A DNA stretch of 64,000 nucleotides from the IMG/VR virus record IMGVR_UViG_3300021431_000077, positions 39,062 through 103,061 of that record, one strand, 5' to 3'. Of the stretch, positions 1 through 64,000 are shown piece after piece (position 1 is the stretch's first letter; the number at the start of each line of letters is the position of its first letter). The stretch comes from a virus (Duplodnaviria > Heunggongvirae > Uroviricota > Caudoviricetes). The notes under the pieces were generated by a model. It was not told the origin of the DNA, did no database searches, and saw only the letters and a program-made list of their open reading frames with translations. The position numbers were made by a program, and so were the translations under genes.

Positions 1-122
1 GACATACTTGACATGACGCATGTCGGACATGCGCCAATGCTCTTCGTTGTTAGCAGTAGGTCCTGTCAAATACTTCCACCAATATAGGGGATTCGCAATC
101 ATTTTTGCCTCTCATGTAACTG

Positions 123-533
123 TTATGCGAACTTGATGAAAAAGTGCTGCCACATCCTGACCAGAGATATCCATATTCTTTTAGGCAGGCTGCGTTTAGG
201 CAACCCGAGGAAGCACTCCGCTATCACCCAATAGAGTAGAACTTTTACGTCGATGCTTGTCTTCAATTCCCTAAGCGGGATGTTGACTGTTACGGTATTG
301 GCGTAGAATGACAGGTGGAGTGTCTTGAACGGATATCCGCTGATGTCGATGTTGGTGAAGGAGATGGAAATCTTATCATTGTCTGACGGGGATATGGTGA
401 TATTCCGATGCGATGGAGTTCCATCTATTATGGAGTAACGCCTTCCCGAGTTAGTGACGTTAACTTTGGAAAGCAGTCTGCTCTTTTTCATTATATTACA
501 AAATTTCTCGTAGGTCATTTCATAATCCAACAT
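123..533 (-). CDS. hypothetical protein (136 aa)
   Basis: ORF track; last gene of minus-strand trio at window start. Confidence 0.4.
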   Translation of the reverse strand: MLDYEMTYEKFCNIMKKSRLLSKVNVTNSGRRYSIIDGTPSHRNITISPSDNDKISISFTNIDISGYPFKTLHLSFYANTVTVNIPLRELKTSIDVKVLLYWVIAECFLGLPKRSLPKRIWISLVRMWQHFFIKFA

Positions 534-557
534 TCCTTCTACAGTTTATCAGGAAGC

Positions 558-1241
558 TCAGTGTTTCTTTTTGGCTTTCTTCTTGGCTTTCTTGGCCTTG
601 GCGGCTTCAAGCTTCTTTTTCAGCGCTTTCCTGTCGAATGGGATTTTCTCGTACGGGTCGAGCAGTAGGTCTCGTCTCATGTACTTGCAGTTTTTTACAG
701 AGTCAGGAAGGAGCTTCTTGTTGTAAACGCAGCAAATCCCAGTAGGTGTTTCCATGAATCCGACAAGGGCGTTGTCGCAGTCAGGAATGTACGTGAGCAT
801 GTCTCCTTCCATCTCTTTGAATTCCTCTTCGGGATTCTCGGGAAACTTGACAGGCGTGATGTGCTTAGGAGTCTGGGGGCCCATGTAGCAGCAGAACGTG
901 TTGTAGTCGAGTGCTTCCATCGCTTCTTCATACGACATGTCGCATTCTTCGGCACATTGAGCAATCATTTCCTCGTCATTATATGCAAGAATACCGTTCC
1001 CTAGGAGGCCAAGGAACGCCTTGTAGTAAGTGCATGCAGGAAACCCTTTATCGTCCCAATAGCCAAAACTTGCGTTCTTGCCGAGACGGTTCTTGCAGAA
1101 ACGCAGAAGTTCGCTCAGTGACTTAGGACGTTCTCTTTCGGGAAATCCCATTTCGTCGAATACGACTTTTTCGTGTTCGTCATTGTTCTGACTATCGGTA
1201 TTCGACGGGTTCTGCTGCAGAGAGTTCTTTGATTCGCACAT
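558..1241 (-). CDS. hypothetical Cys-rich protein with K/A-rich C-terminal tail (ORF extends to 1454; start chosen at ATG preceded by AAGGAG)
   Basis: ORF track; RBS aaggag 7 nt upstream of ATG at 1241; overlaps upstream gene by ~50 nt. Confidence 0.45.
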   Translation of the reverse strand: MCESKNSLQQNPSNTDSQNNDEHEKVVFDEMGFPERERPKSLSELLRFCKNRLGKNASFGYWDDKGFPACTYYKAFLGLLGNGILAYNDEEMIAQCAEECDMSYEEAMEALDYNTFCCYMGPQTPKHITPVKFPENPEEEFKEMEGDMLTYIPDCDNALVGFMETPTGICCVYNKKLLPDSVKNCKYMRRDLLLDPYEKIPFDRKALKKKLEAAKAKKAKKKAKKKH

Positions 1242-1755
1242 TGTAAAGCTCCTTGATTTTTGTGATAAGTTGTGTGTATGCGGCATGTTGCGCTGCGGTG
1301 TCGGTTTGGGTTTTGGTAAGTTCGGTGATTTTTTCCTGAGCCATGCTGTAAATCTTTTGTGCAAAATCGGACATTGTTTCAGCCTTGCCCATCTTTTCCT
1401 TGAAGAAATCGACCAGGTCGGCAAGATGCCACATGTCAGCATTTGCTGCTTCAAGCGCCTTTCGGAGGAAGTTGTAACGACGGGTGTCGCTCATCTTTAA
1501 CTTTGCCGTTGCAGACTGGTTCTTTCCTTCCTTGGCCTTGGAAATCTTGTCCTTGGTTTCCTTTGATGGGTGTACACCTGTGCGGGCCCGCCTCATGGCA
1601 GCCTTTGTCGCTTCGGAGTGATGGTAACCTTTTTTGCGCCCGCGCTTTTTTGGTTCTTTGTTTTGTGTAGACGCTTCGGTTCCACTTGATACTTCAGTGG
1701 AACCATCCATATCGGTCTTTTTTATATCAGGTTCATTTTGCATAGTGTACCTCAA
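1192..1755 (-). CDS. basic DNA-binding protein with two NUMOD3-like motifs (GRKKGYHHSEATKAAM / SKETKDKISKAKEG); no nuclease domain seen
   Basis: ORF track; motif resembles NUMOD3 modules of homing-endonuclease DNA-binding regions; consensus promoter upstream on minus strand. Confidence 0.5.
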   Translation of the reverse strand: MRYTMQNEPDIKKTDMDGSTEVSSGTEASTQNKEPKKRGRKKGYHHSEATKAAMRRARTGVHPSKETKDKISKAKEGKNQSATAKLKMSDTRRYNFLRKALEAANADMWHLADLVDFFKEKMGKAETMSDFAQKIYSMAQEKITELTKTQTDTAAQHAAYTQLITKIKELYNVRIKELSAAEPVEYR

Positions 1756-1773
1756 TTTATGTGTTCACACCCT

Positions 1774-1802
1774 AATATACAAAATTAAAATGCCCCTGTC
1801 AA
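1774..1802 (-). promoter_or_regulatory. sigma70-like promoter (TTGACA-N17-TATATT) on minus strand; -35 lies in loop of CCCCT/AGGGG hairpin
   Basis: seen in sequence; rc of tgtcaa at 1797-1802 and aatata at 1774-1779. Confidence 0.6.
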
Positions 1803-2090
1803 GGGGTCAATATAAATAATTATTTATGGGGTCTGCTGATGGTCTGAAATAGCTTCCTGAACTCTAATCCATGGTTCTCAATCCAACGGCGGGCTAGGTC
1901 GTTCGATGATTCATCGACGCCCTCCCCTCGTTTTCTCAGTATGTAGGCTCCTATGACCAACATCTGAATCTTCATTATTGTTTTGCCATGGTCCATACAT
2001 ATAGTTTATCGGTTCATTCCGAGGAGGTATTTCGGTGGATTTGTAACCAAAGATTTACATTTGATTTAATTAAAAATATTAATCACCCTA

Positions 2091-2119
2091 TTGACAGGTA
2101 TGATATAATTATTTATATT
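2091..2119 (+). promoter_or_regulatory. sigma70-like promoter TTGACA-N17-TATATT
   Basis: seen in sequence, 28 nt upstream of ATG 2147. Confidence 0.6.
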
Positions 2120-2146
2120 TTAAGTAAACACTCATTTGGAGTAATT

Positions 2147-2920
2147 ATGAAGGCAAAATTTCTATCAGACATCCATTACGATTTCGCTCGTAAGGAAAAA
2201 CAAAAGCAAATAGAAGCGTACGGCAAGGATGCAGACTTGCTGTTGATTGCTGGTGACTTCGGAAATTCTCTCGAAACAATCAAGGAGTGTCTGAATGTTA
2301 TCTCCAAATCGTGCAAGCGCTTTGTATTCGTTCTCGGAAACCACGACTTGACCGTGGAATGGGATAAGGACATCGACAGCACTGCCGAGAAGATAAAGCG
2401 TATAGCTGACTTTGCAAGTACGTTGGACAATGCTACCCTTTTGGGTTATGACAAGAATCTTACGATGGTTGATAATATTCTTATTGGCGGAACGATGGGT
2501 ATATGGGATTTCCATGTAGAGGACACGTTCACCCAGTATGACTGGCGGATGCATTGGTTTGACGGTAAATATTGGGGAAAGGATGTTGACCTCCTGAAGA
2601 TAAAAAGTGACGAAATGAACCGTCTTGAAATAGTTACCTCAGCCAAGCCCCATATTGTATTGACCCATTTTGCACCGTGGCAGTGCAGTACGAACCCGAA
2701 ATATCATGGTTCTAAGGAAAACCAGTATTTCTATTTCAACATTGACCATTATGACTACTCTGGTATCAAATACTGGGGTTGTGGACATACTCACGATGCA
2801 CACAAGCTGATGATTGGTAATACGCAGGTCATGTTGAATCCTCTTGGTTATGGAACCCATGAAGAAAATCCGTACGCCTTGCACAACCTGTCCGCAGATG
2901 ATTTTACCGTGGAGATTTAG
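2147..2920 (+). CDS. calcineurin-like metallophosphoesterase
   Basis: motifs SDIHYD, LLIAGDFGNS, FVLGNHD, GCGHTHDAH; start moved to ATG after promoter. Confidence 0.75.
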   Translation: MKAKFLSDIHYDFARKEKQKQIEAYGKDADLLLIAGDFGNSLETIKECLNVISKSCKRFVFVLGNHDLTVEWDKDIDSTAEKIKRIADFASTLDNATLLGYDKNLTMVDNILIGGTMGIWDFHVEDTFTQYDWRMHWFDGKYWGKDVDLLKIKSDEMNRLEIVTSAKPHIVLTHFAPWQCSTNPKYHGSKENQYFYFNIDHYDYSGIKYWGCGHTHDAHKLMIGNTQVMLNPLGYGTHEENPYALHNLSADDFTVEI

Positions 2921-2925
2921 CCGCA

Positions 2926-3219
2926 ATGACTGCACTTGAAGTATTGGAAGGTCTTCTTGGCCATCAGGTCGCTTGTGCGTTTATTTCTGTTGCGAATCAG
3001 AACCAGATGGAGATTTCCGCCGAAGAATATTCGGAGTGGACGGCGTTGCATTTCTACGGCAAGAATGCCCCAACATACGATATCGTGACGAACTCGTTAC
3101 CGTCTGACAAGCGAAAATGTGCGGAAGCATTGCTTGACTACATGTTCCCTAAACGGGTGGTCAAGCTGGATGACTTCCCTGAAATTGCAAACTTATTTAA
3201 CAAAGAGGAAAAAGTATGA
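2926..3219 (+). CDS. hypothetical protein (97 aa)
   Basis: ORF track; co-directional, tightly spaced. Confidence 0.45.
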   Translation: MTALEVLEGLLGHQVACAFISVANQNQMEISAEEYSEWTALHFYGKNAPTYDIVTNSLPSDKRKCAEALLDYMFPKRVVKLDDFPEIANLFNKEEKV

Positions 3220-3770
3220 GTATGAAAGTGTTCCATGCGTATCTGTTCAAGGAAAACGCTGAGTTCAAAGACCTTCAAGAAGCAAGGCAGTACATCAACG
3301 ACTTGCGAGAGAAGTTCATCAAGTGGGTTCCGACCGATATGATAAAGTGGACTACCATCATGAAGCTTAGCCGTGCCGAACAGATGGAGAAGCTTGAAAA
3401 GGATACGCAGGACCCAGAAATTGGTGGCGTCTGGGATTATCAGCTCCAGTGTGTTATGTATGCACGAGAAGTTGATGGTGTCAATTACATCGCATTGCAG
3501 TTTTTCCCGAGCAGGCCTGTCGTCAAGTTCTTGAAAGAGAACGTGAAGTTGAGGGAGTTCTGGTATGAAAACCAGACCGATGACGGATTTGATTTGCCCG
3601 ATTGGGAACAGCGTGAAAAGTTCTGGCATACTGTCTTCAACAAGTATTGGACATCTAGTCAGGCGGGGTTTGTGTGTGATATTTACAACGGAACAGAATG
3701 GAATACAACTAGCTCCATTATGAGCGAGTTGGCTGTTCTGGCTGACAAACAAAAAGAGAAAAAGGAGTAG
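3216..3770 (+). CDS. hypothetical protein (184 aa)
   Basis: ORF track; 4-nt overlap with upstream gene. Confidence 0.5.
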   Translation: MSMKVFHAYLFKENAEFKDLQEARQYINDLREKFIKWVPTDMIKWTTIMKLSRAEQMEKLEKDTQDPEIGGVWDYQLQCVMYAREVDGVNYIALQFFPSRPVVKFLKENVKLREFWYENQTDDGFDLPDWEQREKFWHTVFNKYWTSSQAGFVCDIYNGTEWNTTSSIMSELAVLADKQKEKKE

Positions 3771-3773
3771 CCT

Positions 3774-4301
3774 ATGTACGAGGCGATGTTCAAAAGAATC
3801 AAGTCGCAGGATTTTCCGCTGGAGTGCAGAGGGATGTACTATTTCAGCAAGGGACGGCATGCCCATCAGGAACGCAAGGGGTCAGGCTTTCCTTACTTTG
3901 TTCATCCCCGTGGCGTAGCGTATATCGTCATGGAACACGGTGGCTCTATCGACCAGATTAATGCTGCCTTTGCACATGACTTGCTCGAAGATACGGGAAC
4001 CTCCTATCTTGAAATCATGAAAGTAGCTAATTCCGAAAAGTGTGCCGACCTCTGCACGGAACTCAGGAACAATGAAATCCGTAAGGAAGAAATGGGCAAG
4101 GAAGCCTACATCACGGAAAAGCTGCTCACAATGAGCGAAGAAGCGTTGCTCATCAAGCTCGCCGATATGGTCTACAACTCGTATGACCAGCCTGCAGAAA
4201 AGGCTTTGAACAGGATGTACCGCAATGTGTGCGAACTTCTGTTGAAGCGCAAGCTTAATGACAAGTGTAAGGAAATGGCGGAACTTGTTCTGCTTGCATA
4301 A
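3774..4301 (+). CDS. HD-domain hydrolase of RelA/SpoT type (small alarmone hydrolase / Mesh1-like)
   Basis: motifs YFVHPRGVA and AAFAHDLLEDTGTS match SpoT hydrolase HD signature; size 175 aa. Confidence 0.65.
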   Translation: MYEAMFKRIKSQDFPLECRGMYYFSKGRHAHQERKGSGFPYFVHPRGVAYIVMEHGGSIDQINAAFAHDLLEDTGTSYLEIMKVANSEKCADLCTELRNNEIRKEEMGKEAYITEKLLTMSEEALLIKLADMVYNSYDQPAEKALNRMYRNVCELLLKRKLNDKCKEMAELVLLA

Positions 4302-4311
4302 GGAAAACATC

Positions 4312-4539
4312 ATGGCGAAAGTTGAGATTGACATTAAGAAGAAGCTTGTTATTGATTTGGACATCCATGCGTTCAGCAGCTTCGGCCTTTCCGAAAAGGA
4401 GATTGCCGACGTTGTTGCGAAAGACCTTGTATTTACGATACAGGAACGCCTTGATTACATGGGCGGTGAATGTGGTTGCGCCAATGATGGCAAGGCGTTC
4501 GGCTACAAGTTTGAAGCAAAGGGATTCAAAATCAAATAG
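4312..4539 (+). CDS. hypothetical protein (75 aa)
   Basis: ORF track, start moved to ATG with RBS aaggaaaac. Confidence 0.4.
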   Translation: MAKVEIDIKKKLVIDLDIHAFSSFGLSEKEIADVVAKDLVFTIQERLDYMGGECGCANDGKAFGYKFEAKGFKIK

Positions 4540-4555
4540 CACGGAAGGTTTCTTA

Positions 4556-4837
4556 ATGAAAAATTCGCAAAAGGATAGATACTACAACAGACTGCAAAAA
4601 TGTCTGAAGGAAATCGACTCGGTTATCCCGAGAAGGGTTACTGTTGCCGAATGGGTTACACATCGTGATAGGGTATTGAAAGAGTATGGCTTTACTACGG
4701 ACGATTATTACAGGATGTGCCGCCTGACTGAATCCAACACGAAGAACCGATGCGACGAAAGCGTTAGGACGTTCAAGGAAAAACAAAAGATTAAGCTTGA
4801 CAAGAAGCTTGATGAATGTGAAATTCAAGGAGATTGA
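4556..4837 (+). CDS. hypothetical protein (93 aa)
   Basis: ORF track, start at first ATG not overlapping upstream gene. Confidence 0.4.
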   Translation: MKNSQKDRYYNRLQKCLKEIDSVIPRRVTVAEWVTHRDRVLKEYGFTTDDYYRMCRLTESNTKNRCDESVRTFKEKQKIKLDKKLDECEIQGD

Positions 4838-4838
4838 T

Positions 4839-5165
4839 ATGTTGAACCAAGTAGATTGTTCACCCGATACCCCCGTAATCCAAGCTGCTGCCGAACGAAT
4901 GGCGCTCAAAGAAATGGATGACAAGAAGTTCCGTGATACGAACGAGATGTCTGGTTTCCATACTGGGTATATGACGGGATTCCTCGAAGGGGCCGAGTTT
5001 ATGCGCTCGTTCTATCGTTATAGGGACACTCGTGATAGACTGGACAGGGTTGAACGTGAAAAGAAGAAGCAAGCCGCTGCTGCGAATGACGACAACCGCC
5101 TCAAGCCTGTCAGCATCCCGCCTAGCAAAGATATTTCTGATTTTTCTACACTTCTTCGGAGGTAA
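4839..5165 (+). CDS. hypothetical protein (108 aa)
   Basis: ORF track; RBS aaggagattg before ATG 4839. Confidence 0.45.
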   Translation: MLNQVDCSPDTPVIQAAAERMALKEMDDKKFRDTNEMSGFHTGYMTGFLEGAEFMRSFYRYRDTRDRLDRVEREKKKQAAAANDDNRLKPVSIPPSKDISDFSTLLRR

Positions 5166-5167
5166 CG

Positions 5168-5608
5168 GTGGACGAAGCGTTTGCCAATAGTTTGAGGACT
5201 GAACTGTTCAATCAATATAACACCCTCGATGCGGTTTCTGAATACATCGCCGTCAAGGAAGGGATTATGGAGATGCATGAACATGGTCTTAAATTGATGG
5301 ATGTCCGACTGGAACCGCTTGTCGAAATGGTGATGGTTCACTACACGGTCGTGGTGGACGGAAGGGTTTTATACCGTACGGCCTATCCTATGCATTGGGA
5401 AGTGCTCCAGAAAGTTACGGAAGAATTCAATACGGTAGGTCATAACCCGTGGACGATGCAGACGTACAGGAACAACCCCCGTACATTTGAAATGGAGAAG
5501 GAAAGCGGACCTAAACTAAGGGAGGTGACACCCGAAGAGGCTATCGCAATCTTACAAAAACAGACTGTAAACCCTCAAAAACGGGTTATAAACCCTCTTG
5601 CAAAGTAG
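5168..5608 (+). CDS. hypothetical protein (146 aa, GTG start)
   Basis: ORF track. Confidence 0.4.
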   Translation: MDEAFANSLRTELFNQYNTLDAVSEYIAVKEGIMEMHEHGLKLMDVRLEPLVEMVMVHYTVVVDGRVLYRTAYPMHWEVLQKVTEEFNTVGHNPWTMQTYRNNPRTFEMEKESGPKLREVTPEEAIAILQKQTVNPQKRVINPLAK

Positions 5609-5625
5609 AAAAAATATACTATATT
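5598..5625 (+). promoter_or_regulatory. putative promoter TTGCAA-N16-TATATT
   Basis: seen in sequence upstream of small ORF 5659. Confidence 0.35.
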
Positions 5626-5658
5626 GCACGATGAATTATTTATCAAATAGAGGATATT

Positions 5659-5835
5659 ATGAAAAGCATTTACGATATCAAGACCACAGGCAAGTTCACC
5701 CCGACCCAGACTTTCCGTGAAAAGAAGGCTGGTGTAAACATTGGCCGCATGGAAAGCTCCATGAAGAAGCTGAACAAGGGTTTGGCAAAGATGGCTAAGG
5801 AAAGGCACGATGCCCGTTCCAAGAAGGAGGCATAA
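5659..5835 (+). CDS. small basic hypothetical protein (58 aa), missed by the 60-aa ORF track
   Basis: ATG with RBS agagga upstream; stop overlaps next start (ATAATGA). Confidence 0.4.
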   Translation: MKSIYDIKTTGKFTPTQTFREKKAGVNIGRMESSMKKLNKGLAKMAKERHDARSKKEA

Positions 5836-6134
5836 TGAAAACGGTTTTCGCAATCCTTTTTGCTGCAATTCTCGCCTTTGCCAGTGAAGGGGATATCAAG
5901 TACGGTGTTCGTACTGGTAGCGTAAAGACTGAAAACGGTTACATCGGTACATACCAGTTCCCCGACACCACGCTTACAATCCGCTTTGCAAAGCATGCTG
6001 TCAGCCATGTTCGGTACGACTTTGCAACCCACACGTTGTACACGAATAGCAATGATGCAGCAAAGGATGGAACCGTTGTTCCTCCGCCTCCTAATGAACC
6101 GAAAATGCAGGAAATCCGCCAATGGAATCCTTAA
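5835..6134 (+). CDS. small secreted protein (signal peptide MKTVFAILFAAILAFA)
   Basis: ORF track; N-terminal hydrophobic signal. Confidence 0.5.
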   Translation: MKTVFAILFAAILAFASEGDIKYGVRTGSVKTENGYIGTYQFPDTTLTIRFAKHAVSHVRYDFATHTLYTNSNDAAKDGTVVPPPPNEPKMQEIRQWNP

Positions 6135-6475
6135 TTGTATTCGAGGAAGACTGTACAGACCTTGCCGAGGACTACGATTACGGCGAGGAAGAGTATGTTG
6201 AACCTGAGTTCATCACTCTTCCTGACGTAAACTACGACCCGAGCAGGGTTAGGGAGATAGTTCATGACGGCACTCCACCGATGGGGTTCCGCCTGATACT
6301 TCCTCCCCGTCCTTACATGAAACCGTCCGATATTCCCCTGAGTGAAAAGAAATTCATTTACATCAGAAGGGACACTGACGAGGTTAGGATTTGCGACGTT
6401 CTTCCTATTGTCGGGTACAACATAACAGACCATTGCTTAGACCTTTCAACCGAATATGTGAGAAGACAAACATGA
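6122..6475 (+). CDS. hypothetical acidic protein (117 aa)
   Basis: ORF track. Confidence 0.45.
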   Translation: MESLIVFEEDCTDLAEDYDYGEEEYVEPEFITLPDVNYDPSRVREIVHDGTPPMGFRLILPPRPYMKPSDIPLSEKKFIYIRRDTDEVRICDVLPIVGYNITDHCLDLSTEYVRRQT

Positions 6476-7374
6476 AAATCATAGACAACTTTGAACAAAT
6501 CAGCAAGCTCCTGCGTTTCGAACGTACGGGTGACTGCTACTACCTTGAAATCTTGCTTCGTGCCAAGGATGGAAACAATGTCCAGGGCAAGCATAACAAT
6601 GGCGACCGCACGATTCGAGAGATTCTCTTGAACCACGAAGGCCACCTTGAAGAGCTCCGTGACGAAATCATCAAGCTCTGCCATGAGTTCAACGCCCGTG
6701 CGTATATCCGTTTGAACCGTCGTAACTATACGGCCATCGGATGGCACTATGTCAGGGAGTTCATCTACCGTGCCAAGGAGAACGACACCAAGCAGTTCGA
6801 ACATCATCAGCTTGACCCGCAACGCAACCCGTTCCGTGCCATGAGTACGGCATGTGGAAAGGTAAGCTCCGAACCGAGAGCTAGTACGACATGGCTTATC
6901 GACCTTGACGACTGCACGGTTGATAGCCCTATTGTAAAGGCGTTCGAGGCGGAGATTATGAAGCCTGGTATGAACGTGAAGGTTGACCCCAAGGACATGA
7001 TTGTGGCTCATATTCCGTCAAGGACTGGCATTCACCTGATTGTCCGTCCGTTCAATGCTTCGAAGTATATCGACCAGACGACCGTTGTGAAGCCGACAGA
7101 AGAGTATCGTATGTTGCATGCCGTGCTAGTCTGGGCTATGCAGAACAAGGTTGATATCAGAACCTTGAATGAACTCCTTCGACCCGAGGAACAGCTTGAA
7201 GAAACCTCCGACCATCTTTATTTGACGGAAGAGGATATCGACCGTATCGAGAAGAATTACAGAAAGGTTAATGAAAAGATTGACGTAACTGGATTCAATA
7301 TGACGGTCGGCGAGTTCAGTGCTGGCGTCCACAAGGACCAGCCGACAATCCTGTATGCGGAGGCTGCAGAATGA
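6472..7374 (+). CDS. hypothetical protein (300 aa) upstream of and translationally coupled to glf
   Basis: ORF track, start moved to MKIIDNF (ATGA overlap with upstream stop). Confidence 0.5.
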   Translation: MKIIDNFEQISKLLRFERTGDCYYLEILLRAKDGNNVQGKHNNGDRTIREILLNHEGHLEELRDEIIKLCHEFNARAYIRLNRRNYTAIGWHYVREFIYRAKENDTKQFEHHQLDPQRNPFRAMSTACGKVSSEPRASTTWLIDLDDCTVDSPIVKAFEAEIMKPGMNVKVDPKDMIVAHIPSRTGIHLIVRPFNASKYIDQTTVVKPTEEYRMLHAVLVWAMQNKVDIRTLNELLRPEEQLEETSDHLYLTEEDIDRIEKNYRKVNEKIDVTGFNMTVGEFSAGVHKDQPTILYAEAAE

Positions 7375-8633
7375 AGTATCTGTTAGTAGGTGCTGGTCTC
7401 TACAACGCTGTAATCTATCAGCGTTTGATTCACGAGTTCGGCGTTAATCCACTTGACATTACCATCATCGAGAAGCGTCAGCACCTTGGTGGCAACTGCT
7501 ATACTGAAAAGATTGAGGGCATCACCGTTCACAAGTATGGAGCACATATCTTCCATACTTCTGACCCTGCTGTATGGAAGTTTGCGAACAAGTTCGCTAC
7601 GTTCAACAACTTTGTGAACAGTCCGATTGCAGTGTATTACAATCAGGATAGTAAGAAATCGGAGACATACAATCTTCCGTTCAACATGAACACATTTGTT
7701 CGCTTGTTTGAAGGTAAACTGGCGGTAAAGAGGGTTACCCCGAACATTGTCAAGGAGGCTATCCGATGTGAAATCGTGGCATACAAGCGTTCCCATCCTT
7801 TTGATACTCCGAGAAATCTTGAAGAACAGGCAATCTCCCTTGTTGGAACTACCGTGTATGAAAAGCTGATTAAGCACTACACTGAAAAGCAGTGGGAAAA
7901 GCCGTGTACCGAGTTGGAACCGTGGATAATCAAGCGTTTGCCGCTTAGGTTCACCTACGACAACAACTACTTCAATGACATCTATCAGGGTATTCCCGAG
8001 GAAGGATATACCAAGTGGATTGAGAACATGTTCGAAGGGCATCCTATTCACTATGGTGAAGATTTCTGTGAAGATATATTCAACCACAGTGTACATGGAA
8101 TGAGCACGAACAAGTTTACACAGGTGTTCTATTCTGGTGATGTATCTGACCTGTTGAACTCTTTGATGAACTACAGCAAACTGTTTGCTGGACTTGTTCA
8201 CGAGGACGGGTTTGACGATTACTGGCTTGACTGGCGTTCATTGAAGTTTAAAGAGAAGCTGCTTCCTACTGACAACTGGCAGGGAAATGCTGTCGTGAAC
8301 TACACTTCGCCAGACGTAGATTGCACGAGGAGCATTGAGCACAAGTTCTTCAACAATGAACAGCTTGATGAACAAAAGACAATTGTTACTTATGAGTACC
8401 CTGTGAAGTACGAGCGTGGCAAGTGTGAACAATACTATCCTCTTGCAAGCGAGAATGAAAAGTACCAGAAGATACTTGGTTACTTGCCGCAAAAGTTTGT
8501 CCCTACTGGCCGTCTCGGTCTGTACAAGTACATGGACATGGATGACGTTATTGGCGCTGCGCTGGCCGATACCAGAATTCTGGCTGACCCTGTGGTTGAG
8601 CCTGGTTGCATCTTCTCTACTACATCAGTTTAA
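7371..8633 (+). CDS. glf: UDP-galactopyranose mutase
   Basis: near-identical blocks to bacterial Glf: GAGLYNAV (FAD fold), HLGGNCYTE, HKYGAHIFHT, NLPFNMNTF, LEEQAISLVG, YTEKQW, RFTYDNNYF, QGNAVVNYT. Confidence 0.92.
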   Translation: MKYLLVGAGLYNAVIYQRLIHEFGVNPLDITIIEKRQHLGGNCYTEKIEGITVHKYGAHIFHTSDPAVWKFANKFATFNNFVNSPIAVYYNQDSKKSETYNLPFNMNTFVRLFEGKLAVKRVTPNIVKEAIRCEIVAYKRSHPFDTPRNLEEQAISLVGTTVYEKLIKHYTEKQWEKPCTELEPWIIKRLPLRFTYDNNYFNDIYQGIPEEGYTKWIENMFEGHPIHYGEDFCEDIFNHSVHGMSTNKFTQVFYSGDVSDLLNSLMNYSKLFAGLVHEDGFDDYWLDWRSLKFKEKLLPTDNWQGNAVVNYTSPDVDCTRSIEHKFFNNEQLDEQKTIVTYEYPVKYERGKCEQYYPLASENEKYQKILGYLPQKFVPTGRLGLYKYMDMDDVIGAALADTRILADPVVEPGCIFSTTSV

Positions 8634-8637
8634 AAAG

Positions 8638-8665
8638 ACCGCCTTAATCGGCGGCTTTTTTTAAT
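8638..8665. terminator. rho-independent terminator (GC stem + T-run), bidirectional between glf and minus-strand small gene
   Basis: aaaaagaccgccttaatcggcggcttttttt. Confidence 0.65.
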
Positions 8666-8867
8666 GGTGATGATGGTGAACAGGATATTTTTCTTTATGC
8701 CTGTGCGACCCGAGAAGGAATGAATGCCAAGAGGATTCGAGAGACTTCACCTTCTTCGAATTTTTGAACATGAGTATCACGACTACCACCAGCAATAGCA
8801 AAGAAATCGAGGTGATTATTGCAGAATAGATTAAGAGTTCGTAGATGTACATGTGAATAGCGTCCAT
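8661..8867 (-). CDS. small membrane protein with C-terminal His5
   Basis: ORF track; own promoter (rc TTGACA-N16-TATATT) and RBS aaaaggaaa. Confidence 0.5.
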   Translation of the reverse strand: MDAIHMYIYELLIYSAIITSISLLLLVVVVILMFKNSKKVKSLESSWHSFLLGSHRHKEKYPVHHHHH

Positions 8868-8899
8868 TGTATTTCCTTTTGTGTTTGATTTACTGTAAT

Positions 8900-8927
8900 A
8901 ATATAGTTAATTTTAAAAAAATGTCAA
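8900..8927 (-). promoter_or_regulatory. sigma70-like promoter on minus strand, divergent from the queC promoter
   Basis: tgtcaa 8922-8927 / aatata 8900-8905. Confidence 0.5.
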
Positions 8928-8935
8928 GTATTCAG

Positions 8936-8964
8936 TTGACAAAACGTATTTAATATGCTATATT
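8936..8964 (+). promoter_or_regulatory. sigma70-like promoter TTGACA-N17-TATATT
   Basis: seen in sequence upstream of 8995. Confidence 0.6.
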
Positions 8965-8994
8965 GTTAAAAAACAACATCAACAAAGGGTTCAT

Positions 8995-9963
8995 ATGACA
9001 AAATCTAAAAACGTAAGAAGTCTTAAAACGCTTAAACATATTGCTGACAATTTCGGTAAGGATAAGGGCAAGTCTAAAAAGAAGGAACACCTTCTTGACA
9101 AGATTTTTGACAAGTCGGAGGCAGAACTTGCGAAAGAACCTGTGGAAATGCTGGACGAAGGCGAGTCTCCGATGGACGACCTCCCGAGTGAAAAGGAAGT
9201 GGACCTTGAACCCGCACATGAAGTTACCCCTAGGATGCTTGACGTAAGGCCGATTACCAAGCGATACGACGGGATTAAGCAGAATGTCGTTGTGTTCAGC
9301 GGTGGCTTTGACAGCACCCTGATTCTTGTTGACTTGCTCGAAAAGGGTTTCAAGCCCAGACTGCTTACGTTCCAGTGCAAACAGTTTGGCGACAATCTTC
9401 ATTACGTGTCTGAAATGGCTGCACAGCAGAAGATTCTCGAATACTTGGCAAAGAAGTACGATTATACCCCGAGCCGTGATTACATCAGGCTCGAAGGCGA
9501 CCTGATTGGATGGACAGGTTCTGAACCCGCCTTGTTCCAACAGCCGTTTATGACATCTATGGTGTCTATCGGCGGTCGAAACAACTCTTGTTACCACTTT
9601 GGGTATCATCGTGGCGACGACTTCTGGCACAGCTCCCACAACATCCTTGCAGCACAGGAACATCTGTTGGCAGTGGCAGGGCAGAAGAACATCATGTTCA
9701 GCTTCCCGTTGCAGTATTTTACAAAGGCTGACATCATCCGCATGCTGAACTACTATCATTTCCCGACAGACCTTTGCACATTTTGCTATTCCCCGACCTA
9801 CAAGGGCCGCTGCGGTCATTGCGTGGCTTGCCAGACTTACGACAAGGCGATTGATGAAATTACCCGTACATCGGGTGCTTATAAAAAAATGGGTGCGGAC
9901 CTGTATTACCCAGAAGGATTTATCGACAGCGTGCCGAAGAAGTCCTCTTCTTGGGATGACTAA
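8995..9963 (+). CDS. queC: QueC-like 7-cyano-7-deazaguanine synthase with ~90 aa K/E-rich N-terminal extension
   Basis: PP-loop VVVFSGGFDSTL; C-terminal zinc motif CTFC...RCGHCVAC matching QueC CGHCAAC. Confidence 0.8.
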   Translation: MTKSKNVRSLKTLKHIADNFGKDKGKSKKKEHLLDKIFDKSEAELAKEPVEMLDEGESPMDDLPSEKEVDLEPAHEVTPRMLDVRPITKRYDGIKQNVVVFSGGFDSTLILVDLLEKGFKPRLLTFQCKQFGDNLHYVSEMAAQQKILEYLAKKYDYTPSRDYIRLEGDLIGWTGSEPALFQQPFMTSMVSIGGRNNSCYHFGYHRGDDFWHSSHNILAAQEHLLAVAGQKNIMFSFPLQYFTKADIIRMLNYYHFPTDLCTFCYSPTYKGRCGHCVACQTYDKAIDEITRTSGAYKKMGADLYYPEGFIDSVPKKSSSWDD

Positions 9964-9980
9964 TAAAGATAGGTATTGAA

Positions 9981-10943
9981 ATGGAAAAGAAACTTAACAC
10001 ATATACAAACGGAAACCACAAGGTAACCATCTACTCTGATGGTACAAAAATCAAAGAAACCATCGACCCCAAGGCCGACCATTTCACTTATGATTTTCCA
10101 GAAAATTTTGACATCAAGATTACCGACCAGTGCGACGGTGGCTGTGTATATTGCCATGAAAACTCCACTGTGAACGGAAAGCATGGTGACCTCAAGGCTT
10201 TGGAACCGATGATTGCAACCCTGCATGCTGGTACGGAATGCGCTGTGGGCGGGGGCAACGCTTTGGCTCACCCTGACCTCGTATGGTTCCTCGAACGCTT
10301 GAAGGAACAGGGTGTCATTGCGAACATCACCATTAACCAGCGTCACCTGAGACCGTACAAGGACCTCATCTGCAAGATTGTAGGCGAAGGCCTTGTTCAT
10401 GGAATTGGCATTTCCCTTGCCGATGCAAGCAACACGGAAGACTTTGCTTTCATCGACACGCTCGGCAACAATGTCGTTATCCACACCATTGCGGGCATCC
10501 TTTCCGAAAAGGATGTTTCCCCGTTGATGGGCCGCAAGATTCTTATCCTTGGCTACAAGGACTTGCGCCGTGGGCACGCCCTGCTCGAAAAGAAGTCCGA
10601 CGAAATCAAGGCGAACATCAAGTGGTTGCAGAGCCTGTTGGTTCGGATTGGTTCAACCAATATCAATCCGTTCAAGGTAATCTCGTTTGACTGCCTCGGT
10701 ATCGAACAGCTTAACCCGAAGGCGTTGCTCGACATTTCCGACGCCCGTTATGAAACCCTTTTCCAAGGTTCGGACACGGATGTTAAGGACGCTGACGGAA
10801 ACATTGCCTGTGCGACGATGTACATCGACGTTCCCAACATGCAGGTGGCCCGTATGAGCACTGCTGCGTTGGACAAGCGTTATCCGTTCACGGGTAAGGA
10901 AAACATTCACGACCTGCTTCAGATTACTACACAAGGATGGTAA
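9981..10943 (+). CDS. radical SAM protein (CDGGCVYCHEN = Cx3Cx2C), possibly QueE-like
   Basis: radical SAM cysteine triad near N-terminus; adjacency to queC; 320 aa is longer than typical QueE. Confidence 0.55.
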   Translation: MEKKLNTYTNGNHKVTIYSDGTKIKETIDPKADHFTYDFPENFDIKITDQCDGGCVYCHENSTVNGKHGDLKALEPMIATLHAGTECAVGGGNALAHPDLVWFLERLKEQGVIANITINQRHLRPYKDLICKIVGEGLVHGIGISLADASNTEDFAFIDTLGNNVVIHTIAGILSEKDVSPLMGRKILILGYKDLRRGHALLEKKSDEIKANIKWLQSLLVRIGSTNINPFKVISFDCLGIEQLNPKALLDISDARYETLFQGSDTDVKDADGNIACATMYIDVPNMQVARMSTAALDKRYPFTGKENIHDLLQITTQGW

Positions 10944-10945
10944 GT

Positions 10946-11617
10946 ATGAGAACAATCAGAGAACATGTGTTTGAAACGAATTCCAGTTCGTGCCATAGCC
11001 TTACTGTTTCCGACAAGCAGTTGCCATCGGATTTGAAATTTCCGAAGACCCTTCTGATGGCGGGGACCAATTGGTACGATGCCAATTCTGATTTGGTTAA
11101 TCCAGAGGAAAAGGCTGACTATGTGGCGGTATGCCTTGCCGAGTACCTTGAATGGGAACTCGACCTCCGTACGGTGAAGTTTTATCGGGAGTTTGTTCCT
11201 TCCAAAAAATGGGGAGCGTTTGAACGTGCGGTAGACGGGCACTCTTGGTATACATGCAAGGTTGACGGTGTGGATGTCCCTGCAATGTATAGGGCGACCG
11301 ATTCGTTGCGACCGCCAAGGAAGGTGGTTGAAACAGTAACCGAGCATTTTGAAACCATCAAGAAGAATATCGAAACCACGTTTGCCAAGCACGGCGTTCA
11401 AGTGAAATGGTTTGACAAGGATAATCGTGGAATTGATTTTGATTTTGTTAACGGTGGCGTAATGGTCAAGGGAAGTATCGACGACCGTTCCTCGCCCAGA
11501 AATTGCTATCAAGAAACAAAGGCGATTATCGAAATGCTTAACGAGGACGAACCCGAACGCCTGTTCAACTTTATTTTCAACCCTGAATCAATTGTTCACT
11601 GTGATTCAGACTCGTAA
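10946..11617 (+). CDS. member 1 of paralogous family with N-terminal motif MRTIREHVFETNSSSCHS
   Basis: conserved 19-aa N-terminus shared with four other ORFs; body unrelated. Confidence 0.6.
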   Translation: MRTIREHVFETNSSSCHSLTVSDKQLPSDLKFPKTLLMAGTNWYDANSDLVNPEEKADYVAVCLAEYLEWELDLRTVKFYREFVPSKKWGAFERAVDGHSWYTCKVDGVDVPAMYRATDSLRPPRKVVETVTEHFETIKKNIETTFAKHGVQVKWFDKDNRGIDFDFVNGGVMVKGSIDDRSSPRNCYQETKAIIEMLNEDEPERLFNFIFNPESIVHCDSDS

Positions 11618-11627
11618 GGAGACCAAG

Positions 11628-12062
11628 ATGAAAACGATAAGACAATCAGTCTTTGAAACCAACAGTTCTAGCTGCCATGCGTTCAGCATCACTACTGAAC
11701 AAAAGTTTGACCCGAAGAGATATCCTCGCATCCTGGTATCTGGCTGCGGTGAATATGGGTGGTATGGCCCAGATGTGGAAACACCTGACGACCACCTCGA
11801 CTATGCTCTCGTGGCGGGCAAGTATATCTTCCACGAAGGCCTCCGTGAAAAGCTCCCTGCTATTCAGGAATACTTCGAAGAGCATGGCGTTATCGTCGAT
11901 TTCGACTTCAAGGATGAACCGTCTGGTTACATCGACCACCAGAGCGCTCCTAGCGTAGACGAAGATAGCCGTCGCATTGGCAACATGCTTGACGACCCAG
12001 AGGAACTGTTCACCTTTGTGTTCAGCGGCTCTGTAATCTCCATGGGAAACGACAACGATTAG
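11628..12062 (+). CDS. member 2 of MKTIRxxVFETNSSSxHA family
   Basis: start moved to MKTIRQSVFETNSSSCHAF with RBS taaggagacc. Confidence 0.6.
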   Translation: MKTIRQSVFETNSSSCHAFSITTEQKFDPKRYPRILVSGCGEYGWYGPDVETPDDHLDYALVAGKYIFHEGLREKLPAIQEYFEEHGVIVDFDFKDEPSGYIDHQSAPSVDEDSRRIGNMLDDPEELFTFVFSGSVISMGNDND

Positions 12063-12071
12063 GGTAACTCT

Positions 12072-12785
12072 ATGAGAACCATCAGAATGAATGTTTTTGA
12101 GACGAACTCGTCGTCCGAGCATGCGTTTACCTACCCGAAGGGAACGGAACCGACAATGCGTGACAAGTCGGAGTTCCCGCTTCCTGACGAAAACGGGCTG
12201 CTGGAAATCGAACTGGATACGTTCTGGCAGTCGGGCAACCCGAAGTGCTACACTAACGATGTCAAGCGGATTATCCAGTATCTTGCCGCACAGTCGGTAT
12301 ATTCCGTTCTTACCGAATGGAGAATTGACGGAGACAAGGGAGTTGTCTACAAGGTGCGGAAGGATATCAGGGAAAAGAACCATAAGGATTTCCTTGAACT
12401 GCTCAATGAAGTGTATCGGGAGTTCGGTCTTCCCGAGATAAAGGACTACCGTTGCTATACATTGACAGTGGATGGCGACAAGGTTGTCATCGACGGGGAT
12501 GAACCGCAGGATTACAGGAACTGCGAGTTCGACCCTGCCGACATGGACCGTGACGAATACGATGCCATGGTCGCTAGGTTCCATGAGAATAGTGACTATC
12601 CTGACTGCCCTAAGCTGGCCCATTACATTGGAATATCTGGTAATTGCCTTACTGGAGATTCCTTCATGGAAGCTATGCAGTATTTCGGTCCTGAGGACTG
12701 GCGAGATGACTTGTACGATACGAAGTACGAGATGCCGCTTGACCTTCTCAGGAGACACATAACCCTAACCTTCTGGCACAGCTAA
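12072..12785 (+). CDS. member 3 of MKTIRxxVFETNSSSxHA family
   Basis: MRTIRMNVFETNSSSEHAF. Confidence 0.6.
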   Translation: MRTIRMNVFETNSSSEHAFTYPKGTEPTMRDKSEFPLPDENGLLEIELDTFWQSGNPKCYTNDVKRIIQYLAAQSVYSVLTEWRIDGDKGVVYKVRKDIREKNHKDFLELLNEVYREFGLPEIKDYRCYTLTVDGDKVVIDGDEPQDYRNCEFDPADMDRDEYDAMVARFHENSDYPDCPKLAHYIGISGNCLTGDSFMEAMQYFGPEDWRDDLYDTKYEMPLDLLRRHITLTFWHS

Positions 12786-12794
12786 GAGGAGATA

Positions 12795-13544
12795 ATGAAA
12801 AAACTAATATTCATATTAGCTCTGTTGGTCTCGATGGTATCAGCTATCGAGATACCTGCCATCCCGCAAAGCACCTTCGTGTATGACGGGGCAGGAATCA
12901 TGTCGGCGAATCAGGTCTACCAGTTCAATGCGATTGCATCTGACCTTGCCAAGAACGCTCATTTCGGACTTGCCTTGGCCACATTCAAGTCGATTGACGG
13001 CCAAGACCCAGTTGAATTCAGTTTGAAAGTTGCCCAGAAGTGGGCGATTTGCAGCAAGGATTCCAACGAAGGTGTCCTAATCTATGTCGTGATGGACCCG
13101 CACTACCGAGGGGTACAGGTCGGCTACGGTTCGGAAGGGTATCTGCCCGATGTCCTTGTGGAGCATTTGCAGCAAGCCTCGCTTATCCCCGCATTGCAGC
13201 AGGGCGAGGGTGGCAAGGGTGCAATCAAGTTGGCCAGCATGATTGCACAGAAGGTGCAGGAAGAGAAGAAGATTGCACTGTCTGCAACTCTCGATACGGC
13301 ACAGCTCGCTCCTGTCAAAAAGGAGGAGAGCATTCCAGGTTATAAGAAGGCGTTGATTGTCGTCGCTGTAATCGTCATCTGCGTCATCCTTGGTATCATC
13401 GAGGCTGTTACCGACATCCCGTGTTTGAGCTTCCTGCTTCTTATCCTGTCTTGCCTTGGTGGAAAGGGCGGTGGAAGCAGCGGTGGCCGAGGTGGGTTCG
13501 GTGGAGGAGGATTCGGCGGTGGCGGAAGTCACGGTGGCTGGTAG
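12795..13544 (+). CDS. TPM-domain (TLP18.3/Psb32/MOLO-1) protein, secreted/membrane, Gly-rich C-terminal tail
   Basis: signal peptide, TPM-like core, C-terminal TM then GGGSSGGRGGFGGGGFGGGG tail typical of YgcG-like proteins. Confidence 0.65.
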   Translation: MKKLIFILALLVSMVSAIEIPAIPQSTFVYDGAGIMSANQVYQFNAIASDLAKNAHFGLALATFKSIDGQDPVEFSLKVAQKWAICSKDSNEGVLIYVVMDPHYRGVQVGYGSEGYLPDVLVEHLQQASLIPALQQGEGGKGAIKLASMIAQKVQEEKKIALSATLDTAQLAPVKKEESIPGYKKALIVVAVIVICVILGIIEAVTDIPCLSFLLLILSCLGGKGGGSSGGRGGFGGGGFGGGGSHGGW

Positions 13545-13608
13545 CCTTGACAGGAATCCAATTAAATACTACATTTTAAACAACCAATTAAACAAAAAGA
13601 GGTAAACA

Positions 13609-14205
13609 ATGTCTACGGGCAAAATCATCCTTATCGTTCTCGTTCTTTTCGCATTCATGTGCGGAGGAGCATTCATCGGCCAGTTCAACGAAATCCGCAC
13701 CCTTGAAAACGGTGTGCAGGTGAGCTGGGCAAACGTCGAAAACCAGTATCAGCGTCGTTACGACCTCATCCCGAACATCGTCGAAACTGTGAAGGGCGAA
13801 GCTAACTTCGAAAAGAGTACGCTCACCGAAGTCATCGAAGCCCGCAGCAAGATGGGTGGCGTGATTAAGATGGACGAGAAGATGCTTGGCGACGAACGTG
13901 CTATGAAGCGCTTCCAAGAAGCACAGAATAGCCTCGGTGGAGCCTTGCAGCGTCTTATGATGGTTACGGAAAACTATCCGAACTTGAAGGCCAATGCCGC
14001 TTTCCGAGACCTCCGTGTGCAGCTTGAAGGATGCGAAAACCGTATTGCTGAATCCAGACGCCAGTTCAATACTGCTGTGGGTCAGTTGAACAACAAGGTA
14101 AGAACCTTCCCTGGTGTCCTTGTTGCAGGTTTCGCAGGTGTTACCCCGAAGGTCCCGTTTGCAGCAGTTGATGGTGCTAATGTGGCCCCGACGGTAAAGT
14201 TCTAA
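13609..14205 (+). CDS. lemA: LemA family protein
   Basis: N-terminal TM + QFNEIRTLENGVQVSWANVENQYQRRYDLIPNIVETVKG signature. Confidence 0.8.
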   Translation: MSTGKIILIVLVLFAFMCGGAFIGQFNEIRTLENGVQVSWANVENQYQRRYDLIPNIVETVKGEANFEKSTLTEVIEARSKMGGVIKMDEKMLGDERAMKRFQEAQNSLGGALQRLMMVTENYPNLKANAAFRDLRVQLEGCENRIAESRRQFNTAVGQLNNKVRTFPGVLVAGFAGVTPKVPFAAVDGANVAPTVKF

Positions 14206-14225
14206 TTTAATTTAGAATATTTTTG

Positions 14226-14258
14226 AAGCGGATGGTTGACAGCCATCCGTTTTTTTGT
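14226..14258 (+). terminator. hairpin GGATGG-ttgaca-CCATCC + T7 run; doubles as -35 of next promoter
   Basis: seen in sequence. Confidence 0.6.
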
Positions 14259-14264
14259 TATATT
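14236..14264 (+). promoter_or_regulatory. sigma70-like promoter TTGACA-N17-TATATT embedded in terminator hairpin
   Basis: seen in sequence. Confidence 0.6.
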
Positions 14265-14282
14265 TTGGTAAGAGGTAATGTG

Positions 14283-14423
14283 ATGGGAATTTTTAAACAT
14301 CTTGAAAAAATACCGATACTTATGGCATCATTTATTCTTGCAATTCCTGCAGTTATAGGATTGCTGCTTGAATGTATTCCATTGGCTGTCTTCGGTATTT
14401 TGATTTATAAAACGAGGGATTAA
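14283..14423 (+). CDS. small membrane protein (46 aa)
   Basis: ORF-track ORF trimmed to ATG downstream of promoter; RBS agaggt. Confidence 0.4.
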   Translation: MGIFKHLEKIPILMASFILAIPAVIGLLLECIPLAVFGILIYKTRD

Positions 14424-14424
14424 A

Positions 14425-14907
14425 ATGAAAACCATTAGATTAGGCGTATTTGAAACCAATTCGTCTTCGGCACATGTGTTTACATATACCCCGAAGGATA
14501 AATGGGAAAGGTTTGTTGCGGGTGACCCAAACCTGATTTGGCTCAGGTATAACCCGATGACCGATAATACTCCATATGACAAGTCTGATAACATTGTCGA
14601 GGTGAAGGACTATGCAAAATACCTTCGTGAGCATTATCCTGACGACTTTGGCGAATTGTCGTTGGAGTTTATGGAAACCTTTATACGGATTACCGTAAAT
14701 CATAAAAACTCTGGTGGAAATCCAATCAGTGAGTTGCTCTATAAATTAGAGGACGACCACAAGGCAAGCAACTATCAGGAAATGAAGGACCTCTCGGATG
14801 ACTTTACTCAGACTGGCGATTACGATTGGGACAAGTCCGAAGTCACTGAAGTTAAGGAAGGTGACAATACCTTCATTAAAGCCCGTGCCGTATGGTTCGA
14901 TGGTTAA
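14425..14907 (+). CDS. member 4 of MKTIRxxVFETNSSSxHA family
   Basis: MKTIRLGVFETNSSSAHVF. Confidence 0.6.
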   Translation: MKTIRLGVFETNSSSAHVFTYTPKDKWERFVAGDPNLIWLRYNPMTDNTPYDKSDNIVEVKDYAKYLREHYPDDFGELSLEFMETFIRITVNHKNSGGNPISELLYKLEDDHKASNYQEMKDLSDDFTQTGDYDWDKSEVTEVKEGDNTFIKARAVWFDG

Positions 14908-15464
14908 TGGAGGATTGTATGAGTCTCATAGCCAGATTGTGGGAAGGTATATGTGAAGGTGGGCCGTCTATCCTAGCGTGTCATGAACGGATAATCGGCG
15001 GAATGGTCTATGCCTTTAAGAAGGCGTCTGAAACTGAAATAACTTTGGACGTATATTACGGAAATGACCATTACGATTTTGGCGTGGTGTTCAGGTCGGT
15101 TGTAAATGACAAGGAGCACTCCCCGTGTGTGACCATGAAGTACCCACCGAAGGAAAAATACGAGTTCATCCATGTTCAGGATGCCGTTGGACTGATTGGA
15201 ACATCGTTGCTTGGTGACTACAAGGAATGGAGTGACGATTCCATTAAACAGTGGGTTGAAAGCATGCTTGATGAGTACGGGAAGCTTGCCTCTTGGAGGA
15301 TATGGGTTTCCCAGAAGTTCAAGGAACTGGAATCATCCCTGCTTGAACCTGACTGGAACATCGTTGCGGCGATAACCAAAGAACTAAAAGCACATGCAGA
15401 CCTGATTTTCAAACCTGTACATGTTACATGTTCAGAAAGTCCCGAAGGCGAGAGAGAGGGATAA
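14907..15464 (+). CDS. hypothetical protein (185 aa)
   Basis: ORF track; start at ATG overlapping upstream stop (TAATG). Confidence 0.45.
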   Translation: MEDCMSLIARLWEGICEGGPSILACHERIIGGMVYAFKKASETEITLDVYYGNDHYDFGVVFRSVVNDKEHSPCVTMKYPPKEKYEFIHVQDAVGLIGTSLLGDYKEWSDDSIKQWVESMLDEYGKLASWRIWVSQKFKELESSLLEPDWNIVAAITKELKAHADLIFKPVHVTCSESPEGEREG

Positions 15465-15468
15465 GAGC

Positions 15469-17709
15469 ATGAACCCGAACGACTTGTTGGCGAAAAGTGA
15501 TGGCACTACATTGATAGCTCATTCCAGAGCAGTGGCTGACATGGCAAAGAGAATTGCTGAAACACTTGGTTTCGACAGTGTGTTAACACAACTATGCTAT
15601 TTTGCTGGGCTTTTACATGATATCGGCAAAGCGATATCACCTTTTCAGGAGATACTGCGTGAAAATGAGCATGGACCTGGTAAATTGAGCGACGATTGCA
15701 ATGCTCGTCACAGTGCGGTAAGCGGGTGGTTTATGGCTAACCATGCAGCAACGTTCAATAGAATGGTTCCTGGGGTGAATGGCGGAGCTAGTGGAATCTT
15801 GTGCCGTGCTGTTACATGGCACCACAAGCCATATTTTCCTGTTGAGAAAAGTCGGTTTGCTTACGATGAACAGTTTGATACAGAAATCAAGTCGTTTGTT
15901 GATGCACTCGTTGATAACCTTGATTGGAGCATTAGTTCTGACGACGATTTTGATTTTTCTGGTGGAGATTTTTCTTATTTCTATACCCGAAATCTTTCTG
16001 GTAAAATCAATTCTCGAATCCATGCTGTTAGGTCGGTAGTCATACGTGCTGACTATCTTGTAAGTGGAGGAGTTTCTGACTACTCGATAAGTAAACTTGC
16101 GCCTATTGATATCGATTCTATCGCATGCCCGATTGATTTCAATGAAGACCGATTTGTATTTCAGCGAAACGAAATTGCAAAGAAGGCAATGGAATCTGGC
16201 AAGAAAACTGTTGTGATAAATGCACCCGCAGGTTTTGGAAAGACTATTATTGGTCTTCTTGCAGGCCTTCATCGAGGGGAAAAGATTTACTGGGTTGTTC
16301 CAAGAAACGTTATTGCCGAAGAAGTGTATCGTTCTATTTTGAATTTGCTTTTGATGTTGAATATATCGGAAACATATTCTTTGAACATGATTTTTGGCGG
16401 AAAGGTTCAACTCGGCCCAGAAAATGCCGACATTACAGTAACTAACATTGATGCTATCTTGCAGCCGATGGGTCAACATGGAAATATGGGTTTGCAGTGT
16501 GATATGTTGAGCGGCACAATGATATTTGACGAATATCATGAACTGGTAGGAAATAGCCCGATGTGGTCGGCATTTCTTATCCTCATGGCAGCAAGAATGG
16601 AGGCAAACGGTCGGAATATCCTCGTTTCGGCAACACCGTTAGATATCATGTCGTGTTTGAAAGTGAACCCTGATGAGGTGCTGTATCTTCCAGGTAAGAA
16701 CACACATTACCAAGCACAGCATTCAGTTCCATACCACATTGAAACGGCTGACAGAATGCCCTCCTTGGTTAGTGGAGATAGTTTTGCTATCAGCAACAGC
16801 ATTTCCCGTGTGCAAAAAGTGCAGTGTGGAATTATGTTTCATAGCAAGTATACTGACGAAGACAAAAACGGCATCATATCCCAATTATTGGATTCGTTCG
16901 GAAAGGGAAAGACCAATGTGGTCGATGGGGTATCAGCAGGCCCGATTTTAAGCACTTCGCTTGACCTGTCGTGTACTCATTTGTATGAAAGTGTATGCAG
17001 CCCTATGGATTCCATGCAACGAATTGGTCGGTGTAACCGCTTTGGCCACAAAAGTGGATGTTCGGTAACTTTCGTGACTGGAAGCGTTCCAGGTGAACGA
17101 GACTATGTGAATATGAAATTTACGACGGAGCTTCGCTCAGAATGGTGTGACACTATCAGTCGGGAATTCAATAAAAAAGATATTACTCTTGATGAAATGT
17201 ATTGTTTCTACGATAAGTTCATGGAAGAAAATGCTGCCCGTATTAAAAGCTGGATGGTTGGTCTTCAGCAAGAGAGTATCAACTGTCTCGTTACAAGCTG
17301 TGCCCCATGTGCTTTTGAAGTTGTTTTACCGAAAAAGAACAAAGGCAAAAGCGGCGGTACTATACGAAACCCAGAACCAAATATGTACTACATAGTCCCG
17401 TCGTCCGACGAGAAGACATACTATGGGCCGTTCAGTATAGACATTGCCACGGCAAACGGACCGAAGTATGGTAGAATATTCAGACAGGTGAACAACTTAA
17501 CTGAATACGAAAAGGCCAAGTTGGTATCACCTACACTTGTGAGCGGGACAACAGAATATCTATCGGGTGGAAAACGCCAGAAGAATTGGTATAAGGAGAA
17601 TGCCGACAAGTTGGCTAGAAACTCGGAAAGCCCATTTGTCGTATCTGCTAGGTATATGACATACGACTCGTTCAATGGCGTTGTGTTCAACACGAATATG
17701 GATGAATAA
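15469..17709 (+). CDS. cas3: Cas3 HD nuclease-helicase (no Cas2 fusion)
   Basis: N-terminal HD motif HSRAVADMA...LLHDIGKA; Walker A INAPAGFGKT; DEYH box MIFDEYHEL; followed by Cascade/Cas6 genes and CRISPR array. Confidence 0.85.
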   Translation: MNPNDLLAKSDGTTLIAHSRAVADMAKRIAETLGFDSVLTQLCYFAGLLHDIGKAISPFQEILRENEHGPGKLSDDCNARHSAVSGWFMANHAATFNRMVPGVNGGASGILCRAVTWHHKPYFPVEKSRFAYDEQFDTEIKSFVDALVDNLDWSISSDDDFDFSGGDFSYFYTRNLSGKINSRIHAVRSVVIRADYLVSGGVSDYSISKLAPIDIDSIACPIDFNEDRFVFQRNEIAKKAMESGKKTVVINAPAGFGKTIIGLLAGLHRGEKIYWVVPRNVIAEEVYRSILNLLLMLNISETYSLNMIFGGKVQLGPENADITVTNIDAILQPMGQHGNMGLQCDMLSGTMIFDEYHELVGNSPMWSAFLILMAARMEANGRNILVSATPLDIMSCLKVNPDEVLYLPGKNTHYQAQHSVPYHIETADRMPSLVSGDSFAISNSISRVQKVQCGIMFHSKYTDEDKNGIISQLLDSFGKGKTNVVDGVSAGPILSTSLDLSCTHLYESVCSPMDSMQRIGRCNRFGHKSGCSVTFVTGSVPGERDYVNMKFTTELRSEWCDTISREFNKKDITLDEMYCFYDKFMEENAARIKSWMVGLQQESINCLVTSCAPCAFEVVLPKKNKGKSGGTIRNPEPNMYYIVPSSDEKTYYGPFSIDIATANGPKYGRIFRQVNNLTEYEKAKLVSPTLVSGTTEYLSGGKRQKNWYKENADKLARNSESPFVVSARYMTYDSFNGVVFNTNMDE

Positions 17710-17746
17710 ATATAGTAGTTTGTAAATATATTTTTACATAATACGC

Positions 17747-17775
17747 CTGACATCCATGATTAAATTAACTATATT
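17747..17775 (+). promoter_or_regulatory. putative internal promoter CTGACA-N17-TATATT ahead of Cascade genes
   Basis: seen in sequence. Confidence 0.4.
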
Positions 17776-17808
17776 TAATATCAAATCAAACACAAAAAGG
17801 AAACAAAT

Positions 17809-18807
17809 ATGTCTACACAGCTGTCAACAATTAAAATTCAGGTAACATTCAAGGGTCAGGGCATTGTCAACTTTGACAGCACCGACCAAAAGTGGATGGT
17901 GAACAAGAGTCTTGGAGCGAATGTCATTTCTCATGACAATACCAAGATTGCCAAGGCGTCATATACGAAGGATGCCGATGGAAAAATTGTTCGTACACTG
18001 AAGGTGTCTTCTCAGTGTTTACGACAGGCTATATATGGAGTTAAACACAATCCGAATATAATGTATAGCGCTGAATTGTTTAATGATTCTATAACATCCA
18101 AGCCTGCTCTCGTTGGCGGTTACATGTATGTTAACGAAAAGAAGGGGGCGGCAAGAAGGAAAAGTCCGCTTGCTGTAACAGATGCTCATGAAGTAAGCGG
18201 TGCGATTTCTATGTTTAACGTACATAGTAACAGCGGAGACCGCAATGATACAAGCCTCTACTATGTTGAAGAAGTAGGAGCAACCCGCTTTGTATCAGAC
18301 ATGTTTATTGACCTTTCTGAGCTTAAACACGTTCCCCTTTCGGACACCTATGGACGCAACAGTGTGTTTCCAGATGGTGAAGAAGTGTTCAAAGCAAAAC
18401 TGACTGAAAAGTATGGTACAATCACCGAAGGTTTCTTTCATATGGACGGTGAAGAGGGTGTCGTTCCTGAATATGGGGTAGATATTTCTGATGCCGCTGT
18501 TGTGGATATTTTCCGTGATTTGATTGCCCATATCAAGCAACTCCGTATAGTACGTGCCAATGGTTATCTTGAATTTGAATCAATGAAATTCTTCAAATTT
18601 GAAAATGGTTCGTGGGTACAAATGAATGAACCTGTTGAATTTACAGTTAAGAGCCGTTATATCCTTACAGAAGACCAGGATGCCGCTAAAACACTTCATG
18701 ACGATGTGTGTGGACAGGCGAAGCAGGACCAAACTTCTCGTAAAGAAGCTAAGGCAGAAAAAAAGGCTAAGAAGGCTGCGAAGAAGGCTGAAAAGGAAAA
18801 CAAGTAA
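17809..18807 (+). CDS. Cascade subunit candidate (Cas7f2/Cas7fv-like by size and order), K-rich C-terminal tail
   Basis: position between cas3 and cas6f; size 332 aa matches type I-F2 (I-Fv) backbone subunits; no direct motif proof. Confidence 0.4.
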   Translation: MSTQLSTIKIQVTFKGQGIVNFDSTDQKWMVNKSLGANVISHDNTKIAKASYTKDADGKIVRTLKVSSQCLRQAIYGVKHNPNIMYSAELFNDSITSKPALVGGYMYVNEKKGAARRKSPLAVTDAHEVSGAISMFNVHSNSGDRNDTSLYYVEEVGATRFVSDMFIDLSELKHVPLSDTYGRNSVFPDGEEVFKAKLTEKYGTITEGFFHMDGEEGVVPEYGVDISDAAVVDIFRDLIAHIKQLRIVRANGYLEFESMKFFKFENGSWVQMNEPVEFTVKSRYILTEDQDAAKTLHDDVCGQAKQDQTSRKEAKAEKKAKKAAKKAEKENK

Positions 18808-18809
18808 TC

Positions 18810-26480: not shown

Positions 26481-27674
26481 ATGATTGAGATACAGGGAAA
26501 GTTTAATACAGCCAAGGTGTTCACCGACAGTATCGAACCCGAGGCTTACACACAGATATTGAACATGATGTGTCAGTGCTGGGCTAAGGACATGCAGGTT
26601 CGCATCATGCCCGACGTACATGCTGGAAAGGGGTGTACGGTCGGAACCACTATGACCATCAAGGACAAGGTTGTTCCTAACTTGGTCGGGGTGGACATTG
26701 GATGTGGTATGCTTGTCGCCAAGTTGAAAGACCGTTCGGTTGATTTCGACAAGTTGGATAAGGCAATCCGTGAACGGATTCCGTCTGGTAAGAGCCACCG
26801 TGAAAGCAAGCATTCGATGGCAAAGGACTTTCCTATCGAGGATATGATTGTCTACAAGGAAGGGCAGATGGAGTACACCGAGCTGTTGTCTCTCGGCAGT
26901 TTGGGCGGAGGCAATCACTTCTGCGAGTGCGACAAGGATTCCCACGGTAATCTGTACATCGTAATCCACTCTGGTTCCCGTCATCTTGGGTTGGCAACAT
27001 GTGATTACTGGCAGGGAATTGCAATCGACGAATGCAACGACCTTACGCAGCAGCGTGGGGCCATAATCACCAAGTACAAGAGTGAGGGCCGTGAAGATGA
27101 ACTTCCCGCAGCGTTGGCGAGCATCCCTCATTTCCCGCCTCCGAAGGAACTGTCTTACCTCACTGGCAAGTCGTTTGACGGATATCTGCATGACATGGCG
27201 TTGGCTCAGGAGTTTGCAACACGCAACCGTGAAGCGATGCTTGAAGAGATTGTCAGGGCGCTTCGCCTTCATGTTGTGGACAAGTTCTGTACATTGCATA
27301 ACTACATCGACTTGAAGCACATGATACTACGCAAGGGTGCAGTATCGGCTCAGGAAGGCGAGCGTCTTATCGTTCCTTTGAACATGAGGGATGGTTCTCT
27401 TATCTGCACAGGTAAGGGCAACCCTGACTGGAACTTCTCTGCTCCTCACGGTGCAGGCCGCAAGATGTCCCGTTCCAAGGCAAAGGAAAGCATTTCCCTT
27501 GAAGCTTACCAGAAGGCAATGCGTGGCATCTACACGACTTGTGTAAACAAATCTACTTTGGATGAATCCCCGATGGCATACAAGCCGTCAAAGGAAATCA
27601 TCGAGAACATCAAGGATAGCTGCGATGTTGTAGATACTATCAAGCCTGTGTACAACTTCAAGGCATCTGACTAA
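26481..27674 (+). CDS. rtcB: RtcB RNA 3'-phosphate ligase
   Basis: MPDVHAGKGCTVG metal-site motif and APHGAGRKMSRSKA (catalytic His) motif; 397 aa. Confidence 0.88.
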   Translation: MIEIQGKFNTAKVFTDSIEPEAYTQILNMMCQCWAKDMQVRIMPDVHAGKGCTVGTTMTIKDKVVPNLVGVDIGCGMLVAKLKDRSVDFDKLDKAIRERIPSGKSHRESKHSMAKDFPIEDMIVYKEGQMEYTELLSLGSLGGGNHFCECDKDSHGNLYIVIHSGSRHLGLATCDYWQGIAIDECNDLTQQRGAIITKYKSEGREDELPAALASIPHFPPPKELSYLTGKSFDGYLHDMALAQEFATRNREAMLEEIVRALRLHVVDKFCTLHNYIDLKHMILRKGAVSAQEGERLIVPLNMRDGSLICTGKGNPDWNFSAPHGAGRKMSRSKAKESISLEAYQKAMRGIYTTCVNKSTLDESPMAYKPSKEIIENIKDSCDVVDTIKPVYNFKASD

Positions 27675-27686
27675 ACGGAGGTAACT

Positions 27687-27974
27687 ATGGTTATCAAGAA
27701 AATCGACCTTACATCTGACAGGTTCGCCGAACAGAAAATCGTAATTCAATTGAATTACAGCGAGCTGACTAAGATTGCAAACGCAGTTCACAACATTAAA
27801 GTCAAGGACAAGGATGATGCTTGGCTCAAATGGGAATTTGCCGCTCTCCGTGACTTGTGCCACGATGAAGGGTTTATGACAGATTTCGCCCCTGCAACCA
27901 TCTTCCCTAGAATAATGAAAGAACTCAAGGCTGTTGAAAAAAAGCAGAATAAAAAGGAGACAACCAATGAATAA
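27687..27974 (+). CDS. hypothetical protein (95 aa)
   Basis: ORF track. Confidence 0.4.
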   Translation: MVIKKIDLTSDRFAEQKIVIQLNYSELTKIANAVHNIKVKDKDDAWLKWEFAALRDLCHDEGFMTDFAPATIFPRIMKELKAVEKKQNKKETTNE

Positions 27975-28134
27975 AGAAGACGCAGTCTTTTTTGCTGGAC
28001 AGATGGAAGATTTTCTGGATATTCCATCTATGTTCTGCGAAAAAATCGAGAAAATGCTGACCGAAGGAAAGGCAATGGAAGTGTGCGAGTACATTGTACG
28101 CCGTCGCAGGGAACTTGTTAAGAAAAAGGATTAA
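27967..28134 (+). CDS. hypothetical protein (55 aa)
   Basis: ORF track trimmed to ATG overlapping upstream stop. Confidence 0.35.
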   Translation: MNKEDAVFFAGQMEDFLDIPSMFCEKIEKMLTEGKAMEVCEYIVRRRRELVKKKD

Positions 28135-28136
28135 AT

Positions 28137-28337
28137 ATGAACGTAGAAGAACTCAAAGCCAAGCTCTGTGAACGTATTTCCGATACGGAATTGGACAAGA
28201 AATACAGGGTGGTCGTGGCCCGAAAGAAGAAGCGTGGTGGATATGATATCTACCCCTGTGTAAAGGATGTTGAACTGGCATACATTCCGATTCCAGGTGA
28301 AACTAATCCATGTGCCGCAATCGTATTTGAGGATTAA
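28137..28337 (+). CDS. hypothetical protein (66 aa)
   Basis: ORF track. Confidence 0.4.
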   Translation: MNVEELKAKLCERISDTELDKKYRVVVARKKKRGGYDIYPCVKDVELAYIPIPGETNPCAAIVFED

Positions 28338-28338
28338 T

Positions 28339-28587
28339 ATGTCTGACCGTAATGAATTTCATAATGACCTTGAAGTGTTTTGCTCTGCAAAGGAACACAA
28401 GGGAATGGTTCTTGAACTGATGAGGGTGTACGGCGAGTCTGTCACCTTGAAGGATGTCCTTGATAGCATCAACTACCAGATGGACAAGTACGAAAACCTA
28501 CTGTTCAATCATCATCTTTTGAAACCAGCAATCAACCTTGCTACTGCGGTCATGTCGTCTATCAACGACGTGAAGGAAACCAAATGA
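28339..28587 (+). CDS. hypothetical protein (82 aa)
   Basis: ORF track trimmed to MSDRNEF with RBS gaggatt. Confidence 0.4.
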   Translation: MSDRNEFHNDLEVFCSAKEHKGMVLELMRVYGESVTLKDVLDSINYQMDKYENLLFNHHLLKPAINLATAVMSSINDVKETK

Positions 28588-28754
28588 AAATCTACAACGT
28601 GTTCGCAGTATCTGGAATGGGTTACCACATGTATATGGCCACTTGTAAGACACGGGAGGCTGCTAACAAGTATATTGCAAAGCTCTGTAAGAAAGACCCT
28701 GCAATATACAAGAAATCCTACTTGAAGGTAAGGGTTGGGAAAATATTGGAGTAG
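28584..28754 (+). CDS. small hypothetical protein (56 aa), not in ORF track
   Basis: ATGA overlap with upstream stop. Confidence 0.3.
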   Translation: MKIYNVFAVSGMGYHMYMATCKTREAANKYIAKLCKKDPAIYKKSYLKVRVGKILE

Positions 28755-28757
28755 TTC

Positions 28758-28952
28758 ATGTGTAAGTATTGCGAACAGTTGGATGGACTTGGTTGCGGTG
28801 AAGACTTCACAGATGACGATAGTTGGACTGACCGTTTTCATCTGAGTAGAGACAGCGACGGTACATATCGTATCGAATGCTATGCAGACCAAAGTTCTCC
28901 AATCAATTTCTGCCCTAAGTGTGGGAGGCCGTTATGCGAAAAGAACTCATAG
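28758..28952 (+). CDS. zinc-ribbon protein (CxxC...CxxC)
   Basis: MCKYCEQ...CPKCGRPLC. Confidence 0.4.
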   Translation: MCKYCEQLDGLGCGEDFTDDDSWTDRFHLSRDSDGTYRIECYADQSSPINFCPKCGRPLCEKNS

Positions 28953-29188
28953 AAATTTTGCAGTGCAAACTAGAAGACTTTGCAATCGAATATCGCAACG
29001 AAAAGGCGAAGGGTAGCGAAGGAATCAGCATCCCCAATGCCGAACTCAAATACTACAAGGGGTATCTTGATGGGATGTGTTGTGCTTTGAATTGCAAGTC
29101 TTGGAAACTTGAAAGCGGATATTGGGTTGTTCGGGATGCCCGCAACCGCATCATAGCCACTTGTCAGGAATCTTGGGACGAGGAGTAA
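28934..29188 (+). CDS. hypothetical protein (84 aa)
   Basis: ORF track trimmed. Confidence 0.35.
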   Translation: MRKELIEILQCKLEDFAIEYRNEKAKGSEGISIPNAELKYYKGYLDGMCCALNCKSWKLESGYWVVRDARNRIIATCQESWDEE

Positions 29189-29190
29189 AT

Positions 29191-29772
29191 ATGAGAAGAC
29201 TGTTTATTATCAGAAAGGATTTGCAGCTGCATCCTGGAAAGTTGGCTGCAATGGTGGCCCACTGTGCCGAAGGGTACTGGCTAAACGTATTTAAGTATCT
29301 GAGCGTAGTCGAGGACAACGAATACGATACACTGCCAGTAGAAACTCCGAACGACCCTGATTACTGGATGCGTTATCGTCATCCTGCTGTATTTGAGGCG
29401 GCGAAAGCTGCTCACGAACGGGGTGAGAAAACATTTAAGTTCAAGGCGGAAAACTCCCGTCCTACGAAGACGATTTCGTTTGAAATCCCGAAAGAAATCT
29501 GGGATGGCTACATCAATGATATCTTCACGAAGACAATCTGCGAGGCAAAGAACCTTAACCATCTAATGAAGGTGGAAGAGGTCGCCAAGGAACTTGGTCT
29601 TGTCCCGCTCGTTGACTACGGGTATATCGACGATGTTTGCAAGACCGATTTGACCCCAGAGTTCACAGACGAGAACGGTGTAGGCCGTTGCCGTGTCGGA
29701 ATCTGGTTCAAACCGCTTTCTGACGAAATCAGCCATAAGCTGAGCAAGAAGTACCAGCTTTACAAGGGGTAA
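29191..29772 (+). CDS. peptidyl-tRNA hydrolase PTH2-like
   Basis: N-terminal RLFIIRKDLQLHPGKLAAMVAHCAEG resembles PTH2 core VVRTDLKMGKGKIAAQCSHA; RBS ggaggag. Confidence 0.5.
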   Translation: MRRLFIIRKDLQLHPGKLAAMVAHCAEGYWLNVFKYLSVVEDNEYDTLPVETPNDPDYWMRYRHPAVFEAAKAAHERGEKTFKFKAENSRPTKTISFEIPKEIWDGYINDIFTKTICEAKNLNHLMKVEEVAKELGLVPLVDYGYIDDVCKTDLTPEFTDENGVGRCRVGIWFKPLSDEISHKLSKKYQLYKG

Positions 29773-29774
29773 AC

Positions 29775-30059
29775 ATGAAGGATACTAGGATAGAAGACTT
29801 GGTCAAGACCATATTGCAGGCGACCAGTGTCAAGGAAGTTATCGACTCTGATGGAAACCGTATGAGCGTTGGCTCAAACCGTCTCCATCTGAGCGTGACC
29901 GATGATGTCGATATCATTATCGAGACAGATATGGGGCCGATGTATGACGTGTGGATTCAGAACCATACCGAGGGAGAAGGATGCACAGTCGCCCGTACTG
30001 CTGACGTGAAGAAGGTAGCTGCATTCATCCTAAGCGTGTTCAACCTCTGTGGAAAATAG
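29775..30059 (+). CDS. hypothetical protein (94 aa)
   Basis: ORF track. Confidence 0.4.
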   Translation: MKDTRIEDLVKTILQATSVKEVIDSDGNRMSVGSNRLHLSVTDDVDIIIETDMGPMYDVWIQNHTEGEGCTVARTADVKKVAAFILSVFNLCGK

Positions 30060-30062
30060 ATT

Positions 30063-30377
30063 ATGCAGAGCCGTCAAGACCTAATTCAATTAGAACTGAC
30101 AGAAGATGAAGCTCAGGAAATAATAAACTCCCTGCCCGAGAATAATTGGGCGGGGATGAGTGTTAAGACCAAGTTGAAATCCCTGTTGGAGAAAAAGAAA
30201 CAGCGGGATAGCCATCCCCACAAACTTGCCGATGAATACGAGGCGATGAAAAACTGCCCGTATCGTGGAGACTGGCATTACTGTTGCCGCTGTAAATTTG
30301 ATTTAATTTGCACTGGTTCTGACCACTACGATAAGAACATGGTCAAGAAACACATAGAAGAAAATCGTGGAAAGTAA
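30063..30377 (+). CDS. hypothetical protein (104 aa), C-terminal Cys cluster
   Basis: ORF track. Confidence 0.4.
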   Translation: MQSRQDLIQLELTEDEAQEIINSLPENNWAGMSVKTKLKSLLEKKKQRDSHPHKLADEYEAMKNCPYRGDWHYCCRCKFDLICTGSDHYDKNMVKKHIEENRGK

Positions 30378-30379
30378 AG

Positions 30380-30661
30380 TTAATCTTTTTTAACCTCTTT
30401 CACACCGAAGCGCTGCATGTTGTATTCCCGCAGCGCTTTTCTTTCCATACGGTTCTTACGCATTTGAAGTTCGGCGTTCTTTCCGTGGCCCAGTACACCA
30501 AGAACGAATGAAAGGTCTGTCTTGGAGTTGCGACGGCTGTTCAGCATCTTCTTGACAAGATGGATGGCATAGTCGTATTCTGTATCGAACACGAGGTTAT
30601 GCTGTACGTCAACATGGTAGGGGTTTCCGATAAGGTCTAACTGGTGTTTTGCTTTTTTCAT
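30380..30661 (-). CDS. hypothetical protein (93 aa); last gene of minus-strand block
   Basis: ORF track. Confidence 0.4.
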   Translation of the reverse strand: MKKAKHQLDLIGNPYHVDVQHNLVFDTEYDYAIHLVKKMLNSRRNSKTDLSFVLGVLGHGKNAELQMRKNRMERKALREYNMQRFGVKEVKKD

Positions 30662-30725
30662 GGTATATCCTTTTTAAGTTTCTACACAGAATATAGAAAC
30701 TTAAAAGAAATTTGTCAATAGTTAA

Positions 30726-31325
30726 TTAAATAATTCCGACAGTTTCCTTGATAGCTTCAAGGTTGCGGTCAATTCGCTGCATGTATTGGCGAATCATTGT
30801 AATGGCATTGTACTTCTTACTTTGGACGGCGCCAGGGTTGAATTGAAGTTTCCATGCTTCTGCAGGGTCATCCGCCTTGTTGAACTGGATTACTTCCCAT
30901 GACATCATCTGCATTGCCTGACGCATATCATGGTATTCCCCACCCAAATGGAATTCGTTTAGTCTGTATCCTAGTTCCACCATCATACGGGTTCCGTTCG
31001 GGGTGTTTGGAAGGTGGTGTTGATGCACATTAGCCATTCTGAAAGGTTCAAGCATGCTGTCCAACTGTTCGATGATACGCTGGATTTCCTGCTTGTTTTC
31101 GCTAACTTCCTCAGACGGTTCCTCAAAGGCTGAACCCTCGGGTTTTTCGTCAATTTCTCCGCTAAGAGCGTCCTGCATATCGGACGGGTTTTCATCGGCT
31201 ATGAGATTTGTTTCGTCTTCGTGCGTGGCCTCGAACAGGGAGATGATGGCATTTTCCTTCTCTGGGCCTAAGCCAAGTTTGTGAACGCTTTCCAAGAACA
31301 GTTTTTTGCGATACATAATAAACAC
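30726..31325 (-). CDS. hypothetical acidic protein (199 aa)
   Basis: ORF track. Confidence 0.45.
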   Translation of the reverse strand: MFIMYRKKLFLESVHKLGLGPEKENAIISLFEATHEDETNLIADENPSDMQDALSGEIDEKPEGSAFEEPSEEVSENKQEIQRIIEQLDSMLEPFRMANVHQHHLPNTPNGTRMMVELGYRLNEFHLGGEYHDMRQAMQMMSWEVIQFNKADDPAEAWKLQFNPGAVQSKKYNAITMIRQYMQRIDRNLEAIKETVGII

Positions 31326-31392
31326 CAGTGTAATTCAACTAGAGTTTATAAGAAAAGCCCGCATGGAAATCCATACGGGCCGTTTTAACAGG

Positions 31393-31500
31393 AGGTAATT
31401 ACTTCTTGGTGTCCTTCTTCAACTTATTGTTTTCACGAATGACAGCAATAAACTTACAGAAAAGGCACCCTAGGGCAAATCCTAGGCAAAGCGCGAACAG
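31393..31500 (-). CDS. small membrane protein (35 aa) downstream of SPFH gene
   Basis: hand-translated MFVLFALCLGFALGCLFCKFIAVIRENNKLKKDTKK; RBS ggtggaataaaATG. Confidence 0.35.
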
Positions 31501-31510
31501 TACAAACATT

Positions 31511-32458
31511 TTATTCCACCTTGCTCAAGTTGATACCCGAGAAGTTCGGGGTGATTGTGTTGGCATCTGCACCAGGCATCTTGCCGTTCCACTTTTCGAG
31601 ACGGGCCATCGTTTCTTCATGCTTCCATGCACTCTGCTGAATAGCATAGTTGGCTGCAATAGCCTTGTTCTTTGCGGTAATAGCCTTGGCTTCTGCCTCT
31701 GCTGCCACAATTAGTGCCTCAGCATTCTTCTTTGCGATTTCAAGCTCATTTTCAGCCTTGTTGAGGGCGTTGCGGTAGGTGGCTGAGTCAGCCTGCAACT
31801 GGGCTTGTGCGGCAACAACTTTCTTCTCGTTGATAGCACGTTCGATTTCCACGTCAGCCTTTGCGGTCTTTTCCTTCTGGGTCTTAATCATCGTTTCCTT
31901 AATCTGGTTGTCAAAGTCACCTGTCCAGTCCCAGTTGGAAATGTTGACATCCTGAATGGTAATCGGGAACTTTGCACACTTCTTTTCCATCAACTTTTTA
32001 ACTTCTTCTGCAATCTTGTCGGTTTCCTTCGTCAAGTCATAGATGGAGTACTTGCCGATGACAATCTTTAATGAAGTCTTCATGTTGGACTTGAAGAAGC
32101 TTTCCATAGAGCTTCTGGTATAGTTGCGGACGAAGTCTTCCGCTTCATCTTCGTTGAACACGTAGATGATGGATGTGGAAACGCCGACAGTCTGCATGTC
32201 CTTCGTGATAGCACCGTCATCGCCAACTTCGTATGTGAAGTCGTCCTTCTGCGGGTCAAGTGGGATTGTGGTGATTGACTGGATGAACGGAAACTTGAAG
32301 GTGTAACCGTTGCCACGAGGAATCGTGCCCGAAATAGAGCCTGTCGTCTTGACAACACCGACTTCGGTCGGTTCCACGCAAGTGAAAGAACCGAGAGCAA
32401 GAGCGAAAATTGCCACGATTGCTGCGATGAGGATGATGATTTTGGTATTGCTGTTCAT
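31511..32458 (-). CDS. SPFH/band-7 (prohibitin/flotillin-like) membrane protein with coiled-coil tail
   Basis: N-terminal TM, VEPTEVGVV SPFH start, long Ala/Glu/Lys coiled coil. Confidence 0.7.
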   Translation of the reverse strand: MNSNTKIIILIAAIVAIFALALGSFTCVEPTEVGVVKTTGSISGTIPRGNGYTFKFPFIQSITTIPLDPQKDDFTYEVGDDGAITKDMQTVGVSTSIIYVFNEDEAEDFVRNYTRSSMESFFKSNMKTSLKIVIGKYSIYDLTKETDKIAEEVKKLMEKKCAKFPITIQDVNISNWDWTGDFDNQIKETMIKTQKEKTAKADVEIERAINEKKVVAAQAQLQADSATYRNALNKAENELEIAKKNAEALIVAAEAEAKAITAKNKAIAANYAIQQSAWKHEETMARLEKWNGKMPGADANTITPNFSGINLSKVE

Positions 32459-32488
32459 TGGGTTCTCCTTTGAGAGTTTGATTGTTGA

Positions 32489-32737
32489 TTAGATTAAATT
32501 GTCGAACGCTCCAAGCGATGCGTAAAGACTGATTATCTGTCTCGACCTCGCCTGTTCACGGTGTTTCATACGGGCTGCAGCCTCTGGGTAAATAAGTTCG
32601 TGGGAACCGTCTTTCAACCCGAAGATTGCATCCCTTAGGCGGTCGAAGTGTTCCTCGTCTGCTGCGAAAAACTTTTCACACCAGCCGATGTGAATCCACT
32701 TGTTTCGAAATTCGTATTGGAGGTAGGTGTACTTCAT
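32489..32737 (-). CDS. hypothetical protein (82 aa)
   Basis: ORF track. Confidence 0.4.
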   Translation of the reverse strand: MKYTYLQYEFRNKWIHIGWCEKFFAADEEHFDRLRDAIFGLKDGSHELIYPEAAARMKHREQARSRQIISLYASLGAFDNLI

Positions 32738-32807
32738 TGTAGCAAAGAATATAGAAAGTTAAAAGAGGATTGTCAAGGGTGAACAATGTATTTTACATAG
32801 GGGTTTC

Positions 32808-33032
32808 TTATGTAAGTCCTGCGGCAAATTTCAGAAATAGGACAACTACAAGAAAGATAAACAGTCCTCCCAATAAGGTGTCTCCGATGTTGTTCTTCGG
32901 ATATACCTTGTCGAAGTCCCTCCGAGCATCTTCCAGAGTATCGAAACTTCGCCCGTTGTCTCTGCAATGGTGCCACTTGCCGTCACGCTGATAGTACATT
33001 TCTCCACGGCGTTCTCCGAAATATTTAGGCAT
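32808..33032 (-). CDS. small tail-anchored membrane protein
   Basis: ORF track; RBS aaaggagg. Confidence 0.45.
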   Translation of the reverse strand: MPKYFGERRGEMYYQRDGKWHHCRDNGRSFDTLEDARRDFDKVYPKNNIGDTLLGGLFIFLVVVLFLKFAAGLT

Positions 33033-33044
33033 GGTTATCCTCCT

Positions 33045-34040
33045 TTATTGTCCGTAGACGGTTTTCATCCAGTTTCCGTGCATATCGCCTTTGCGGTATT
33101 TCGGGTCAGTATGGACGTTTTCTGATTCATGTTCCTTGCGGTACTGTTCGTTAGCTGCATGTTCTTCTGGACTGATTGTTTTCACTGTTCGTTCGCCAGT
33201 TTTACTGTCGTACGAAACACCAGTAACCACCCCCTTTAAGGTCGGTTCAGGGGTTGTTGGCTGACTGTCCTTCCAGAAGCAATAGAGGCAATTATGAGGG
33301 CATCTGCCTGGTTTCACTCCGAGAATCTGCTTCTTGGCGAGGCACTGGCAGTCGGAGCGTTGCTTCTTTGCAGGTGAATTGTATTCGACTCGGTCAAGGC
33401 TTTCTATACCAAGCAGGTCGAGGTCTTTGGTGCTTGCACATCCGATAGGTTCAACCATAAACCAGTTTAACTTGCGTTCTGCACAGGACTCGAAGAAAAA
33501 GCCAGGGTTCTCGTGGGTGTTGACATACGGGGTAATCAGCTTTTCAATCCGACGGAACACTGCATCGGGGGCGGTAAAGGTATCGTAGAATACTTTGATA
33601 CCCGCCTTTTCCAGTCGTTCCTTGACGTGCGGGTACATGTCCACGACGGATATGCGGCACCTGATTGAATTCTTGTATGTCTTTGCCACGGAACTCCACA
33701 GTTCAAGCACCTTTACCACATTGTCCTGAGTTTCCTTTGAGAGCAGGATGATGGGGTCGAGACGGAGGACATAGTGGGTGTACGGGAACCCTCGTTCAAG
33801 GAGTTTCTTGAACTGTTCGAACTCGTGTTCCACAGTAGGAACATTCGGTTCGAGAATGGTTCCGCCCTGACCTGTGACGGTATGGTGCAAGATTACCCTG
33901 TCTTGAACGATGAGGAGCTTTTCAATCATCTCGTCGTTCAGCTCCTTGGTAATGATGATGTTGGCATCGAGGAGCTTGGTTTCCCAATCGGGTACGAAAC
34001 ACGGGTCGTATGTTTCGGTAATACCAATTTGTTTAGGCAT
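33045..34040 (-). CDS. hypothetical protein with C-terminal cysteine cluster (CQC...CPHNCLYC); candidate TGT/DpdA-like or Fe-S enzyme (unresolved)
   Basis: ORF track; RBS gggagataacc; Cx3Cx2C motif near C-terminus. Confidence 0.45.
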   Translation of the reverse strand: MPKQIGITETYDPCFVPDWETKLLDANIIITKELNDEMIEKLLIVQDRVILHHTVTGQGGTILEPNVPTVEHEFEQFKKLLERGFPYTHYVLRLDPIILLSKETQDNVVKVLELWSSVAKTYKNSIRCRISVVDMYPHVKERLEKAGIKVFYDTFTAPDAVFRRIEKLITPYVNTHENPGFFFESCAERKLNWFMVEPIGCASTKDLDLLGIESLDRVEYNSPAKKQRSDCQCLAKKQILGVKPGRCPHNCLYCFWKDSQPTTPEPTLKGVVTGVSYDSKTGERTVKTISPEEHAANEQYRKEHESENVHTDPKYRKGDMHGNWMKTVYGQ

Positions 34041-34042
34041 GG

Positions 34043-34417
34043 TTATCTCCCATGAAGACTGTGAATGAAGTCGTCGAAGTTGTGGCTTTCAGGCCTGTCT
34101 GCCCTTCCTGCGTAGAAGAGTTCATCTGGAATACCAAACTCCATCTGCTCAAAGTAATCCAGTTCGGCAAACTCGCCTTCCTTCAACGGGGCCCGCTTGA
34201 TGATTGCGTAGAAATCAAGACCGTGGATGAGGCTGATGTCGCCCCATGTGCCTTGGATGGTTCCAGTATCGTCAACGCTCTTGACGACACCTTCCTCGCC
34301 AACGTACTTGCTGTCTGCCTCGGGGCGCAAGGACAGGATGCGGATGGTGTCACCTACCCTAACCGAGCTGGTGTACTGGGTGTCGCCTACCTTAACTGTG
34401 TCTGTGTATTTTAACAT
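34043..34417 (-). CDS. hypothetical protein (124 aa)
   Basis: ORF track; 3-nt spacing to neighbour. Confidence 0.45.
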   Translation of the reverse strand: MLKYTDTVKVGDTQYTSSVRVGDTIRILSLRPEADSKYVGEEGVVKSVDDTGTIQGTWGDISLIHGLDFYAIIKRAPLKEGEFAELDYFEQMEFGIPDELFYAGRADRPESHNFDDFIHSLHGR

Positions 34418-34420
34418 GAT

Positions 34421-34666
34421 TCACTTATTGGTTTTATGTTTTAATTGATTCAGTTCAAACAACGCTCGGTCAAGTTCTGCCTTGAAAGTGTTTCGCTCAT
34501 TGCGGAGCTTGTGACATTCTTTCTTTGCTGAACGATATTTTTCACGATGCTTCGCCAAGTCGCATTTGAGTGAATGGACGACGTTTTCTGAAAGTTCAAG
34601 AGCATGTTTCAGCTCTGATTTTGTCATCGGTCTTTCTAACATAGTTACTCCTTTTGGTAACGCCAT
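34421..34666 (-). CDS. hypothetical coiled-coil protein (81 aa)
   Basis: ORF track. Confidence 0.4.
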   Translation of the reverse strand: MALPKGVTMLERPMTKSELKHALELSENVVHSLKCDLAKHREKYRSAKKECHKLRNERNTFKAELDRALFELNQLKHKTNK

Positions 34667-34941
34667 GCGACAACTCTATCTGCAGCAATCGGGTCGGTAT
34701 TCTCGTCGATGAAGAAATATTCCTTGGTGGCATCTTCAACGACATTTCCCTCGCTGTCTGTGTAAGCGAACGGAACTTCGTCAGGGTACAACTGACCTTC
34801 AAGTATTTTACCTGTGTCCATGCGGTACTCGACATTTCGCCATTCCCAATCGCCACGAATGTCCTCGGGGATTGATTCGTATAGGGTAGACTTCCCGATT
34901 TCAATCCAGTCGGACCATACTTCTTTTTTGTCTTCAGCCAT
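34645..34941 (-). CDS. hypothetical protein (98 aa)
   Basis: ORF track. Confidence 0.4.
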   Translation of the reverse strand: MAEDKKEVWSDWIEIGKSTLYESIPEDIRGDWEWRNVEYRMDTGKILEGQLYPDEVPFAYTDSEGNVVEDATKEYFFIDENTDPIAADRVVAWRYQKE

Positions 34942-35270
34942 TACTTGCTTACCTTCTTTTTGTCGTGGACGGTGACTTCGAGCTTGGATAAATCGCCGTT
35001 GAAAATGAACGAGCCGACCTTGAACTCGCTGTGGAGTTCCTGCCCGATACGCAAGGTATTGTAGAAATCGCAGTCAACGGGGATTTGGAGGAACTGCTTG
35101 TTGGCCTCGTTCTTAAAATGCTCGCTGATGCTCAGCGTAAAGGTGGACTGCTTAATCTTGAAAGTGACCACGCACAGTTCACCTGCGAAAGAGGAGAGTG
35201 CAAACAGCATGATGATTGCAAAGATTTTCTTCATTTTACTTTTCCTTATATTGATAATGTTTCTTGACAT
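34941..35270 (-). CDS. secreted small protein (signal peptide)
   Basis: ORF track; MKKIFAIIMLFALSSFA. Confidence 0.45.
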   Translation of the reverse strand: MSRNIINIRKSKMKKIFAIIMLFALSSFAGELCVVTFKIKQSTFTLSISEHFKNEANKQFLQIPVDCDFYNTLRIGQELHSEFKVGSFIFNGDLSKLEVTVHDKKKVSK

Positions 35271-35610
35271 AAGTTACAAACGACCTGTCTATAGCCCTGC
35301 GGGCACCAAAGTCGGAGAACTTTTCGACAGGCATATTTGCGGACGGGGAGGTGAGCTTGACAAGCTGAGCGAGGTTTTCAAGAGGAATCGGCTTCGGTGC
35401 GTTCGGGTCAGGACCGCTGTCCACACGGTAGCCCTCGAACAAATCTGGGTTGATACCGTGCTTCTTGAACATGGCGTTCATGGTTTCCTTGTAATAGTCG
35501 GGTTGCATAGGGAGTGTGATGTTGCTCATAGGTGTTCCTTTTTTAGAGAAAGTGGTGGCCGAAGGAATGATGTTCCTGTTGGCGGTGGTAGTCATGCAGA
35601 GGGTCGTCAT
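35236..35610 (-). CDS. hypothetical protein (start uncertain; likely internal MSNITLP)
   Basis: ORF track. Confidence 0.35.
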   Translation of the reverse strand: MTTLCMTTTANRNIIPSATTFSKKGTPMSNITLPMQPDYYKETMNAMFKKHGINPDLFEGYRVDSGPDPNAPKPIPLENLAQLVKLTSPSANMPVEKFSDFGARRAIDRSFVTYVKKHYQYKEK

Positions 35611-35767
35611 AGAGGTTCAAAACAAAGTCGCCGTGTTGAATCGGGTTGTTTGTTATCTGCCTTCCGCATTTCAGACAGAAGTTGATGTGGTCTTTGGTTC
35701 CCTTGGACAGGTCGTCGTTCAGATGGTCGTCGCCAGGGAACCGTTGACAGTAGGGGCAAAAGTCCAT
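35543..35767 (-). CDS. zinc-ribbon protein
   Basis: CPYC...CLKCGR. Confidence 0.4.
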   Translation of the reverse strand: MDFCPYCQRFPGDDHLNDDLSKGTKDHINFCLKCGRQITNNPIQHGDFVLNLYDDPLHDYHRQQEHHSFGHHFL

Positions 35768-36013
35768 AACTTATCTTTCCTTCCAGCTGGAATCGTTGTC
35801 AAGATGGGACATGGCGACGATAGTTTCCTGCATCGCCTCGCCGCTCAATCTTCGGTCGAAACCGAGGTTGTCTTGGCATTGAAGCTGCTCTTTGTTTTCT
35901 TTTTCAGCCATGTTGGCCTCCTTGGGTTGATTACATGATTAAATATACATAAATAAAACGCCCATGTCAAGACATGAGCGAAAGAAAATTTAAATGTTTA
36001 CTCTTTTTTACAT

Positions 36014-36412
36014 TCACTTGATGAAACTTGCCTGCTTCAATATGCAATCCTTGCAGATATAGAGGGAGGTCTTCCCGATTTTCTTATTCTCGGCTTCATC
36101 TACTGTGGATATGTCGATTCTGATGCTTGTTGCTGACCCGCAGAAACGACAGTTCTTATAGATGTACACACGGGGCTTTCTACCCTTGAACTTGTTAGGG
36201 TTGTATGCCCCAGGCCGCCTCGTTTTCAGAGCTATTACGAGGGTTGTCGGGGACACACCGAGCTTGGATGCGGCGTCCTTTGCACACATGTTTTGGAGGT
36301 TCATCTCTTCCCACATCGTGCAGATTTTTTCGTATTTAGCTATTGTCTGTTCCATGCATTCCGTATACGTGAATAATTTTGTTGTCTGCGTCCCAAATCT
36401 GGTACTTTGCAT
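36014..36412 (-). CDS. putative DNA-binding regulator: HTH (AASKLGVSPTTLVIAL) + C-terminal C4 zinc ribbon
   Basis: ORF track; HTH-like segment; CRFCG...CKDC. Confidence 0.45.
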   Translation of the reverse strand: MQSTRFGTQTTKLFTYTECMEQTIAKYEKICTMWEEMNLQNMCAKDAASKLGVSPTTLVIALKTRRPGAYNPNKFKGRKPRVYIYKNCRFCGSATSIRIDISTVDEAENKKIGKTSLYICKDCILKQASFIK

Positions 36413-36569
36413 TTGGTTCAGGATTCTTCAGATATTCCCGAACAAGCAAATCAGCCTGCTCGAAAGTTAGCGATGGATAATCTCCGATGATTACCTTGTG
36501 AGCGACCAATTTGCGGCAATCGTGCCTTTGGCCAATAAGCTCGCTGCAAAAAGTTTTCGTTATTTGCAT
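36336..36569 (-). CDS. hypothetical protein (77 aa)
   Basis: ORF track. Confidence 0.35.
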   Translation of the reverse strand: MQITKTFCSELIGQRHDCRKLVAHKVIIGDYPSLTFEQADLLVREYLKNPEPNAKYQIWDADNKIIHVYGMHGTDNS

Positions 36570-37162
36570 TGTTTACTCCGTGTTTTCGCTTTCTGGTCTT
36601 CCCACTGTTGGAAAATTTCCGTCGGGTGTTTGTGGGGGAATTTGAATTCATTTTCCTTTTCGTCAAGTTCGAACTTGTACGCTAGGAAATGCTCGTGCTC
36701 CCTTACCATCTGCTTGAACAGACTGTCTGTTGTGCCCGCCATCTTGTATGCGACACGCTTCCAAAAATCGGCTTCTGACATAGCGTTAAAGCCGAATTGA
36801 TTGAAAGCACGGTGCGCCTCGTTCAGCCTTTCCGTGTAGGTGCCCTTAAATTCATCGTACGCTTTGTCAAGTTTGGCAATTACGTTATCATAATAAGCAC
36901 TGTTTGCTTTCATGTACGTGTCTCGTGCGGGTTGAGGCAATACGGAAGATACAGCGAAAGAAACCTGAGCAGATTTTACTATCTCATATTGATAGGTATT
37001 GCTGAGCCATTCGATTGCACGTTTAGTGAGACAAGCGACTTCTTCATCGCTCGCCCCAATACCAGCGCTCTCGAACGATGCCTTTATAGATAGCTGGATT
37101 TTTTCTGGCTTGAAGGATTCTGTACGAAAATCTCTCTTGATAATCTTTTTTATTTCTACCAT
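36560..37162 (-). CDS. hypothetical protein (200 aa), first large gene of minus block
   Basis: ORF track; RBS aaaaggaacccct; minus promoter upstream. Confidence 0.5.
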   Translation of the reverse strand: MVEIKKIIKRDFRTESFKPEKIQLSIKASFESAGIGASDEEVACLTKRAIEWLSNTYQYEIVKSAQVSFAVSSVLPQPARDTYMKANSAYYDNVIAKLDKAYDEFKGTYTERLNEAHRAFNQFGFNAMSEADFWKRVAYKMAGTTDSLFKQMVREHEHFLAYKFELDEKENEFKFPHKHPTEIFQQWEDQKAKTRSKQCK

Positions 37163-37186
37163 AGGGGTTCCTTTTTTGTTTTTATT

Positions 37187-37215
37187 AAAATAGATAATTA
37201 ATTTCTAATTGTCAA
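37187..37215 (-). promoter_or_regulatory. minus-strand promoter TTGACA-N17-TATTTT
   Basis: rc of tgtcaa 37210-15 and aaaata 37187-92. Confidence 0.45.
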
Positions 37216-37340
37216 GGGGGTGGTCTATCTTTTCTGCATCACGCTTCGCCTCTTTGTATGCAGCGATGAGGAACGGGCTTACGATGGCCACTCCGAGCAT
37301 GAGGGCTGTTGCGATGATTGTATCTGCTATTCTTTTGAGC
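37206..37340 (-). CDS. small membrane protein (44 aa), hand-called
   Basis: MLKRIADTIIATALMLGVAIVSPFLIAAYKEAK; conflicts partly with promoter position. Confidence 0.25.
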
Positions 37341-37384
37341 ATTTCTTTCCTTGGATTATTTTCATACTTAATTTATAATTTTCG

Positions 37385-37413
37385 GTTGACGAATTTAATT
37401 GAATAATGTATAT
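37385..37413 (+). promoter_or_regulatory. promoter TTGACG-N17-TATATT starting plus block
   Basis: seen in sequence. Confidence 0.5.
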
Positions 37414-37444
37414 TTAAACGTGTCATTAAATTACGAGGTATCGT

Positions 37445-37669
37445 ATGATTGAAATTACCAAACCTGGGAAGAAGCCAGAACCGAAAAAGAATCCAGTTAT
37501 GGAGTTCACTTGCCCTACATGTGGATGCGAGTTCAAGACGGACGAGTATAGCAAATGTGCAGAGCGTTGCCCGAACGGTCGCCGCTGGATTGAGGTCAAG
37601 TGTCCTGAAAATGATTGCGGCAACACTTTCTCCGTGAAAGACAAGGCGGCCAAGGCTGTTCTGGGATAG
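37445..37669 (+). CDS. zinc-finger protein (CPTCGC...CPNG...CPENDC)
   Basis: ORF track. Confidence 0.45.
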   Translation: MIEITKPGKKPEPKKNPVMEFTCPTCGCEFKTDEYSKCAERCPNGRRWIEVKCPENDCGNTFSVKDKAAKAVLG

Positions 37670-37673
37670 TCCG

Positions 37674-37847
37674 ATGGAAGAAGAGAGCAAGTTACCGTTC
37701 CACAAGAAGATGAGTACTCTCGGCGGGGCCGTGCTGTATGCCGAGAAGGCTCTTGAAACCTACCCAGAAGCAAAAGCGACGATTGAACCCATCGACGAGG
37801 GATTCTGGAAATACCTCATAACGGTTGAAGAGGCTACTAAAAAATGA
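37674..37847 (+). CDS. small hypothetical protein (57 aa), not in ORF track
   Basis: ATG after upstream stop; ATGA overlap with next gene. Confidence 0.35.
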   Translation: MEEESKLPFHKKMSTLGGAVLYAEKALETYPEAKATIEPIDEGFWKYLITVEEATKK

Positions 37848-38032
37848 AACGTGTATTATTTACATTGTTCTTTCTTTATATGTGTATTCCTGTTAGATTG
37901 GTTAGTTATGTATTTTGTGCATTTCAGGAATGGCTATGCTTTGAAAGAGCTTTTTGGAAAACATTACTGCCTTGGCTGAAGGATGAAGTAATAGCGTGGG
38001 TTCACCCCTTTAAATTTAGTAAAGGAAATTAA
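37844..38032 (+). CDS. small membrane protein
   Basis: ORF track. Confidence 0.4.
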   Translation: MKRVLFTLFFLYMCIPVRLVSYVFCAFQEWLCFERAFWKTLLPWLKDEVIAWVHPFKFSKGN

Positions 38033-38033
38033 A

Positions 38034-38312
38034 ATGAGACAATTTGTCACCGTACTGAAAAAGCTTATCGAACTGTCCGAAGACAAGGACCTTACGGACG
38101 CATTGAACAAGATTGTGGTGGATGCAAGCTACACCGCACCCGAAGCCCAGTGGGAAATCCGTGGCGAACAGGTGTCTGTCGCCCTGAACAACTATCTGGC
38201 TAACGGCAAGGAACGCAAGTCCGAATGGTTCGCAAGGGTTCTTTCAGAGTTTTCGACCCAACCCATCGAAAAAATCCGTGAGTTTCAGGAGACTCTAAAT
38301 GAAACTAATTAA
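38034..38312 (+). CDS. hypothetical protein (92 aa)
   Basis: ORF track. Confidence 0.45.
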   Translation: MRQFVTVLKKLIELSEDKDLTDALNKIVVDASYTAPEAQWEIRGEQVSVALNNYLANGKERKSEWFARVLSEFSTQPIEKIREFQETLNETN

Positions 38313-38505
38313 GATTAACAAGGACGCCATCTTCTATCCAACTGTCGGATTGTATGCGTTATCGAACACGTTCTCGTTCATCTACTGGGGTGATTTCGCC
38401 CTCATGTGTTCAAACATTGTGTTTATCCTGCTCTTTGTCGTCCTCATCATCTTGAAGAAGGCGATACCTCGTTTCAACGATTGGCTGAACAGGGATTTCC
38501 ATTAA
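38299..38505 (+). CDS. small membrane protein
   Basis: ORF track. Confidence 0.4.
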   Translation: MKLIKINKDAIFYPTVGLYALSNTFSFIYWGDFALMCSNIVFILLFVVLIILKKAIPRFNDWLNRDFH

Positions 38506-38514
38506 GGAGAATTT

Positions 38515-38778
38515 ATGGACATTGTCAGGCATGAATCCTGTGATAATAATACCCTAGTGAAGTATTATGATGCACAAGACCGTATTGTAGAAATTGCATT
38601 CCTTATCTCTGGAAACGGATGTACAATCCAGTATGATGTATCTCTGGAAAGACCCGATGAACGTATCGTCCGTTGGAACAACGGGGAAGTGTACCGTACT
38701 TGGACAGAAGAAGGCAAGACCAAGTTTGTGAGGCTAAACGATGTGCCAGACTTGTCCTATTTAGCTTACTGGTGTTGA
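38515..38778 (+). CDS. hypothetical protein (87 aa)
   Basis: ORF track; RBS aaggagaattt. Confidence 0.45.
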   Translation: MDIVRHESCDNNTLVKYYDAQDRIVEIAFLISGNGCTIQYDVSLERPDERIVRWNNGEVYRTWTEEGKTKFVRLNDVPDLSYLAYWC

Positions 38779-38918
38779 TATACGGAAGTTCGAACTGTAT
38801 ACTAGACGTGGCATATCCGCTGCCGCCCTGTCTGGTGGCTACGAGGACGCCAAGAAGTTCTACGAAGCCGAAACGGGAAGTTCGTTCGAAAAAGACCTTG
38901 AAAAAGCGAGGAAGTATT

Positions 38919-39158
38919 ATGAAGGTAAAAATAACAAACAAGAAAGATGAAACTGATGTCTACTCGTTAAACCTATCCAAGGCGTTTGGCGTCAGGCGCA
39001 TGGGAGATGCGTTAATAGTATATTATGCTGGGTTTGAGATGTTTTCGTTTAAGTCAAACCAATATAAGTTTGAAGAAGTCGAAATGTCGGCTGATGGTCG
39101 GGCTTATTATACCGAGCGTAGTATTGAGGAAATAGCAGAGCGTTTCCTGTATGATTGA
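38919..39158 (+). CDS. hypothetical protein (79 aa)
   Basis: trimmed to MKVKIT with RBS gcgaggaagt. Confidence 0.4.
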   Translation: MKVKITNKKDETDVYSLNLSKAFGVRRMGDALIVYYAGFEMFSFKSNQYKFEEVEMSADGRAYYTERSIEEIAERFLYD

Positions 39159-39192
39159 CCCAATCTGAAAAAAATATAGAAAATTTAGTCAA

Positions 39193-39226
39193 CCCCCTTG
39201 ACAAAGGGGGTTTAATTATCTATATT
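39193..39226 (+). promoter_or_regulatory. terminator-promoter module: CCCCC-ttgacaaa-GGGGG hairpin + TTT, TTGACA-N17-TATATT
   Basis: seen in sequence. Confidence 0.65.
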
Positions 39227-39254
39227 ATTCACGTAAACACAAAAGGAAACCAAA

Positions 39255-39662
39255 ATGAAAACACCGAAAAAGACAATCAATGTACTTGTGAATCCTACAA
39301 AGGAAGCAATCGAGCGTATTGCCAGCGTTAGGTTGATTCGTGGTTACGATGACAGTCGCATCAAGAAACAATTCGCAAAACTGGATGGATGCGCTATTCT
39401 GTATCCTGAAACCCATCTTATGCCGAAGGATGCTGCTGTTCGTACAAAGAGCGTCATCGACCTGTTCCTTGAGACGGCTGGGACGGAGTTTAACATCGTA
39501 ACGGTATCTACCGATGTGTGTACGCTTGCCTCAGATTATGGCAAGTATAAGAAGTGCAAGGTAAAGTTCTTCTATCAAGACAAACAATCGACGATTACCA
39601 AGGTGTTCAAGAAGTTTAACGAAGTCTTCCCTTACATTGACAAATTGACGGAAGACATTTAA
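39255..39662 (+). CDS. hypothetical protein (135 aa)
   Basis: ORF track. Confidence 0.5.
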   Translation: MKTPKKTINVLVNPTKEAIERIASVRLIRGYDDSRIKKQFAKLDGCAILYPETHLMPKDAAVRTKSVIDLFLETAGTEFNIVTVSTDVCTLASDYGKYKKCKVKFFYQDKQSTITKVFKKFNEVFPYIDKLTEDI

Positions 39663-39678
39663 CAAAAGAGAGGAAATC

Positions 39679-40062
39679 ATGGCATGCCAATCATTCGAAG
39701 AACAAATCAAGGACTATGATGCCCGCAGCGACATACACTACCATGTGTATTTTAGTTCCGCATCGTACACCTATTGCGTGGACGTGCTTCAGTTCAAGAA
39801 GAAGTCCGATATCAAGAACGACTTATACAAGAACAAGAAGTATTATTCCACTTACGCAGAAGCAAAGAAAGTTGCCGATAAGCTCAACGAAAAGGATACT
39901 GATGTTGGCCATCTTTTCGGCAGGGCTGCAAGTGAATTTGAGCATAAGATGTATGAACTCCTTAAAATGGGAGGAATGACCGAGGCTCAGAAGCATGCTA
40001 TTGAAGCGGCGAATGCTAATGTGCATGCGCTAACCAAGCTTATCAACGACGAGCACTTCTAA
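39679..40062 (+). CDS. hypothetical protein (127 aa)
   Basis: ORF track. Confidence 0.5.
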   Translation: MACQSFEEQIKDYDARSDIHYHVYFSSASYTYCVDVLQFKKKSDIKNDLYKNKKYYSTYAEAKKVADKLNEKDTDVGHLFGRAASEFEHKMYELLKMGGMTEAQKHAIEAANANVHALTKLINDEHF

Positions 40063-40325
40063 TGCGTTGCAAGAACTGTCCATACACAGAATATGACTAC
40101 AGCGAGAACGTTGAGCTATGTAAGTTTTTCGGGTACGGGGAAGACGAAATCTCGGAAAACCGAAAGGGCGAACTCGGATGTAAGTACAATATGAAGAGCC
40201 TGCAAAAGTTCGTCAGGATGCATGAGGCAGAAGAAGAGGAAATCGTCAGGCAGATGGGCGATTTCGCCAAATGGTATGAAGAAACATATAAAAACCAATC
40301 CAATCAGGAGAAACAAAATGATTAG
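40062..40325 (+). CDS. zinc-finger protein (87 aa)
   Basis: ORF track. Confidence 0.4.
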   Translation: MRCKNCPYTEYDYSENVELCKFFGYGEDEISENRKGELGCKYNMKSLQKFVRMHEAEEEEIVRQMGDFAKWYEETYKNQSNQEKQND

Positions 40326-40833
40326 CAAACTCAAAAACATCAAACGAATCAAGAAAATTTTCACCCCTGGCCTGTTCCTCTTTCTACTGGCCATTGTTGG
40401 ATATTCAGTGGGGGCTTCCCTTTTGGGTCCTGCGCTTAGAGGTGAACTTCCTTTATGGAAACTTATGACAGGCGAAGCGATTCTGTATTTTACAGGCGTT
40501 GTTGCCGCTGTAATGGCTTACCCCTTGCGTGGCAAGAAGGTAACCGTGTCTCCCAACGACTCCGTGAAGGAACTCCTCGACCGCATCGTTGCTGGATATT
40601 CCAAGGGCCCGTACACGGTTATCGACCTTGAATACACATCGTTCGAACTGCGTAATGCCGTCTGCAGGAAGCTGAGTCAGGAGGTGTTTGATAAAGTATT
40701 CAAGGAAGCCTGTGATGAAATCGGAGTACCATACAACACGTTCGAGTTGAGTGAAAGGGCTATCGACTGCGCTCCACAGGGTAGTGGTAGCAATAATGCA
40801 GGCATCAAGAACATTCAGGTTAGCACCAAGTAG
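40318..40833 (+). CDS. membrane-anchored protein (171 aa)
   Basis: trimmed to MISKLKN with RBS caggaga. Confidence 0.45.
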   Translation: MISKLKNIKRIKKIFTPGLFLFLLAIVGYSVGASLLGPALRGELPLWKLMTGEAILYFTGVVAAVMAYPLRGKKVTVSPNDSVKELLDRIVAGYSKGPYTVIDLEYTSFELRNAVCRKLSQEVFDKVFKEACDEIGVPYNTFELSERAIDCAPQGSGSNNAGIKNIQVSTK

Positions 40834-40869
40834 CATCTCTTTGAAAAAAAGTACAAAAAAATTTCAAAA

Positions 40870-40903
40870 CCCCATTGACAATGGGGTTTTAATTATCTAT
40901 ATT
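40870..40903 (+). promoter_or_regulatory. terminator-promoter module: perfect 8-bp palindrome CCCCATTG-A-CAATGGGG + TTTT; TTGACA-N17-TATATT
   Basis: seen in sequence. Confidence 0.7.
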
Positions 40904-40928
40904 ATTGTACATAACAAGGAGATTCCTC

Positions 40929-41585
40929 ATGGAAAAAATGTCAAAGAAAAAGTTCATCCGCCTCGTGATGTCAGCAGCGAACGAAGTCGTCAAGCACTTC
41001 TCCGAAGGAACCAAGACGATTGAGGCTGAAATCCCGAGCGGAACACAGACTGAGCTCGTGTCGATTGTAGTAAGCGGTCGGAGGGGATGGTACGAAACAT
41101 TCCACGGAATCAAGCGTATGCCCGTGTTCATCTCCACGAGGCTCACCTTAAACGGCGCACAGGGCGAAATCGTGTTTTGGGGCAATGATGTACCTCCAGA
41201 ACTCCGTGACCTTACAGCAAAAGAACTTTCCAAGAAGGGCTACCAGATAGGCCCCTGCGCTGCCGACGACAGGCCGTTTGCCAATTGGGTACGCTCATTT
41301 CATCCGTGGCAAAGCGAACTCAGGGACTTCCTTGAAGAGGAACTTGGAAAGGGCGGTGAAGTCTGCGGTCTGAACCGAGACGAGAACGGCAATTATAAAA
41401 TTGACTTCTACGATGGAACATCCAAGTTGGTTACTCCTGATGAGTTCGAGGAAATAACTAACAACCCATTTGCGAAGAAGGAACATCCGTTGCATTGGCC
41501 GATGTTGCGCTTCCTGCACCCCGACAGATGGGCGGAAATCATAGAGAAGTGCGGAAGACAGTATGCCTATTCACATTGCGTATAA
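40929..41585 (+). CDS. hypothetical protein (218 aa)
   Basis: trimmed to MEKMSKK; RBS aaggaga. Confidence 0.5.
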   Translation: MEKMSKKKFIRLVMSAANEVVKHFSEGTKTIEAEIPSGTQTELVSIVVSGRRGWYETFHGIKRMPVFISTRLTLNGAQGEIVFWGNDVPPELRDLTAKELSKKGYQIGPCAADDRPFANWVRSFHPWQSELRDFLEEELGKGGEVCGLNRDENGNYKIDFYDGTSKLVTPDEFEEITNNPFAKKEHPLHWPMLRFLHPDRWAEIIEKCGRQYAYSHCV

Positions 41586-41610
41586 CCAAATACAAAAAAG
41601 GAAATGAATT

Positions 41611-42096
41611 ATGTACATGATGAGAAGAGTACACGCTGAACAGAACCCTAAAGGAGGCCCCATGCATGTCTGGGTGATGCAGTGGCAACGAGCTGACCTC
41701 AACGCATTGATTAAAAATGCCAGATTCAACCTTAACCCGTTCAATGAAGTTCCTGGTGGCAGCATGTGGGAAGACCACGCCCCCGACCAGAATAAGTTGC
41801 CAGGATGCGTGTGGCAGGGCCGTGTGGACGAGTATTTCAAATGGAACGACCGTCTGGTTCACGGTATCACCCACTGCATGATTTTCAACATTTCTAAATG
41901 CTGGTACAGTTTCATTCTGTCCCGAGAGACGAGTGATAACGACAAATCCCTTAGCCTTTTTAACTGCAAGTTTGATGATGGTGACGTATACCCATCGTTC
42001 GAAACAATCAAGGAATGCGTGGACTACCTGACAAGCCCAGAGGGTATCGGCATATGTAGCAACAAAGATATCAAACCTGTGGAGGTTCACAAATGA
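41611..42096 (+). CDS. hypothetical protein (161 aa)
   Basis: ORF track. Confidence 0.5.
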   Translation: MYMMRRVHAEQNPKGGPMHVWVMQWQRADLNALIKNARFNLNPFNEVPGGSMWEDHAPDQNKLPGCVWQGRVDEYFKWNDRLVHGITHCMIFNISKCWYSFILSRETSDNDKSLSLFNCKFDDGDVYPSFETIKECVDYLTSPEGIGICSNKDIKPVEVHK

Positions 42097-42293
42097 CCGC
42101 ATTATACATCGGAATCTACATCATTGTCGCACTCATCGTCTATCTCGTCGCACTGTTCGCATGGGCGTTCGGCATCGGGATGGGTTACCCTTATGCCAAA
42201 TGGTATCACTGGTCCAATCTAGGGTGCGCATGCATTATGTTTGGCTATCCTGTCGCAGCAATCGCAGCGGGGATTTTAATCTTCGGTAGATAA
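42093..42293 (+). CDS. small membrane protein
   Basis: ORF track. Confidence 0.4.
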   Translation: MTALYIGIYIIVALIVYLVALFAWAFGIGMGYPYAKWYHWSNLGCACIMFGYPVAAIAAGILIFGR

Positions 42294-42316
42294 AAAATCA
42301 TAAAAAATTACATAAA

Positions 42317-42350
42317 CCCGCTTGACAAGGCGGGTTTAATTGTCTATATT
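42317..42350 (+). promoter_or_regulatory. terminator-promoter module CCCGC-ttgacaag-GCGGG + TTT; TTGACA-N17-TATATT
   Basis: seen in sequence. Confidence 0.65.
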
Positions 42351-42384
42351 AACACATGTAACACAAAAACAAAAAGGAACAAAC

Positions 42385-43131
42385 ATGCTTGCATATCTCA
42401 AATGGCTATTTACCCCGAAGTCCGAACGTCCTGATTATGTTTTGGACTTGTTCAACAAGAACATCGCAGTGAATCCCAAGTTGGCGCCCTTCATGGGCAG
42501 ATTGAATGTGGAAACTGCACAGGATGAACTTCGGTTCATCGTATCATCAGGTGCATACAGCGATGAACAACTGTGGAAAGTTCATTGCACTAATGTGAAG
42601 CATCTGTACACTCGTGCAATGGAATACCCGAATGCGAAATGGGCTGATTCCTTGATTGACAGCATCCTCTATCATATTAAAGAGGTTGATGCTGCGGTAA
42701 AGTCGTTGGACAAGTATTTTCTCCGTATTTTTGACAAATCTAATTTTAATCTGACTGACTTTGATTACAGTTCGTCTACGTTTGACCAAGTGTCTTTGTG
42801 CCCTGCGGGTGTTCTTCCTCTGATGGAGGCGACTGAACAGGATATCAAGAGGCAGGGTTTGTATAAGGATGAAGTTTCTTTGAAGGCGGACCTTGGTAAG
42901 TATTATGACTACATTATCAAAAAATTTTCTAAGTGGCTTAAAGGTCGTAAGCCTCTGGCAAGTTCCCCTCATATTGATGTCAAGACATTTGAAGAATGGC
43001 GTATAGACAGAGACATTATTGCCAAGTTTGATGCGGAAGAAGAAAGGTTGAGCAATACATGCAAAAAGGTGCTTGACGACATCCGAGGCTACAAAACCAT
43101 GGGTGGCGCTGCTTCCTGTGCGGCATCCTAA
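42385..43131 (+). CDS. hypothetical protein (248 aa)
   Basis: trimmed to MLAYLKW. Confidence 0.5.
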   Translation: MLAYLKWLFTPKSERPDYVLDLFNKNIAVNPKLAPFMGRLNVETAQDELRFIVSSGAYSDEQLWKVHCTNVKHLYTRAMEYPNAKWADSLIDSILYHIKEVDAAVKSLDKYFLRIFDKSNFNLTDFDYSSSTFDQVSLCPAGVLPLMEATEQDIKRQGLYKDEVSLKADLGKYYDYIIKKFSKWLKGRKPLASSPHIDVKTFEEWRIDRDIIAKFDAEEERLSNTCKKVLDDIRGYKTMGGAASCAAS

Positions 43132-43154
43132 TCGAATCTAGTTTGGAGATTTGT

Positions 43155-43562
43155 ATGAAAAAACTTTTCTATGTTCGCTCGGCTATGCTCACCCTGTTTG
43201 AAGCATACCCTGATGACCCGAAGACTGGTTGGATGGCGGGGCGTGAATGCCTCGGTTCAACCAATCTGGATTACCGTGGTAAGTACGACTCGATTGCATC
43301 CCTGCTAACCTACATATCCCCTAATGACACTTACTATCCCATTAGCGAATGGGAAGTGTCCAATGTTGAGGATGGCGGGTTCCTGCTTAACTTGGATGTC
43401 ATTGTTGACCACAATAAGCGGGCCCCGTCGCCAGACCGTCTGAAAGCGTGGAAGGAAGGCCATGCACACTTGTGCCACGGGTACTATTCCATCGAAGTGA
43501 AGGCGCAGCGTATCGAGGATATTTCCGCAGACGAACTGCAGAAACTTATTGAAAAGGCATGA
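43155..43562 (+). CDS. hypothetical protein (135 aa)
   Basis: trimmed; RBS tggaga. Confidence 0.45.
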   Translation: MKKLFYVRSAMLTLFEAYPDDPKTGWMAGRECLGSTNLDYRGKYDSIASLLTYISPNDTYYPISEWEVSNVEDGGFLLNLDVIVDHNKRAPSPDRLKAWKEGHAHLCHGYYSIEVKAQRIEDISADELQKLIEKA

Positions 43563-43572
43563 GGAAACCACC

Positions 43573-44142
43573 ATGAGAGAAGAAGCGCTTAATAAGATAG
43601 ATGAACTCGAACACAAAATATATGAAATGCGCAAGCAGCAGGACGAAATCAGGAGGCAAGAGAGCGAATACGAGCGTTATGAGGAAGCGCGTAAGTGGAA
43701 GGAAGACAACGCCAGGTGCATTCCTGTATGCAAAAACCTTCTAGGAAAGGTGTTTACATTTGGTGATGAGGTCGTTCATCACGAGGAACGGGTGATTGAC
43801 GGGAGTGCGGTGGAGTACGAGTATGTTTTAATATATTTTGTACAGACAATCAATTACCGAGACAAGTCCAAGGTGTGCATGCGATGCCGTCGCATGTATT
43901 CAGGCGATGATGATGCCTCCATTTGTAACTATGACTTGTTTTTAAGTTTTAGCGAGTCTGAAGACGGATGGTATGTAACCCATTCCAATACTGGTAAAAG
44001 TTACGGAAAGCTGCATGTTCTTACCGAAGATGAACTCCGTGTTGCCCTCGATTTCTGGAAAACCAATCCGTTGCGTAATTTGATTAAAACGATGATGCAA
44101 CCTGTCGAGGGCGGATGGCGTTGCGCTGGAGAAAAAGGCTAA
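43573..44142 (+). CDS. hypothetical protein with N-terminal coiled coil and Cys pairs
   Basis: trimmed; RBS gaggaaacc. Confidence 0.45.
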   Translation: MREEALNKIDELEHKIYEMRKQQDEIRRQESEYERYEEARKWKEDNARCIPVCKNLLGKVFTFGDEVVHHEERVIDGSAVEYEYVLIYFVQTINYRDKSKVCMRCRRMYSGDDDASICNYDLFLSFSESEDGWYVTHSNTGKSYGKLHVLTEDELRVALDFWKTNPLRNLIKTMMQPVEGGWRCAGEKG

Positions 44143-44145
44143 TCA

Positions 44146-44382
44146 ATGAACTTGGTAAAGTGGAAAAGTAAAATGGACCGTAGTAAAAATAATCCACCAT
44201 ACCCTTATTGTATCCATGAGCATAATTATATTTGCCAAAAAGAAGAACCTATGATGCCTATAATCGACGGTTGGCAAACATTCAAGATTACATCCAAATG
44301 TGAACATTGTGGTGCTGTCGTAACAAACTATGTGAAAAGGATTTATAAAGGAGAAAATTATGCAAAAACGAATGAAGACTGA
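44146..44382 (+). CDS. zinc-finger protein (78 aa)
   Basis: ORF track. Confidence 0.4.
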   Translation: MNLVKWKSKMDRSKNNPPYPYCIHEHNYICQKEEPMMPIIDGWQTFKITSKCEHCGAVVTNYVKRIYKGENYAKTNED

Positions 44383-44929
44383 AAAAGAGTATGATGCTGC
44401 ACTGGAAGCTATCGATTGCGAGATTGTAGAGCATACCAAGGCAGCCGAAGAACTGGAAGCCAAGCGGAGAGCGCTGCAAAATAAAAAGAGGGCTAAGTTC
44501 GACCCAGAATACCGTGCCTTGCAGGAACGGCTACGAAAAGCCAACGCCGAGCGCAAAAGATTTATAGCGGACGCCGCCAAGAAGTTCGTCGGAAAATGGC
44601 TGTTCATTGACGACGGAACTTATATACATGTCAGTGGCGTAGACGCCCCTACGAAAGAATCCACCAGTGGAGACTTCCAGGGTGAAGGGTATCTCGTGTT
44701 TCCTACGCACTACGACATTAACGTTGAGACTGGCGACGGGAAGGTGAACATATCCACGGGTTCGTCCAAGAACAATGTGGTATATCTCACCTTATATGCC
44801 GAGGACGTGCTTAAAGTATCGAAGAAAGACGTAATGGAAGACTTGGAGAGCAACCTGGATGGAATATTGTCAACCTATAAGGAACTATGCAAGCGGGTGA
44901 AATGGAAACCTTCCGTAGGCAAAGCATGA
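44360..44929 (+). CDS. hypothetical protein (189 aa)
   Basis: ORF track. Confidence 0.45.
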   Translation: MQKRMKTEKEYDAALEAIDCEIVEHTKAAEELEAKRRALQNKKRAKFDPEYRALQERLRKANAERKRFIADAAKKFVGKWLFIDDGTYIHVSGVDAPTKESTSGDFQGEGYLVFPTHYDINVETGDGKVNISTGSSKNNVVYLTLYAEDVLKVSKKDVMEDLESNLDGILSTYKELCKRVKWKPSVGKA

Positions 44930-44948
44930 CGTGTGTTTTTTTCATAAA

Positions 44949-44981
44949 CCCCTTGACAAGAGGGGTTTAATTATCTATATT
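44949..44981 (+). promoter_or_regulatory. terminator-promoter module CCCC-ttgacaaga-GGGG + TTT; TTGACA-N17-TATATT
   Basis: seen in sequence. Confidence 0.65.
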
Positions 44982-45021
44982 ATGTAGTGTAGAATGCACA
45001 AAGGCATAAAAAGGAGTTATT

Positions 45022-45546
45022 ATGTATTCCGAAATTCAAGACGGTCCTTCACGTATCGGAACATCCAAGTTTTTCTTCGATGTGTGGTATAAGATAACCA
45101 ATGAAAAAGCGTTGGTTCCGTGTGGGTATTGCGGGAATGGTTGGAATGCCGATTCCAAAGAGCCGCCCAAGACTTATTTTGTTGGTGACTATTCCAGGGA
45201 ACAGTTCAACTCGGTGCTGTTTCGATTGAGTATCTCGAAATCTTCATTGTGGGAAGGCAAATATGATGTCAAGGTGCTTTGCTTTGCCGACACCAGAGAG
45301 TGCGGGGCTGAAACTATCGTCTATATGAAGACTGATGACCCAAATAAGATTGACGCTCGCATGTTCGAATATGCAGCCGACGTGCTTTCCCGTTCTGGTG
45401 CTGTATTGGACCATGAATTGAACCAGAAGGATTTCGAATCACGTAAAGAAAAGATTGCTACCATGCAGGCGTATAACGACAAGTTGGCCAGAATTATGCA
45501 AATCGATAAAATCGGTAAAAACTTGAAAGAGCTTTTTCATAACTAG
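45022..45546 (+). CDS. hypothetical protein (174 aa)
   Basis: ORF track; RBS aaaaggag. Confidence 0.5.
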   Translation: MYSEIQDGPSRIGTSKFFFDVWYKITNEKALVPCGYCGNGWNADSKEPPKTYFVGDYSREQFNSVLFRLSISKSSLWEGKYDVKVLCFADTRECGAETIVYMKTDDPNKIDARMFEYAADVLSRSGAVLDHELNQKDFESRKEKIATMQAYNDKLARIMQIDKIGKNLKELFHN

Positions 45547-45554
45547 GAGTTAAC

Positions 45555-46076
45555 ATGGCAGTAAAACTACCAGATGACCCGAAACAGTTGAAATCCCTTT
45601 GTGAAAGGTATCAGAAGCAAGTCAAGGAACTTACGCAGAAGTGCGAACGAGAGAACCTAGCTTGGGGGATGGAGGAATACTATCTCACCCAGAAGATTCG
45701 TGACTTCGAGAAGCTCTGCGAGAACAACGACATTGGTTTCGACATCGTGAACGAGCTTGACAAAAAGCGTCGCCACATGCCAAGTGCAAAGAAAGAGCCT
45801 GTCACCGAGGAACAGTTCCTGTCGGTGTTCACTCATTACTACCCTCATGCCTATATCCACAATGTAGACGATGAGGACTTCGACGACATCTGGGTTCGAG
45901 CAAAGGGTTACTGGGAGGCCGACAGAATCCTGTACAGCCGTTCCGATAAGGAAATCCGCATGTGGAGAACCAAAGGCCAATATGACTACCATTTCAAGTC
46001 AATCAAGGAATTTGAATTCTGGTTAAGCAGAGCGCTGTTTAGAGACAGAGAATTTGAAAGAGAGAGCGATTTATGA
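45555..46076 (+). CDS. hypothetical protein (173 aa)
   Basis: ORF track; RBS ctaggag. Confidence 0.5.
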   Translation: MAVKLPDDPKQLKSLCERYQKQVKELTQKCERENLAWGMEEYYLTQKIRDFEKLCENNDIGFDIVNELDKKRRHMPSAKKEPVTEEQFLSVFTHYYPHAYIHNVDDEDFDDIWVRAKGYWEADRILYSRSDKEIRMWRTKGQYDYHFKSIKEFEFWLSRALFRDREFERESDL

Positions 46077-46276
46077 AAATAATTGAATACAAAAATCCAT
46101 TTGCCCCAGGCGGTGTTGAACAATTGACCGTCATTCGTGAAACCAAGACGCAGTACATTTGCAAGAACGACATCCGTTACCGTAAACCGAGCGAAGAAGT
46201 CGATGGATGCTCTGTTAAACAAGTGGGTGCCGACCGATGGGATATGTCTGCAACGCTTCGTATCACGGAGGACTAG
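46073..46276 (+). CDS. hypothetical protein (67 aa)
   Basis: ORF track. Confidence 0.4.
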   Translation: MKIIEYKNPFAPGGVEQLTVIRETKTQYICKNDIRYRKPSEEVDGCSVKQVGADRWDMSATLRITED

Positions 46277-46277
46277 A

Positions 46278-46688
46278 ATGACATCATCAGAAGAAATGCA
46301 CAAGGAATATGTAGAGCAGGCGGCAAAGAACATCAATTTCGAGTTCGTACCTGCATCGCTTAAATTTGATGGAAAGCATTGTACCATTCCCGAGCTTCAT
46401 TGGGAGCAGCAATGTAAAGATGTTCCACACGATGACCCACGAGCGTTCGGGTATCACGTGGGTTGTTTCCGTGCTCGTTTCGAGCGCAATCCTGCTACTC
46501 GCCGACTTGACACTTTGGTTCTCACGTTCGAGGAAATGACTTTCGAAGGGTTCCTTCACCCTGACGACAAAGTTCGTATCGACATGGACAAGGATGCATT
46601 TACCAGATTCCGTGTCACCTATGACCCTAAGACGGAAAAGTTGAAGCTCGACCGTCTGGAAGAAAATGTCCAAATCAAAAAGGAGTAA
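46278..46688 (+). CDS. hypothetical protein (136 aa)
   Basis: trimmed to MTSSEEM; RBS acggagg. Confidence 0.45.
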   Translation: MTSSEEMHKEYVEQAAKNINFEFVPASLKFDGKHCTIPELHWEQQCKDVPHDDPRAFGYHVGCFRARFERNPATRRLDTLVLTFEEMTFEGFLHPDDKVRIDMDKDAFTRFRVTYDPKTEKLKLDRLEENVQIKKE

Positions 46689-46693
46689 GCGAT

Positions 46694-47182
46694 ATGAAGA
46701 GCGCAGAAGCATTTATCAAATCAAAGTTTCCTGAAGCCTATGCTGCATATCAGCAGTATAAAAAAGAGGAAAAGGCAAAAGAAAAAGCAGCGGAAAAGAA
46801 ACGAATAGAAAAAGAGATGAAAAATCGAAAGGACTTTGAAGACTACCCGCTGTATTACTACTATGAAACGTCGTATCGTGGGCAGAACAGCATCAATTTA
46901 GACGACGCTTTTGAAAAGGTTGAAAACGCCGTTATTGACCCTGCTGGATTTAGCGGAGGAATGTCGTTCAAGGAATACCTTAATAAGGTTGCACATGAGA
47001 CCGAAGCTCATTTCTTCAAGCGCTGGTTTGATATTCTTACTGGTAAAAGCAATGAACTCGCCGATATAATCAGTGACTGCGACTATCGTGTGACGCAGAA
47101 TCCTGTTCATGATGGTATCAAGCTGTTCACCCGTGATGAAGTCAAGGAGTTCTTCCGCAAGGCAAAGTACAAGGACAAATAA
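46694..47182 (+). CDS. hypothetical protein (162 aa)
   Basis: ORF track. Confidence 0.45.
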   Translation: MKSAEAFIKSKFPEAYAAYQQYKKEEKAKEKAAEKKRIEKEMKNRKDFEDYPLYYYYETSYRGQNSINLDDAFEKVENAVIDPAGFSGGMSFKEYLNKVAHETEAHFFKRWFDILTGKSNELADIISDCDYRVTQNPVHDGIKLFTRDEVKEFFRKAKYKDK

Positions 47183-47183
47183 T

Positions 47184-47471
47184 ATGAAACGAGTAAAGGA
47201 ATATCTCGAAGAAATCAAGGTCCCCTACTCCGAGGAGAATGTCGATGGAATGACTGTGCTCAAACTCAGTTACCACGTGGACTTACTGTCAATCTTCCCT
47301 CCCGATGAAGGAAAGGATGAATTCCATGTAGTGACCGCCTACGACGGAAAGGTGCAGCAGTACGGTAAGATGAACCTTGATGACCTTAAAAAATGGCTCT
47401 ATGCCGTCTTCATAGAGGAGTCTCCTGATTATGTCTATGCGGATGAAGCGCCAAAAGAAATAATTAATTAA
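47184..47471 (+). CDS. hypothetical protein (95 aa)
   Basis: trimmed to MKRVKEY. Confidence 0.4.
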   Translation: MKRVKEYLEEIKVPYSEENVDGMTVLKLSYHVDLLSIFPPDEGKDEFHVVTAYDGKVQQYGKMNLDDLKKWLYAVFIEESPDYVYADEAPKEIIN

Positions 47472-47487
47472 ATTTGCAATATACCCC

Positions 47488-47515
47488 TTGCATTTTGAAA
47501 TAAAAATCCTATATT
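47488..47515 (+). promoter_or_regulatory. promoter TTGCAT-N16-TATATT
   Basis: seen in sequence. Confidence 0.4.
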
Positions 47516-47674
47516 TAGGAATGCAGTACGTTAGTGGTGAGAACACCTGGCTAGGGGCTGGGTGGTGGTTACCGTCGCGATGCGTGTATCGGCGGGATAG
47601 TTCATTCCACAAGGGCGGGGCGAGTATCAGGCGCATGACAAACTCCCGTCCGCAAACCTTTTAATGGAGATATT
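47516..47674 (+). other. GC-rich structured non-coding leader (~160 nt) between promoter and next gene
   Basis: no ORF; GC content far above surrounding AT-rich intergenic DNA. Confidence 0.3.
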
Positions 47675-47917
47675 ATGGATAAAGATTTCCTCGGTATCAT
47701 TGATGACATGGAACGTGGTTTTCAACACATCAATGTCTGCATTGAGCGTGACGATGATGGATATTGCCGTTGGACAAAGACTGATGTGCCAGACTTTTGG
47801 GAAACCATGAAGGAAGACAGGCCGAAGACAGCCGAGGAGAAACTCGAAGAGGCTGAATTCGTCGAGTGTGAAATCATCGAGGAAAACACTGCTGCTATCG
47901 GATATGAATCGGTTTAA
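47675..47917 (+). CDS. hypothetical acidic protein (80 aa)
   Basis: ORF track. Confidence 0.4.
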   Translation: MDKDFLGIIDDMERGFQHINVCIERDDDGYCRWTKTDVPDFWETMKEDRPKTAEEKLEEAEFVECEIIEENTAAIGYESV

Positions 47918-47992
47918 GGAGACTTCTATGGTAGATAATGGTTTCAACCTAGCTGAAACATTGCAATACAACCCGAAAATGAGGCAACAACT

Positions 47993-48214
47993 ATGACATA
48001 TGCCGAACTGAAAGAACTTGTCGAGACCATGGACGAAAACTACAATCCAGAGTACCTTGCCAACAAGGAAGTTGTAATCGAATACCGAGACAAGAACGGG
48101 CACTACCATTATTACGGCATCGGTGATTGGAAGTTCAACCAGTGCGGCGATGAGTCGATGGACTGCCTGTATCTTCGGTGCGACGACGATGTGCCATGCC
48201 TGGAGAAAACATAA
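47993..48214 (+). CDS. hypothetical protein (73 aa)
   Basis: ORF track; RBS aatgagg. Confidence 0.4.
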   Translation: MTYAELKELVETMDENYNPEYLANKEVVIEYRDKNGHYHYYGIGDWKFNQCGDESMDCLYLRCDDDVPCLEKT

Positions 48215-48225
48215 GGGGGTTGACG

Positions 48226-48591
48226 GTGCCGAGGATTGATTTGGACAAGCTCGCCGCTGAATACGGCCTCGAAATCGAAAAGAACGATGTCGGTCGCTAC
48301 AAGCAGTGGAAGGATGCAGAAGTCATGCTGTTTCTCCCAGGTCATGCGGGAACTCAGGCTATTGTCTGGGGAGAATATCCTCCAAAGGGAAGTATCGCCT
48401 ATGACGAGCCGTCTGACCTAAGCGTTTGGAGTAAGCTGGCTCCCGAAAAGGATGGCATTCTTCATTGGCATAAACACGAATGCTTGTTGAACGATACATT
48501 TAACGAACGCTATTTGCGTGAAGTAATCGAAAAATCTCTGAAAATCTACAATCAATATGCGAGAAAACAACATGGCCAAAAAGAAGAATGA
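48226..48591 (+). CDS. hypothetical protein (GTG start after RBS aagggggt; ORF extends to 48178)
   Basis: ORF track, trimmed. Confidence 0.4.
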   Translation: MPRIDLDKLAAEYGLEIEKNDVGRYKQWKDAEVMLFLPGHAGTQAIVWGEYPPKGSIAYDEPSDLSVWSKLAPEKDGILHWHKHECLLNDTFNERYLREVIEKSLKIYNQYARKQHGQKEE

Positions 48592-48766
48592 ATCTCCTGT
48601 CGTCTACATGCTTACAGGCATCATTCCTTACTCTGGTAGGGACCGCTCGGTAATCAATGTCTATCTTGACGAAGATAAGGCGAACAAGCGTTATGAAGAA
48701 TTGCGTAATGAGAGTAACTGTACTTACATCGATGTGCAGATGGACACTTATGAGGTTGATGAATAA
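48572..48766 (+). CDS. hypothetical protein (64 aa)
   Basis: ORF track, trimmed. Confidence 0.35.
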   Translation: MAKKKNESPVVYMLTGIIPYSGRDRSVINVYLDEDKANKRYEELRNESNCTYIDVQMDTYEVDE

Positions 48767-48781
48767 GGTCTGAGGTAAAAT

Positions 48782-49159
48782 ATGACAAAAGAAAATGATG
48801 AAATTGTATGCGTCCCTCTGTCCAAGCTTCTTGTTACCGACAAGAAGCCGTATCGGGTTCAGGTTGAACAGCCAGTGTTTGCTGACGATTGGGAGACGCA
48901 GGGCGTAGACTGCTCGGAGGTTCCTTCTGTAATCAAGCCAGACATGGATGGGCCTGCCCTAGCAAAGGTTGCAATAAGCCTTCGTAGAGAAGCGAAAGCT
49001 TGGCTCAAAAGCAATAAGAATCTGACTGACAATGGTGCAAAGCTGTTTGCAAAGAACTTTGCATGTGCTATCAAGGCTGCTATTAACGCCACTTACAATA
49101 ACAAGGACCTTGCAGAAATTATTGCTAAGGAAGGATTTCAACTTAACAACAAGGAGTAA
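48782..49159 (+). CDS. hypothetical protein (125 aa)
   Basis: ORF track. Confidence 0.45.
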   Translation: MTKENDEIVCVPLSKLLVTDKKPYRVQVEQPVFADDWETQGVDCSEVPSVIKPDMDGPALAKVAISLRREAKAWLKSNKNLTDNGAKLFAKNFACAIKAAINATYNNKDLAEIIAKEGFQLNNKE

Positions 49160-49161
49160 TT

Positions 49162-49341
49162 ATGGGACTTTTTTCTAGTGCTTTTAACCTTATTGCAGAC
49201 ACTGCGGATTCCGTTGTCGATGTTGCCTCCTCCGCAACAAAGGCAGGAGCCCGTGGTGTAAAGAGAGTTGCAAATGATGCAGAAAAGCTTGCAAAAGATG
49301 TTGTTGACCCCTTTCACATTTTTCACGATGACGAGGACTAG
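49162..49341 (+). CDS. small hypothetical protein (59 aa), not in ORF track
   Basis: RBS caaggag 7 nt upstream. Confidence 0.4.
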   Translation: MGLFSSAFNLIADTADSVVDVASSATKAGARGVKRVANDAEKLAKDVVDPFHIFHDDED

Positions 49342-49345
49342 ACAC

Positions 49346-49810
49346 ATGAACAACGAAGCAAAGATGGATGCCACGTACACAAAGGCAAAGCACCATGACA
49401 GTGACCCGAACCACGATGCGCAGTGGGAAAACGACGGTATCAAGCAACTGGAAGTTTCTGACATTCCTCAGATAACGCTTTCCATGAAGAACGCTTTGCA
49501 TAAATTCAATTACAAGGCGGTGTGCGATTTCATGGCCCGTGAGTATGACCTGAACATTTTGAACCCAGATGCATTAAAGTCGTTTGTGTATGAGAATGCT
49601 ATGAACGCTATTGCGAATCTATCCAAAATAATTATAGACGGGGCTTCCCACCCTCCAAGGGAATTTTGGCTTGATGAAACATGGCTTCAAGCAGACATTG
49701 CGTTCACCCTTCCGATTCATTGCCGCATCAGGCAATATCATGAAGAACCGTTGAAGGTCATCTTGGAATTCATCCCGTTCGCATCAGAAATGTCCATCGA
49801 AAGGCGATAA
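49346..49810 (+). CDS. hypothetical protein (154 aa)
   Basis: trimmed to MNNEAKM. Confidence 0.45.
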   Translation: MNNEAKMDATYTKAKHHDSDPNHDAQWENDGIKQLEVSDIPQITLSMKNALHKFNYKAVCDFMAREYDLNILNPDALKSFVYENAMNAIANLSKIIIDGASHPPREFWLDETWLQADIAFTLPIHCRIRQYHEEPLKVILEFIPFASEMSIERR

Positions 49811-49811
49811 T

Positions 49812-50015
49812 ATGGATAATATGGCATCGACGTATCAAGAACAGCTCCGACTGGCGGATATTTATGCGTCCGAAAATAGTTGGAATGATACCGACTGGCA
49901 GAAGGTTTATAACTGGTTGAAAGAAAACCAGAGGGAAATCGACAAGAAAACAGTACGCAGTTTATGTAAATCAGCAGACGAATCCGAAGACATAATTTGG
50001 ACACTGGGGCTCTAA
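49812..50015 (+). CDS. hypothetical protein (67 aa)
   Basis: ORF track. Confidence 0.4.
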   Translation: MDNMASTYQEQLRLADIYASENSWNDTDWQKVYNWLKENQREIDKKTVRSLCKSADESEDIIWTLGL

Positions 50016-50392
50016 TGAAAAAGAAAAGCACGACACTTACTTTATCCTTGAAGCGGAAATGGTTCGACCTCATCAAGAGTGGGGTCAAGCTTGAGGAATA
50101 TCGGGAATACAACCCGTATTGGTGCGCCCGTTTCTTTGTCAAAGAACCTGGGTTCAAGGACTGGGTTCATGTCCGTATAGACTACACGGAACTTGTCTTC
50201 ACCTTGGGCTATCCGAAGAAGGATGACATGTCCCGCAGGCTCGTATTCAAGAATCCTCGCATCATGATTAGGACGGGTAAGCCAGAATGGGGTGCCGAAC
50301 CAGGTAAACCCTATTTCGTAATCACATGGGATGCTCCAAATGCCGAAGAGAAAAGTGTTTCCACTGACAATTTATGCGAAGAACCAGTTTAA
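50015..50392 (+). CDS. hypothetical protein (125 aa)
   Basis: trimmed to MKKKSTT. Confidence 0.45.
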   Translation: MKKKSTTLTLSLKRKWFDLIKSGVKLEEYREYNPYWCARFFVKEPGFKDWVHVRIDYTELVFTLGYPKKDDMSRRLVFKNPRIMIRTGKPEWGAEPGKPYFVITWDAPNAEEKSVSTDNLCEEPV

Positions 50393-50466
50393 ACCGCCGT
50401 ATTCATGCATATACGACCAGTTAGAAACCGTGTTCATCAGAATAAAAGTTCCAAAGAAGGTGAAAT

Positions 50467-50703
50467 ATGATTGATTTACCGAAAGGCGAGCCTACTGAAC
50501 AGGAAACCCGTGAACTTACCGAGATGTTTCCTAAGCTTTATCCTGCCCTCAGGAAAAAGATAGAGGAAAGCCGCCCGAAAACTCACGAGGATTGGATTAA
50601 ATTTGCCAAATGGCATGATGAATTCATCAAGAACATGCCGTCGGTAAAGCCGATTGAACCTAATCCAGATTGCCATTTTAAGTTTAGAATGGTAAGAAAA
50701 TAA
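50467..50703 (+). CDS. hypothetical protein (78 aa)
   Basis: ORF track. Confidence 0.4.
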   Translation: MIDLPKGEPTEQETRELTEMFPKLYPALRKKIEESRPKTHEDWIKFAKWHDEFIKNMPSVKPIEPNPDCHFKFRMVRK

Positions 50704-50727
50704 AACCCGATGATAATAGGAGTACCT

Positions 50728-51072
50728 ATGGCTACCAACAGTGAATACCTTCATGCTATATTGTTCTCTGGAATGCTGGATAGATTGACGCCAGTCCAGA
50801 TGACCAATTTCATGAAGAACGCTTCCGAGCATATCCCGAAGTATGTATACAAGTACAAAAAAGTTGTCGGAAATCCGCCAACTGCTGAACACACTCAAAT
50901 CGTAGTAACGAAACGCTACGAACTGGAAAAGGTTAGCAAGTACACAGTCCTCCACTGCATGGAAAGCCAGATGAGGGCTACCGAAAACCTTCCCGCATGT
51001 AAGGCTTTGCCTATGTTGAAATATGCTATCGACGAGTTTGAAAAGGAACACGAAGGTGGCAAGGATGAGTAA
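50728..51072 (+). CDS. hypothetical protein (114 aa)
   Basis: trimmed; RBS taggagtacc. Confidence 0.45.
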   Translation: MATNSEYLHAILFSGMLDRLTPVQMTNFMKNASEHIPKYVYKYKKVVGNPPTAEHTQIVVTKRYELEKVSKYTVLHCMESQMRATENLPACKALPMLKYAIDEFEKEHEGGKDE

Positions 51073-51769
51073 GAAGTTTGTTCGTTCAAGTCCGTTCCTG
51101 AAACAGAGCGAGATTTCTGAGAATTTCCATGGGCAGGAAGTGTATAAGTCTGGCCCATGGCATCCGTATTATCGTTATGAGGAGCGTGATGAACTTGGAA
51201 GACTTACTGGGGTCTACTACGCTGATGAACACAGGAAGCCAAGACCGAGGACACTCGTAGTCAAGTATTCCGATGACAGCAAGCGCCCGTATGCAATATG
51301 GTTCTGCTATGATGGCTCCGAAGAAATGCACTTCTGCTTTAAGTACAAGAAAAACGGAGACCTTGACACGATTTACTTCTGGGGTGACGGTGGTAATACA
51401 TGCAACGAGTTTCATTACAAAAAAGCGATAGAGACAAATACGGTTAAAACAGGTCGTCGAGTTACATACAAAGAGAGTTGGCCAGCAATCACAATCAACG
51501 GCCATACTGCATTGTTCCTCCGTGAACTGCCAGACATGACCAAGGTTGCTGGGTTCTACTATACCCACGAGAAAGACCCTTACTATCCCCAGACACTAAT
51601 TGAAAACGACTGGGCAATCCACGACTGGCTAGGTATCAGTGCAGAAACCCTGTACGACGAGTACCCGAAGAAAAAGCCACGTCCCTTTGACCCTAAAGTG
51701 GACGGATATTGGGTAAGGAAGATGATGGAAATACAGAACGCAATTAACAGGCAACAACTTGGAGAATGA
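51065..51769 (+). CDS. hypothetical protein (234 aa)
   Basis: trimmed to MSKKFVR. Confidence 0.45.
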   Translation: MSKKFVRSSPFLKQSEISENFHGQEVYKSGPWHPYYRYEERDELGRLTGVYYADEHRKPRPRTLVVKYSDDSKRPYAIWFCYDGSEEMHFCFKYKKNGDLDTIYFWGDGGNTCNEFHYKKAIETNTVKTGRRVTYKESWPAITINGHTALFLRELPDMTKVAGFYYTHEKDPYYPQTLIENDWAIHDWLGISAETLYDEYPKKKPRPFDPKVDGYWVRKMMEIQNAINRQQLGE

Positions 51770-52205
51770 TATGTCAATGAAACCGATGGGAAAAATTAAA
51801 TTTATGCATCGTTTGTTAACCGACCTGATGGCAGACTGTATGTTCGTCATGTGGTTTGGAATGGTGCTTGATACCATACTGGTAGTCTATGCGTTGCTAA
51901 CTGGAGTGGATATGATTGTGTATCCAAGCAGGGCTAGCACGCTCCGTATATTATTTGCCGTATATGGAGGACTAAACGCAATCTTTCTTATCATGACCTA
52001 CTGTTTTATTCTGGAACCGCATGAGCGAGAGTATACCCATGCAGAACGGCATGAGCAATATGGCAAGGCGCTAAAACCGATGCTTGTGCTATGGCCGCTT
52101 GCATTGCCTATGTGGGCAGGGTTCATCGTCTCGATGATTGTCAGCGGTTTCGGATGGCTCATATACACAGGTTACAAAACGCTTGAAACCAAATTGCTTA
52201 AATAG
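51759..52205 (+). CDS. multi-pass membrane protein (start may be 51771)
   Basis: ORF track. Confidence 0.45.
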   Translation: MENDMSMKPMGKIKFMHRLLTDLMADCMFVMWFGMVLDTILVVYALLTGVDMIVYPSRASTLRILFAVYGGLNAIFLIMTYCFILEPHEREYTHAERHEQYGKALKPMLVLWPLALPMWAGFIVSMIVSGFGWLIYTGYKTLETKLLK

Positions 52206-52213
52206 AGGTTGGT

Positions 52214-52672
52214 ATGTTAAAATTTTACATCGAATCTATCAAATTCGTATGGACATGGACTAAGAAATTCCTGCTTGCAATTACCGTTTTGCTCCCAGGC
52301 ATCATCTTCCTGATATACATGTTTGTTGCAAATATGCCAGATGTAGGGATAATCCCAGGCCTCCTCGTAATTGCCGCTATTGCACTGTGGGCCCCAATTC
52401 CTCTGCGCCCGTTCTTCTTTCAAGGTCAGAAATTGATTGAATGCTATGTAACAATGTTTGGGGCGATAGGTATTGCGATTGCGTTCATCCTTGTCTTTTT
52501 CGGGTGGCTTGTGTGGTTGCTCCTTCCTATCCTAACTGGATTGGTTATAAGCGCCGTGTTGAACCGTGAACCTAGACCACTTGAATGCGTAGTAACAATA
52601 GTATTCAACATTGTTTGGGGCCCAGGTGCTCATTACGTGTATCAAAAGCTACTTGACAAAGTACTTAAATAA
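52214..52672 (+). CDS. multi-pass membrane protein
   Basis: ORF track. Confidence 0.45.
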   Translation: MLKFYIESIKFVWTWTKKFLLAITVLLPGIIFLIYMFVANMPDVGIIPGLLVIAAIALWAPIPLRPFFFQGQKLIECYVTMFGAIGIAIAFILVFFGWLVWLLLPILTGLVISAVLNREPRPLECVVTIVFNIVWGPGAHYVYQKLLDKVLK

Positions 52673-52693
52673 TACTATATTCAATAGAGCAGA

Positions 52694-52768
52694 TGCCCCG
52701 TAGCTCAATGGACTTAGAGCGTCGCTCTCCGAAGGCGAAGGTTACGAGTTCGACCCTCGTCGGGACAA
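52694..52768 (+). tRNA. tRNA-Arg (anticodon CCG)
   Basis: hand-folded cloverleaf: acceptor TGCCCCG/CGGGACA (one A-C mismatch), D-arm GCTC-AATGGACTTA-GAGC, anticodon arm TCGCT-CTCCGAA-GGCGA, T-arm ACGAG-TTCGACC-CTCGT. Confidence 0.75.
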
Positions 52769-52879
52769 CTAAAAGGGTAGGGACCCCTGAAGGGTGCATT
52801 TTCGATAAGATTTCCCAATCCATCCGAACCAAACACTTGCACCTGGGTCCTGCCCTTAATCTTTTAAAATGGAGAAACC

Positions 52880-53599
52880 ATGGAACTGCATCACAAGATA
52901 ATCGAAGTTCTTAAACAGGAATTTCCTGCCTTGGTAATTCCCGAGATTCAGGAAGGATTTGCCATAAGCATTGGTGTGTTGATTGAAAGGCTGTCGCCTG
53001 ACTCACAAAACCCAGTGAAGTATATGGAGTTTGCCTACTGCTCGGCAACAGGAGATTTCACTTACATTCCTATCCTACTGTCGGAATCTGGCATAGGTCA
53101 CCCGACAACCGTAGAAGAGTTTCAATCGCAAATTCAGTGGGCCAAGGAACACGGCCCCTTCAATGTGAAGACTTCTGTAACGCACGGTGGCCCTTCAATC
53201 ACTGTCTACAACAAAGTCGCTGTCAATTTAAACAACAATTTCGTTCAGGAAACTTTCCTCGATGACGAAATCAATTTGGCATTGTCCAGAGCCAACGATA
53301 AATTCGGTGTAGAAGTCTCCGACGACAAGTCTAAAATCAAGGTGTACCCGAAGGATAAGGACTCCCTTGATGACCCTCTCCTTCTCACGGTTGAACACCA
53401 TATCAAGTTCCCGACAGACAAGATGTGGCATATTGAACTTCTTACCAATATGCACAACATTGGCTCTGACCCTCACAATGACCCGAGCAATCACGTAAGA
53501 TGGTCTGGAATCCCTCTTAGCGACATGCTCGACAAGATATTCGGGATTTTTGAAGACGATGTATATAAAGCAATTCCAGCCGCAGGAACCCCGAGGTAA
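52880..53599 (+). CDS. hypothetical protein (239 aa)
   Basis: ORF track. Confidence 0.5.
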   Translation: MELHHKIIEVLKQEFPALVIPEIQEGFAISIGVLIERLSPDSQNPVKYMEFAYCSATGDFTYIPILLSESGIGHPTTVEEFQSQIQWAKEHGPFNVKTSVTHGGPSITVYNKVAVNLNNNFVQETFLDDEINLALSRANDKFGVEVSDDKSKIKVYPKDKDSLDDPLLLTVEHHIKFPTDKMWHIELLTNMHNIGSDPHNDPSNHVRWSGIPLSDMLDKIFGIFEDDVYKAIPAAGTPR

Positions 53600-53602
53600 A
53601 TT

Positions 53603-54268
53603 ATGTCCTATACAGTACAGGAACTTGCAGACAAGTTTAGGTTTGCAGCAATGAAGTTCATCAACGATAAGGAACTCGATGCAAAACAAAAGAAAATAAA
53701 CGCAGAGACTCGATACGGCAATGCTTACAAGAAAATGCTTGAATGTAAGCCAATGTTCGCCGATGTGCAAACTCTTGCGAACAGCCTGTATGATTACCTC
53801 CATGTAACTCACAAAAGGCTTGACTATTGTTCTGAAGAATTGTATCAGGCCAGTTACAATAAGGGATTTCTCAGCATAGGAAGGAACTATTTCATTTACA
53901 ACTGCGTTCCTATTGACAAGAACCTCTATAATGGCAGTTTTCAGGCTATCCTCATCAGTTATGGCGACGGTTCAATTAACAGGGCTAGCTTGACCGACTA
54001 TGGTGGAACCAAGGAAGACTATGCAAATATAGTTAACCCAGATTATGTATACATTATCGAAGACCCGAAGAAGTTTGTCGAGGAATGTCAGAATCCAGAT
54101 GGTGACGTATATGCCAGCCATTGCTTCTCTAAACTGGATTACTTTAGTGAGGCACTGGAACAAATCCCTGAAAGGATAGATGCGTTGTTCAAGTTTGCAA
54201 ACGCTTTTGCTGACACAGTTGACGGCAATGTTGCAATGGCTGCATACATGGCGAAATACAGAAAATAA
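53603..54268 (+). CDS. hypothetical protein (221 aa)
   Basis: ORF track. Confidence 0.5.
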   Translation: MSYTVQELADKFRFAAMKFINDKELDAKQKKINAETRYGNAYKKMLECKPMFADVQTLANSLYDYLHVTHKRLDYCSEELYQASYNKGFLSIGRNYFIYNCVPIDKNLYNGSFQAILISYGDGSINRASLTDYGGTKEDYANIVNPDYVYIIEDPKKFVEECQNPDGDVYASHCFSKLDYFSEALEQIPERIDALFKFANAFADTVDGNVAMAAYMAKYRK

Positions 54269-54280
54269 TTGCAAAATCCC

Positions 54281-54309
54281 TTGACAGAACTTTCGTTCTT
54301 TTCTATATT
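54281..54309 (+). promoter_or_regulatory. promoter TTGACA-N17-TATATT driving non-coding region
   Basis: seen in sequence. Confidence 0.55.
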
Positions 54310-54625
54310 GTATGATACGGCACGGGGGCAACCCCGTGGTAACAGTGAAGCAAGCCTGTAGATTGCGGGCTAAATAGCTGTTCGCCACCCCACAGGCGTG
54401 TGGATGGGGCGGTCGGAGTCGGACCGTATGAGCGACCAAGGTTCAGCCCGTCACCTAGAAATGGGGCCAGTTGACGCTTTGCGAGTTTCGATGATACACC
54501 ATCATGATGGTCTGATGTGAAAACTCGTAGCACTTGCGACGACTAGACTTACCCTCGGGGTAAGCTGAATGCCGCAGCGTATCCCCCCTACGCTTAGCCT
54601 AATCAGCAGGGGGTTTCTTTTTATT
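54310..54625 (+). ncRNA. candidate structured non-coding RNA (~315 nt) ending in terminator-like hairpin CCCCCT...AGGGGG + T-run
   Basis: no credible ORF; GNRA-capped hairpin CACGGGG-gcaa-CCCCGTG, 7-bp helix CGAGTTT...AAACTCG enclosing palindrome CCATCATGATGG; GC-rich. Confidence 0.4.
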
Positions 54626-54639
54626 CAGAGTAAGTCAAA

Positions 54640-55140
54640 ATGGAAGAAGTTTATCAAGTTTCATCTGTTCCTGTCATGGGCATCTGGTGCGCCTACAAGC
54701 TTGCGCCACTCTACCCGTTCTTCTCATCGTTCAATGTCTCGGAAGCGAAACACGGTCAGAACTCTGTTAAAATCCTCTCCACCGAAAGGGGAAAATTCAG
54801 TCAGAAAGGAACTATTCACCGCAGGATTAACCCGAACGACCTACTCAATTCCCACCAAATCGAGGTGGACATCCCGTACGAATACAGAATAAAGTTCCAG
54901 CTCGAAGACGGAACACTCCAGACAGTCTACACCAATGCCGACGAGGCAGGCTGCCTTCTCCGTCTCATGTCCTCCCAAGAGAATATCGACAAATTCAGGA
55001 AGCTTGCTCTCAAAGGCTATTGGGCGGCTGCTATGACAGCTCTCATGGGTGAAGAAGTTGTTGAAAAATCCTACATCAGCATGGCCGACAAGGAAAATCT
55101 TGAAGCGCTTTCTAAATTGGCTGCTAATAAAGTGGATTAA
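54640..55140 (+). CDS. hypothetical protein (166 aa)
   Basis: ORF track. Confidence 0.45.
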   Translation: MEEVYQVSSVPVMGIWCAYKLAPLYPFFSSFNVSEAKHGQNSVKILSTERGKFSQKGTIHRRINPNDLLNSHQIEVDIPYEYRIKFQLEDGTLQTVYTNADEAGCLLRLMSSQENIDKFRKLALKGYWAAAMTALMGEEVVEKSYISMADKENLEALSKLAANKVD

Positions 55141-55144
55141 GTTT

Positions 55145-55384
55145 ATGGCAGAAGAAAAGAAAGTTCAATGGGGTGTACCGAGCCAGTTGGAAAACATAAC
55201 CGCCAACTTGCGTGTGAGCATTTCCTATCTTGATTTCAACAAAGCCAAAGTACAGGAAAAATTTGGCGACCGTACGGAAGAAATCTTTAATGTGCTGAAC
55301 GAAGTGAAGTCGTGGATGACAGAAGAATCCGAGATTATGCACAAGCAAATTGCAAGCGTCTTAGAAAACATCAATAGGAGATAA
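55145..55384 (+). CDS. hypothetical protein (79 aa)
   Basis: trimmed to MAEEKKV. Confidence 0.4.
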   Translation: MAEEKKVQWGVPSQLENITANLRVSISYLDFNKAKVQEKFGDRTEEIFNVLNEVKSWMTEESEIMHKQIASVLENINRR

Positions 55385-55385
55385 C

Positions 55386-55613
55386 ATGGATATTTCAAAA
55401 ATGCTGGTCAACAAGGCGACCGATAATTTCAGGAACAGCATCGAGCATATCATTGATTATATCGAAACGTCACAGAATCAAGGTCCGATGAACGATGGTG
55501 AAATCCTCGAAGCTGTCAAGCACAGATTGATAGGAATTTCCGAAGCGATTGCAATGACACAGGAAAACGACCGCATGCTTGATGCCGCAAACAACGCACC
55601 CAAGGTAGACTGA
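55386..55613 (+). CDS. hypothetical protein (75 aa)
   Basis: ORF track. Confidence 0.4.
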   Translation: MDISKMLVNKATDNFRNSIEHIIDYIETSQNQGPMNDGEILEAVKHRLIGISEAIAMTQENDRMLDAANNAPKVD

Positions 55614-55855
55614 TGAACAATCTGCAGTATTTTGTGAGAAATGCGAAGAACATTAGTAGGCTCATTGAGTCTGTGATGAACGAAAACTGCAAGACATGCC
55701 CTGCAAAGGCCTTCTGTTATGCAGATGGAAAGCGCAAGGAACAAAAGTATGAAACTTGCAGTGATGCGTTCATAGCATGGTCATTGAAGGAAAAGAAAAC
55801 AAGAAGCAAAAAGGACGCTGAACCTAGACCCTGTCTGGAAACCACAAACACCTGA
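55613..55855 (+). CDS. hypothetical Cys-containing protein (80 aa)
   Basis: ORF track. Confidence 0.4.
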   Translation: MNNLQYFVRNAKNISRLIESVMNENCKTCPAKAFCYADGKRKEQKYETCSDAFIAWSLKEKKTRSKKDAEPRPCLETTNT

Positions 55856-55862
55856 GGAAACT

Positions 55863-56099
55863 ATGAGCATCGGTCGTGAATACTATGACGAAGAGGGCAA
55901 CTACTGGCAGATTGAAACCCCGTATTACATCCCTCCCGCAGAAGCAATCAAGCACAAGGAATATGTCCGTGGGTTCAGGTCAGCCAAGGAAAGGGCTGCC
56001 GCAAAACGGTTCAAGCGTATGAACCGTACCCTCGAACTGGCAACAATTTCACTCGCTGTTATACTTGCAGTCGTTTGGTGTATTAAGGCATTCGCATGA
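55863..56099 (+). CDS. hypothetical protein with C-terminal TM (78 aa)
   Basis: ORF track. Confidence 0.4.
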   Translation: MSIGREYYDEEGNYWQIETPYYIPPAEAIKHKEYVRGFRSAKERAAAKRFKRMNRTLELATISLAVILAVVWCIKAFA

Positions 56100-56821
56100 A
56101 TTATTTACAACGAAAATCAGACATGAAATTTGCCCCAGAAGAGGCCCTTCTAGCCGATTATTTCGGGGAGGGTAACTATGTACCCTTCCATGCAAAACAG
56201 GTCCAGCAACGCAAGCTTCCGCTAAAAAGAGGGGACTTCCTAGCAGGTGGCATACAGGTTACTCTCCCCGCCCTGAGACAGTTGGGCGTAGAGTATAGCC
56301 ATACCGATTATCCAAAAGAATTGTCGATGTATCTCCACCGCAATGTGTGGCTTAGCACATTGAGGCGCATCCGTCTGCAGATTGACGCCGAGGGTGACAT
56401 TCCCTCCCTGTTCATTAAGCCGAGCAACAAACTGAAACGGTTTACTGGCTGTGTCGTAAGCACGATGGATGACCTTGCCCCATTAGCGCATATTGGCAAC
56501 ATCTTCATTCACTGTTCCGATGCTGTTCAGTGGTGTGTAGAATACCGTGTGCCAGTAATCAACGGCAAAATCCAAGGCTACTTCTGGTATGACGGGGACA
56601 AGAGCGTGATGGTCGATACCTCAGTTGTGGAACAGATGGTCAAGGACTTTGTTTCGGCCCCGTCAGCATACTGCCTTGACGTAGGCGTTCTTGGAACAGG
56701 CGAGACCGCACTGGTTGAAATGAACGACGCTTTCAGCATCGGTATGTACGAGGGTATGGAATCCTGTTATCCCGAATTGTTGATAACCCGATGGAAAGAA
56801 CTCACAGGGGGTAAGAAATGA
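56096..56821 (+). CDS. ATP-grasp-like protein (tentative)
   Basis: LFIKPSNKLKRFTGCVV and ALVEMNDAFSIG resemble ATP-grasp nucleotide/Mg-binding segments. Confidence 0.4.
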   Translation: MNYLQRKSDMKFAPEEALLADYFGEGNYVPFHAKQVQQRKLPLKRGDFLAGGIQVTLPALRQLGVEYSHTDYPKELSMYLHRNVWLSTLRRIRLQIDAEGDIPSLFIKPSNKLKRFTGCVVSTMDDLAPLAHIGNIFIHCSDAVQWCVEYRVPVINGKIQGYFWYDGDKSVMVDTSVVEQMVKDFVSAPSAYCLDVGVLGTGETALVEMNDAFSIGMYEGMESCYPELLITRWKELTGGKK

Positions 56822-57081
56822 TTGTCCGTATAACTGAAACCGTTTACAGCGAATACAGTGGAGTACATAAGCTGGAACCAGTCCTGTACAAGATTCCAGG
56901 AGAATTGCAGAAGATGGTTGACGATATCCACCGCATGTCAAGGGATAGCTCAGTCAAGGCAGACATCTTCTCCGCAGAACTGACCGACAGCGACAATCTA
57001 CTTTGTAATAATCCATTCCATAATAGTCCAAGTTGTAATAAGGAGGCGTCAGATGGTTGTGACACAGGAACGAGTGATTGA
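56818..57081 (+). CDS. hypothetical protein (87 aa)
   Basis: ORF track. Confidence 0.4.
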   Translation: MIVRITETVYSEYSGVHKLEPVLYKIPGELQKMVDDIHRMSRDSSVKADIFSAELTDSDNLLCNNPFHNSPSCNKEASDGCDTGTSD

Positions 57082-57229
57082 TTGGCTCGAACGTCAGATA
57101 GGATTCGTGAAGGCGAACCACCTCGAAAATTTCCTTATGACAAATGGAGGCGACCTGAAGATGGAGCCAGACCATCCTAACCTATGCACCCTCGTCATAT
57201 ATGACCCGAGGCTTCCAGCAATAGGATGA
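57053..57229 (+). CDS. small hypothetical protein (58 aa), not in ORF track
   Basis: strong RBS taaggaggcgtcagATG. Confidence 0.4.
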   Translation: MVVTQERVIDWLERQIGFVKANHLENFLMTNGGDLKMEPDHPNLCTLVIYDPRLPAIG

Positions 57230-57254
57230 AAAAAAATCTTAAAAAATGTTCGAA

Positions 57255-57288
57255 CCCGCTTGACAATGCGGGTTTAATTATTTATATT
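57255..57288 (+). promoter_or_regulatory. terminator-promoter module CCCGC-ttgacaat-GCGGG + TTT; TTGACA-N17-TATATT
   Basis: seen in sequence. Confidence 0.65.
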
Positions 57289-57314
57289 GTAGGCATAGCA
57301 TAAGGAAATAGAAA

Positions 57315-57623
57315 ATGTCGAACCGATTGAAACTCCGTGTAGAACTGGCTGATGGATGCATTCTTGTAGGCGAGGTAATCAGCGTAGGAAGCAAACCACA
57401 GTCCCCAGAATACTTTGACAAACCTCAGATGAAGTGGTTTATGGACTTACTGACGGACACGCTAGGGAAGGTCGAAATTAACGCTCTCAACATCGTAAAA
57501 ATGGGACCAGACCCGATTAAGATGCAGGAATTCAAGGACCCTGTGGAGGTAGTCAACTACGTGATGGAGCTTATGCGGGTTGCCCAAAACATGCCCCTGA
57601 ACTTTCTGAACCCAAGAGAATAA
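57315..57623 (+). CDS. hypothetical protein (102 aa)
   Basis: ORF track. Confidence 0.45.
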   Translation: MSNRLKLRVELADGCILVGEVISVGSKPQSPEYFDKPQMKWFMDLLTDTLGKVEINALNIVKMGPDPIKMQEFKDPVEVVNYVMELMRVAQNMPLNFLNPRE

Positions 57624-57626
57624 CCT

Positions 57627-57857
57627 ATGAACAACCTGTTGAACCCAGCAAACCCTATTTCTCCCCTCAATCCGATTAACCCAGCATCGCCTTTACACTC
57701 AGGCCTGTTCAAGTCGCCCTCGGACACCCTATACAACATGGCTGCAGCTACATCAGCAACACAGAACGATATGCCCATGTTCGTCCTCGGTATGTTCCTT
57801 GGCATAGTATTCACTCTTATTCTAGGCGTATTCATCTTTCTATGGAAAAAAGGATAA
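57627..57857 (+). CDS. small membrane protein
   Basis: ORF track. Confidence 0.4.
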   Translation: MNNLLNPANPISPLNPINPASPLHSGLFKSPSDTLYNMAAATSATQNDMPMFVLGMFLGIVFTLILGVFIFLWKKG

Positions 57858-57859
57858 CA

Positions 57860-58099
57860 ATGAAAGTTAAAGAACTCAAACAACTTCTCGAAAATGTTGA
57901 TGACGAACTCGAACTGGTTGGTTACCAACATGGAATGGAACAATCTGGCCTCTTGCCAATCAGCAAGTATGATATGAAGACCCTGCAAGGGGAAATGGTC
58001 AAGCATAATACATGGGACAGGTTCGACGGCACTGACTACACTTATGAGGTGTTCGAAGAAAAGAAAGATGGCCAAATGAAAGTGTTTAGACTGTATTAA
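57860..58099 (+). CDS. hypothetical protein (79 aa)
   Basis: trimmed to MKVKELK. Confidence 0.4.
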   Translation: MKVKELKQLLENVDDELELVGYQHGMEQSGLLPISKYDMKTLQGEMVKHNTWDRFDGTDYTYEVFEEKKDGQMKVFRLY

Positions 58100-58110
58100 A
58101 GGTATTGACA

Positions 58111-58266
58111 ATGAAGAAACCACTCATAGCATTCAGAAACTGGTGCATCTGCACGGATAGCCCAATCATTTACTACTCCATCGTAGTACTGTCTTCCCTA
58201 GCCCTAGGCTTCTTTATCGCCTATGTATGGATTCCCTTAATGCAATGGATTCACACCTATGTCTGA
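58111..58266 (+). CDS. small membrane protein (51 aa), not in ORF track
   Basis: hand-translated. Confidence 0.3.
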   Translation: MKKPLIAFRNWCICTDSPIIYYSIVVLSSLALGFFIAYVWIPLMQWIHTYV

Positions 58267-58411
58267 AAAACAAGATGGCATGCCATACCTGATGTTCACA
58301 AACAGGGATACGAACCGTTTCTTGTGGAACACCAAGGCCCGCAAAGAGATTCTCGAAGCGAACCGACCGAAGAAACCGATTGAACCCGTTGAACAAGAAG
58401 ATGATGGCTAA
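58259..58411 (+). CDS. small hypothetical protein (50 aa), not in ORF track
   Basis: hand-translated; overlaps neighbours by few nt. Confidence 0.3.
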   Translation: MSEKQDGMPYLMFTNRDTNRFLWNTKARKEILEANRPKKPIEPVEQEDDG

Positions 58412-58730
58412 CACAAACAAATCAAAAGGTAAACCTATGTCCAAACCAATCGTAATCTCTCCCGAAGCGGCGAGCGAAGTAAACCAGAAAATCAAGGAAC
58501 TCAAAGAAACCCTCGAAAAGCACAACCTGCTCATGGTGTTCAATGTCGAAATCGGTGAGGGATTCCTGTTCCCGAACACATACAAGGTATGTTCTATTGA
58601 CGACCCCGAATACGACGAGGCGGACCCCACCGATTTGCCCATGTCCGTAGACGGCACCCAAACCAAGATTGGCGGCTGCATGTCCACGTTCGAAAAGTAT
58701 TACAACGCAATTATTCCAGCCAATAGGTAA
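58404..58730 (+). CDS. hypothetical protein (108 aa)
   Basis: ORF track trimmed. Confidence 0.4.
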   Translation: MANTNKSKGKPMSKPIVISPEAASEVNQKIKELKETLEKHNLLMVFNVEIGEGFLFPNTYKVCSIDDPEYDEADPTDLPMSVDGTQTKIGGCMSTFEKYYNAIIPANR

Positions 58731-58735
58731 ATATT

Positions 58736-59797
58736 ATGATGTCACTTGACGAATGCAAGAAACATGCGGCAAACGGGGAACCGTGCCAGATGATGACTCC
58801 TGATGGCAAATGGGTTCCGTTTAATGAAACACAAGTAATAACGAAGTTCCGTGTCGCTCCCCGTCTGTTCGAGAACAGCGGCCCGAGAATCGTGATGTAC
58901 TCCTTGCTCAGCCTCGAAAAAATGGTCGAACGCCATTTCCGCAACACATCATTGTGGATTGACTTGCCGCAATCTGGCTTCAAGGAAGACTGGACTTTGA
59001 CCGCTGGCTACCATGGCAAACTCGGTGCTCGTGACATAAGGGTTGAACCAAGTATCGAAGACCAGGTAAGAGCCGTATTGGGAAAACCGAAGACGGAATA
59101 TCTTGACCGTACGGATTTACGCCTCAGAGATATATTCAGAACGTATTTCCGTGTCCGTAAAGTAAAACCAACCGAGTACGAAGTCCAATGCCGCTCGCTG
59201 ACGAAAGCCCCAGACGATAAAAACTGGATTACCATATTCAGGGTGAAACAGGAGCATTTCAAGGAACACGACGATTTCAATCTTGCCTCTAAGGATGCGC
59301 CTCTTAGCTGGTGCATCGAAACCTGCGCTGATTACTCGTATATCCCGAAAGAATGGAAGGAAAGGCTTGGAACATACCAGTATAGTACAACTGAGCGATA
59401 TCGAATCAAGCAACAGCGTATCAAGAGCGTATCAAAAATAACGCCATGCGGAACCGAGATTCTCAACAACATCGCACTCTGGATTTGCAACTACCTGACG
59501 TTCATCAGCCATATCGACATGAACCTGAAGGACTTCTCGGATTTCATCGAGAATAACATGGAAAAGACAGACAGCCCGACTCACCGTCTGGCTACACCAG
59601 GATGGACTCCGAACAACAGGAGCCTTGTCAGCTACTACCAGTACAGCGAATTTGCAAAATATCGAGATGCCGCCCTTGGGAGACGCCAGTATGATGAAAA
59701 CGGGTACTTGGATTACCGACAGGCACACGCAATCCTTCTGCGATACTTCAATATGAAATATCACGGGACCATCTATGAAGTGAGAGAGAAACAGTAG
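58736..59797 (+). CDS. hypothetical protein (353 aa)
   Basis: ORF track. Confidence 0.5.
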   Translation: MMSLDECKKHAANGEPCQMMTPDGKWVPFNETQVITKFRVAPRLFENSGPRIVMYSLLSLEKMVERHFRNTSLWIDLPQSGFKEDWTLTAGYHGKLGARDIRVEPSIEDQVRAVLGKPKTEYLDRTDLRLRDIFRTYFRVRKVKPTEYEVQCRSLTKAPDDKNWITIFRVKQEHFKEHDDFNLASKDAPLSWCIETCADYSYIPKEWKERLGTYQYSTTERYRIKQQRIKSVSKITPCGTEILNNIALWICNYLTFISHIDMNLKDFSDFIENNMEKTDSPTHRLATPGWTPNNRSLVSYYQYSEFAKYRDAALGRRQYDENGYLDYRQAHAILLRYFNMKYHGTIYEVREKQ

Positions 59798-59846
59798 TTC
59801 ATTAAGCGATATAAAACCAAATCTAATCCAATCAGGAGATAACACC

Positions 59847-60251
59847 ATGTTCAAACGAGAACTTACCAACCTAGAAGAAAGACTTTACGACTTCCTCGAC
59901 TTCGCAGACAGCACCCTAGAATACGATGTCTCCCAGAAGTCATGGGAAAGGCTTCGTGAAGCGATGAAACGCTGCAAGGAAGACTGCAAGGTGAAATACG
60001 GAGTCATCAACAACGGTTACTCCCTCCATGTTGAACTCCCCTTCGATGTAGACAAGTACATGAAACAGAAGCAGAACAACCTCATGCAGGACATGAAGGA
60101 AGACCCAGCAGCCAACAAGCTCGGCGAATTCATCGTCAACCAACTCGGCATCAACCTCGTCTCCGTCGATGGCATCAAGGTCGAAAGACAGCATGACGGC
60201 CAGATTACCGATATCCACATCGCTTTCATACCTGCACCAAAGGAAGCATAG
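59847..60251 (+). CDS. hypothetical protein (134 aa)
   Basis: ORF track; RBS caggagat. Confidence 0.45.
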   Translation: MFKRELTNLEERLYDFLDFADSTLEYDVSQKSWERLREAMKRCKEDCKVKYGVINNGYSLHVELPFDVDKYMKQKQNNLMQDMKEDPAANKLGEFIVNQLGINLVSVDGIKVERQHDGQITDIHIAFIPAPKEA

Positions 60252-60253
60252 TT

Positions 60254-60682
60254 ATGACCAAGCCAGTTAAACCTGTGTCACTTTCCATGTTCACTTACTA
60301 CAACGACTTGAAGAACCTCTGCAACAACGAAGTTTACCAGTTCAAGAGACCTGCTCCTTGGGACAAGGAAAAGGAAGTGAATGCTGCCCACTGGATTTTC
60401 AGTGAGGAATACGCCCTTAACCACGACGGGTTCGAACTCTTCTGGCATACACCTGGAGTTATGGACGGCGGCGTGTATGTCGTCGCCAAGTTCCCAAAGG
60501 ACGGCCACAAGGACACCCTCGTGGTAGAAGCACATAAGGACGGTTTCGTTCCAATGGGTGTCCTCAAAAGTACCGAAATCAAGCTGGAACGTGGAAAGAA
60601 TAGGATGATTCGCCTCTACTATGGCGAACTAACGAATGAATTCAAGGTCTACTTTGTGGATGAACAAAATAAATCAAATTAG
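60254..60682 (+). CDS. hypothetical protein (142 aa)
   Basis: ORF track. Confidence 0.45.
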   Translation: MTKPVKPVSLSMFTYYNDLKNLCNNEVYQFKRPAPWDKEKEVNAAHWIFSEEYALNHDGFELFWHTPGVMDGGVYVVAKFPKDGHKDTLVVEAHKDGFVPMGVLKSTEIKLERGKNRMIRLYYGELTNEFKVYFVDEQNKSN

Positions 60683-60691
60683 AGGTAACCT

Positions 60692-60952
60692 ATGTCACTG
60701 AAAGCAAAAAGAATGATTTCTGTCTACTTCTTCGCCCTCACCGCCTTGTCGCTCGGATTGGGCATGGTGTCCCTCCGTCACTTTTCAATGATTGGTTGGC
60801 TCCTCCTGTCACTCCAAGTCGAACTTGGCATCCTTATCTTCAGCCTGATGATAATTGGCATTATAGTAGGATGCGGTTGGGCTATGACAGGCGATGCTCA
60901 CCAGTCGTTCATGTCCTATCTCAAATTTATCTTCAAGCATGTGTTGGAGTGA
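60692..60952 (+). CDS. small membrane protein
   Basis: ORF track. Confidence 0.4.
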   Translation: MSLKAKRMISVYFFALTALSLGLGMVSLRHFSMIGWLLLSLQVELGILIFSLMIIGIIVGCGWAMTGDAHQSFMSYLKFIFKHVLE

Positions 60953-60955
60953 CCA

Positions 60956-61237
60956 ATGGCCGTACACTACTCGATGCTCTGCAACCCCCGAAATGACGGG
61001 GACGGTAGGGCCCTTGCCGAGGAACTGAGGAAGCACCTGACCGAAAGCCTAGTGGCGTTCACCGTCAATAAGAACAAGGATGAGTTCGTCAGGATGACCT
61101 CCTGCCGATACCTCTCCGATGGCGACATCAGGGTTTGCTTCATTATGGGCGACATGATGCCGCAACAACTTACCGACTACCTGTATGCCCATCAGGATGA
61201 ACTGGGCATAGACATAATGGAAGCGGGAAAAGATTAA
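60956..61237 (+). CDS. hypothetical protein (93 aa)
   Basis: ORF track. Confidence 0.4.
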   Translation: MAVHYSMLCNPRNDGDGRALAEELRKHLTESLVAFTVNKNKDEFVRMTSCRYLSDGDIRVCFIMGDMMPQQLTDYLYAHQDELGIDIMEAGKD

Positions 61238-61245
61238 AAAATCCC

Positions 61246-61274
61246 TTGACAACCCGCCTTTAATTACCTATATT
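61246..61274 (+). promoter_or_regulatory. promoter TTGACA-N17-TATATT placed only 6 nt before ATG 61281 (leaderless or near-leaderless mRNA)
   Basis: seen in sequence. Confidence 0.5.
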
Positions 61275-61280
61275 ATAAGC

Positions 61281-61892
61281 ATGGCTGAACAGAAATACAC
61301 ATTATTCTCCGCTGGCGAACTCGAAAACGAAATCGCTGGCAAATGGGCTTACCAACCCCTCGGCTTGCTTATGGTATATGCCAGCAAGCTCGCAGACGAG
61401 TTCTACGAGGGTGTCAACGATACCGTCGGCCCCATGCTGCAGGACACCGTTGACGACCTCTATGACTCCTATGCAGAAATAAAGGACGAGAACATCAAGG
61501 TCAAATCCCTCAAACAACTCAGGGCATGGCTTGACGCTGTCATCCATGCTTTCGAAGTGATTGAAACCACCGTGACAGACCCTGCCATACGTGGAGTGTT
61601 CGAAAACAAGGTCACAGGTGTCGGTGCAGGCCCCCTCGGCACCCTAGTAGGATTTTCTTCAAACCTCTGGCACGATACCTCCAAGGCCATCGCATACAAA
61701 ATCGGAACACCCCTCCGTGAATCCGTGGACAGCTACTACGCCAAGGACAAGCAAATAACGGACAATAACGCAAGGATGAAAGCCCTCAAACGTATTCGGG
61801 TTTGGCTCGATGTCGTAATAGACGCTGTCTCCTATGTCGAAGAAAGAACCGACAACTCAGATTTCACCCTCCCGAAAAAGGAGTCCAAATGA
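61281..61892 (+). CDS. hypothetical protein (203 aa) with internal duplication (LKQLRAWLDAVIHAFEV / LKRIRVWLDVVIDAVSY)
   Basis: ORF track. Confidence 0.5.
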   Translation: MAEQKYTLFSAGELENEIAGKWAYQPLGLLMVYASKLADEFYEGVNDTVGPMLQDTVDDLYDSYAEIKDENIKVKSLKQLRAWLDAVIHAFEVIETTVTDPAIRGVFENKVTGVGAGPLGTLVGFSSNLWHDTSKAIAYKIGTPLRESVDSYYAKDKQITDNNARMKALKRIRVWLDVVIDAVSYVEERTDNSDFTLPKKESK

Positions 61893-62242
61893 AACAGATT
61901 GCATGCATCTATGCAGAACACGCTGACGCACCAAGAGTGTCGGGAGCAATCACGCTTGCCAAATGGAATATCGACAAGTTTGACAACCTCGATAAGCTCG
62001 TCAACTACCTTAAAAACGAAATGAAGGAAATATGGATGTACTGCAACGGCCAGTCCGTAGCCGCAGCCACATTGCCCCGAACACAGATGATTAAATACTT
62101 CTGGTCCAAACGCCCGACCAAAATCACAATCACCTTCAAGGACGGAACCAAGAAAGATTACCCCATAGAGTACAACAAGGGCGACGAACACCTGCCCAAT
62201 ACCCTGTATAGGAAACCCCTCGGATATAAGGCGTATTTATAA
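61889..62242 (+). CDS. hypothetical protein (117 aa)
   Basis: trimmed; RBS aaaaaggagtcc. Confidence 0.45.
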   Translation: MKQIACIYAEHADAPRVSGAITLAKWNIDKFDNLDKLVNYLKNEMKEIWMYCNGQSVAAATLPRTQMIKYFWSKRPTKITITFKDGTKKDYPIEYNKGDEHLPNTLYRKPLGYKAYL

Positions 62243-62254
62243 GGACTCAACATA

Positions 62255-62650
62255 ATGTCAAAAACAGAAACTATTGTAAAGGTAATAGTATTCGTGATGA
62301 TAGGTGTGTTTGCAACTGCTGGCGTCAAACAACTTATCAAAGAGATGGATGCCCACGATACCGAAGTCAAGAAGGAACAATCCACGGAAATCCATTCCGA
62401 AATCTATATCCCCGTACCCAATAAATACCGCAGAACGAGTGCCGATTACAGCAGGGGCTACTATGTCTGCAGCAAGTACATGGAAACCCATATTACATCC
62501 CCGCACTTCGAATGCTTCGGGTCCCTCTACTCCTGTAACGGCATGCCCGTTGTCAAGTGCGCCGATGGAACCGCCTATTTCAACCCCACCGATTTGAAAC
62601 TCGACGGGGCCCAACTCCTTAACCACAACCAGATTTTTCCAATAAGGTAA
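62255..62650 (+). CDS. membrane-anchored protein (131 aa)
   Basis: ORF track. Confidence 0.45.
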   Translation: MSKTETIVKVIVFVMIGVFATAGVKQLIKEMDAHDTEVKKEQSTEIHSEIYIPVPNKYRRTSADYSRGYYVCSKYMETHITSPHFECFGSLYSCNGMPVVKCADGTAYFNPTDLKLDGAQLLNHNQIFPIR

Positions 62651-62655
62651 CAACT

Positions 62656-63063
62656 ATGTCAAGACATACCACAGAACTCGAATATGACTTTGAAAAACAC
62701 ATGGACGACCCAGTTAAAATCCGCCTCGTCCATGACTTCGAAGACGAATACGCAATGGAATTCTGCCTCCTGAACGAAAGACCCCATTGGTATCAGGTTC
62801 AGGAGTATTTCCGTACTCTCGACCATACCTATGAACCTGGCTCAGGATGTAGTTGCCACGGCGTATGGAGCACCCGTTGGTTCACCGTCAAAGACCTCGA
62901 CCACGCCAAGAAGATTCTCGAACATTACAGGGCGAAAATCAAGACAGCTGGCGATATCTACAACCTCTTCATTGAAAAGGGCATCCGTGAGCGTGAACGA
63001 GATATGGAAGCCTACAAGAAGTATAGGGCAGAGCGTGATGCCATCCCAGACTGTATCGAATAA
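62656..63063 (+). CDS. hypothetical protein (135 aa)
   Basis: ORF track. Confidence 0.45.
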   Translation: MSRHTTELEYDFEKHMDDPVKIRLVHDFEDEYAMEFCLLNERPHWYQVQEYFRTLDHTYEPGSGCSCHGVWSTRWFTVKDLDHAKKILEHYRAKIKTAGDIYNLFIEKGIRERERDMEAYKKYRAERDAIPDCIE

Positions 63064-63081
63064 CCATAACGGAGGACAACA

Positions 63082-63273
63082 ATGAATCAAAAACTTAAAT
63101 TAAAGGAATTTATTGAACAAGTCCGTGATAGAATCATGGCCGACCACAAAGTGTCCGAAAAAGAGGCATATGATATTGCTACTTTTGACGAAGATACTGT
63201 CAAAACATGGTGGAAGGAGAATGTACCCGTAGATGAAGCGGCATTAATGCAATGGAATCAATGGAATCGCTAA
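63082..63273 (+). CDS. hypothetical protein (63 aa)
   Basis: ORF track; RBS acggaggaca. Confidence 0.4.
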   Translation: MNQKLKLKEFIEQVRDRIMADHKVSEKEAYDIATFDEDTVKTWWKENVPVDEAALMQWNQWNR

Positions 63274-63290
63274 TACGAAAGGACAATACA

Positions 63291-63833
63291 ATGTCAGAAC
63301 AAAAGTATAGTCAGTTCAAGCATGCCGACGAAATCACATCAGACACGATGATGATGTACGCAGACAAGTTAGAAGCGATGATTGCCAAGCACAAGGATAA
63401 AATCCCTCAGGATGCAATCGACCGCTTCTACGAACATTTTCCAACCCTAGCCTATCTGTTCAGTGGACGACTCAACGAACTCGCCCCCGTTCAGAACAGG
63501 TTTACCGACGAAGAAATCAAGATGTTCAAGGATACGCTGGAAAAATGCGGCTTCAAGGCAACCAAGTTCGTAGACTCCGTTCAATCCTACGATAAGCCCC
63601 AGTATGACCGCCATGACTATATCGCAGGAAACGATAAAGCCCTCGTCTCCATCCTGAAGTACAGTATCACCCCAGTGTGGGACCGCTTCGACAAGGGTCA
63701 CGCCGATAACGAATACAGTGTCCTGATGGCAAGCCCAGGTGGAAGAGGAACCCCTGTCCCCTATGGCGCAAAGACACGATGCAGGTCTATGGAAGCACTC
63801 TGTGACACGCTGGAACGAATCCTGATACGATAA
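63291..63833 (+). CDS. hypothetical protein (180 aa)
   Basis: trimmed to MSEQKYS. Confidence 0.45.
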   Translation: MSEQKYSQFKHADEITSDTMMMYADKLEAMIAKHKDKIPQDAIDRFYEHFPTLAYLFSGRLNELAPVQNRFTDEEIKMFKDTLEKCGFKATKFVDSVQSYDKPQYDRHDYIAGNDKALVSILKYSITPVWDRFDKGHADNEYSVLMASPGGRGTPVPYGAKTRCRSMEALCDTLERILIR

Positions 63834-63850
63834 AAAATAAAATATCCCCA

Positions 63851-63879
63851 TTGACATTTAATTGGGTATTTTCTATATT
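63851..63879 (+). promoter_or_regulatory. promoter TTGACA-N17-TATATT with imperfect flanking hairpin
   Basis: seen in sequence. Confidence 0.55.
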
Positions 63880-63911
63880 TTAACAAGGAAACTACAAAAA
63901 AGGAATAAAAC

Positions 63912-64000
63912 TATGCTTGATTTCCTGTTTGGAAACAATGAAAAAAGTGCAGTCCTAGACTGGCTCGTGGAACATGATAACGGTGATTATCATGGCTTTT
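63912..64000 (+). CDS. hypothetical protein, 5' partial at window end
   Basis: ATG after RBS aaaaaggaat; runs off window. Confidence 0.35.

Follow-up and report, generated by a model that had tools for sequence, protein, structure and literature searches.

Promoter-early stem-loops (PeSLs) have been described in the T4-type phages RB49/phi1, PST/T4, and nt-1/KVP40, all described cases residing in T4-type myovirus genomes, and their stem-loops, which are often poly-G/poly-C and of which those overlapping the −35 box form one of five positional classes, are read as a terminator or attenuator of upstream transcription (Arbiol et al. 2010, PMC2839356; Comeau et al. 2014, PMC4122927). When placed in a lacZ reporter, the stem-loop of one RB49/phi1 PeSL terminated transcription about as well as rrnB T1 (PMC2839356).

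The stretch of DNA analyzed here (the window; 64,000 nt) belongs to a huge, uncultivated phage of rumen-type metagenomes, the closest relatives of which are contigs of ∼420 kb. It carries a family of promoters, a subset of which have a hairpin over the −35 box (modules), and the closest known elements to these are the PeSLs of T4-type phages, where the compact stop-and-restart design is already described. As in a PeSL, one short intergenic element combines a GC-rich stem-loop with a strong sigma-70-type promoter that has AT-rich sequence upstream and near-consensus −35 and −10 boxes 17 nt apart; the seven hairpins lying over window promoters reach −12 to −17 kcal/mol, above a flank-swap control, and phi1, run through the same pipeline as a positive control, gave stem-loops of −14 to −21 kcal/mol. 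The modules are also repeated many times beside small ORFs of unknown function, and of the 10 ORFs next to them, 9 matched none of the phage protein families of PHROGs. The region differs strongly between close relatives, 68 distinct indel events separating the window from relatives ∼90% identical to it across 28–64 kb. At least one indel bears the signature of PeSLs: in the relative L117, a 2.6-kb insert has a module on each side, and the crossover falls within the promoter core that they share.

The two systems differ in several respects. The usual phi1 stem, GGGGATC..GATCCCC, takes up the spacer that separates the two promoter boxes, whereas in the window a C-run, the −35 box, and a G-run follow one another, with the −35 box capping the stem, and the −10 box is TATATT rather than TATAAT (a search of the window for TTGACA-N16–18-TATAAT returned no site). 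No nucleotide match to the window phage was found among the deposited GenBank phage records of INPHARED, and no T4 hallmark was found among ∼20 of the ∼110 window ORFs scanned against PHROGs or another 20 scanned against Pfam. Shuffling of the PeSL type does not emerge as a general pattern, because indel junctions are not enriched at the modules: a module lies within 60 nt of the junction in 14 of the 68 events, approximately the share of gene boundaries that have a promoter. PeSLs are also backed by mini-circle and reporter data, whereas the window modules are known from sequence.

In the morons of lambdoid phages, a gene lies between a promoter and a terminator of its own. Morons and modules have in common small autonomous expression cassettes gained or lost at gene boundaries of phage genomes, but the promoter and terminator of a moron stand at opposite ends of its gene, whereas a window module would fuse the terminator of one gene with the promoter of the next. 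For comparison, the window also holds two stand-alone intrinsic terminators, one bidirectional and located between convergent genes (8639..8654; CCGCC..GGCGG then CTTTTTTT, −14.6 kcal/mol) and the other on the minus strand (31356..31381; −20.5 kcal/mol). The module hairpins match these in energy and share with them a GC-rich stem followed by a T-rich tract and, through the A-rich upstream sequence, terminator-like anatomy on both strands; however, the loop and tail of a module double as the −35 box, spacer, and −10 box, and the U-tract is interrupted (UUUAAUUAU).

Promoter Family of the Window

The originally noted recurrence of TATATT 17 nt after TTGACA was borne out, with 17 exact TTGACA-N17-TATATT sites in the window and none in 100 dinucleotide-preserving shuffles. 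All 17 are intergenic or at a gene 3′ end, and each faces a downstream gene, tRNA, or non-coding RNA. The consensus, common to hundreds of copies in related contigs, consists of an A-rich upstream element (aaaaaattt....aaa 5′ of the −35 box in the family, with phased A-tracts in the modules), C-rich bases, TTGACA, a 17-nt spacer with ATTTAATTA, and TATATT.

Plain promoters number nine exact copies and seven that deviate by a single mismatch or a spacer of 16 nt, in agreement with an earlier estimate of about 15. On the plus strand, the promoter at 2091..2119 is devoid of a hairpin in a divergent context, that at 8936..8964 stands back-to-back with 8927(−), a promoter with a spacer of 16 nt, and that at 22278..22306 is divergent from 22245(−), whereas the promoters at 30690..30718 (a stop codon 8 nt before it) and 32748..32776 are on the minus strand. 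Just upstream of the counterpart of the latter, three relatives (L104, L075, and L139) have an extra 689-bp cassette with its own hairpin module. The plus-strand promoters at 52653..52681 and 54281..54309 are predicted to drive tRNA-Arg (52694–52769) and a structured non-coding RNA of ∼300 nt, respectively. At 61246..61274 (+), CCC precedes the −35 box and the spacer is TTTAATTACC, with no complementary 3′ arm (−0.3 kcal/mol), and the hairpin at 63851..63879 (+) is weak (−7.3 kcal/mol).

The C-run before the −35 box and the TTTAATTAT spacer are present in hairpin-less copies too (61246, 22278, 32776, and 54281), as are CCC 5′ of the −35 box and TTTAATTA. Belonging to the family-wide consensus, the C-run and the "T-run" are features of the promoter and do not count as separate evidence for a terminator. 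Hairpin copies differ from the consensus only by an added G-rich 3′ arm, which sits at the spacer positions of lowest information. A strong hairpin is found in only 7 of the ∼24 window promoters and in ∼10% across the phage family, ∼90% of family promoters having none; the proposal of a terminator and a promoter for every gene cassette was therefore too general.

Hairpins over the −35 Box

Seven of the 17 exact promoters have a stable hairpin around the −35 box. The six strong hairpins listed originally were all recovered (−13.3 to −17.1 kcal/mol, with shuffle z-scores of −3.1 to −5.7), and a seventh, at 35970(−), had been missed. The −35 box was placed correctly inside the hairpin, but only part of it is in the loop: in the folds of lowest energy, the initial TT or TTG of the hexamer base-pairs with a following AA or CAA, so that the box caps the stem.

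Five modules, all on the plus strand, form the main C/G-run class. The module at 39191..39226 consists of a hairpin (39191–39212; AACCCCCUU/AAGGGGGUU, loop GACA, arms CCCCC/GGGGG, −15.3 kcal/mol, z −3.1), the −35 box (39198–39203), spacer GGGGGTTTAATTATC, and TATATT (39221–39226), and lies 32 nt past the stop of ORF 38673–39158, with the next gene starting at 39255. At 40866..40903, the hairpin (40866–40890; AAAACCCCAUU/AAUGGGGUUUU, loop GAC, arms CCCCATTG/CAATGGGG, −13.3 kcal/mol) is terminator-like on the minus strand as well, with the −35 and −10 boxes at 40875–40880 and 40898–40903, 33 nt past the stop of ORF 40222–40833. The module at 42310..42350 has the core hairpin 42313–42338 (AAACCCGCUU/AGGCGGGUUU, arms CCCGC/GCGGG, −16.8 kcal/mol, z −5.5), with boxes at 42322–42327 and 42345–42350, and is found 20 nt past the stop of ORF 42093–42293. 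Only 16 nt separate the stop of ORF 44360–44929 from the module at 44945..44981 (hairpin 44945–44969, UAAACCCCUU/GAGGGGUUUA, arms CCCC/GGGG, −14.1 kcal/mol; boxes 44953–44958 and 44976–44981). The fifth, at 57252..57288, is located 171 nt past the stop of ORF 56818–57081 and has an 8-nt loop, UUGACAAU, within its hairpin (57252–57275; GAACCCGC/GCGGGUUU, arms CCCGC/GCGGG, −13.7 kcal/mol; boxes 57260–57265 and 57283–57288).

The remaining two stems are of other sequence. The module at 14225..14264 (+), 20 nt past the stop of a LemA-like ORF (13609–14205), has an unrelated stem (hairpin 14225–14253; core GCGGAUGG/CCAUCCG then TTTTTTTGT; arms (GC)GGATGG/CCATCC(G); −17.1 kcal/mol, z −5.7), with boxes at 14236–14241 and 14259–14264; the hairpin predicted at 14226 is present, but GGATGG occupies 14230–14235 and the extended stem starts at 14225. 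On the minus strand, the module at 35942..35980 has its hairpin at 35959–35980 (CGCUCAUGU/ACAUGGGCG then TTTTATTTAT; arms CGCTCATGTC/GACATGGGCG; −12.2 kcal/mol, z −5.4) and boxes at 35970–35965 and 35947–35942, 34 nt past the stop of ORF 36014–36412(−).

The same design had also been proposed on the minus strand at 1793, which was not supported. The promoter there (1774..1809) has a weak CCCC/GGGG hairpin (−8.5 kcal/mol, z −2.3) between divergent genes (1793–1806), where it is paired with 2091(+) and there is no upstream transcript to stop. This hairpin, 1802(−), is probably due to chance.

All seven strong hairpins passed a generic scan for terminators, defined by a GC-rich stem of ≥5 bp, a loop of 3–8 nt, and a subsequent U-rich tract, the modules being the top plus-strand matches within 38–58 kb. 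The U-tail is a perfect run at 14236 and 35970, whereas the five main modules have an interrupted one (UUUAAUUAU), so that termination by the main class may be only partial; pairing of the flanking A and U bases leaves a poorer tail still. Several of the hairpins are terminator-like on both strands.

Copy-specific Pairing and Conservation

Among 242 non-redundant promoters (window plus relatives), 14 had a hairpin at or below −12 kcal/mol, compared with 0.8 ± 0.9 when the 5′ flanks were swapped (maximum 4 in 200 swaps), and 24 were at or below −8 kcal/mol compared with 5.5 ± 2.0. The hairpin is a real feature superimposed on the promoter, with an arm complementarity particular to the individual copy. 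Relative to the −35 box, at least six unrelated classes of stem are placed alike, the stems at 14236 and 35970, in L060 and L118, and of the L006 type (ACCTA/TAGGT) being unrelated in sequence at one shared position. Between 35970 and its counterpart in L005, three stem pairs differ and all three still pair, one of them by a G-C to A-U double change. The flank-swap excess, the unrelated stems, and these three changes together uphold the claim that stems differ yet stay complementary. Wobble-only differences were also found between orthologs, and the stems tolerate G-T pairs; as a test for pairing in sense-strand RNA, the asymmetry of G-U versus A-C was 11 to 5 in the strongest set, with larger sets unbiased.

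Hairpin and promoter are conserved independently of each other. The L152 ortholog of 14236 keeps the stem (GCGGATGG/CTATCCGC) and TTTTTAT (−19 kcal/mol), with the loop TGTGAAA, no −10 box, and no promoter, and it is here that the terminator reading gains most. Conversely, the 1802(−) promoter is kept in five relatives, four of which (L155, L156, L157, and L158) lack the hairpin. This double dissociation is the best test of the two elements. Some module hairpins have decayed in relatives: in orthologs of the 57252..57288 module the 3′ arm is lost (L098) or weakened (L096), and L082 and L096 have an uncompensated change of GCGGG to GCTGG. The hairpin is thus dispensable, several orthologs being without it. 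Hairpins in L006 and L007 have 11-nt loops and weaker tails.

Function of the Hairpin

Each of the seven strong hairpins follows the stop of a co-directional ORF, in six cases at a distance of 16–34 nt, and none of the eight promoters in divergent regions has one (hypergeometric P = 0.033). With such a context, an intrinsic terminator or attenuator is the best reading, and each module is probably a promoter fused with an overlapping terminator or attenuator of the upstream gene. The stereotyped sigma-70-type promoter would presumably be read by host RNA polymerase early in infection. In the subset downstream of a co-directional gene, the few free spacer bases after the −35 box are G-rich and complementary to those preceding it, such that read-through RNA from the upstream gene could fold into a GC-rich stem of 8–13 bp with the −35 box as its cap. 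The T-rich spacer and −10 box of the promoter come right after this stem, giving the anatomy of a terminator or attenuator, and the incoming polymerase would be released atop the next promoter, which would restart transcription and so insulate small neighboring genes from each other within ∼40 nt. The sequences show the motif, its orientation, copy-specific pairing, the gene context, and a hairpin conserved independently of the promoter; actual termination and initiation, together with their efficiency and timing, are inferred.

It is unlikely that the hairpin has no function of its own, the G-rich spacer having arisen once and spread by module duplication, or the modules persisting mainly as recombination substrates. 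The C-run and T-rich spacer already belong to the consensus, the weak hairpin at 1802 is probably accidental, some orthologs have no hairpin, and the five main modules are paralogs alignable across ∼70 nt, so that the similarity of their arms is owed in part to shared ancestry rather than to separate selection on each. Against this, at least six unrelated stem classes stand far above the 0.8 strong hairpins expected from swaps, orthologs show compensatory and wobble-only differences, and L152 keeps the hairpin without a promoter. As to recombination, the clean L117 insert and single cases in L104, in L073/L130, and at a breakpoint just past the 14236 module place indels at modules, but the unenriched junctions do not support this as the main role.

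A structure in the DNA itself is a still less probable alternative, in which the palindrome at the −35 box would adopt a cruciform when the DNA is negatively supercoiled, or fold once the DNA is single-stranded, and would switch the promoter off or on as a topology- or time-dependent control of early transcription. The arms are near-perfect palindromes of 17–29 bp with 3–5-nt centers and AT-rich flanks, several are terminator-like on both strands, covariation is blind to whether DNA or RNA pairs, and the G-U versus A-C counts do not separate the two. However, the arms are short for spontaneous extrusion, G-T pairs are tolerated, the L152 stem and T-run are kept where no promoter exists to regulate, and divergent promoter regions are without strong hairpins although a promoter switch would be equally workable there.

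An operator, at which the inverted repeat would be bound by a dimeric regulator, of phage or host origin, that represses the promoters, is highly improbable: the −35 box is surrounded by AACCC(C/G)C..(G/C)GGGGTT in the five main copies, a position typical of repressor operators, but the regulator-binding palindrome that was originally suggested fits poorly with stems that differ in sequence, being unrelated at one position, with C-G to G-C swaps preserving pairing and not sequence, variable arm spacing (loops of 3–11 nt), and an L152 hairpin that survives without a promoter. No conserved half-site at a fixed spacing was found, stem sequences and loop lengths varying while pairing is kept.

Under the favored reading of the modules as promoters fused with a terminator or attenuator, the distal spacer would supply the tail, and its T content was 6.4 of 11 bases in hairpin copies versus 5.4 of 11 in those without a hairpin (P = 5e-4).

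Promoter family and its hairpin-bearing copies

The window contains 17 exact matches to TTGACA-N17-TATATT in 64 kb, against none in 100 dinucleotide-preserving shuffles, and no copy of the classical TATAAT version of the motif. All 17 lie in intergenic gaps or at the extreme 3′ end of an ORF, and each is followed by a transcribable feature, mostly a Shine-Dalgarno site with a start codon; one promoter faces a tRNA-Arg at 52694 and another a non-coding RNA. Seven near-matches (one mismatch or a 16-nt spacer) occupy positions equivalent to those of the exact copies. The family-wide consensus is aaaaaattt....aaa.c.c TTGACA aa....ATTTAATTA.. TATATT and, because it includes both the C-rich bases preceding the -35 and the "T-run" TTTAATTAT, these are features of the promoter itself. 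Both are also present in the copies at 61246, 22278, 32776, and 54281 (sites are named by the start of the -35 in window coordinates), which belong to the ~90% of family promoters that have no hairpin.

RNA folding located each hairpin of the original prediction at or within a few bases of its expected position, with the -35 starting at 39198 (-15.3 kcal/mol), 40875 (-13.3), 42322 (-16.8), 44953 (-14.1), 57260 (-13.7), 14236 (-17.1), and, on the minus strand, 1802(-) (-8.5). An eighth hairpin had been missed (promoters with a stable hairpin around the -35 are termed modules here); it lies at 35970(-), with the stem CGCTCATGTC/GACATGGGCG followed by TTTTATTTAT (-12.2 kcal/mol). The -35 had been placed in the hairpin loop; the hairpin does surround it, but the hexamer's first 2–3 bases are paired with the AA or CAA usually found after it, and the -35 therefore caps the stem. 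The 3′ arm of the hairpin falls on the spacer positions with the lowest information in the family-wide consensus, so that no more than a few substitutions separate a promoter of the family from a hairpin with a T-rich tract. The distal spacer is slightly T-richer in hairpin copies (6.4 versus 5.4 of 11 bases, P = 5e-4), and in the two hairpins with stems other than C/G the consensus spacer is replaced by better T-runs, TTTTTTTGT at 14236 and TTTTATTTAT at 35970.

Relatives and copy-specific complementarity

Searches of the deposited GenBank phage records (INPHARED) by nucleotide sequence and by Cas3 protein gave no match to the window, and an Rfam search over its whole length returned only two tRNAs, placing the modules in no known RNA family. 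Relatives were retrieved by scanning viral and metagenome collections with proteins and with patterns that left the stem bases unspecified. They comprise contigs of ~419–422 kb and 175–279 kb and many rumen-type metagenome contigs, 80–99% identical to the window where alignable. The protein encoded at 40932–41585 recovered no relatives when used as a probe, and its cassette is missing from the 419-kb relative.

The window and its relatives yielded 528 exact promoters, 242 after removal of redundancy, and positions -16 to +23 of each were folded, with 5′ flanks swapped between promoters as the control. Folds of -8 kcal/mol or lower were obtained for 24 of the 242, compared with 5.5 ± 2.0 after swapping, and folds of -12 kcal/mol or lower for 14, compared with 0.8 ± 0.9 (no more than 4 in any of 200 swaps). 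Among the strong hairpins, at least six stem classes of unrelated sequence can be distinguished: C-run/G-run, GGATGG/CCATCC, CACCCGTGTC/GACATGGGTG, CACACCCC/GGGATGTG, ATCTCTC/GGGGGAGAT, and, in the more distant contigs L006 and L007, (T/A)TACCTA/TAGGTA(A/T). The excess over swapped flanks and the unrelated stem classes bear out the expectation that the stems differ between copies and stay complementary; the complementarity is therefore copy-specific and has recurred independently at one position relative to the -35.

The five C/G-run modules can be aligned over ~70 nt as paralogs, and their shared arms are partly a matter of descent. Independent evidence for pairing comes from the unrelated stem classes and from the CCCCC and CCCGC types, between which a C-G pair is exchanged for G-C. 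Between the 35970 module and its counterpart in the related contigs L005 and L117, three stem pairs differ and all three are still standard pairs, one of them through a G-C to A-U double change; the formal pair count for these orthologs shows pairing to be kept and, with just two lineages, falls short of significance by itself (58 of 500 shuffles). G-U outnumbered A-C mismatches, a bias that would point to sense-strand RNA, by 11 to 5 in the 14 strongest clusters, with no bias at laxer cut-offs.

Probable termination of upstream transcription

The original prediction read the hairpins as intrinsic terminators of the upstream gene or as palindromes bound by a regulator. In a generic terminator scan, the modules were the top-ranked plus-strand hits between 38 and 58 kb, and their energies match those of the stand-alone intrinsic terminators in the window at 8639–8654 (-14.6 kcal/mol) and 31356–31381 (-20.5 kcal/mol). 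All seven strong hairpins lie 3′ of the stop codon of a co-directional ORF, at a distance of 16–34 nt in six cases and 171 nt in the seventh, and none is found at the eight promoters of divergent intergenic regions (hypergeometric P = 0.033). These upstream contexts are manual calls within the window; two ORF heuristics applied across the relatives were dropped as mutually inconsistent, having misclassified known cases such as 42322.

Hairpin and promoter also come apart among orthologs. Both are kept downstream of a LemA-like gene in two orthologs of the 14236 module (L150 and L151). L152, from the 419-kb relative, retains GCGGATGG/CTATCCGC as the stem and TTTTTAT as the T-run (-19 kcal/mol); its loop is TGTGAAA and it lacks a -10 box, leaving a plain terminator-like hairpin. 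The hairpin is itself dispensable: the ortholog of 57260 in L098 has lost the 3′ arm, and L096 and L082 carry an identical uncompensated change from GCGGG to GCTGG. Conversely, the minus-strand example, 1802(-), did not hold up as a terminator: it lies between divergent genes, with no upstream gene to terminate, and in five relatives its promoter is conserved and the hairpin is missing from four.

Taken together, the anatomy, the genomic context, the dissociation among orthologs, and the 35970 pair favor an RNA-level function, and the operator-palindrome reading is disfavored. The best-supported reading is that the hairpin is, quite probably, an RNA terminator or attenuator that acts on transcripts reading through from the preceding gene and is superimposed on the promoter of the next. 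Since the U-tract is interrupted in the five main modules (UUUAAUUAU), termination may be partial.

Comparison with promoter-early stem-loops

The terminator-promoter design is already known as a kind from the promoter-early stem-loops (PeSLs) of T4-type phages. These combine a near-consensus sigma-70 promoter, its AT-rich upstream region, and a G/C-rich stem-loop within one intergenic element; they cluster in hyperplastic regions and adjoin ORFans, and they fall into five positional classes, in one of which the stem-loop overlaps the -35 (PMC2839356). One stem-loop of RB49/phi1 lowered lacZ expression about as much as rrnB T1 did (PMC2839356), and PeSLs were later also described in PST/T4 and nt-1/KVP40 (PMC4122927). 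In the literature searched, they are discussed almost solely for T4-type phages.

Phage phi1, run through the same pipeline as a positive control, gave a typical PeSL hairpin (GGGGATC..GATCCCC, -14 to -21 kcal/mol) that occupies the -35/-10 spacer, whereas the hairpin of the present phage sits ~12 nt further upstream and encloses the -35. What is new here is thus the different phage lineage and the tighter overlap of terminator and promoter. The setting resembles that of PeSLs: nine of the ten module-flanking ORFs have no PHROGs match, and the 28000–64000 region is separated by 68 distinct gene-sized insertions, deletions, or replacements from relatives ~90% identical (contigs L001–L140, otherwise ~85–99% identical). 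Gene content in this region turns over very fast.

Most of the 68 events are cut exactly at gene boundaries, with 0–10 nt left over and no promoter module nearby. Individual cases do carry PeSL signatures: in L117, a 2.6-kb insert has a module on either side, and the overlap, 37 nt long, falls within the promoter core that they share; L104 carries an additional cassette complete with a hairpin module; and downstream of the 14236 module the window and L150 have different genes from right after the -10. The recombination role proposed for PeSLs is not evident as a general rule here, with no enrichment of junctions at modules (only 14 of 68 events within 60 nt of one, about the gene-boundary expectation).

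If correct, the proposed function would carry the PeSL design beyond T4-type phages, into a lineage of huge uncultivated phages that looks unrelated to them, and suggest a general, convergent insulation of many small accessory genes by large phages. The modules would also offer a compact, naturally occurring part of ~40 nt that joins terminator and promoter and has on and off variants in nature; beyond this, they would be ordinary transcriptional punctuation.

A more speculative extension, which we consider rather doubtful, is that the promoter consensus, with its C-rich bases before the -35 and T-rich spacer, is pre-adapted for termination. At any promoter, a terminator would then be turned on or off by four or five substitutions at the only spacer positions free of constraint, giving the lineage a fast evolutionary toggle that would rewire which small early genes are co-transcribed among strains. 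The toggle would run both ways among strains ~90% identical, the hairpin being lost in L098, L096, and L082, gained or brought in with cassettes in L104, and present without a promoter in L152.

Leaders and promoter-dense regions

At two promoters (in 61246–61283 and 32737–32776), a start codon lies just 7–11 nt past the -10 (ATG at 61281 and, on the minus strand, at 32737), which suggests that their mRNAs are leaderless or nearly so. Relatives carry a 194-nt insertion exactly at 61283–61288. In most modules, the transcribed leader 3′ of the -10 contains (A/G)CGTAAACACAA or CATGTAACACAA ahead of the Shine-Dalgarno site (for example, at 39227–39245 and 42351–42368), with similar leaders in distant relatives (GGTGTAAAGAAACAACC in L006), and this motif may be a conserved 5′-UTR element. 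Some regions of related huge phages (L018, L013, and L024) have about one consensus promoter per 600 bp, with ~20 in 14 kb in L018. A stable hairpin around the -35 is missing from nearly all of these copies, and many have CCTA before the -35 and TAGG directly before the -10.

Non-coding RNA, CRISPR locus, and auxiliary genes

The 54281 promoter drives a candidate non-coding RNA of ~300 nt (54316–54625), which is highly structured and closes with a terminator of its own, CCCCCC..GGGGG and then TTTCTTTTTATT. It has no Rfam match even at E ≤ 1 and is kept in relatives, from which five distinct variant sequences were recovered; the core (~54412–54500) is almost invariant, and the flanking helices vary by G-C/A-U/G-U substitutions, making it a candidate new phage RNA. 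In 52653–52769, another promoter of the family lies within the 3′ end of ORF 52214–52672, and its predicted start is ~5 nt ahead of tRNA-Arg(CCG). The second tRNA, Leu-UAA (26387–26462), adjoins an RtcB ligase gene (26481–27674).

A phage-borne CRISPR-Cas locus (15421–20905) consists of an ORF for a Cas3-like HD nuclease and helicase (15421–17709), three ORFs without Pfam matches (17809–18807, 18810–19769, and 19773–20327), and an array of 10 repeats (20328–20905; repeat ~28 nt, GTTTCCCGTGTGTGCGGGAATTGAAA, period 61); cas1 and cas2 were not noticed in the vicinity. L148, a 101-kb contig in a sheep-reticulum Bacteroidaceae genome bin, has this arrangement as well. A search of bacterial genomes with the repeat identified no host, its sole relevant match being this contig, itself a relative of the present phage. 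Judging from the strong Shine-Dalgarno sites and sigma-70-type boxes, the host presumably lies outside Bacteroidota.

Auxiliary genes typical of very large phages occupy 7371–14205 and 20944–29772. They encode UDP-galactopyranose mutase, a QueC-like protein, a radical-SAM protein, a LemA-family protein, a ClpX-like ATPase (minus strand), RtcB, PTH2 peptidyl-tRNA hydrolase, and a PnuC-like transporter and NadR-like protein whose nearest phage matches are in Prevotella Lak phages (32% identity).

Follow-up and report, generated by a model that had tools for sequence, protein, structure and literature searches.

What does the window (the whole 64-kb stretch of phage DNA analysed) carry at 54281-54625, between two + strand ORFs of 221 aa (53603-54268) and 166 aa (54640-55140), neither of which matches Pfam or PHROG? 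An earlier sequence-only reading had proposed a structured non-coding RNA, about 300 nt long and equipped with a promoter and a terminator of its own, and had offered three functions for it: a phage sRNA, a riboswitch-like leader or attenuator of the downstream operon, or a novel RNA.

Transcription signals, coding potential and known families

The hexamers TTGACA (-35, 54281-54286) and TATATT (-10, 54304-54309), separated by a 17-nt spacer, form a predicted sigma-70-type promoter on the + strand (54281-54309) that matches the consensus at 11 of 12 positions. With up to one mismatch, 23 near-identical copies of this pattern occur in the window against 0.46 expected, one of them directly upstream of the tRNA-Arg(CCG) called by ARAGORN at 52694-52769. 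The promoter is therefore regarded as a genuine phage-wide type and not a chance match; it is near-invariant among the relatives that carry the RNA, and transcription is predicted to start at about 54316-54318. At the 3' end, an intrinsic terminator (54584-54622, + strand) is formed by the arms CCCCCT (54584-54589) and AGGGGG (54608-54613) with an inner GCU/AGC stem, followed by UUUCUUUUU (TTTCTTTTT at 54614-54622), and ends 15–17 nt before the ATG at 54640. Its stem (6 + 3 bp) is unchanged in all 18 distinct copies of the element, although the hairpin is omitted by the automatic terminator scan because its loop exceeds 8 nt. The gene product would thus be a + strand RNA of ~305 nt, running from about 54316 to about 54620. 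The G+C fraction is 0.60 at 54325-54474 versus roughly 0.40–0.45 in the flanks.

A 62-nt promoter module is repeated in the window at 39168-39229, 40845-40906, 42292-42353, 44923-44984, 57230-57291 and 61216-61277. Its -35 hexamer lies inside the loop of a G+C-rich inverted repeat (e.g. CCCCC-TTGACAA-AGGGGG-TTTAATTAT...TATATT), so that the module resembles a terminator and a promoter in one.

Four mechanical ORFs (30, 40, 76 and 155 aa) overlap the RNA region. The divergent allele type represented by locus L001 differs from the window copy by indels of -1, -1, -1, -2, +1 and -2 nt, which break the frames of all of these ORFs, and the gene caller of the sequence collection left the ~370-nt gap without a gene in every relative.

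Searches with Rfam 15 at gathering thresholds returned two tRNAs only for the whole window. When the threshold was relaxed to E<=10, a 501-nt slice of the window copy gave two chance matches and the L001 allele three others; over both alleles these included the hairpin ribozyme (E=1.3), snoRNAs and mmgR (E=2.8), and the hairpin ribozyme look-alike AACAGUGAAGC is not retained in the L001 allele. A tmRNA was rejected because ARAGORN finds only the two tRNAs in the window and because L121 does not preserve the possible tag frame (GCG..UAG, 54432-54458). No covariance model for RNase P RNA, 6S, SRP or Y RNA matched at E<=10, and none of the 30 window ORFs scanned with Pfam, which cover part of the genome only, contains a Ro60/TROVE domain. 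Riboswitches and T-boxes were set aside on the same grounds, with no aptamer model matching at E<=10 and the downstream gene also occurring without the element. The genes flanking the RNA contain no TnpB or Cas12 domain, which argues against an omega RNA, and a CRISPR-related RNA was discarded because the element does not resemble the window CRISPR repeat and the spacers match no fetched locus. Short motifs suggested group I, group II domain V and RNase P P4, and also the Ro-binding helix of Y RNA, 16S decoding-site mimicry and the 11-nt tetraloop receptor; none of these has a model match, and all were rejected. A 9-mer shared with rRNA is no more than chance predicts for sequences of these lengths.

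What had been observed in the letters is confirmed. The consensus promoter, the CCCCCT...AGGGGG hairpin with its T-run before the next gene and the G+C-rich interior are all found where they had been placed, as are the three helices and the palindrome that had been named. The lack of a plausible ORF is borne out by the relatives, among which no conserved small ORF was recovered, and the doubt that had been expressed about tmRNA, RNase P or 6S RNA was justified, with no significant Rfam family on either of two divergent alleles even at E<=10.

Presence and absence among relatives

Homologues of the 166-aa protein number 31 in a large protein collection, and three further loci are found in IMG/VR on contigs of 175–422 kb; the window is therefore assigned to a jumbo phage, a giant phage of gut or rumen type. 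Copies of the RNA were gathered from DNA fetched around the 166-aa homologues and by one exact 23-mer scan of metagenome contigs. This yielded 22 copies (18 distinct) from many metagenome samples, all belonging to one jumbo-phage clade and all lying directly upstream of the same 166-aa gene. Loop-anchored degenerate patterns found only the known contig among IMG/VR viral contigs, and two pattern matches in GTDB species genomes lie inside coding sequence and were rejected by the covariance model as chance. That model (R1) identified no paralogue in the window or in related loci. A 16-base terminator pattern matched 92 stretches of viral contigs, all of which, apart from the known contig, are consistent with chance at this pattern length; one such match, in L025, was inspected and is unrelated. 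The only BLAST match among INPHARED phages, plasmids and E. coli genomes was one of 27 nt, attributable to chance. Several contigs end inside the RNA or at its 5' edge (L006, L129, L125/L126, L128 and L007, each at position 1), with L006 starting 5 nt before the predicted transcription start; such ends may be assembly breaks at a polymorphic site or may belong to transcript-derived assemblies.

Comparison with loci that lack the RNA shows that promoter, RNA and terminator are present or absent as a unit. In L009 and L010 the sequence reads ...AATAATTGCA|GAGTAAGT..., whereas in the window it reads ...AATAATTGCA[354 nt]GAGTAAGT...; the cassette (54274-54627, + strand) is hence a clean 354-bp insertion or deletion that starts shortly ahead of the -35 hexamer and stops directly behind the U-run, its boundary being ambiguous by the dinucleotide CA. 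In L009–L013 the 221-aa and 166-aa genes lie 17–30 nt apart and promoter, RNA and terminator are all missing. The 166-aa gene is also present without the RNA element in L016 and L018, and the downstream protein of RNA-less relatives is 85–87% identical. L014 and L015 represent an intermediate state, in which the promoter, the 5' GNRA hairpin and the terminator tail are kept and the ~255-nt body is replaced by 66 nt. This replacement (GGCGTAGTCTGGTTCATTTAGAAGCC...; L014 3889-3954) is the ordinary intergenic leader of L017 (3922-3987); in L014 it matches neither an Rfam family nor a tRNA, and the RNA of that locus shows no unusual stability (z = -1.09).

These arrangements bear most directly on a cis-acting role, in which a signal would control read-through of the terminator into the 166-aa gene and those behind it. 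The short distance from the terminator end to the start codon at 54640 (15–17 nt) would suit such a leader, and an alternative hairpin, GCGUA-UCCCCCC-UACGC (54577-54593), overlaps both the P8 domain described below and the terminator stem, making competing folds conceivable. However, relatives with a closely similar downstream protein do without the whole cassette, and L014 and L015 retain promoter and terminator without the body. In addition, no riboswitch or T-box model matches at E<=10, and 305 nt is large for a leader. A leader or attenuator is accordingly disfavoured and regarded as improbable; of the three functions first offered this one falls away, whereas a novel RNA or phage sRNA remains the best fit.

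Replacement of the body as a unit in L014 and L015 could alternatively reflect a mobile RNA of ribozyme or intron-like type (a rearranged group I-like core, for example), which would explain why ~255 nt can be swapped. AUUGCGGG, GCCGCAGC, ACGACUAGA and AGUCGGACC presumably resemble the group I P, Q, R and S elements, and the loop GGAGUCG (54415-54421) can pair with CGACU (54540-54544). Against this, the look-alike motifs do not follow the canonical P-Q-R-S order, neither the Rfam group I model nor any other ribozyme model finds a match at E<=10, and no host gene or tRNA is interrupted, the flanks being a promoter and a terminator and not exons. The microhomology at the L014 junctions (TGRTA, CGC) also fits illegitimate recombination better than splicing or homing, and a mobile catalytic RNA is considered very improbable.

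The surroundings of the cassette vary as well. In L001 the cassette is present and the 221-aa gene absent. The 221-aa ORF (53603-54268) is itself an indel, missing from L001 and L132, where a 239–241-aa gene abuts the cassette, which marks the whole stretch at 52.6–55.2 kb of the window as a hot spot for the gain and loss of genes. Within about 3 kb of the RNA site, L014 and L015 encode an 816-aa protein with a weak Cas12f1-like_TNB match (7019-8501) and L017 a TnpB (OrfB_IS605) gene (1-1254); the window has neither a Cas12f1-like nor a TnpB gene at the corresponding position, and model R1 gave no match near the TnpB gene of L017 or the Cas12f-like gene of L014. Since some relatives lack the cassette, L014 and L015 lack the body and L113 lacks the first hairpin, the RNA is dispensable and moron-like, and is not needed for expression of the downstream gene. 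It could be of marginal function.

Fold, covariation and the palindromic loop

The predicted RNA (+ strand throughout) begins with P1 (54321-54338), a 7-bp hairpin with a GNRA tetraloop, CACGGGG-GCAA-CCCCGTG, whose isolated fold has z = -3.56. In another allele it reads CACAGGG-GAAA-CCCTGTG, with a G-C pair changed to A-U and the GNRA loop retained; at columns 11 and 22, 10 copies have a G-C pair and 3 have A-U. L113 has lost P1 by deletion and retains the rest of the RNA. P2/P2a (54339-54383) consists of an ACAG/CUGU helix, a 6x5–6-nt internal loop and an AGCCUG/CGGGCU hairpin with an NGAUK loop, and is followed by the P3 hairpin (54388-54409), CCCCA...UGGGG in the window and CUUCAUGG...UCGUGAAG in the L001 type, in which four pairs (columns 76-95, 77-94, 80-87 and 81-86) show changes on both sides. 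The window-type and L001-type alleles of this 5' domain (54339-54409) are 58% identical, yet each, folded alone, is predicted to form the same two hairpin domains, and P2/P2a takes the same fold independently in both.

Downstream lies a near-invariant 72-nt core (54410-54481) made up of P4 (54410-54426, CGGTC-GGAGTCG-GACCG), P5 (54429-54445), P6 (54446-54467) and a junction (54468-54481). The hairpins P4–P6 are predicted and show zero variation among the copies; the isolated core is not unusually stable (z = -0.49). The long arm (54476-54531, z = -2.50) has an outer GCU/AGC stem, a 7-bp helix CGAGUUU/AAACUCG (CGAGTTT at 54482-54488, AAACTCG at 54521-54527), a weak G·U-rich middle and an apical hairpin containing the palindrome CCATCATGATGG (54499-54510). 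P8 (54532-54580) is built from a CUUGCG/CGCAG helix around internal loops and the hairpin CUUACCC-UCG-GGGUAAG. It contains the cleanest pair of the alignment, 54538-54573, where 10 distinct copies have G-C and the other 8 have A-U, with zero exceptions, and one further compensatory change at columns 236 and 252.

The 18 distinct sequences were used to assess covariation, with the 3' partners slid by 1–3 columns and 500 shuffles as controls. Standard pairs fill 98.5% of the pair cells, and compensatory changes on both sides occur at 8 pairs, distributed over five helices, versus 0–3 in the slid controls; the observed covariation score was reached by none of the 500 shuffles. Many single-sided changes convert G-C or A-U to G·U. 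As these would read A·C on the other strand, the + strand RNA is the molecule under selection. The z-score of the whole RNA is only -2.06, modestly more stable than shuffles, and the support for the structure therefore comes from the comparative data and not from thermodynamics. Because all copies form one shallow clade, most helices, including the whole core, are invariant and hence predicted only.

Within the set of relatives the core is 96–100% identical to the window copy, as against 77–81% at third codon positions of the 166-aa gene; L120, for instance, has a core identical at 72 of 72 positions and third positions identical at 115 of 150. This constraint points to a function that depends on the exact sequence, e.g. 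a tertiary core or a binding surface. The proposal of a structured non-coding RNA of ~300 nt thus gains support from covariation in related phages, from strand-specific wobble pairs, from constraint above that of neighbouring synonymous sites and from the lack of a conserved ORF.

The same data weigh on the notion that the locus is not an RNA gene at all. A dimeric protein could recognise a perfect 12-bp palindrome, which might thus mark a DNA element, either a protein-binding or a recombination site, and mechanical ORFs of 30–76 aa could be taken for a small protein gene. Neither would account for substitutions that tolerate G·U in a strand-specific manner or for compensatory changes over five helices, and a protein gene is further opposed by indels in every frame and a gap without gene calls in all relatives. 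We consider both versions to have almost no probability.

The palindrome is the most informative feature of the RNA, which the sequence-only reading had not anticipated. At the tip of the long arm (54499-54510, + strand) the 12 nt read CCAU-CAUG-AUGG, the outer CCAU and AUGG forming the apical stem and the central four bases a candidate symmetric kissing or dimerisation loop. Most copies have CGCG here, the window type has CAUG, and L113 and L120 have UGCA; the tetranucleotide is self-complementary in every copy. The alleles differ by symmetric double changes, at positions 2 and 3 and then at positions 1 and 4, and no intermediate with a single change was seen among the 18 distinct copies. Six of 54 double substitutions preserve a tetranucleotide palindrome, and by a simple count two such events have a probability of ~0.01, where the three alleles amount to two symmetric double substitutions and strain recombination blurs their independence. 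Bases this close cannot pair within one strand, so any pairing of the loop would be between molecules, and the switches among CAUG, CGCG and UGCA suggest, without amounting to proof, that two copies of the RNA pair symmetrically. Self-duplexes of the 12-mers are predicted at -18 to -22 kcal/mol versus -14 for a non-palindromic control. With its 4-nt loop and 4-bp stem, the apical hairpin is small by the standards of kissing complexes, and an extended duplex or an opened closing pair would be needed; in L121 the closing pair is opened, giving the loop A-CGCG-A.

On these grounds we tentatively favour, at somewhat short of an even chance, an accessory, independently transcribed non-coding RNA that would act in trans and homodimerise through its palindromic loop. 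Transcription would start near 54316 from the phage-wide sigma-70-type promoter and end near 54620 at the intrinsic terminator, with hairpins protecting both ends. The transcript would fold into the 5' GNRA hairpin, the sequence-variable P2–P3 domain, the invariant P4–P6 core, the long arm and the P8 domain, and the loop at the tip of the long arm would pair with the same loop of a second molecule to give a symmetric homodimer. The GNRA loop may also take part in intermolecular contacts, leading to a larger assembly, and the invariant core presumably engages a partner. Acting in this way, the RNA would work in trans as a folded particle and not by regulating the downstream gene. No protein gene was found to co-occur with the RNA in the flanking regions compared, and the AlphaFold model of the 166-aa downstream protein (pLDDT 55) was too poor for a fold search.

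The strongest competitor is a trans-acting monomer, either a protein sponge or decoy (e.g. an anti-defence RNA) or a base-pairing sRNA, in which the palindrome would be incidental. The evidence for a standalone RNA, namely the promoter family, covariation and constraint, applies to it equally, and the invariant 72-nt core suggests a specific binding surface. Many anti-defence genes are accessory cassettes, and this cassette lies in a hypervariable stretch of small ORFs adjoining an R2K ATP-grasp gene. On the other hand, the longest complementarity to an antisense target within the 64-kb window is 12–13 nt, which is at chance level, no partner protein emerged and the poor model of the downstream protein does not supply one, and the symmetric double substitutions in the loop are left unexplained. 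A monomer is thus rather unlikely in our estimate, and the homodimerising RNA is retained as the preferred reading.

Likeness to self-assembling RNAs and the jumbo-phage setting

ROOL and GOLLD are ornate RNAs of phages or prophages that form RNA-only nanocages. Like the RNA described here, they are phage-borne, free-standing, structured and GC-rich relative to the genome. They are often found near tRNA islands in phages (bioRxiv 10.1101/2024.12.08.627333), and this trait of location is shared, as the RNA lies on jumbo-phage contigs at a distance of 1.5 kb (window) or 0.9 kb (L001) from an upstream tRNA-Arg(CCG). The differences are considerable: ROOL and GOLLD measure ~580 nt and >800 nt, compared with ~305 nt here, no Rfam model matches at E<=10, and this RNA is confined, as far as found, to one phage clade. 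For GOLLD there is evidence of symmetric intermolecular loop-loop pairing (Kretsch et al.); here a single candidate intermolecular contact was found. Cross-chain kissing loops of OLE and GOLLD have been seen by cryo-EM, and symmetric loops in OLE L9.3 (GGCC/GAUC/AGCU) and GOLLD L21a (GC/CG) show, as evolutionary support, the same substitution pattern (Kretsch et al., bioRxiv 10.1101/2024.12.08.627333). The OLE tetranucleotide switch, read as a homodimer bridge, is the closest parallel to CAUG/CGCG/UGCA, although OLE is bacterial, ~600 nt long and associated with proteins, and has no sequence or model similarity to this RNA.

The HIV-1 dimerisation initiation site (DIS) and phi29 pRNA both bring about RNA-RNA multimerisation through complementary bases in a hairpin loop; in pRNA two different loops pair, which gives rings, and the RNA is located on the packaging motor. 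The 6-nt loop A-CGCG-A of L121 resembles what we take to be the layout of the HIV-1 DIS, but the biology of both systems is unrelated and no pRNA model in Rfam matches. Structured-RNA candidates have also been catalogued from IMG/VR, requiring at least three unique viral regions and averaging 67 nt (PMC10690425). They are the same kind of object, found by comparative genomics on viral contigs and absent from Rfam, whereas the present RNA occurs in one contig of the viral collection searched. It appears to be a new family of free-standing phage structured RNA, possibly self-assembling.

The remainder of the window contains further features typical of a large phage. A phage-borne CRISPR-Cas locus (15421-20901) comprises a Cas3-like gene with HD, DEAD and Cas3 C-terminal domains (15421-17709), three ORFs without Pfam matches (17809-20327) and, beyond them, a CRISPR array (20328-20901) of 10 repeats with the consensus GTTTCCCGTGTGTGCGGGAATTGAAA and 34–35-nt spacers, none of which matched any of the fetched loci. 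A ClpX-like ATPase is encoded on the minus strand at 20944-22191. A tRNA-Leu(UAA) directly followed by an RtcB RNA ligase gene (E=2e-64), the two at 26387-27674, and a PTH2 peptidyl-tRNA hydrolase domain (29122-29772) together look like a tRNA repair or translation-maintenance module. PnuC-like NMN transporter and NadR-like (cytidylyltransferase-like + AAA_28) genes (24453-26375) suggest NAD+ salvage, in line with the NAD+ pathways reported for jumbo phages of the gastrointestinal tract (PMC11662467). QueC-like and radical-SAM genes (8995-10943) suggest 7-deazaguanine (queuosine-type) base modification, and a UDP-galactopyranose mutase gene is found at 7371-8633. Three ORF starts (10930-10990, 14409-14469 and 23731-23791) share a similar 61-nt 5' end and hence represent a small paralogous gene family in the phage.

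A wider form of the preferred reading, plausible but held with still less confidence, is that the RNA represents a class of compact, ~300-nt self-assembling phage RNAs, in which the kissing loop, with or without the GNRA loop, would give an RNA-only dimer or a larger particle. Natural RNA-only assemblies have been recognised recently, and the known examples are long RNAs. If this form is true, the phenomenon of ROOL, GOLLD and OLE would extend to a much smaller promoter-to-terminator cassette that is gained and lost by jumbo phages. The RNA is short, cleanly delimited and comes with natural knock-outs, lacking either the cassette or the body, which would make it a tractable system, and dimerisation through a single loop is a specific and directly testable prediction. 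The cassette would also enlarge the accessory 'moron' repertoire of jumbo phages, normally catalogued protein by protein, by an RNA gene.
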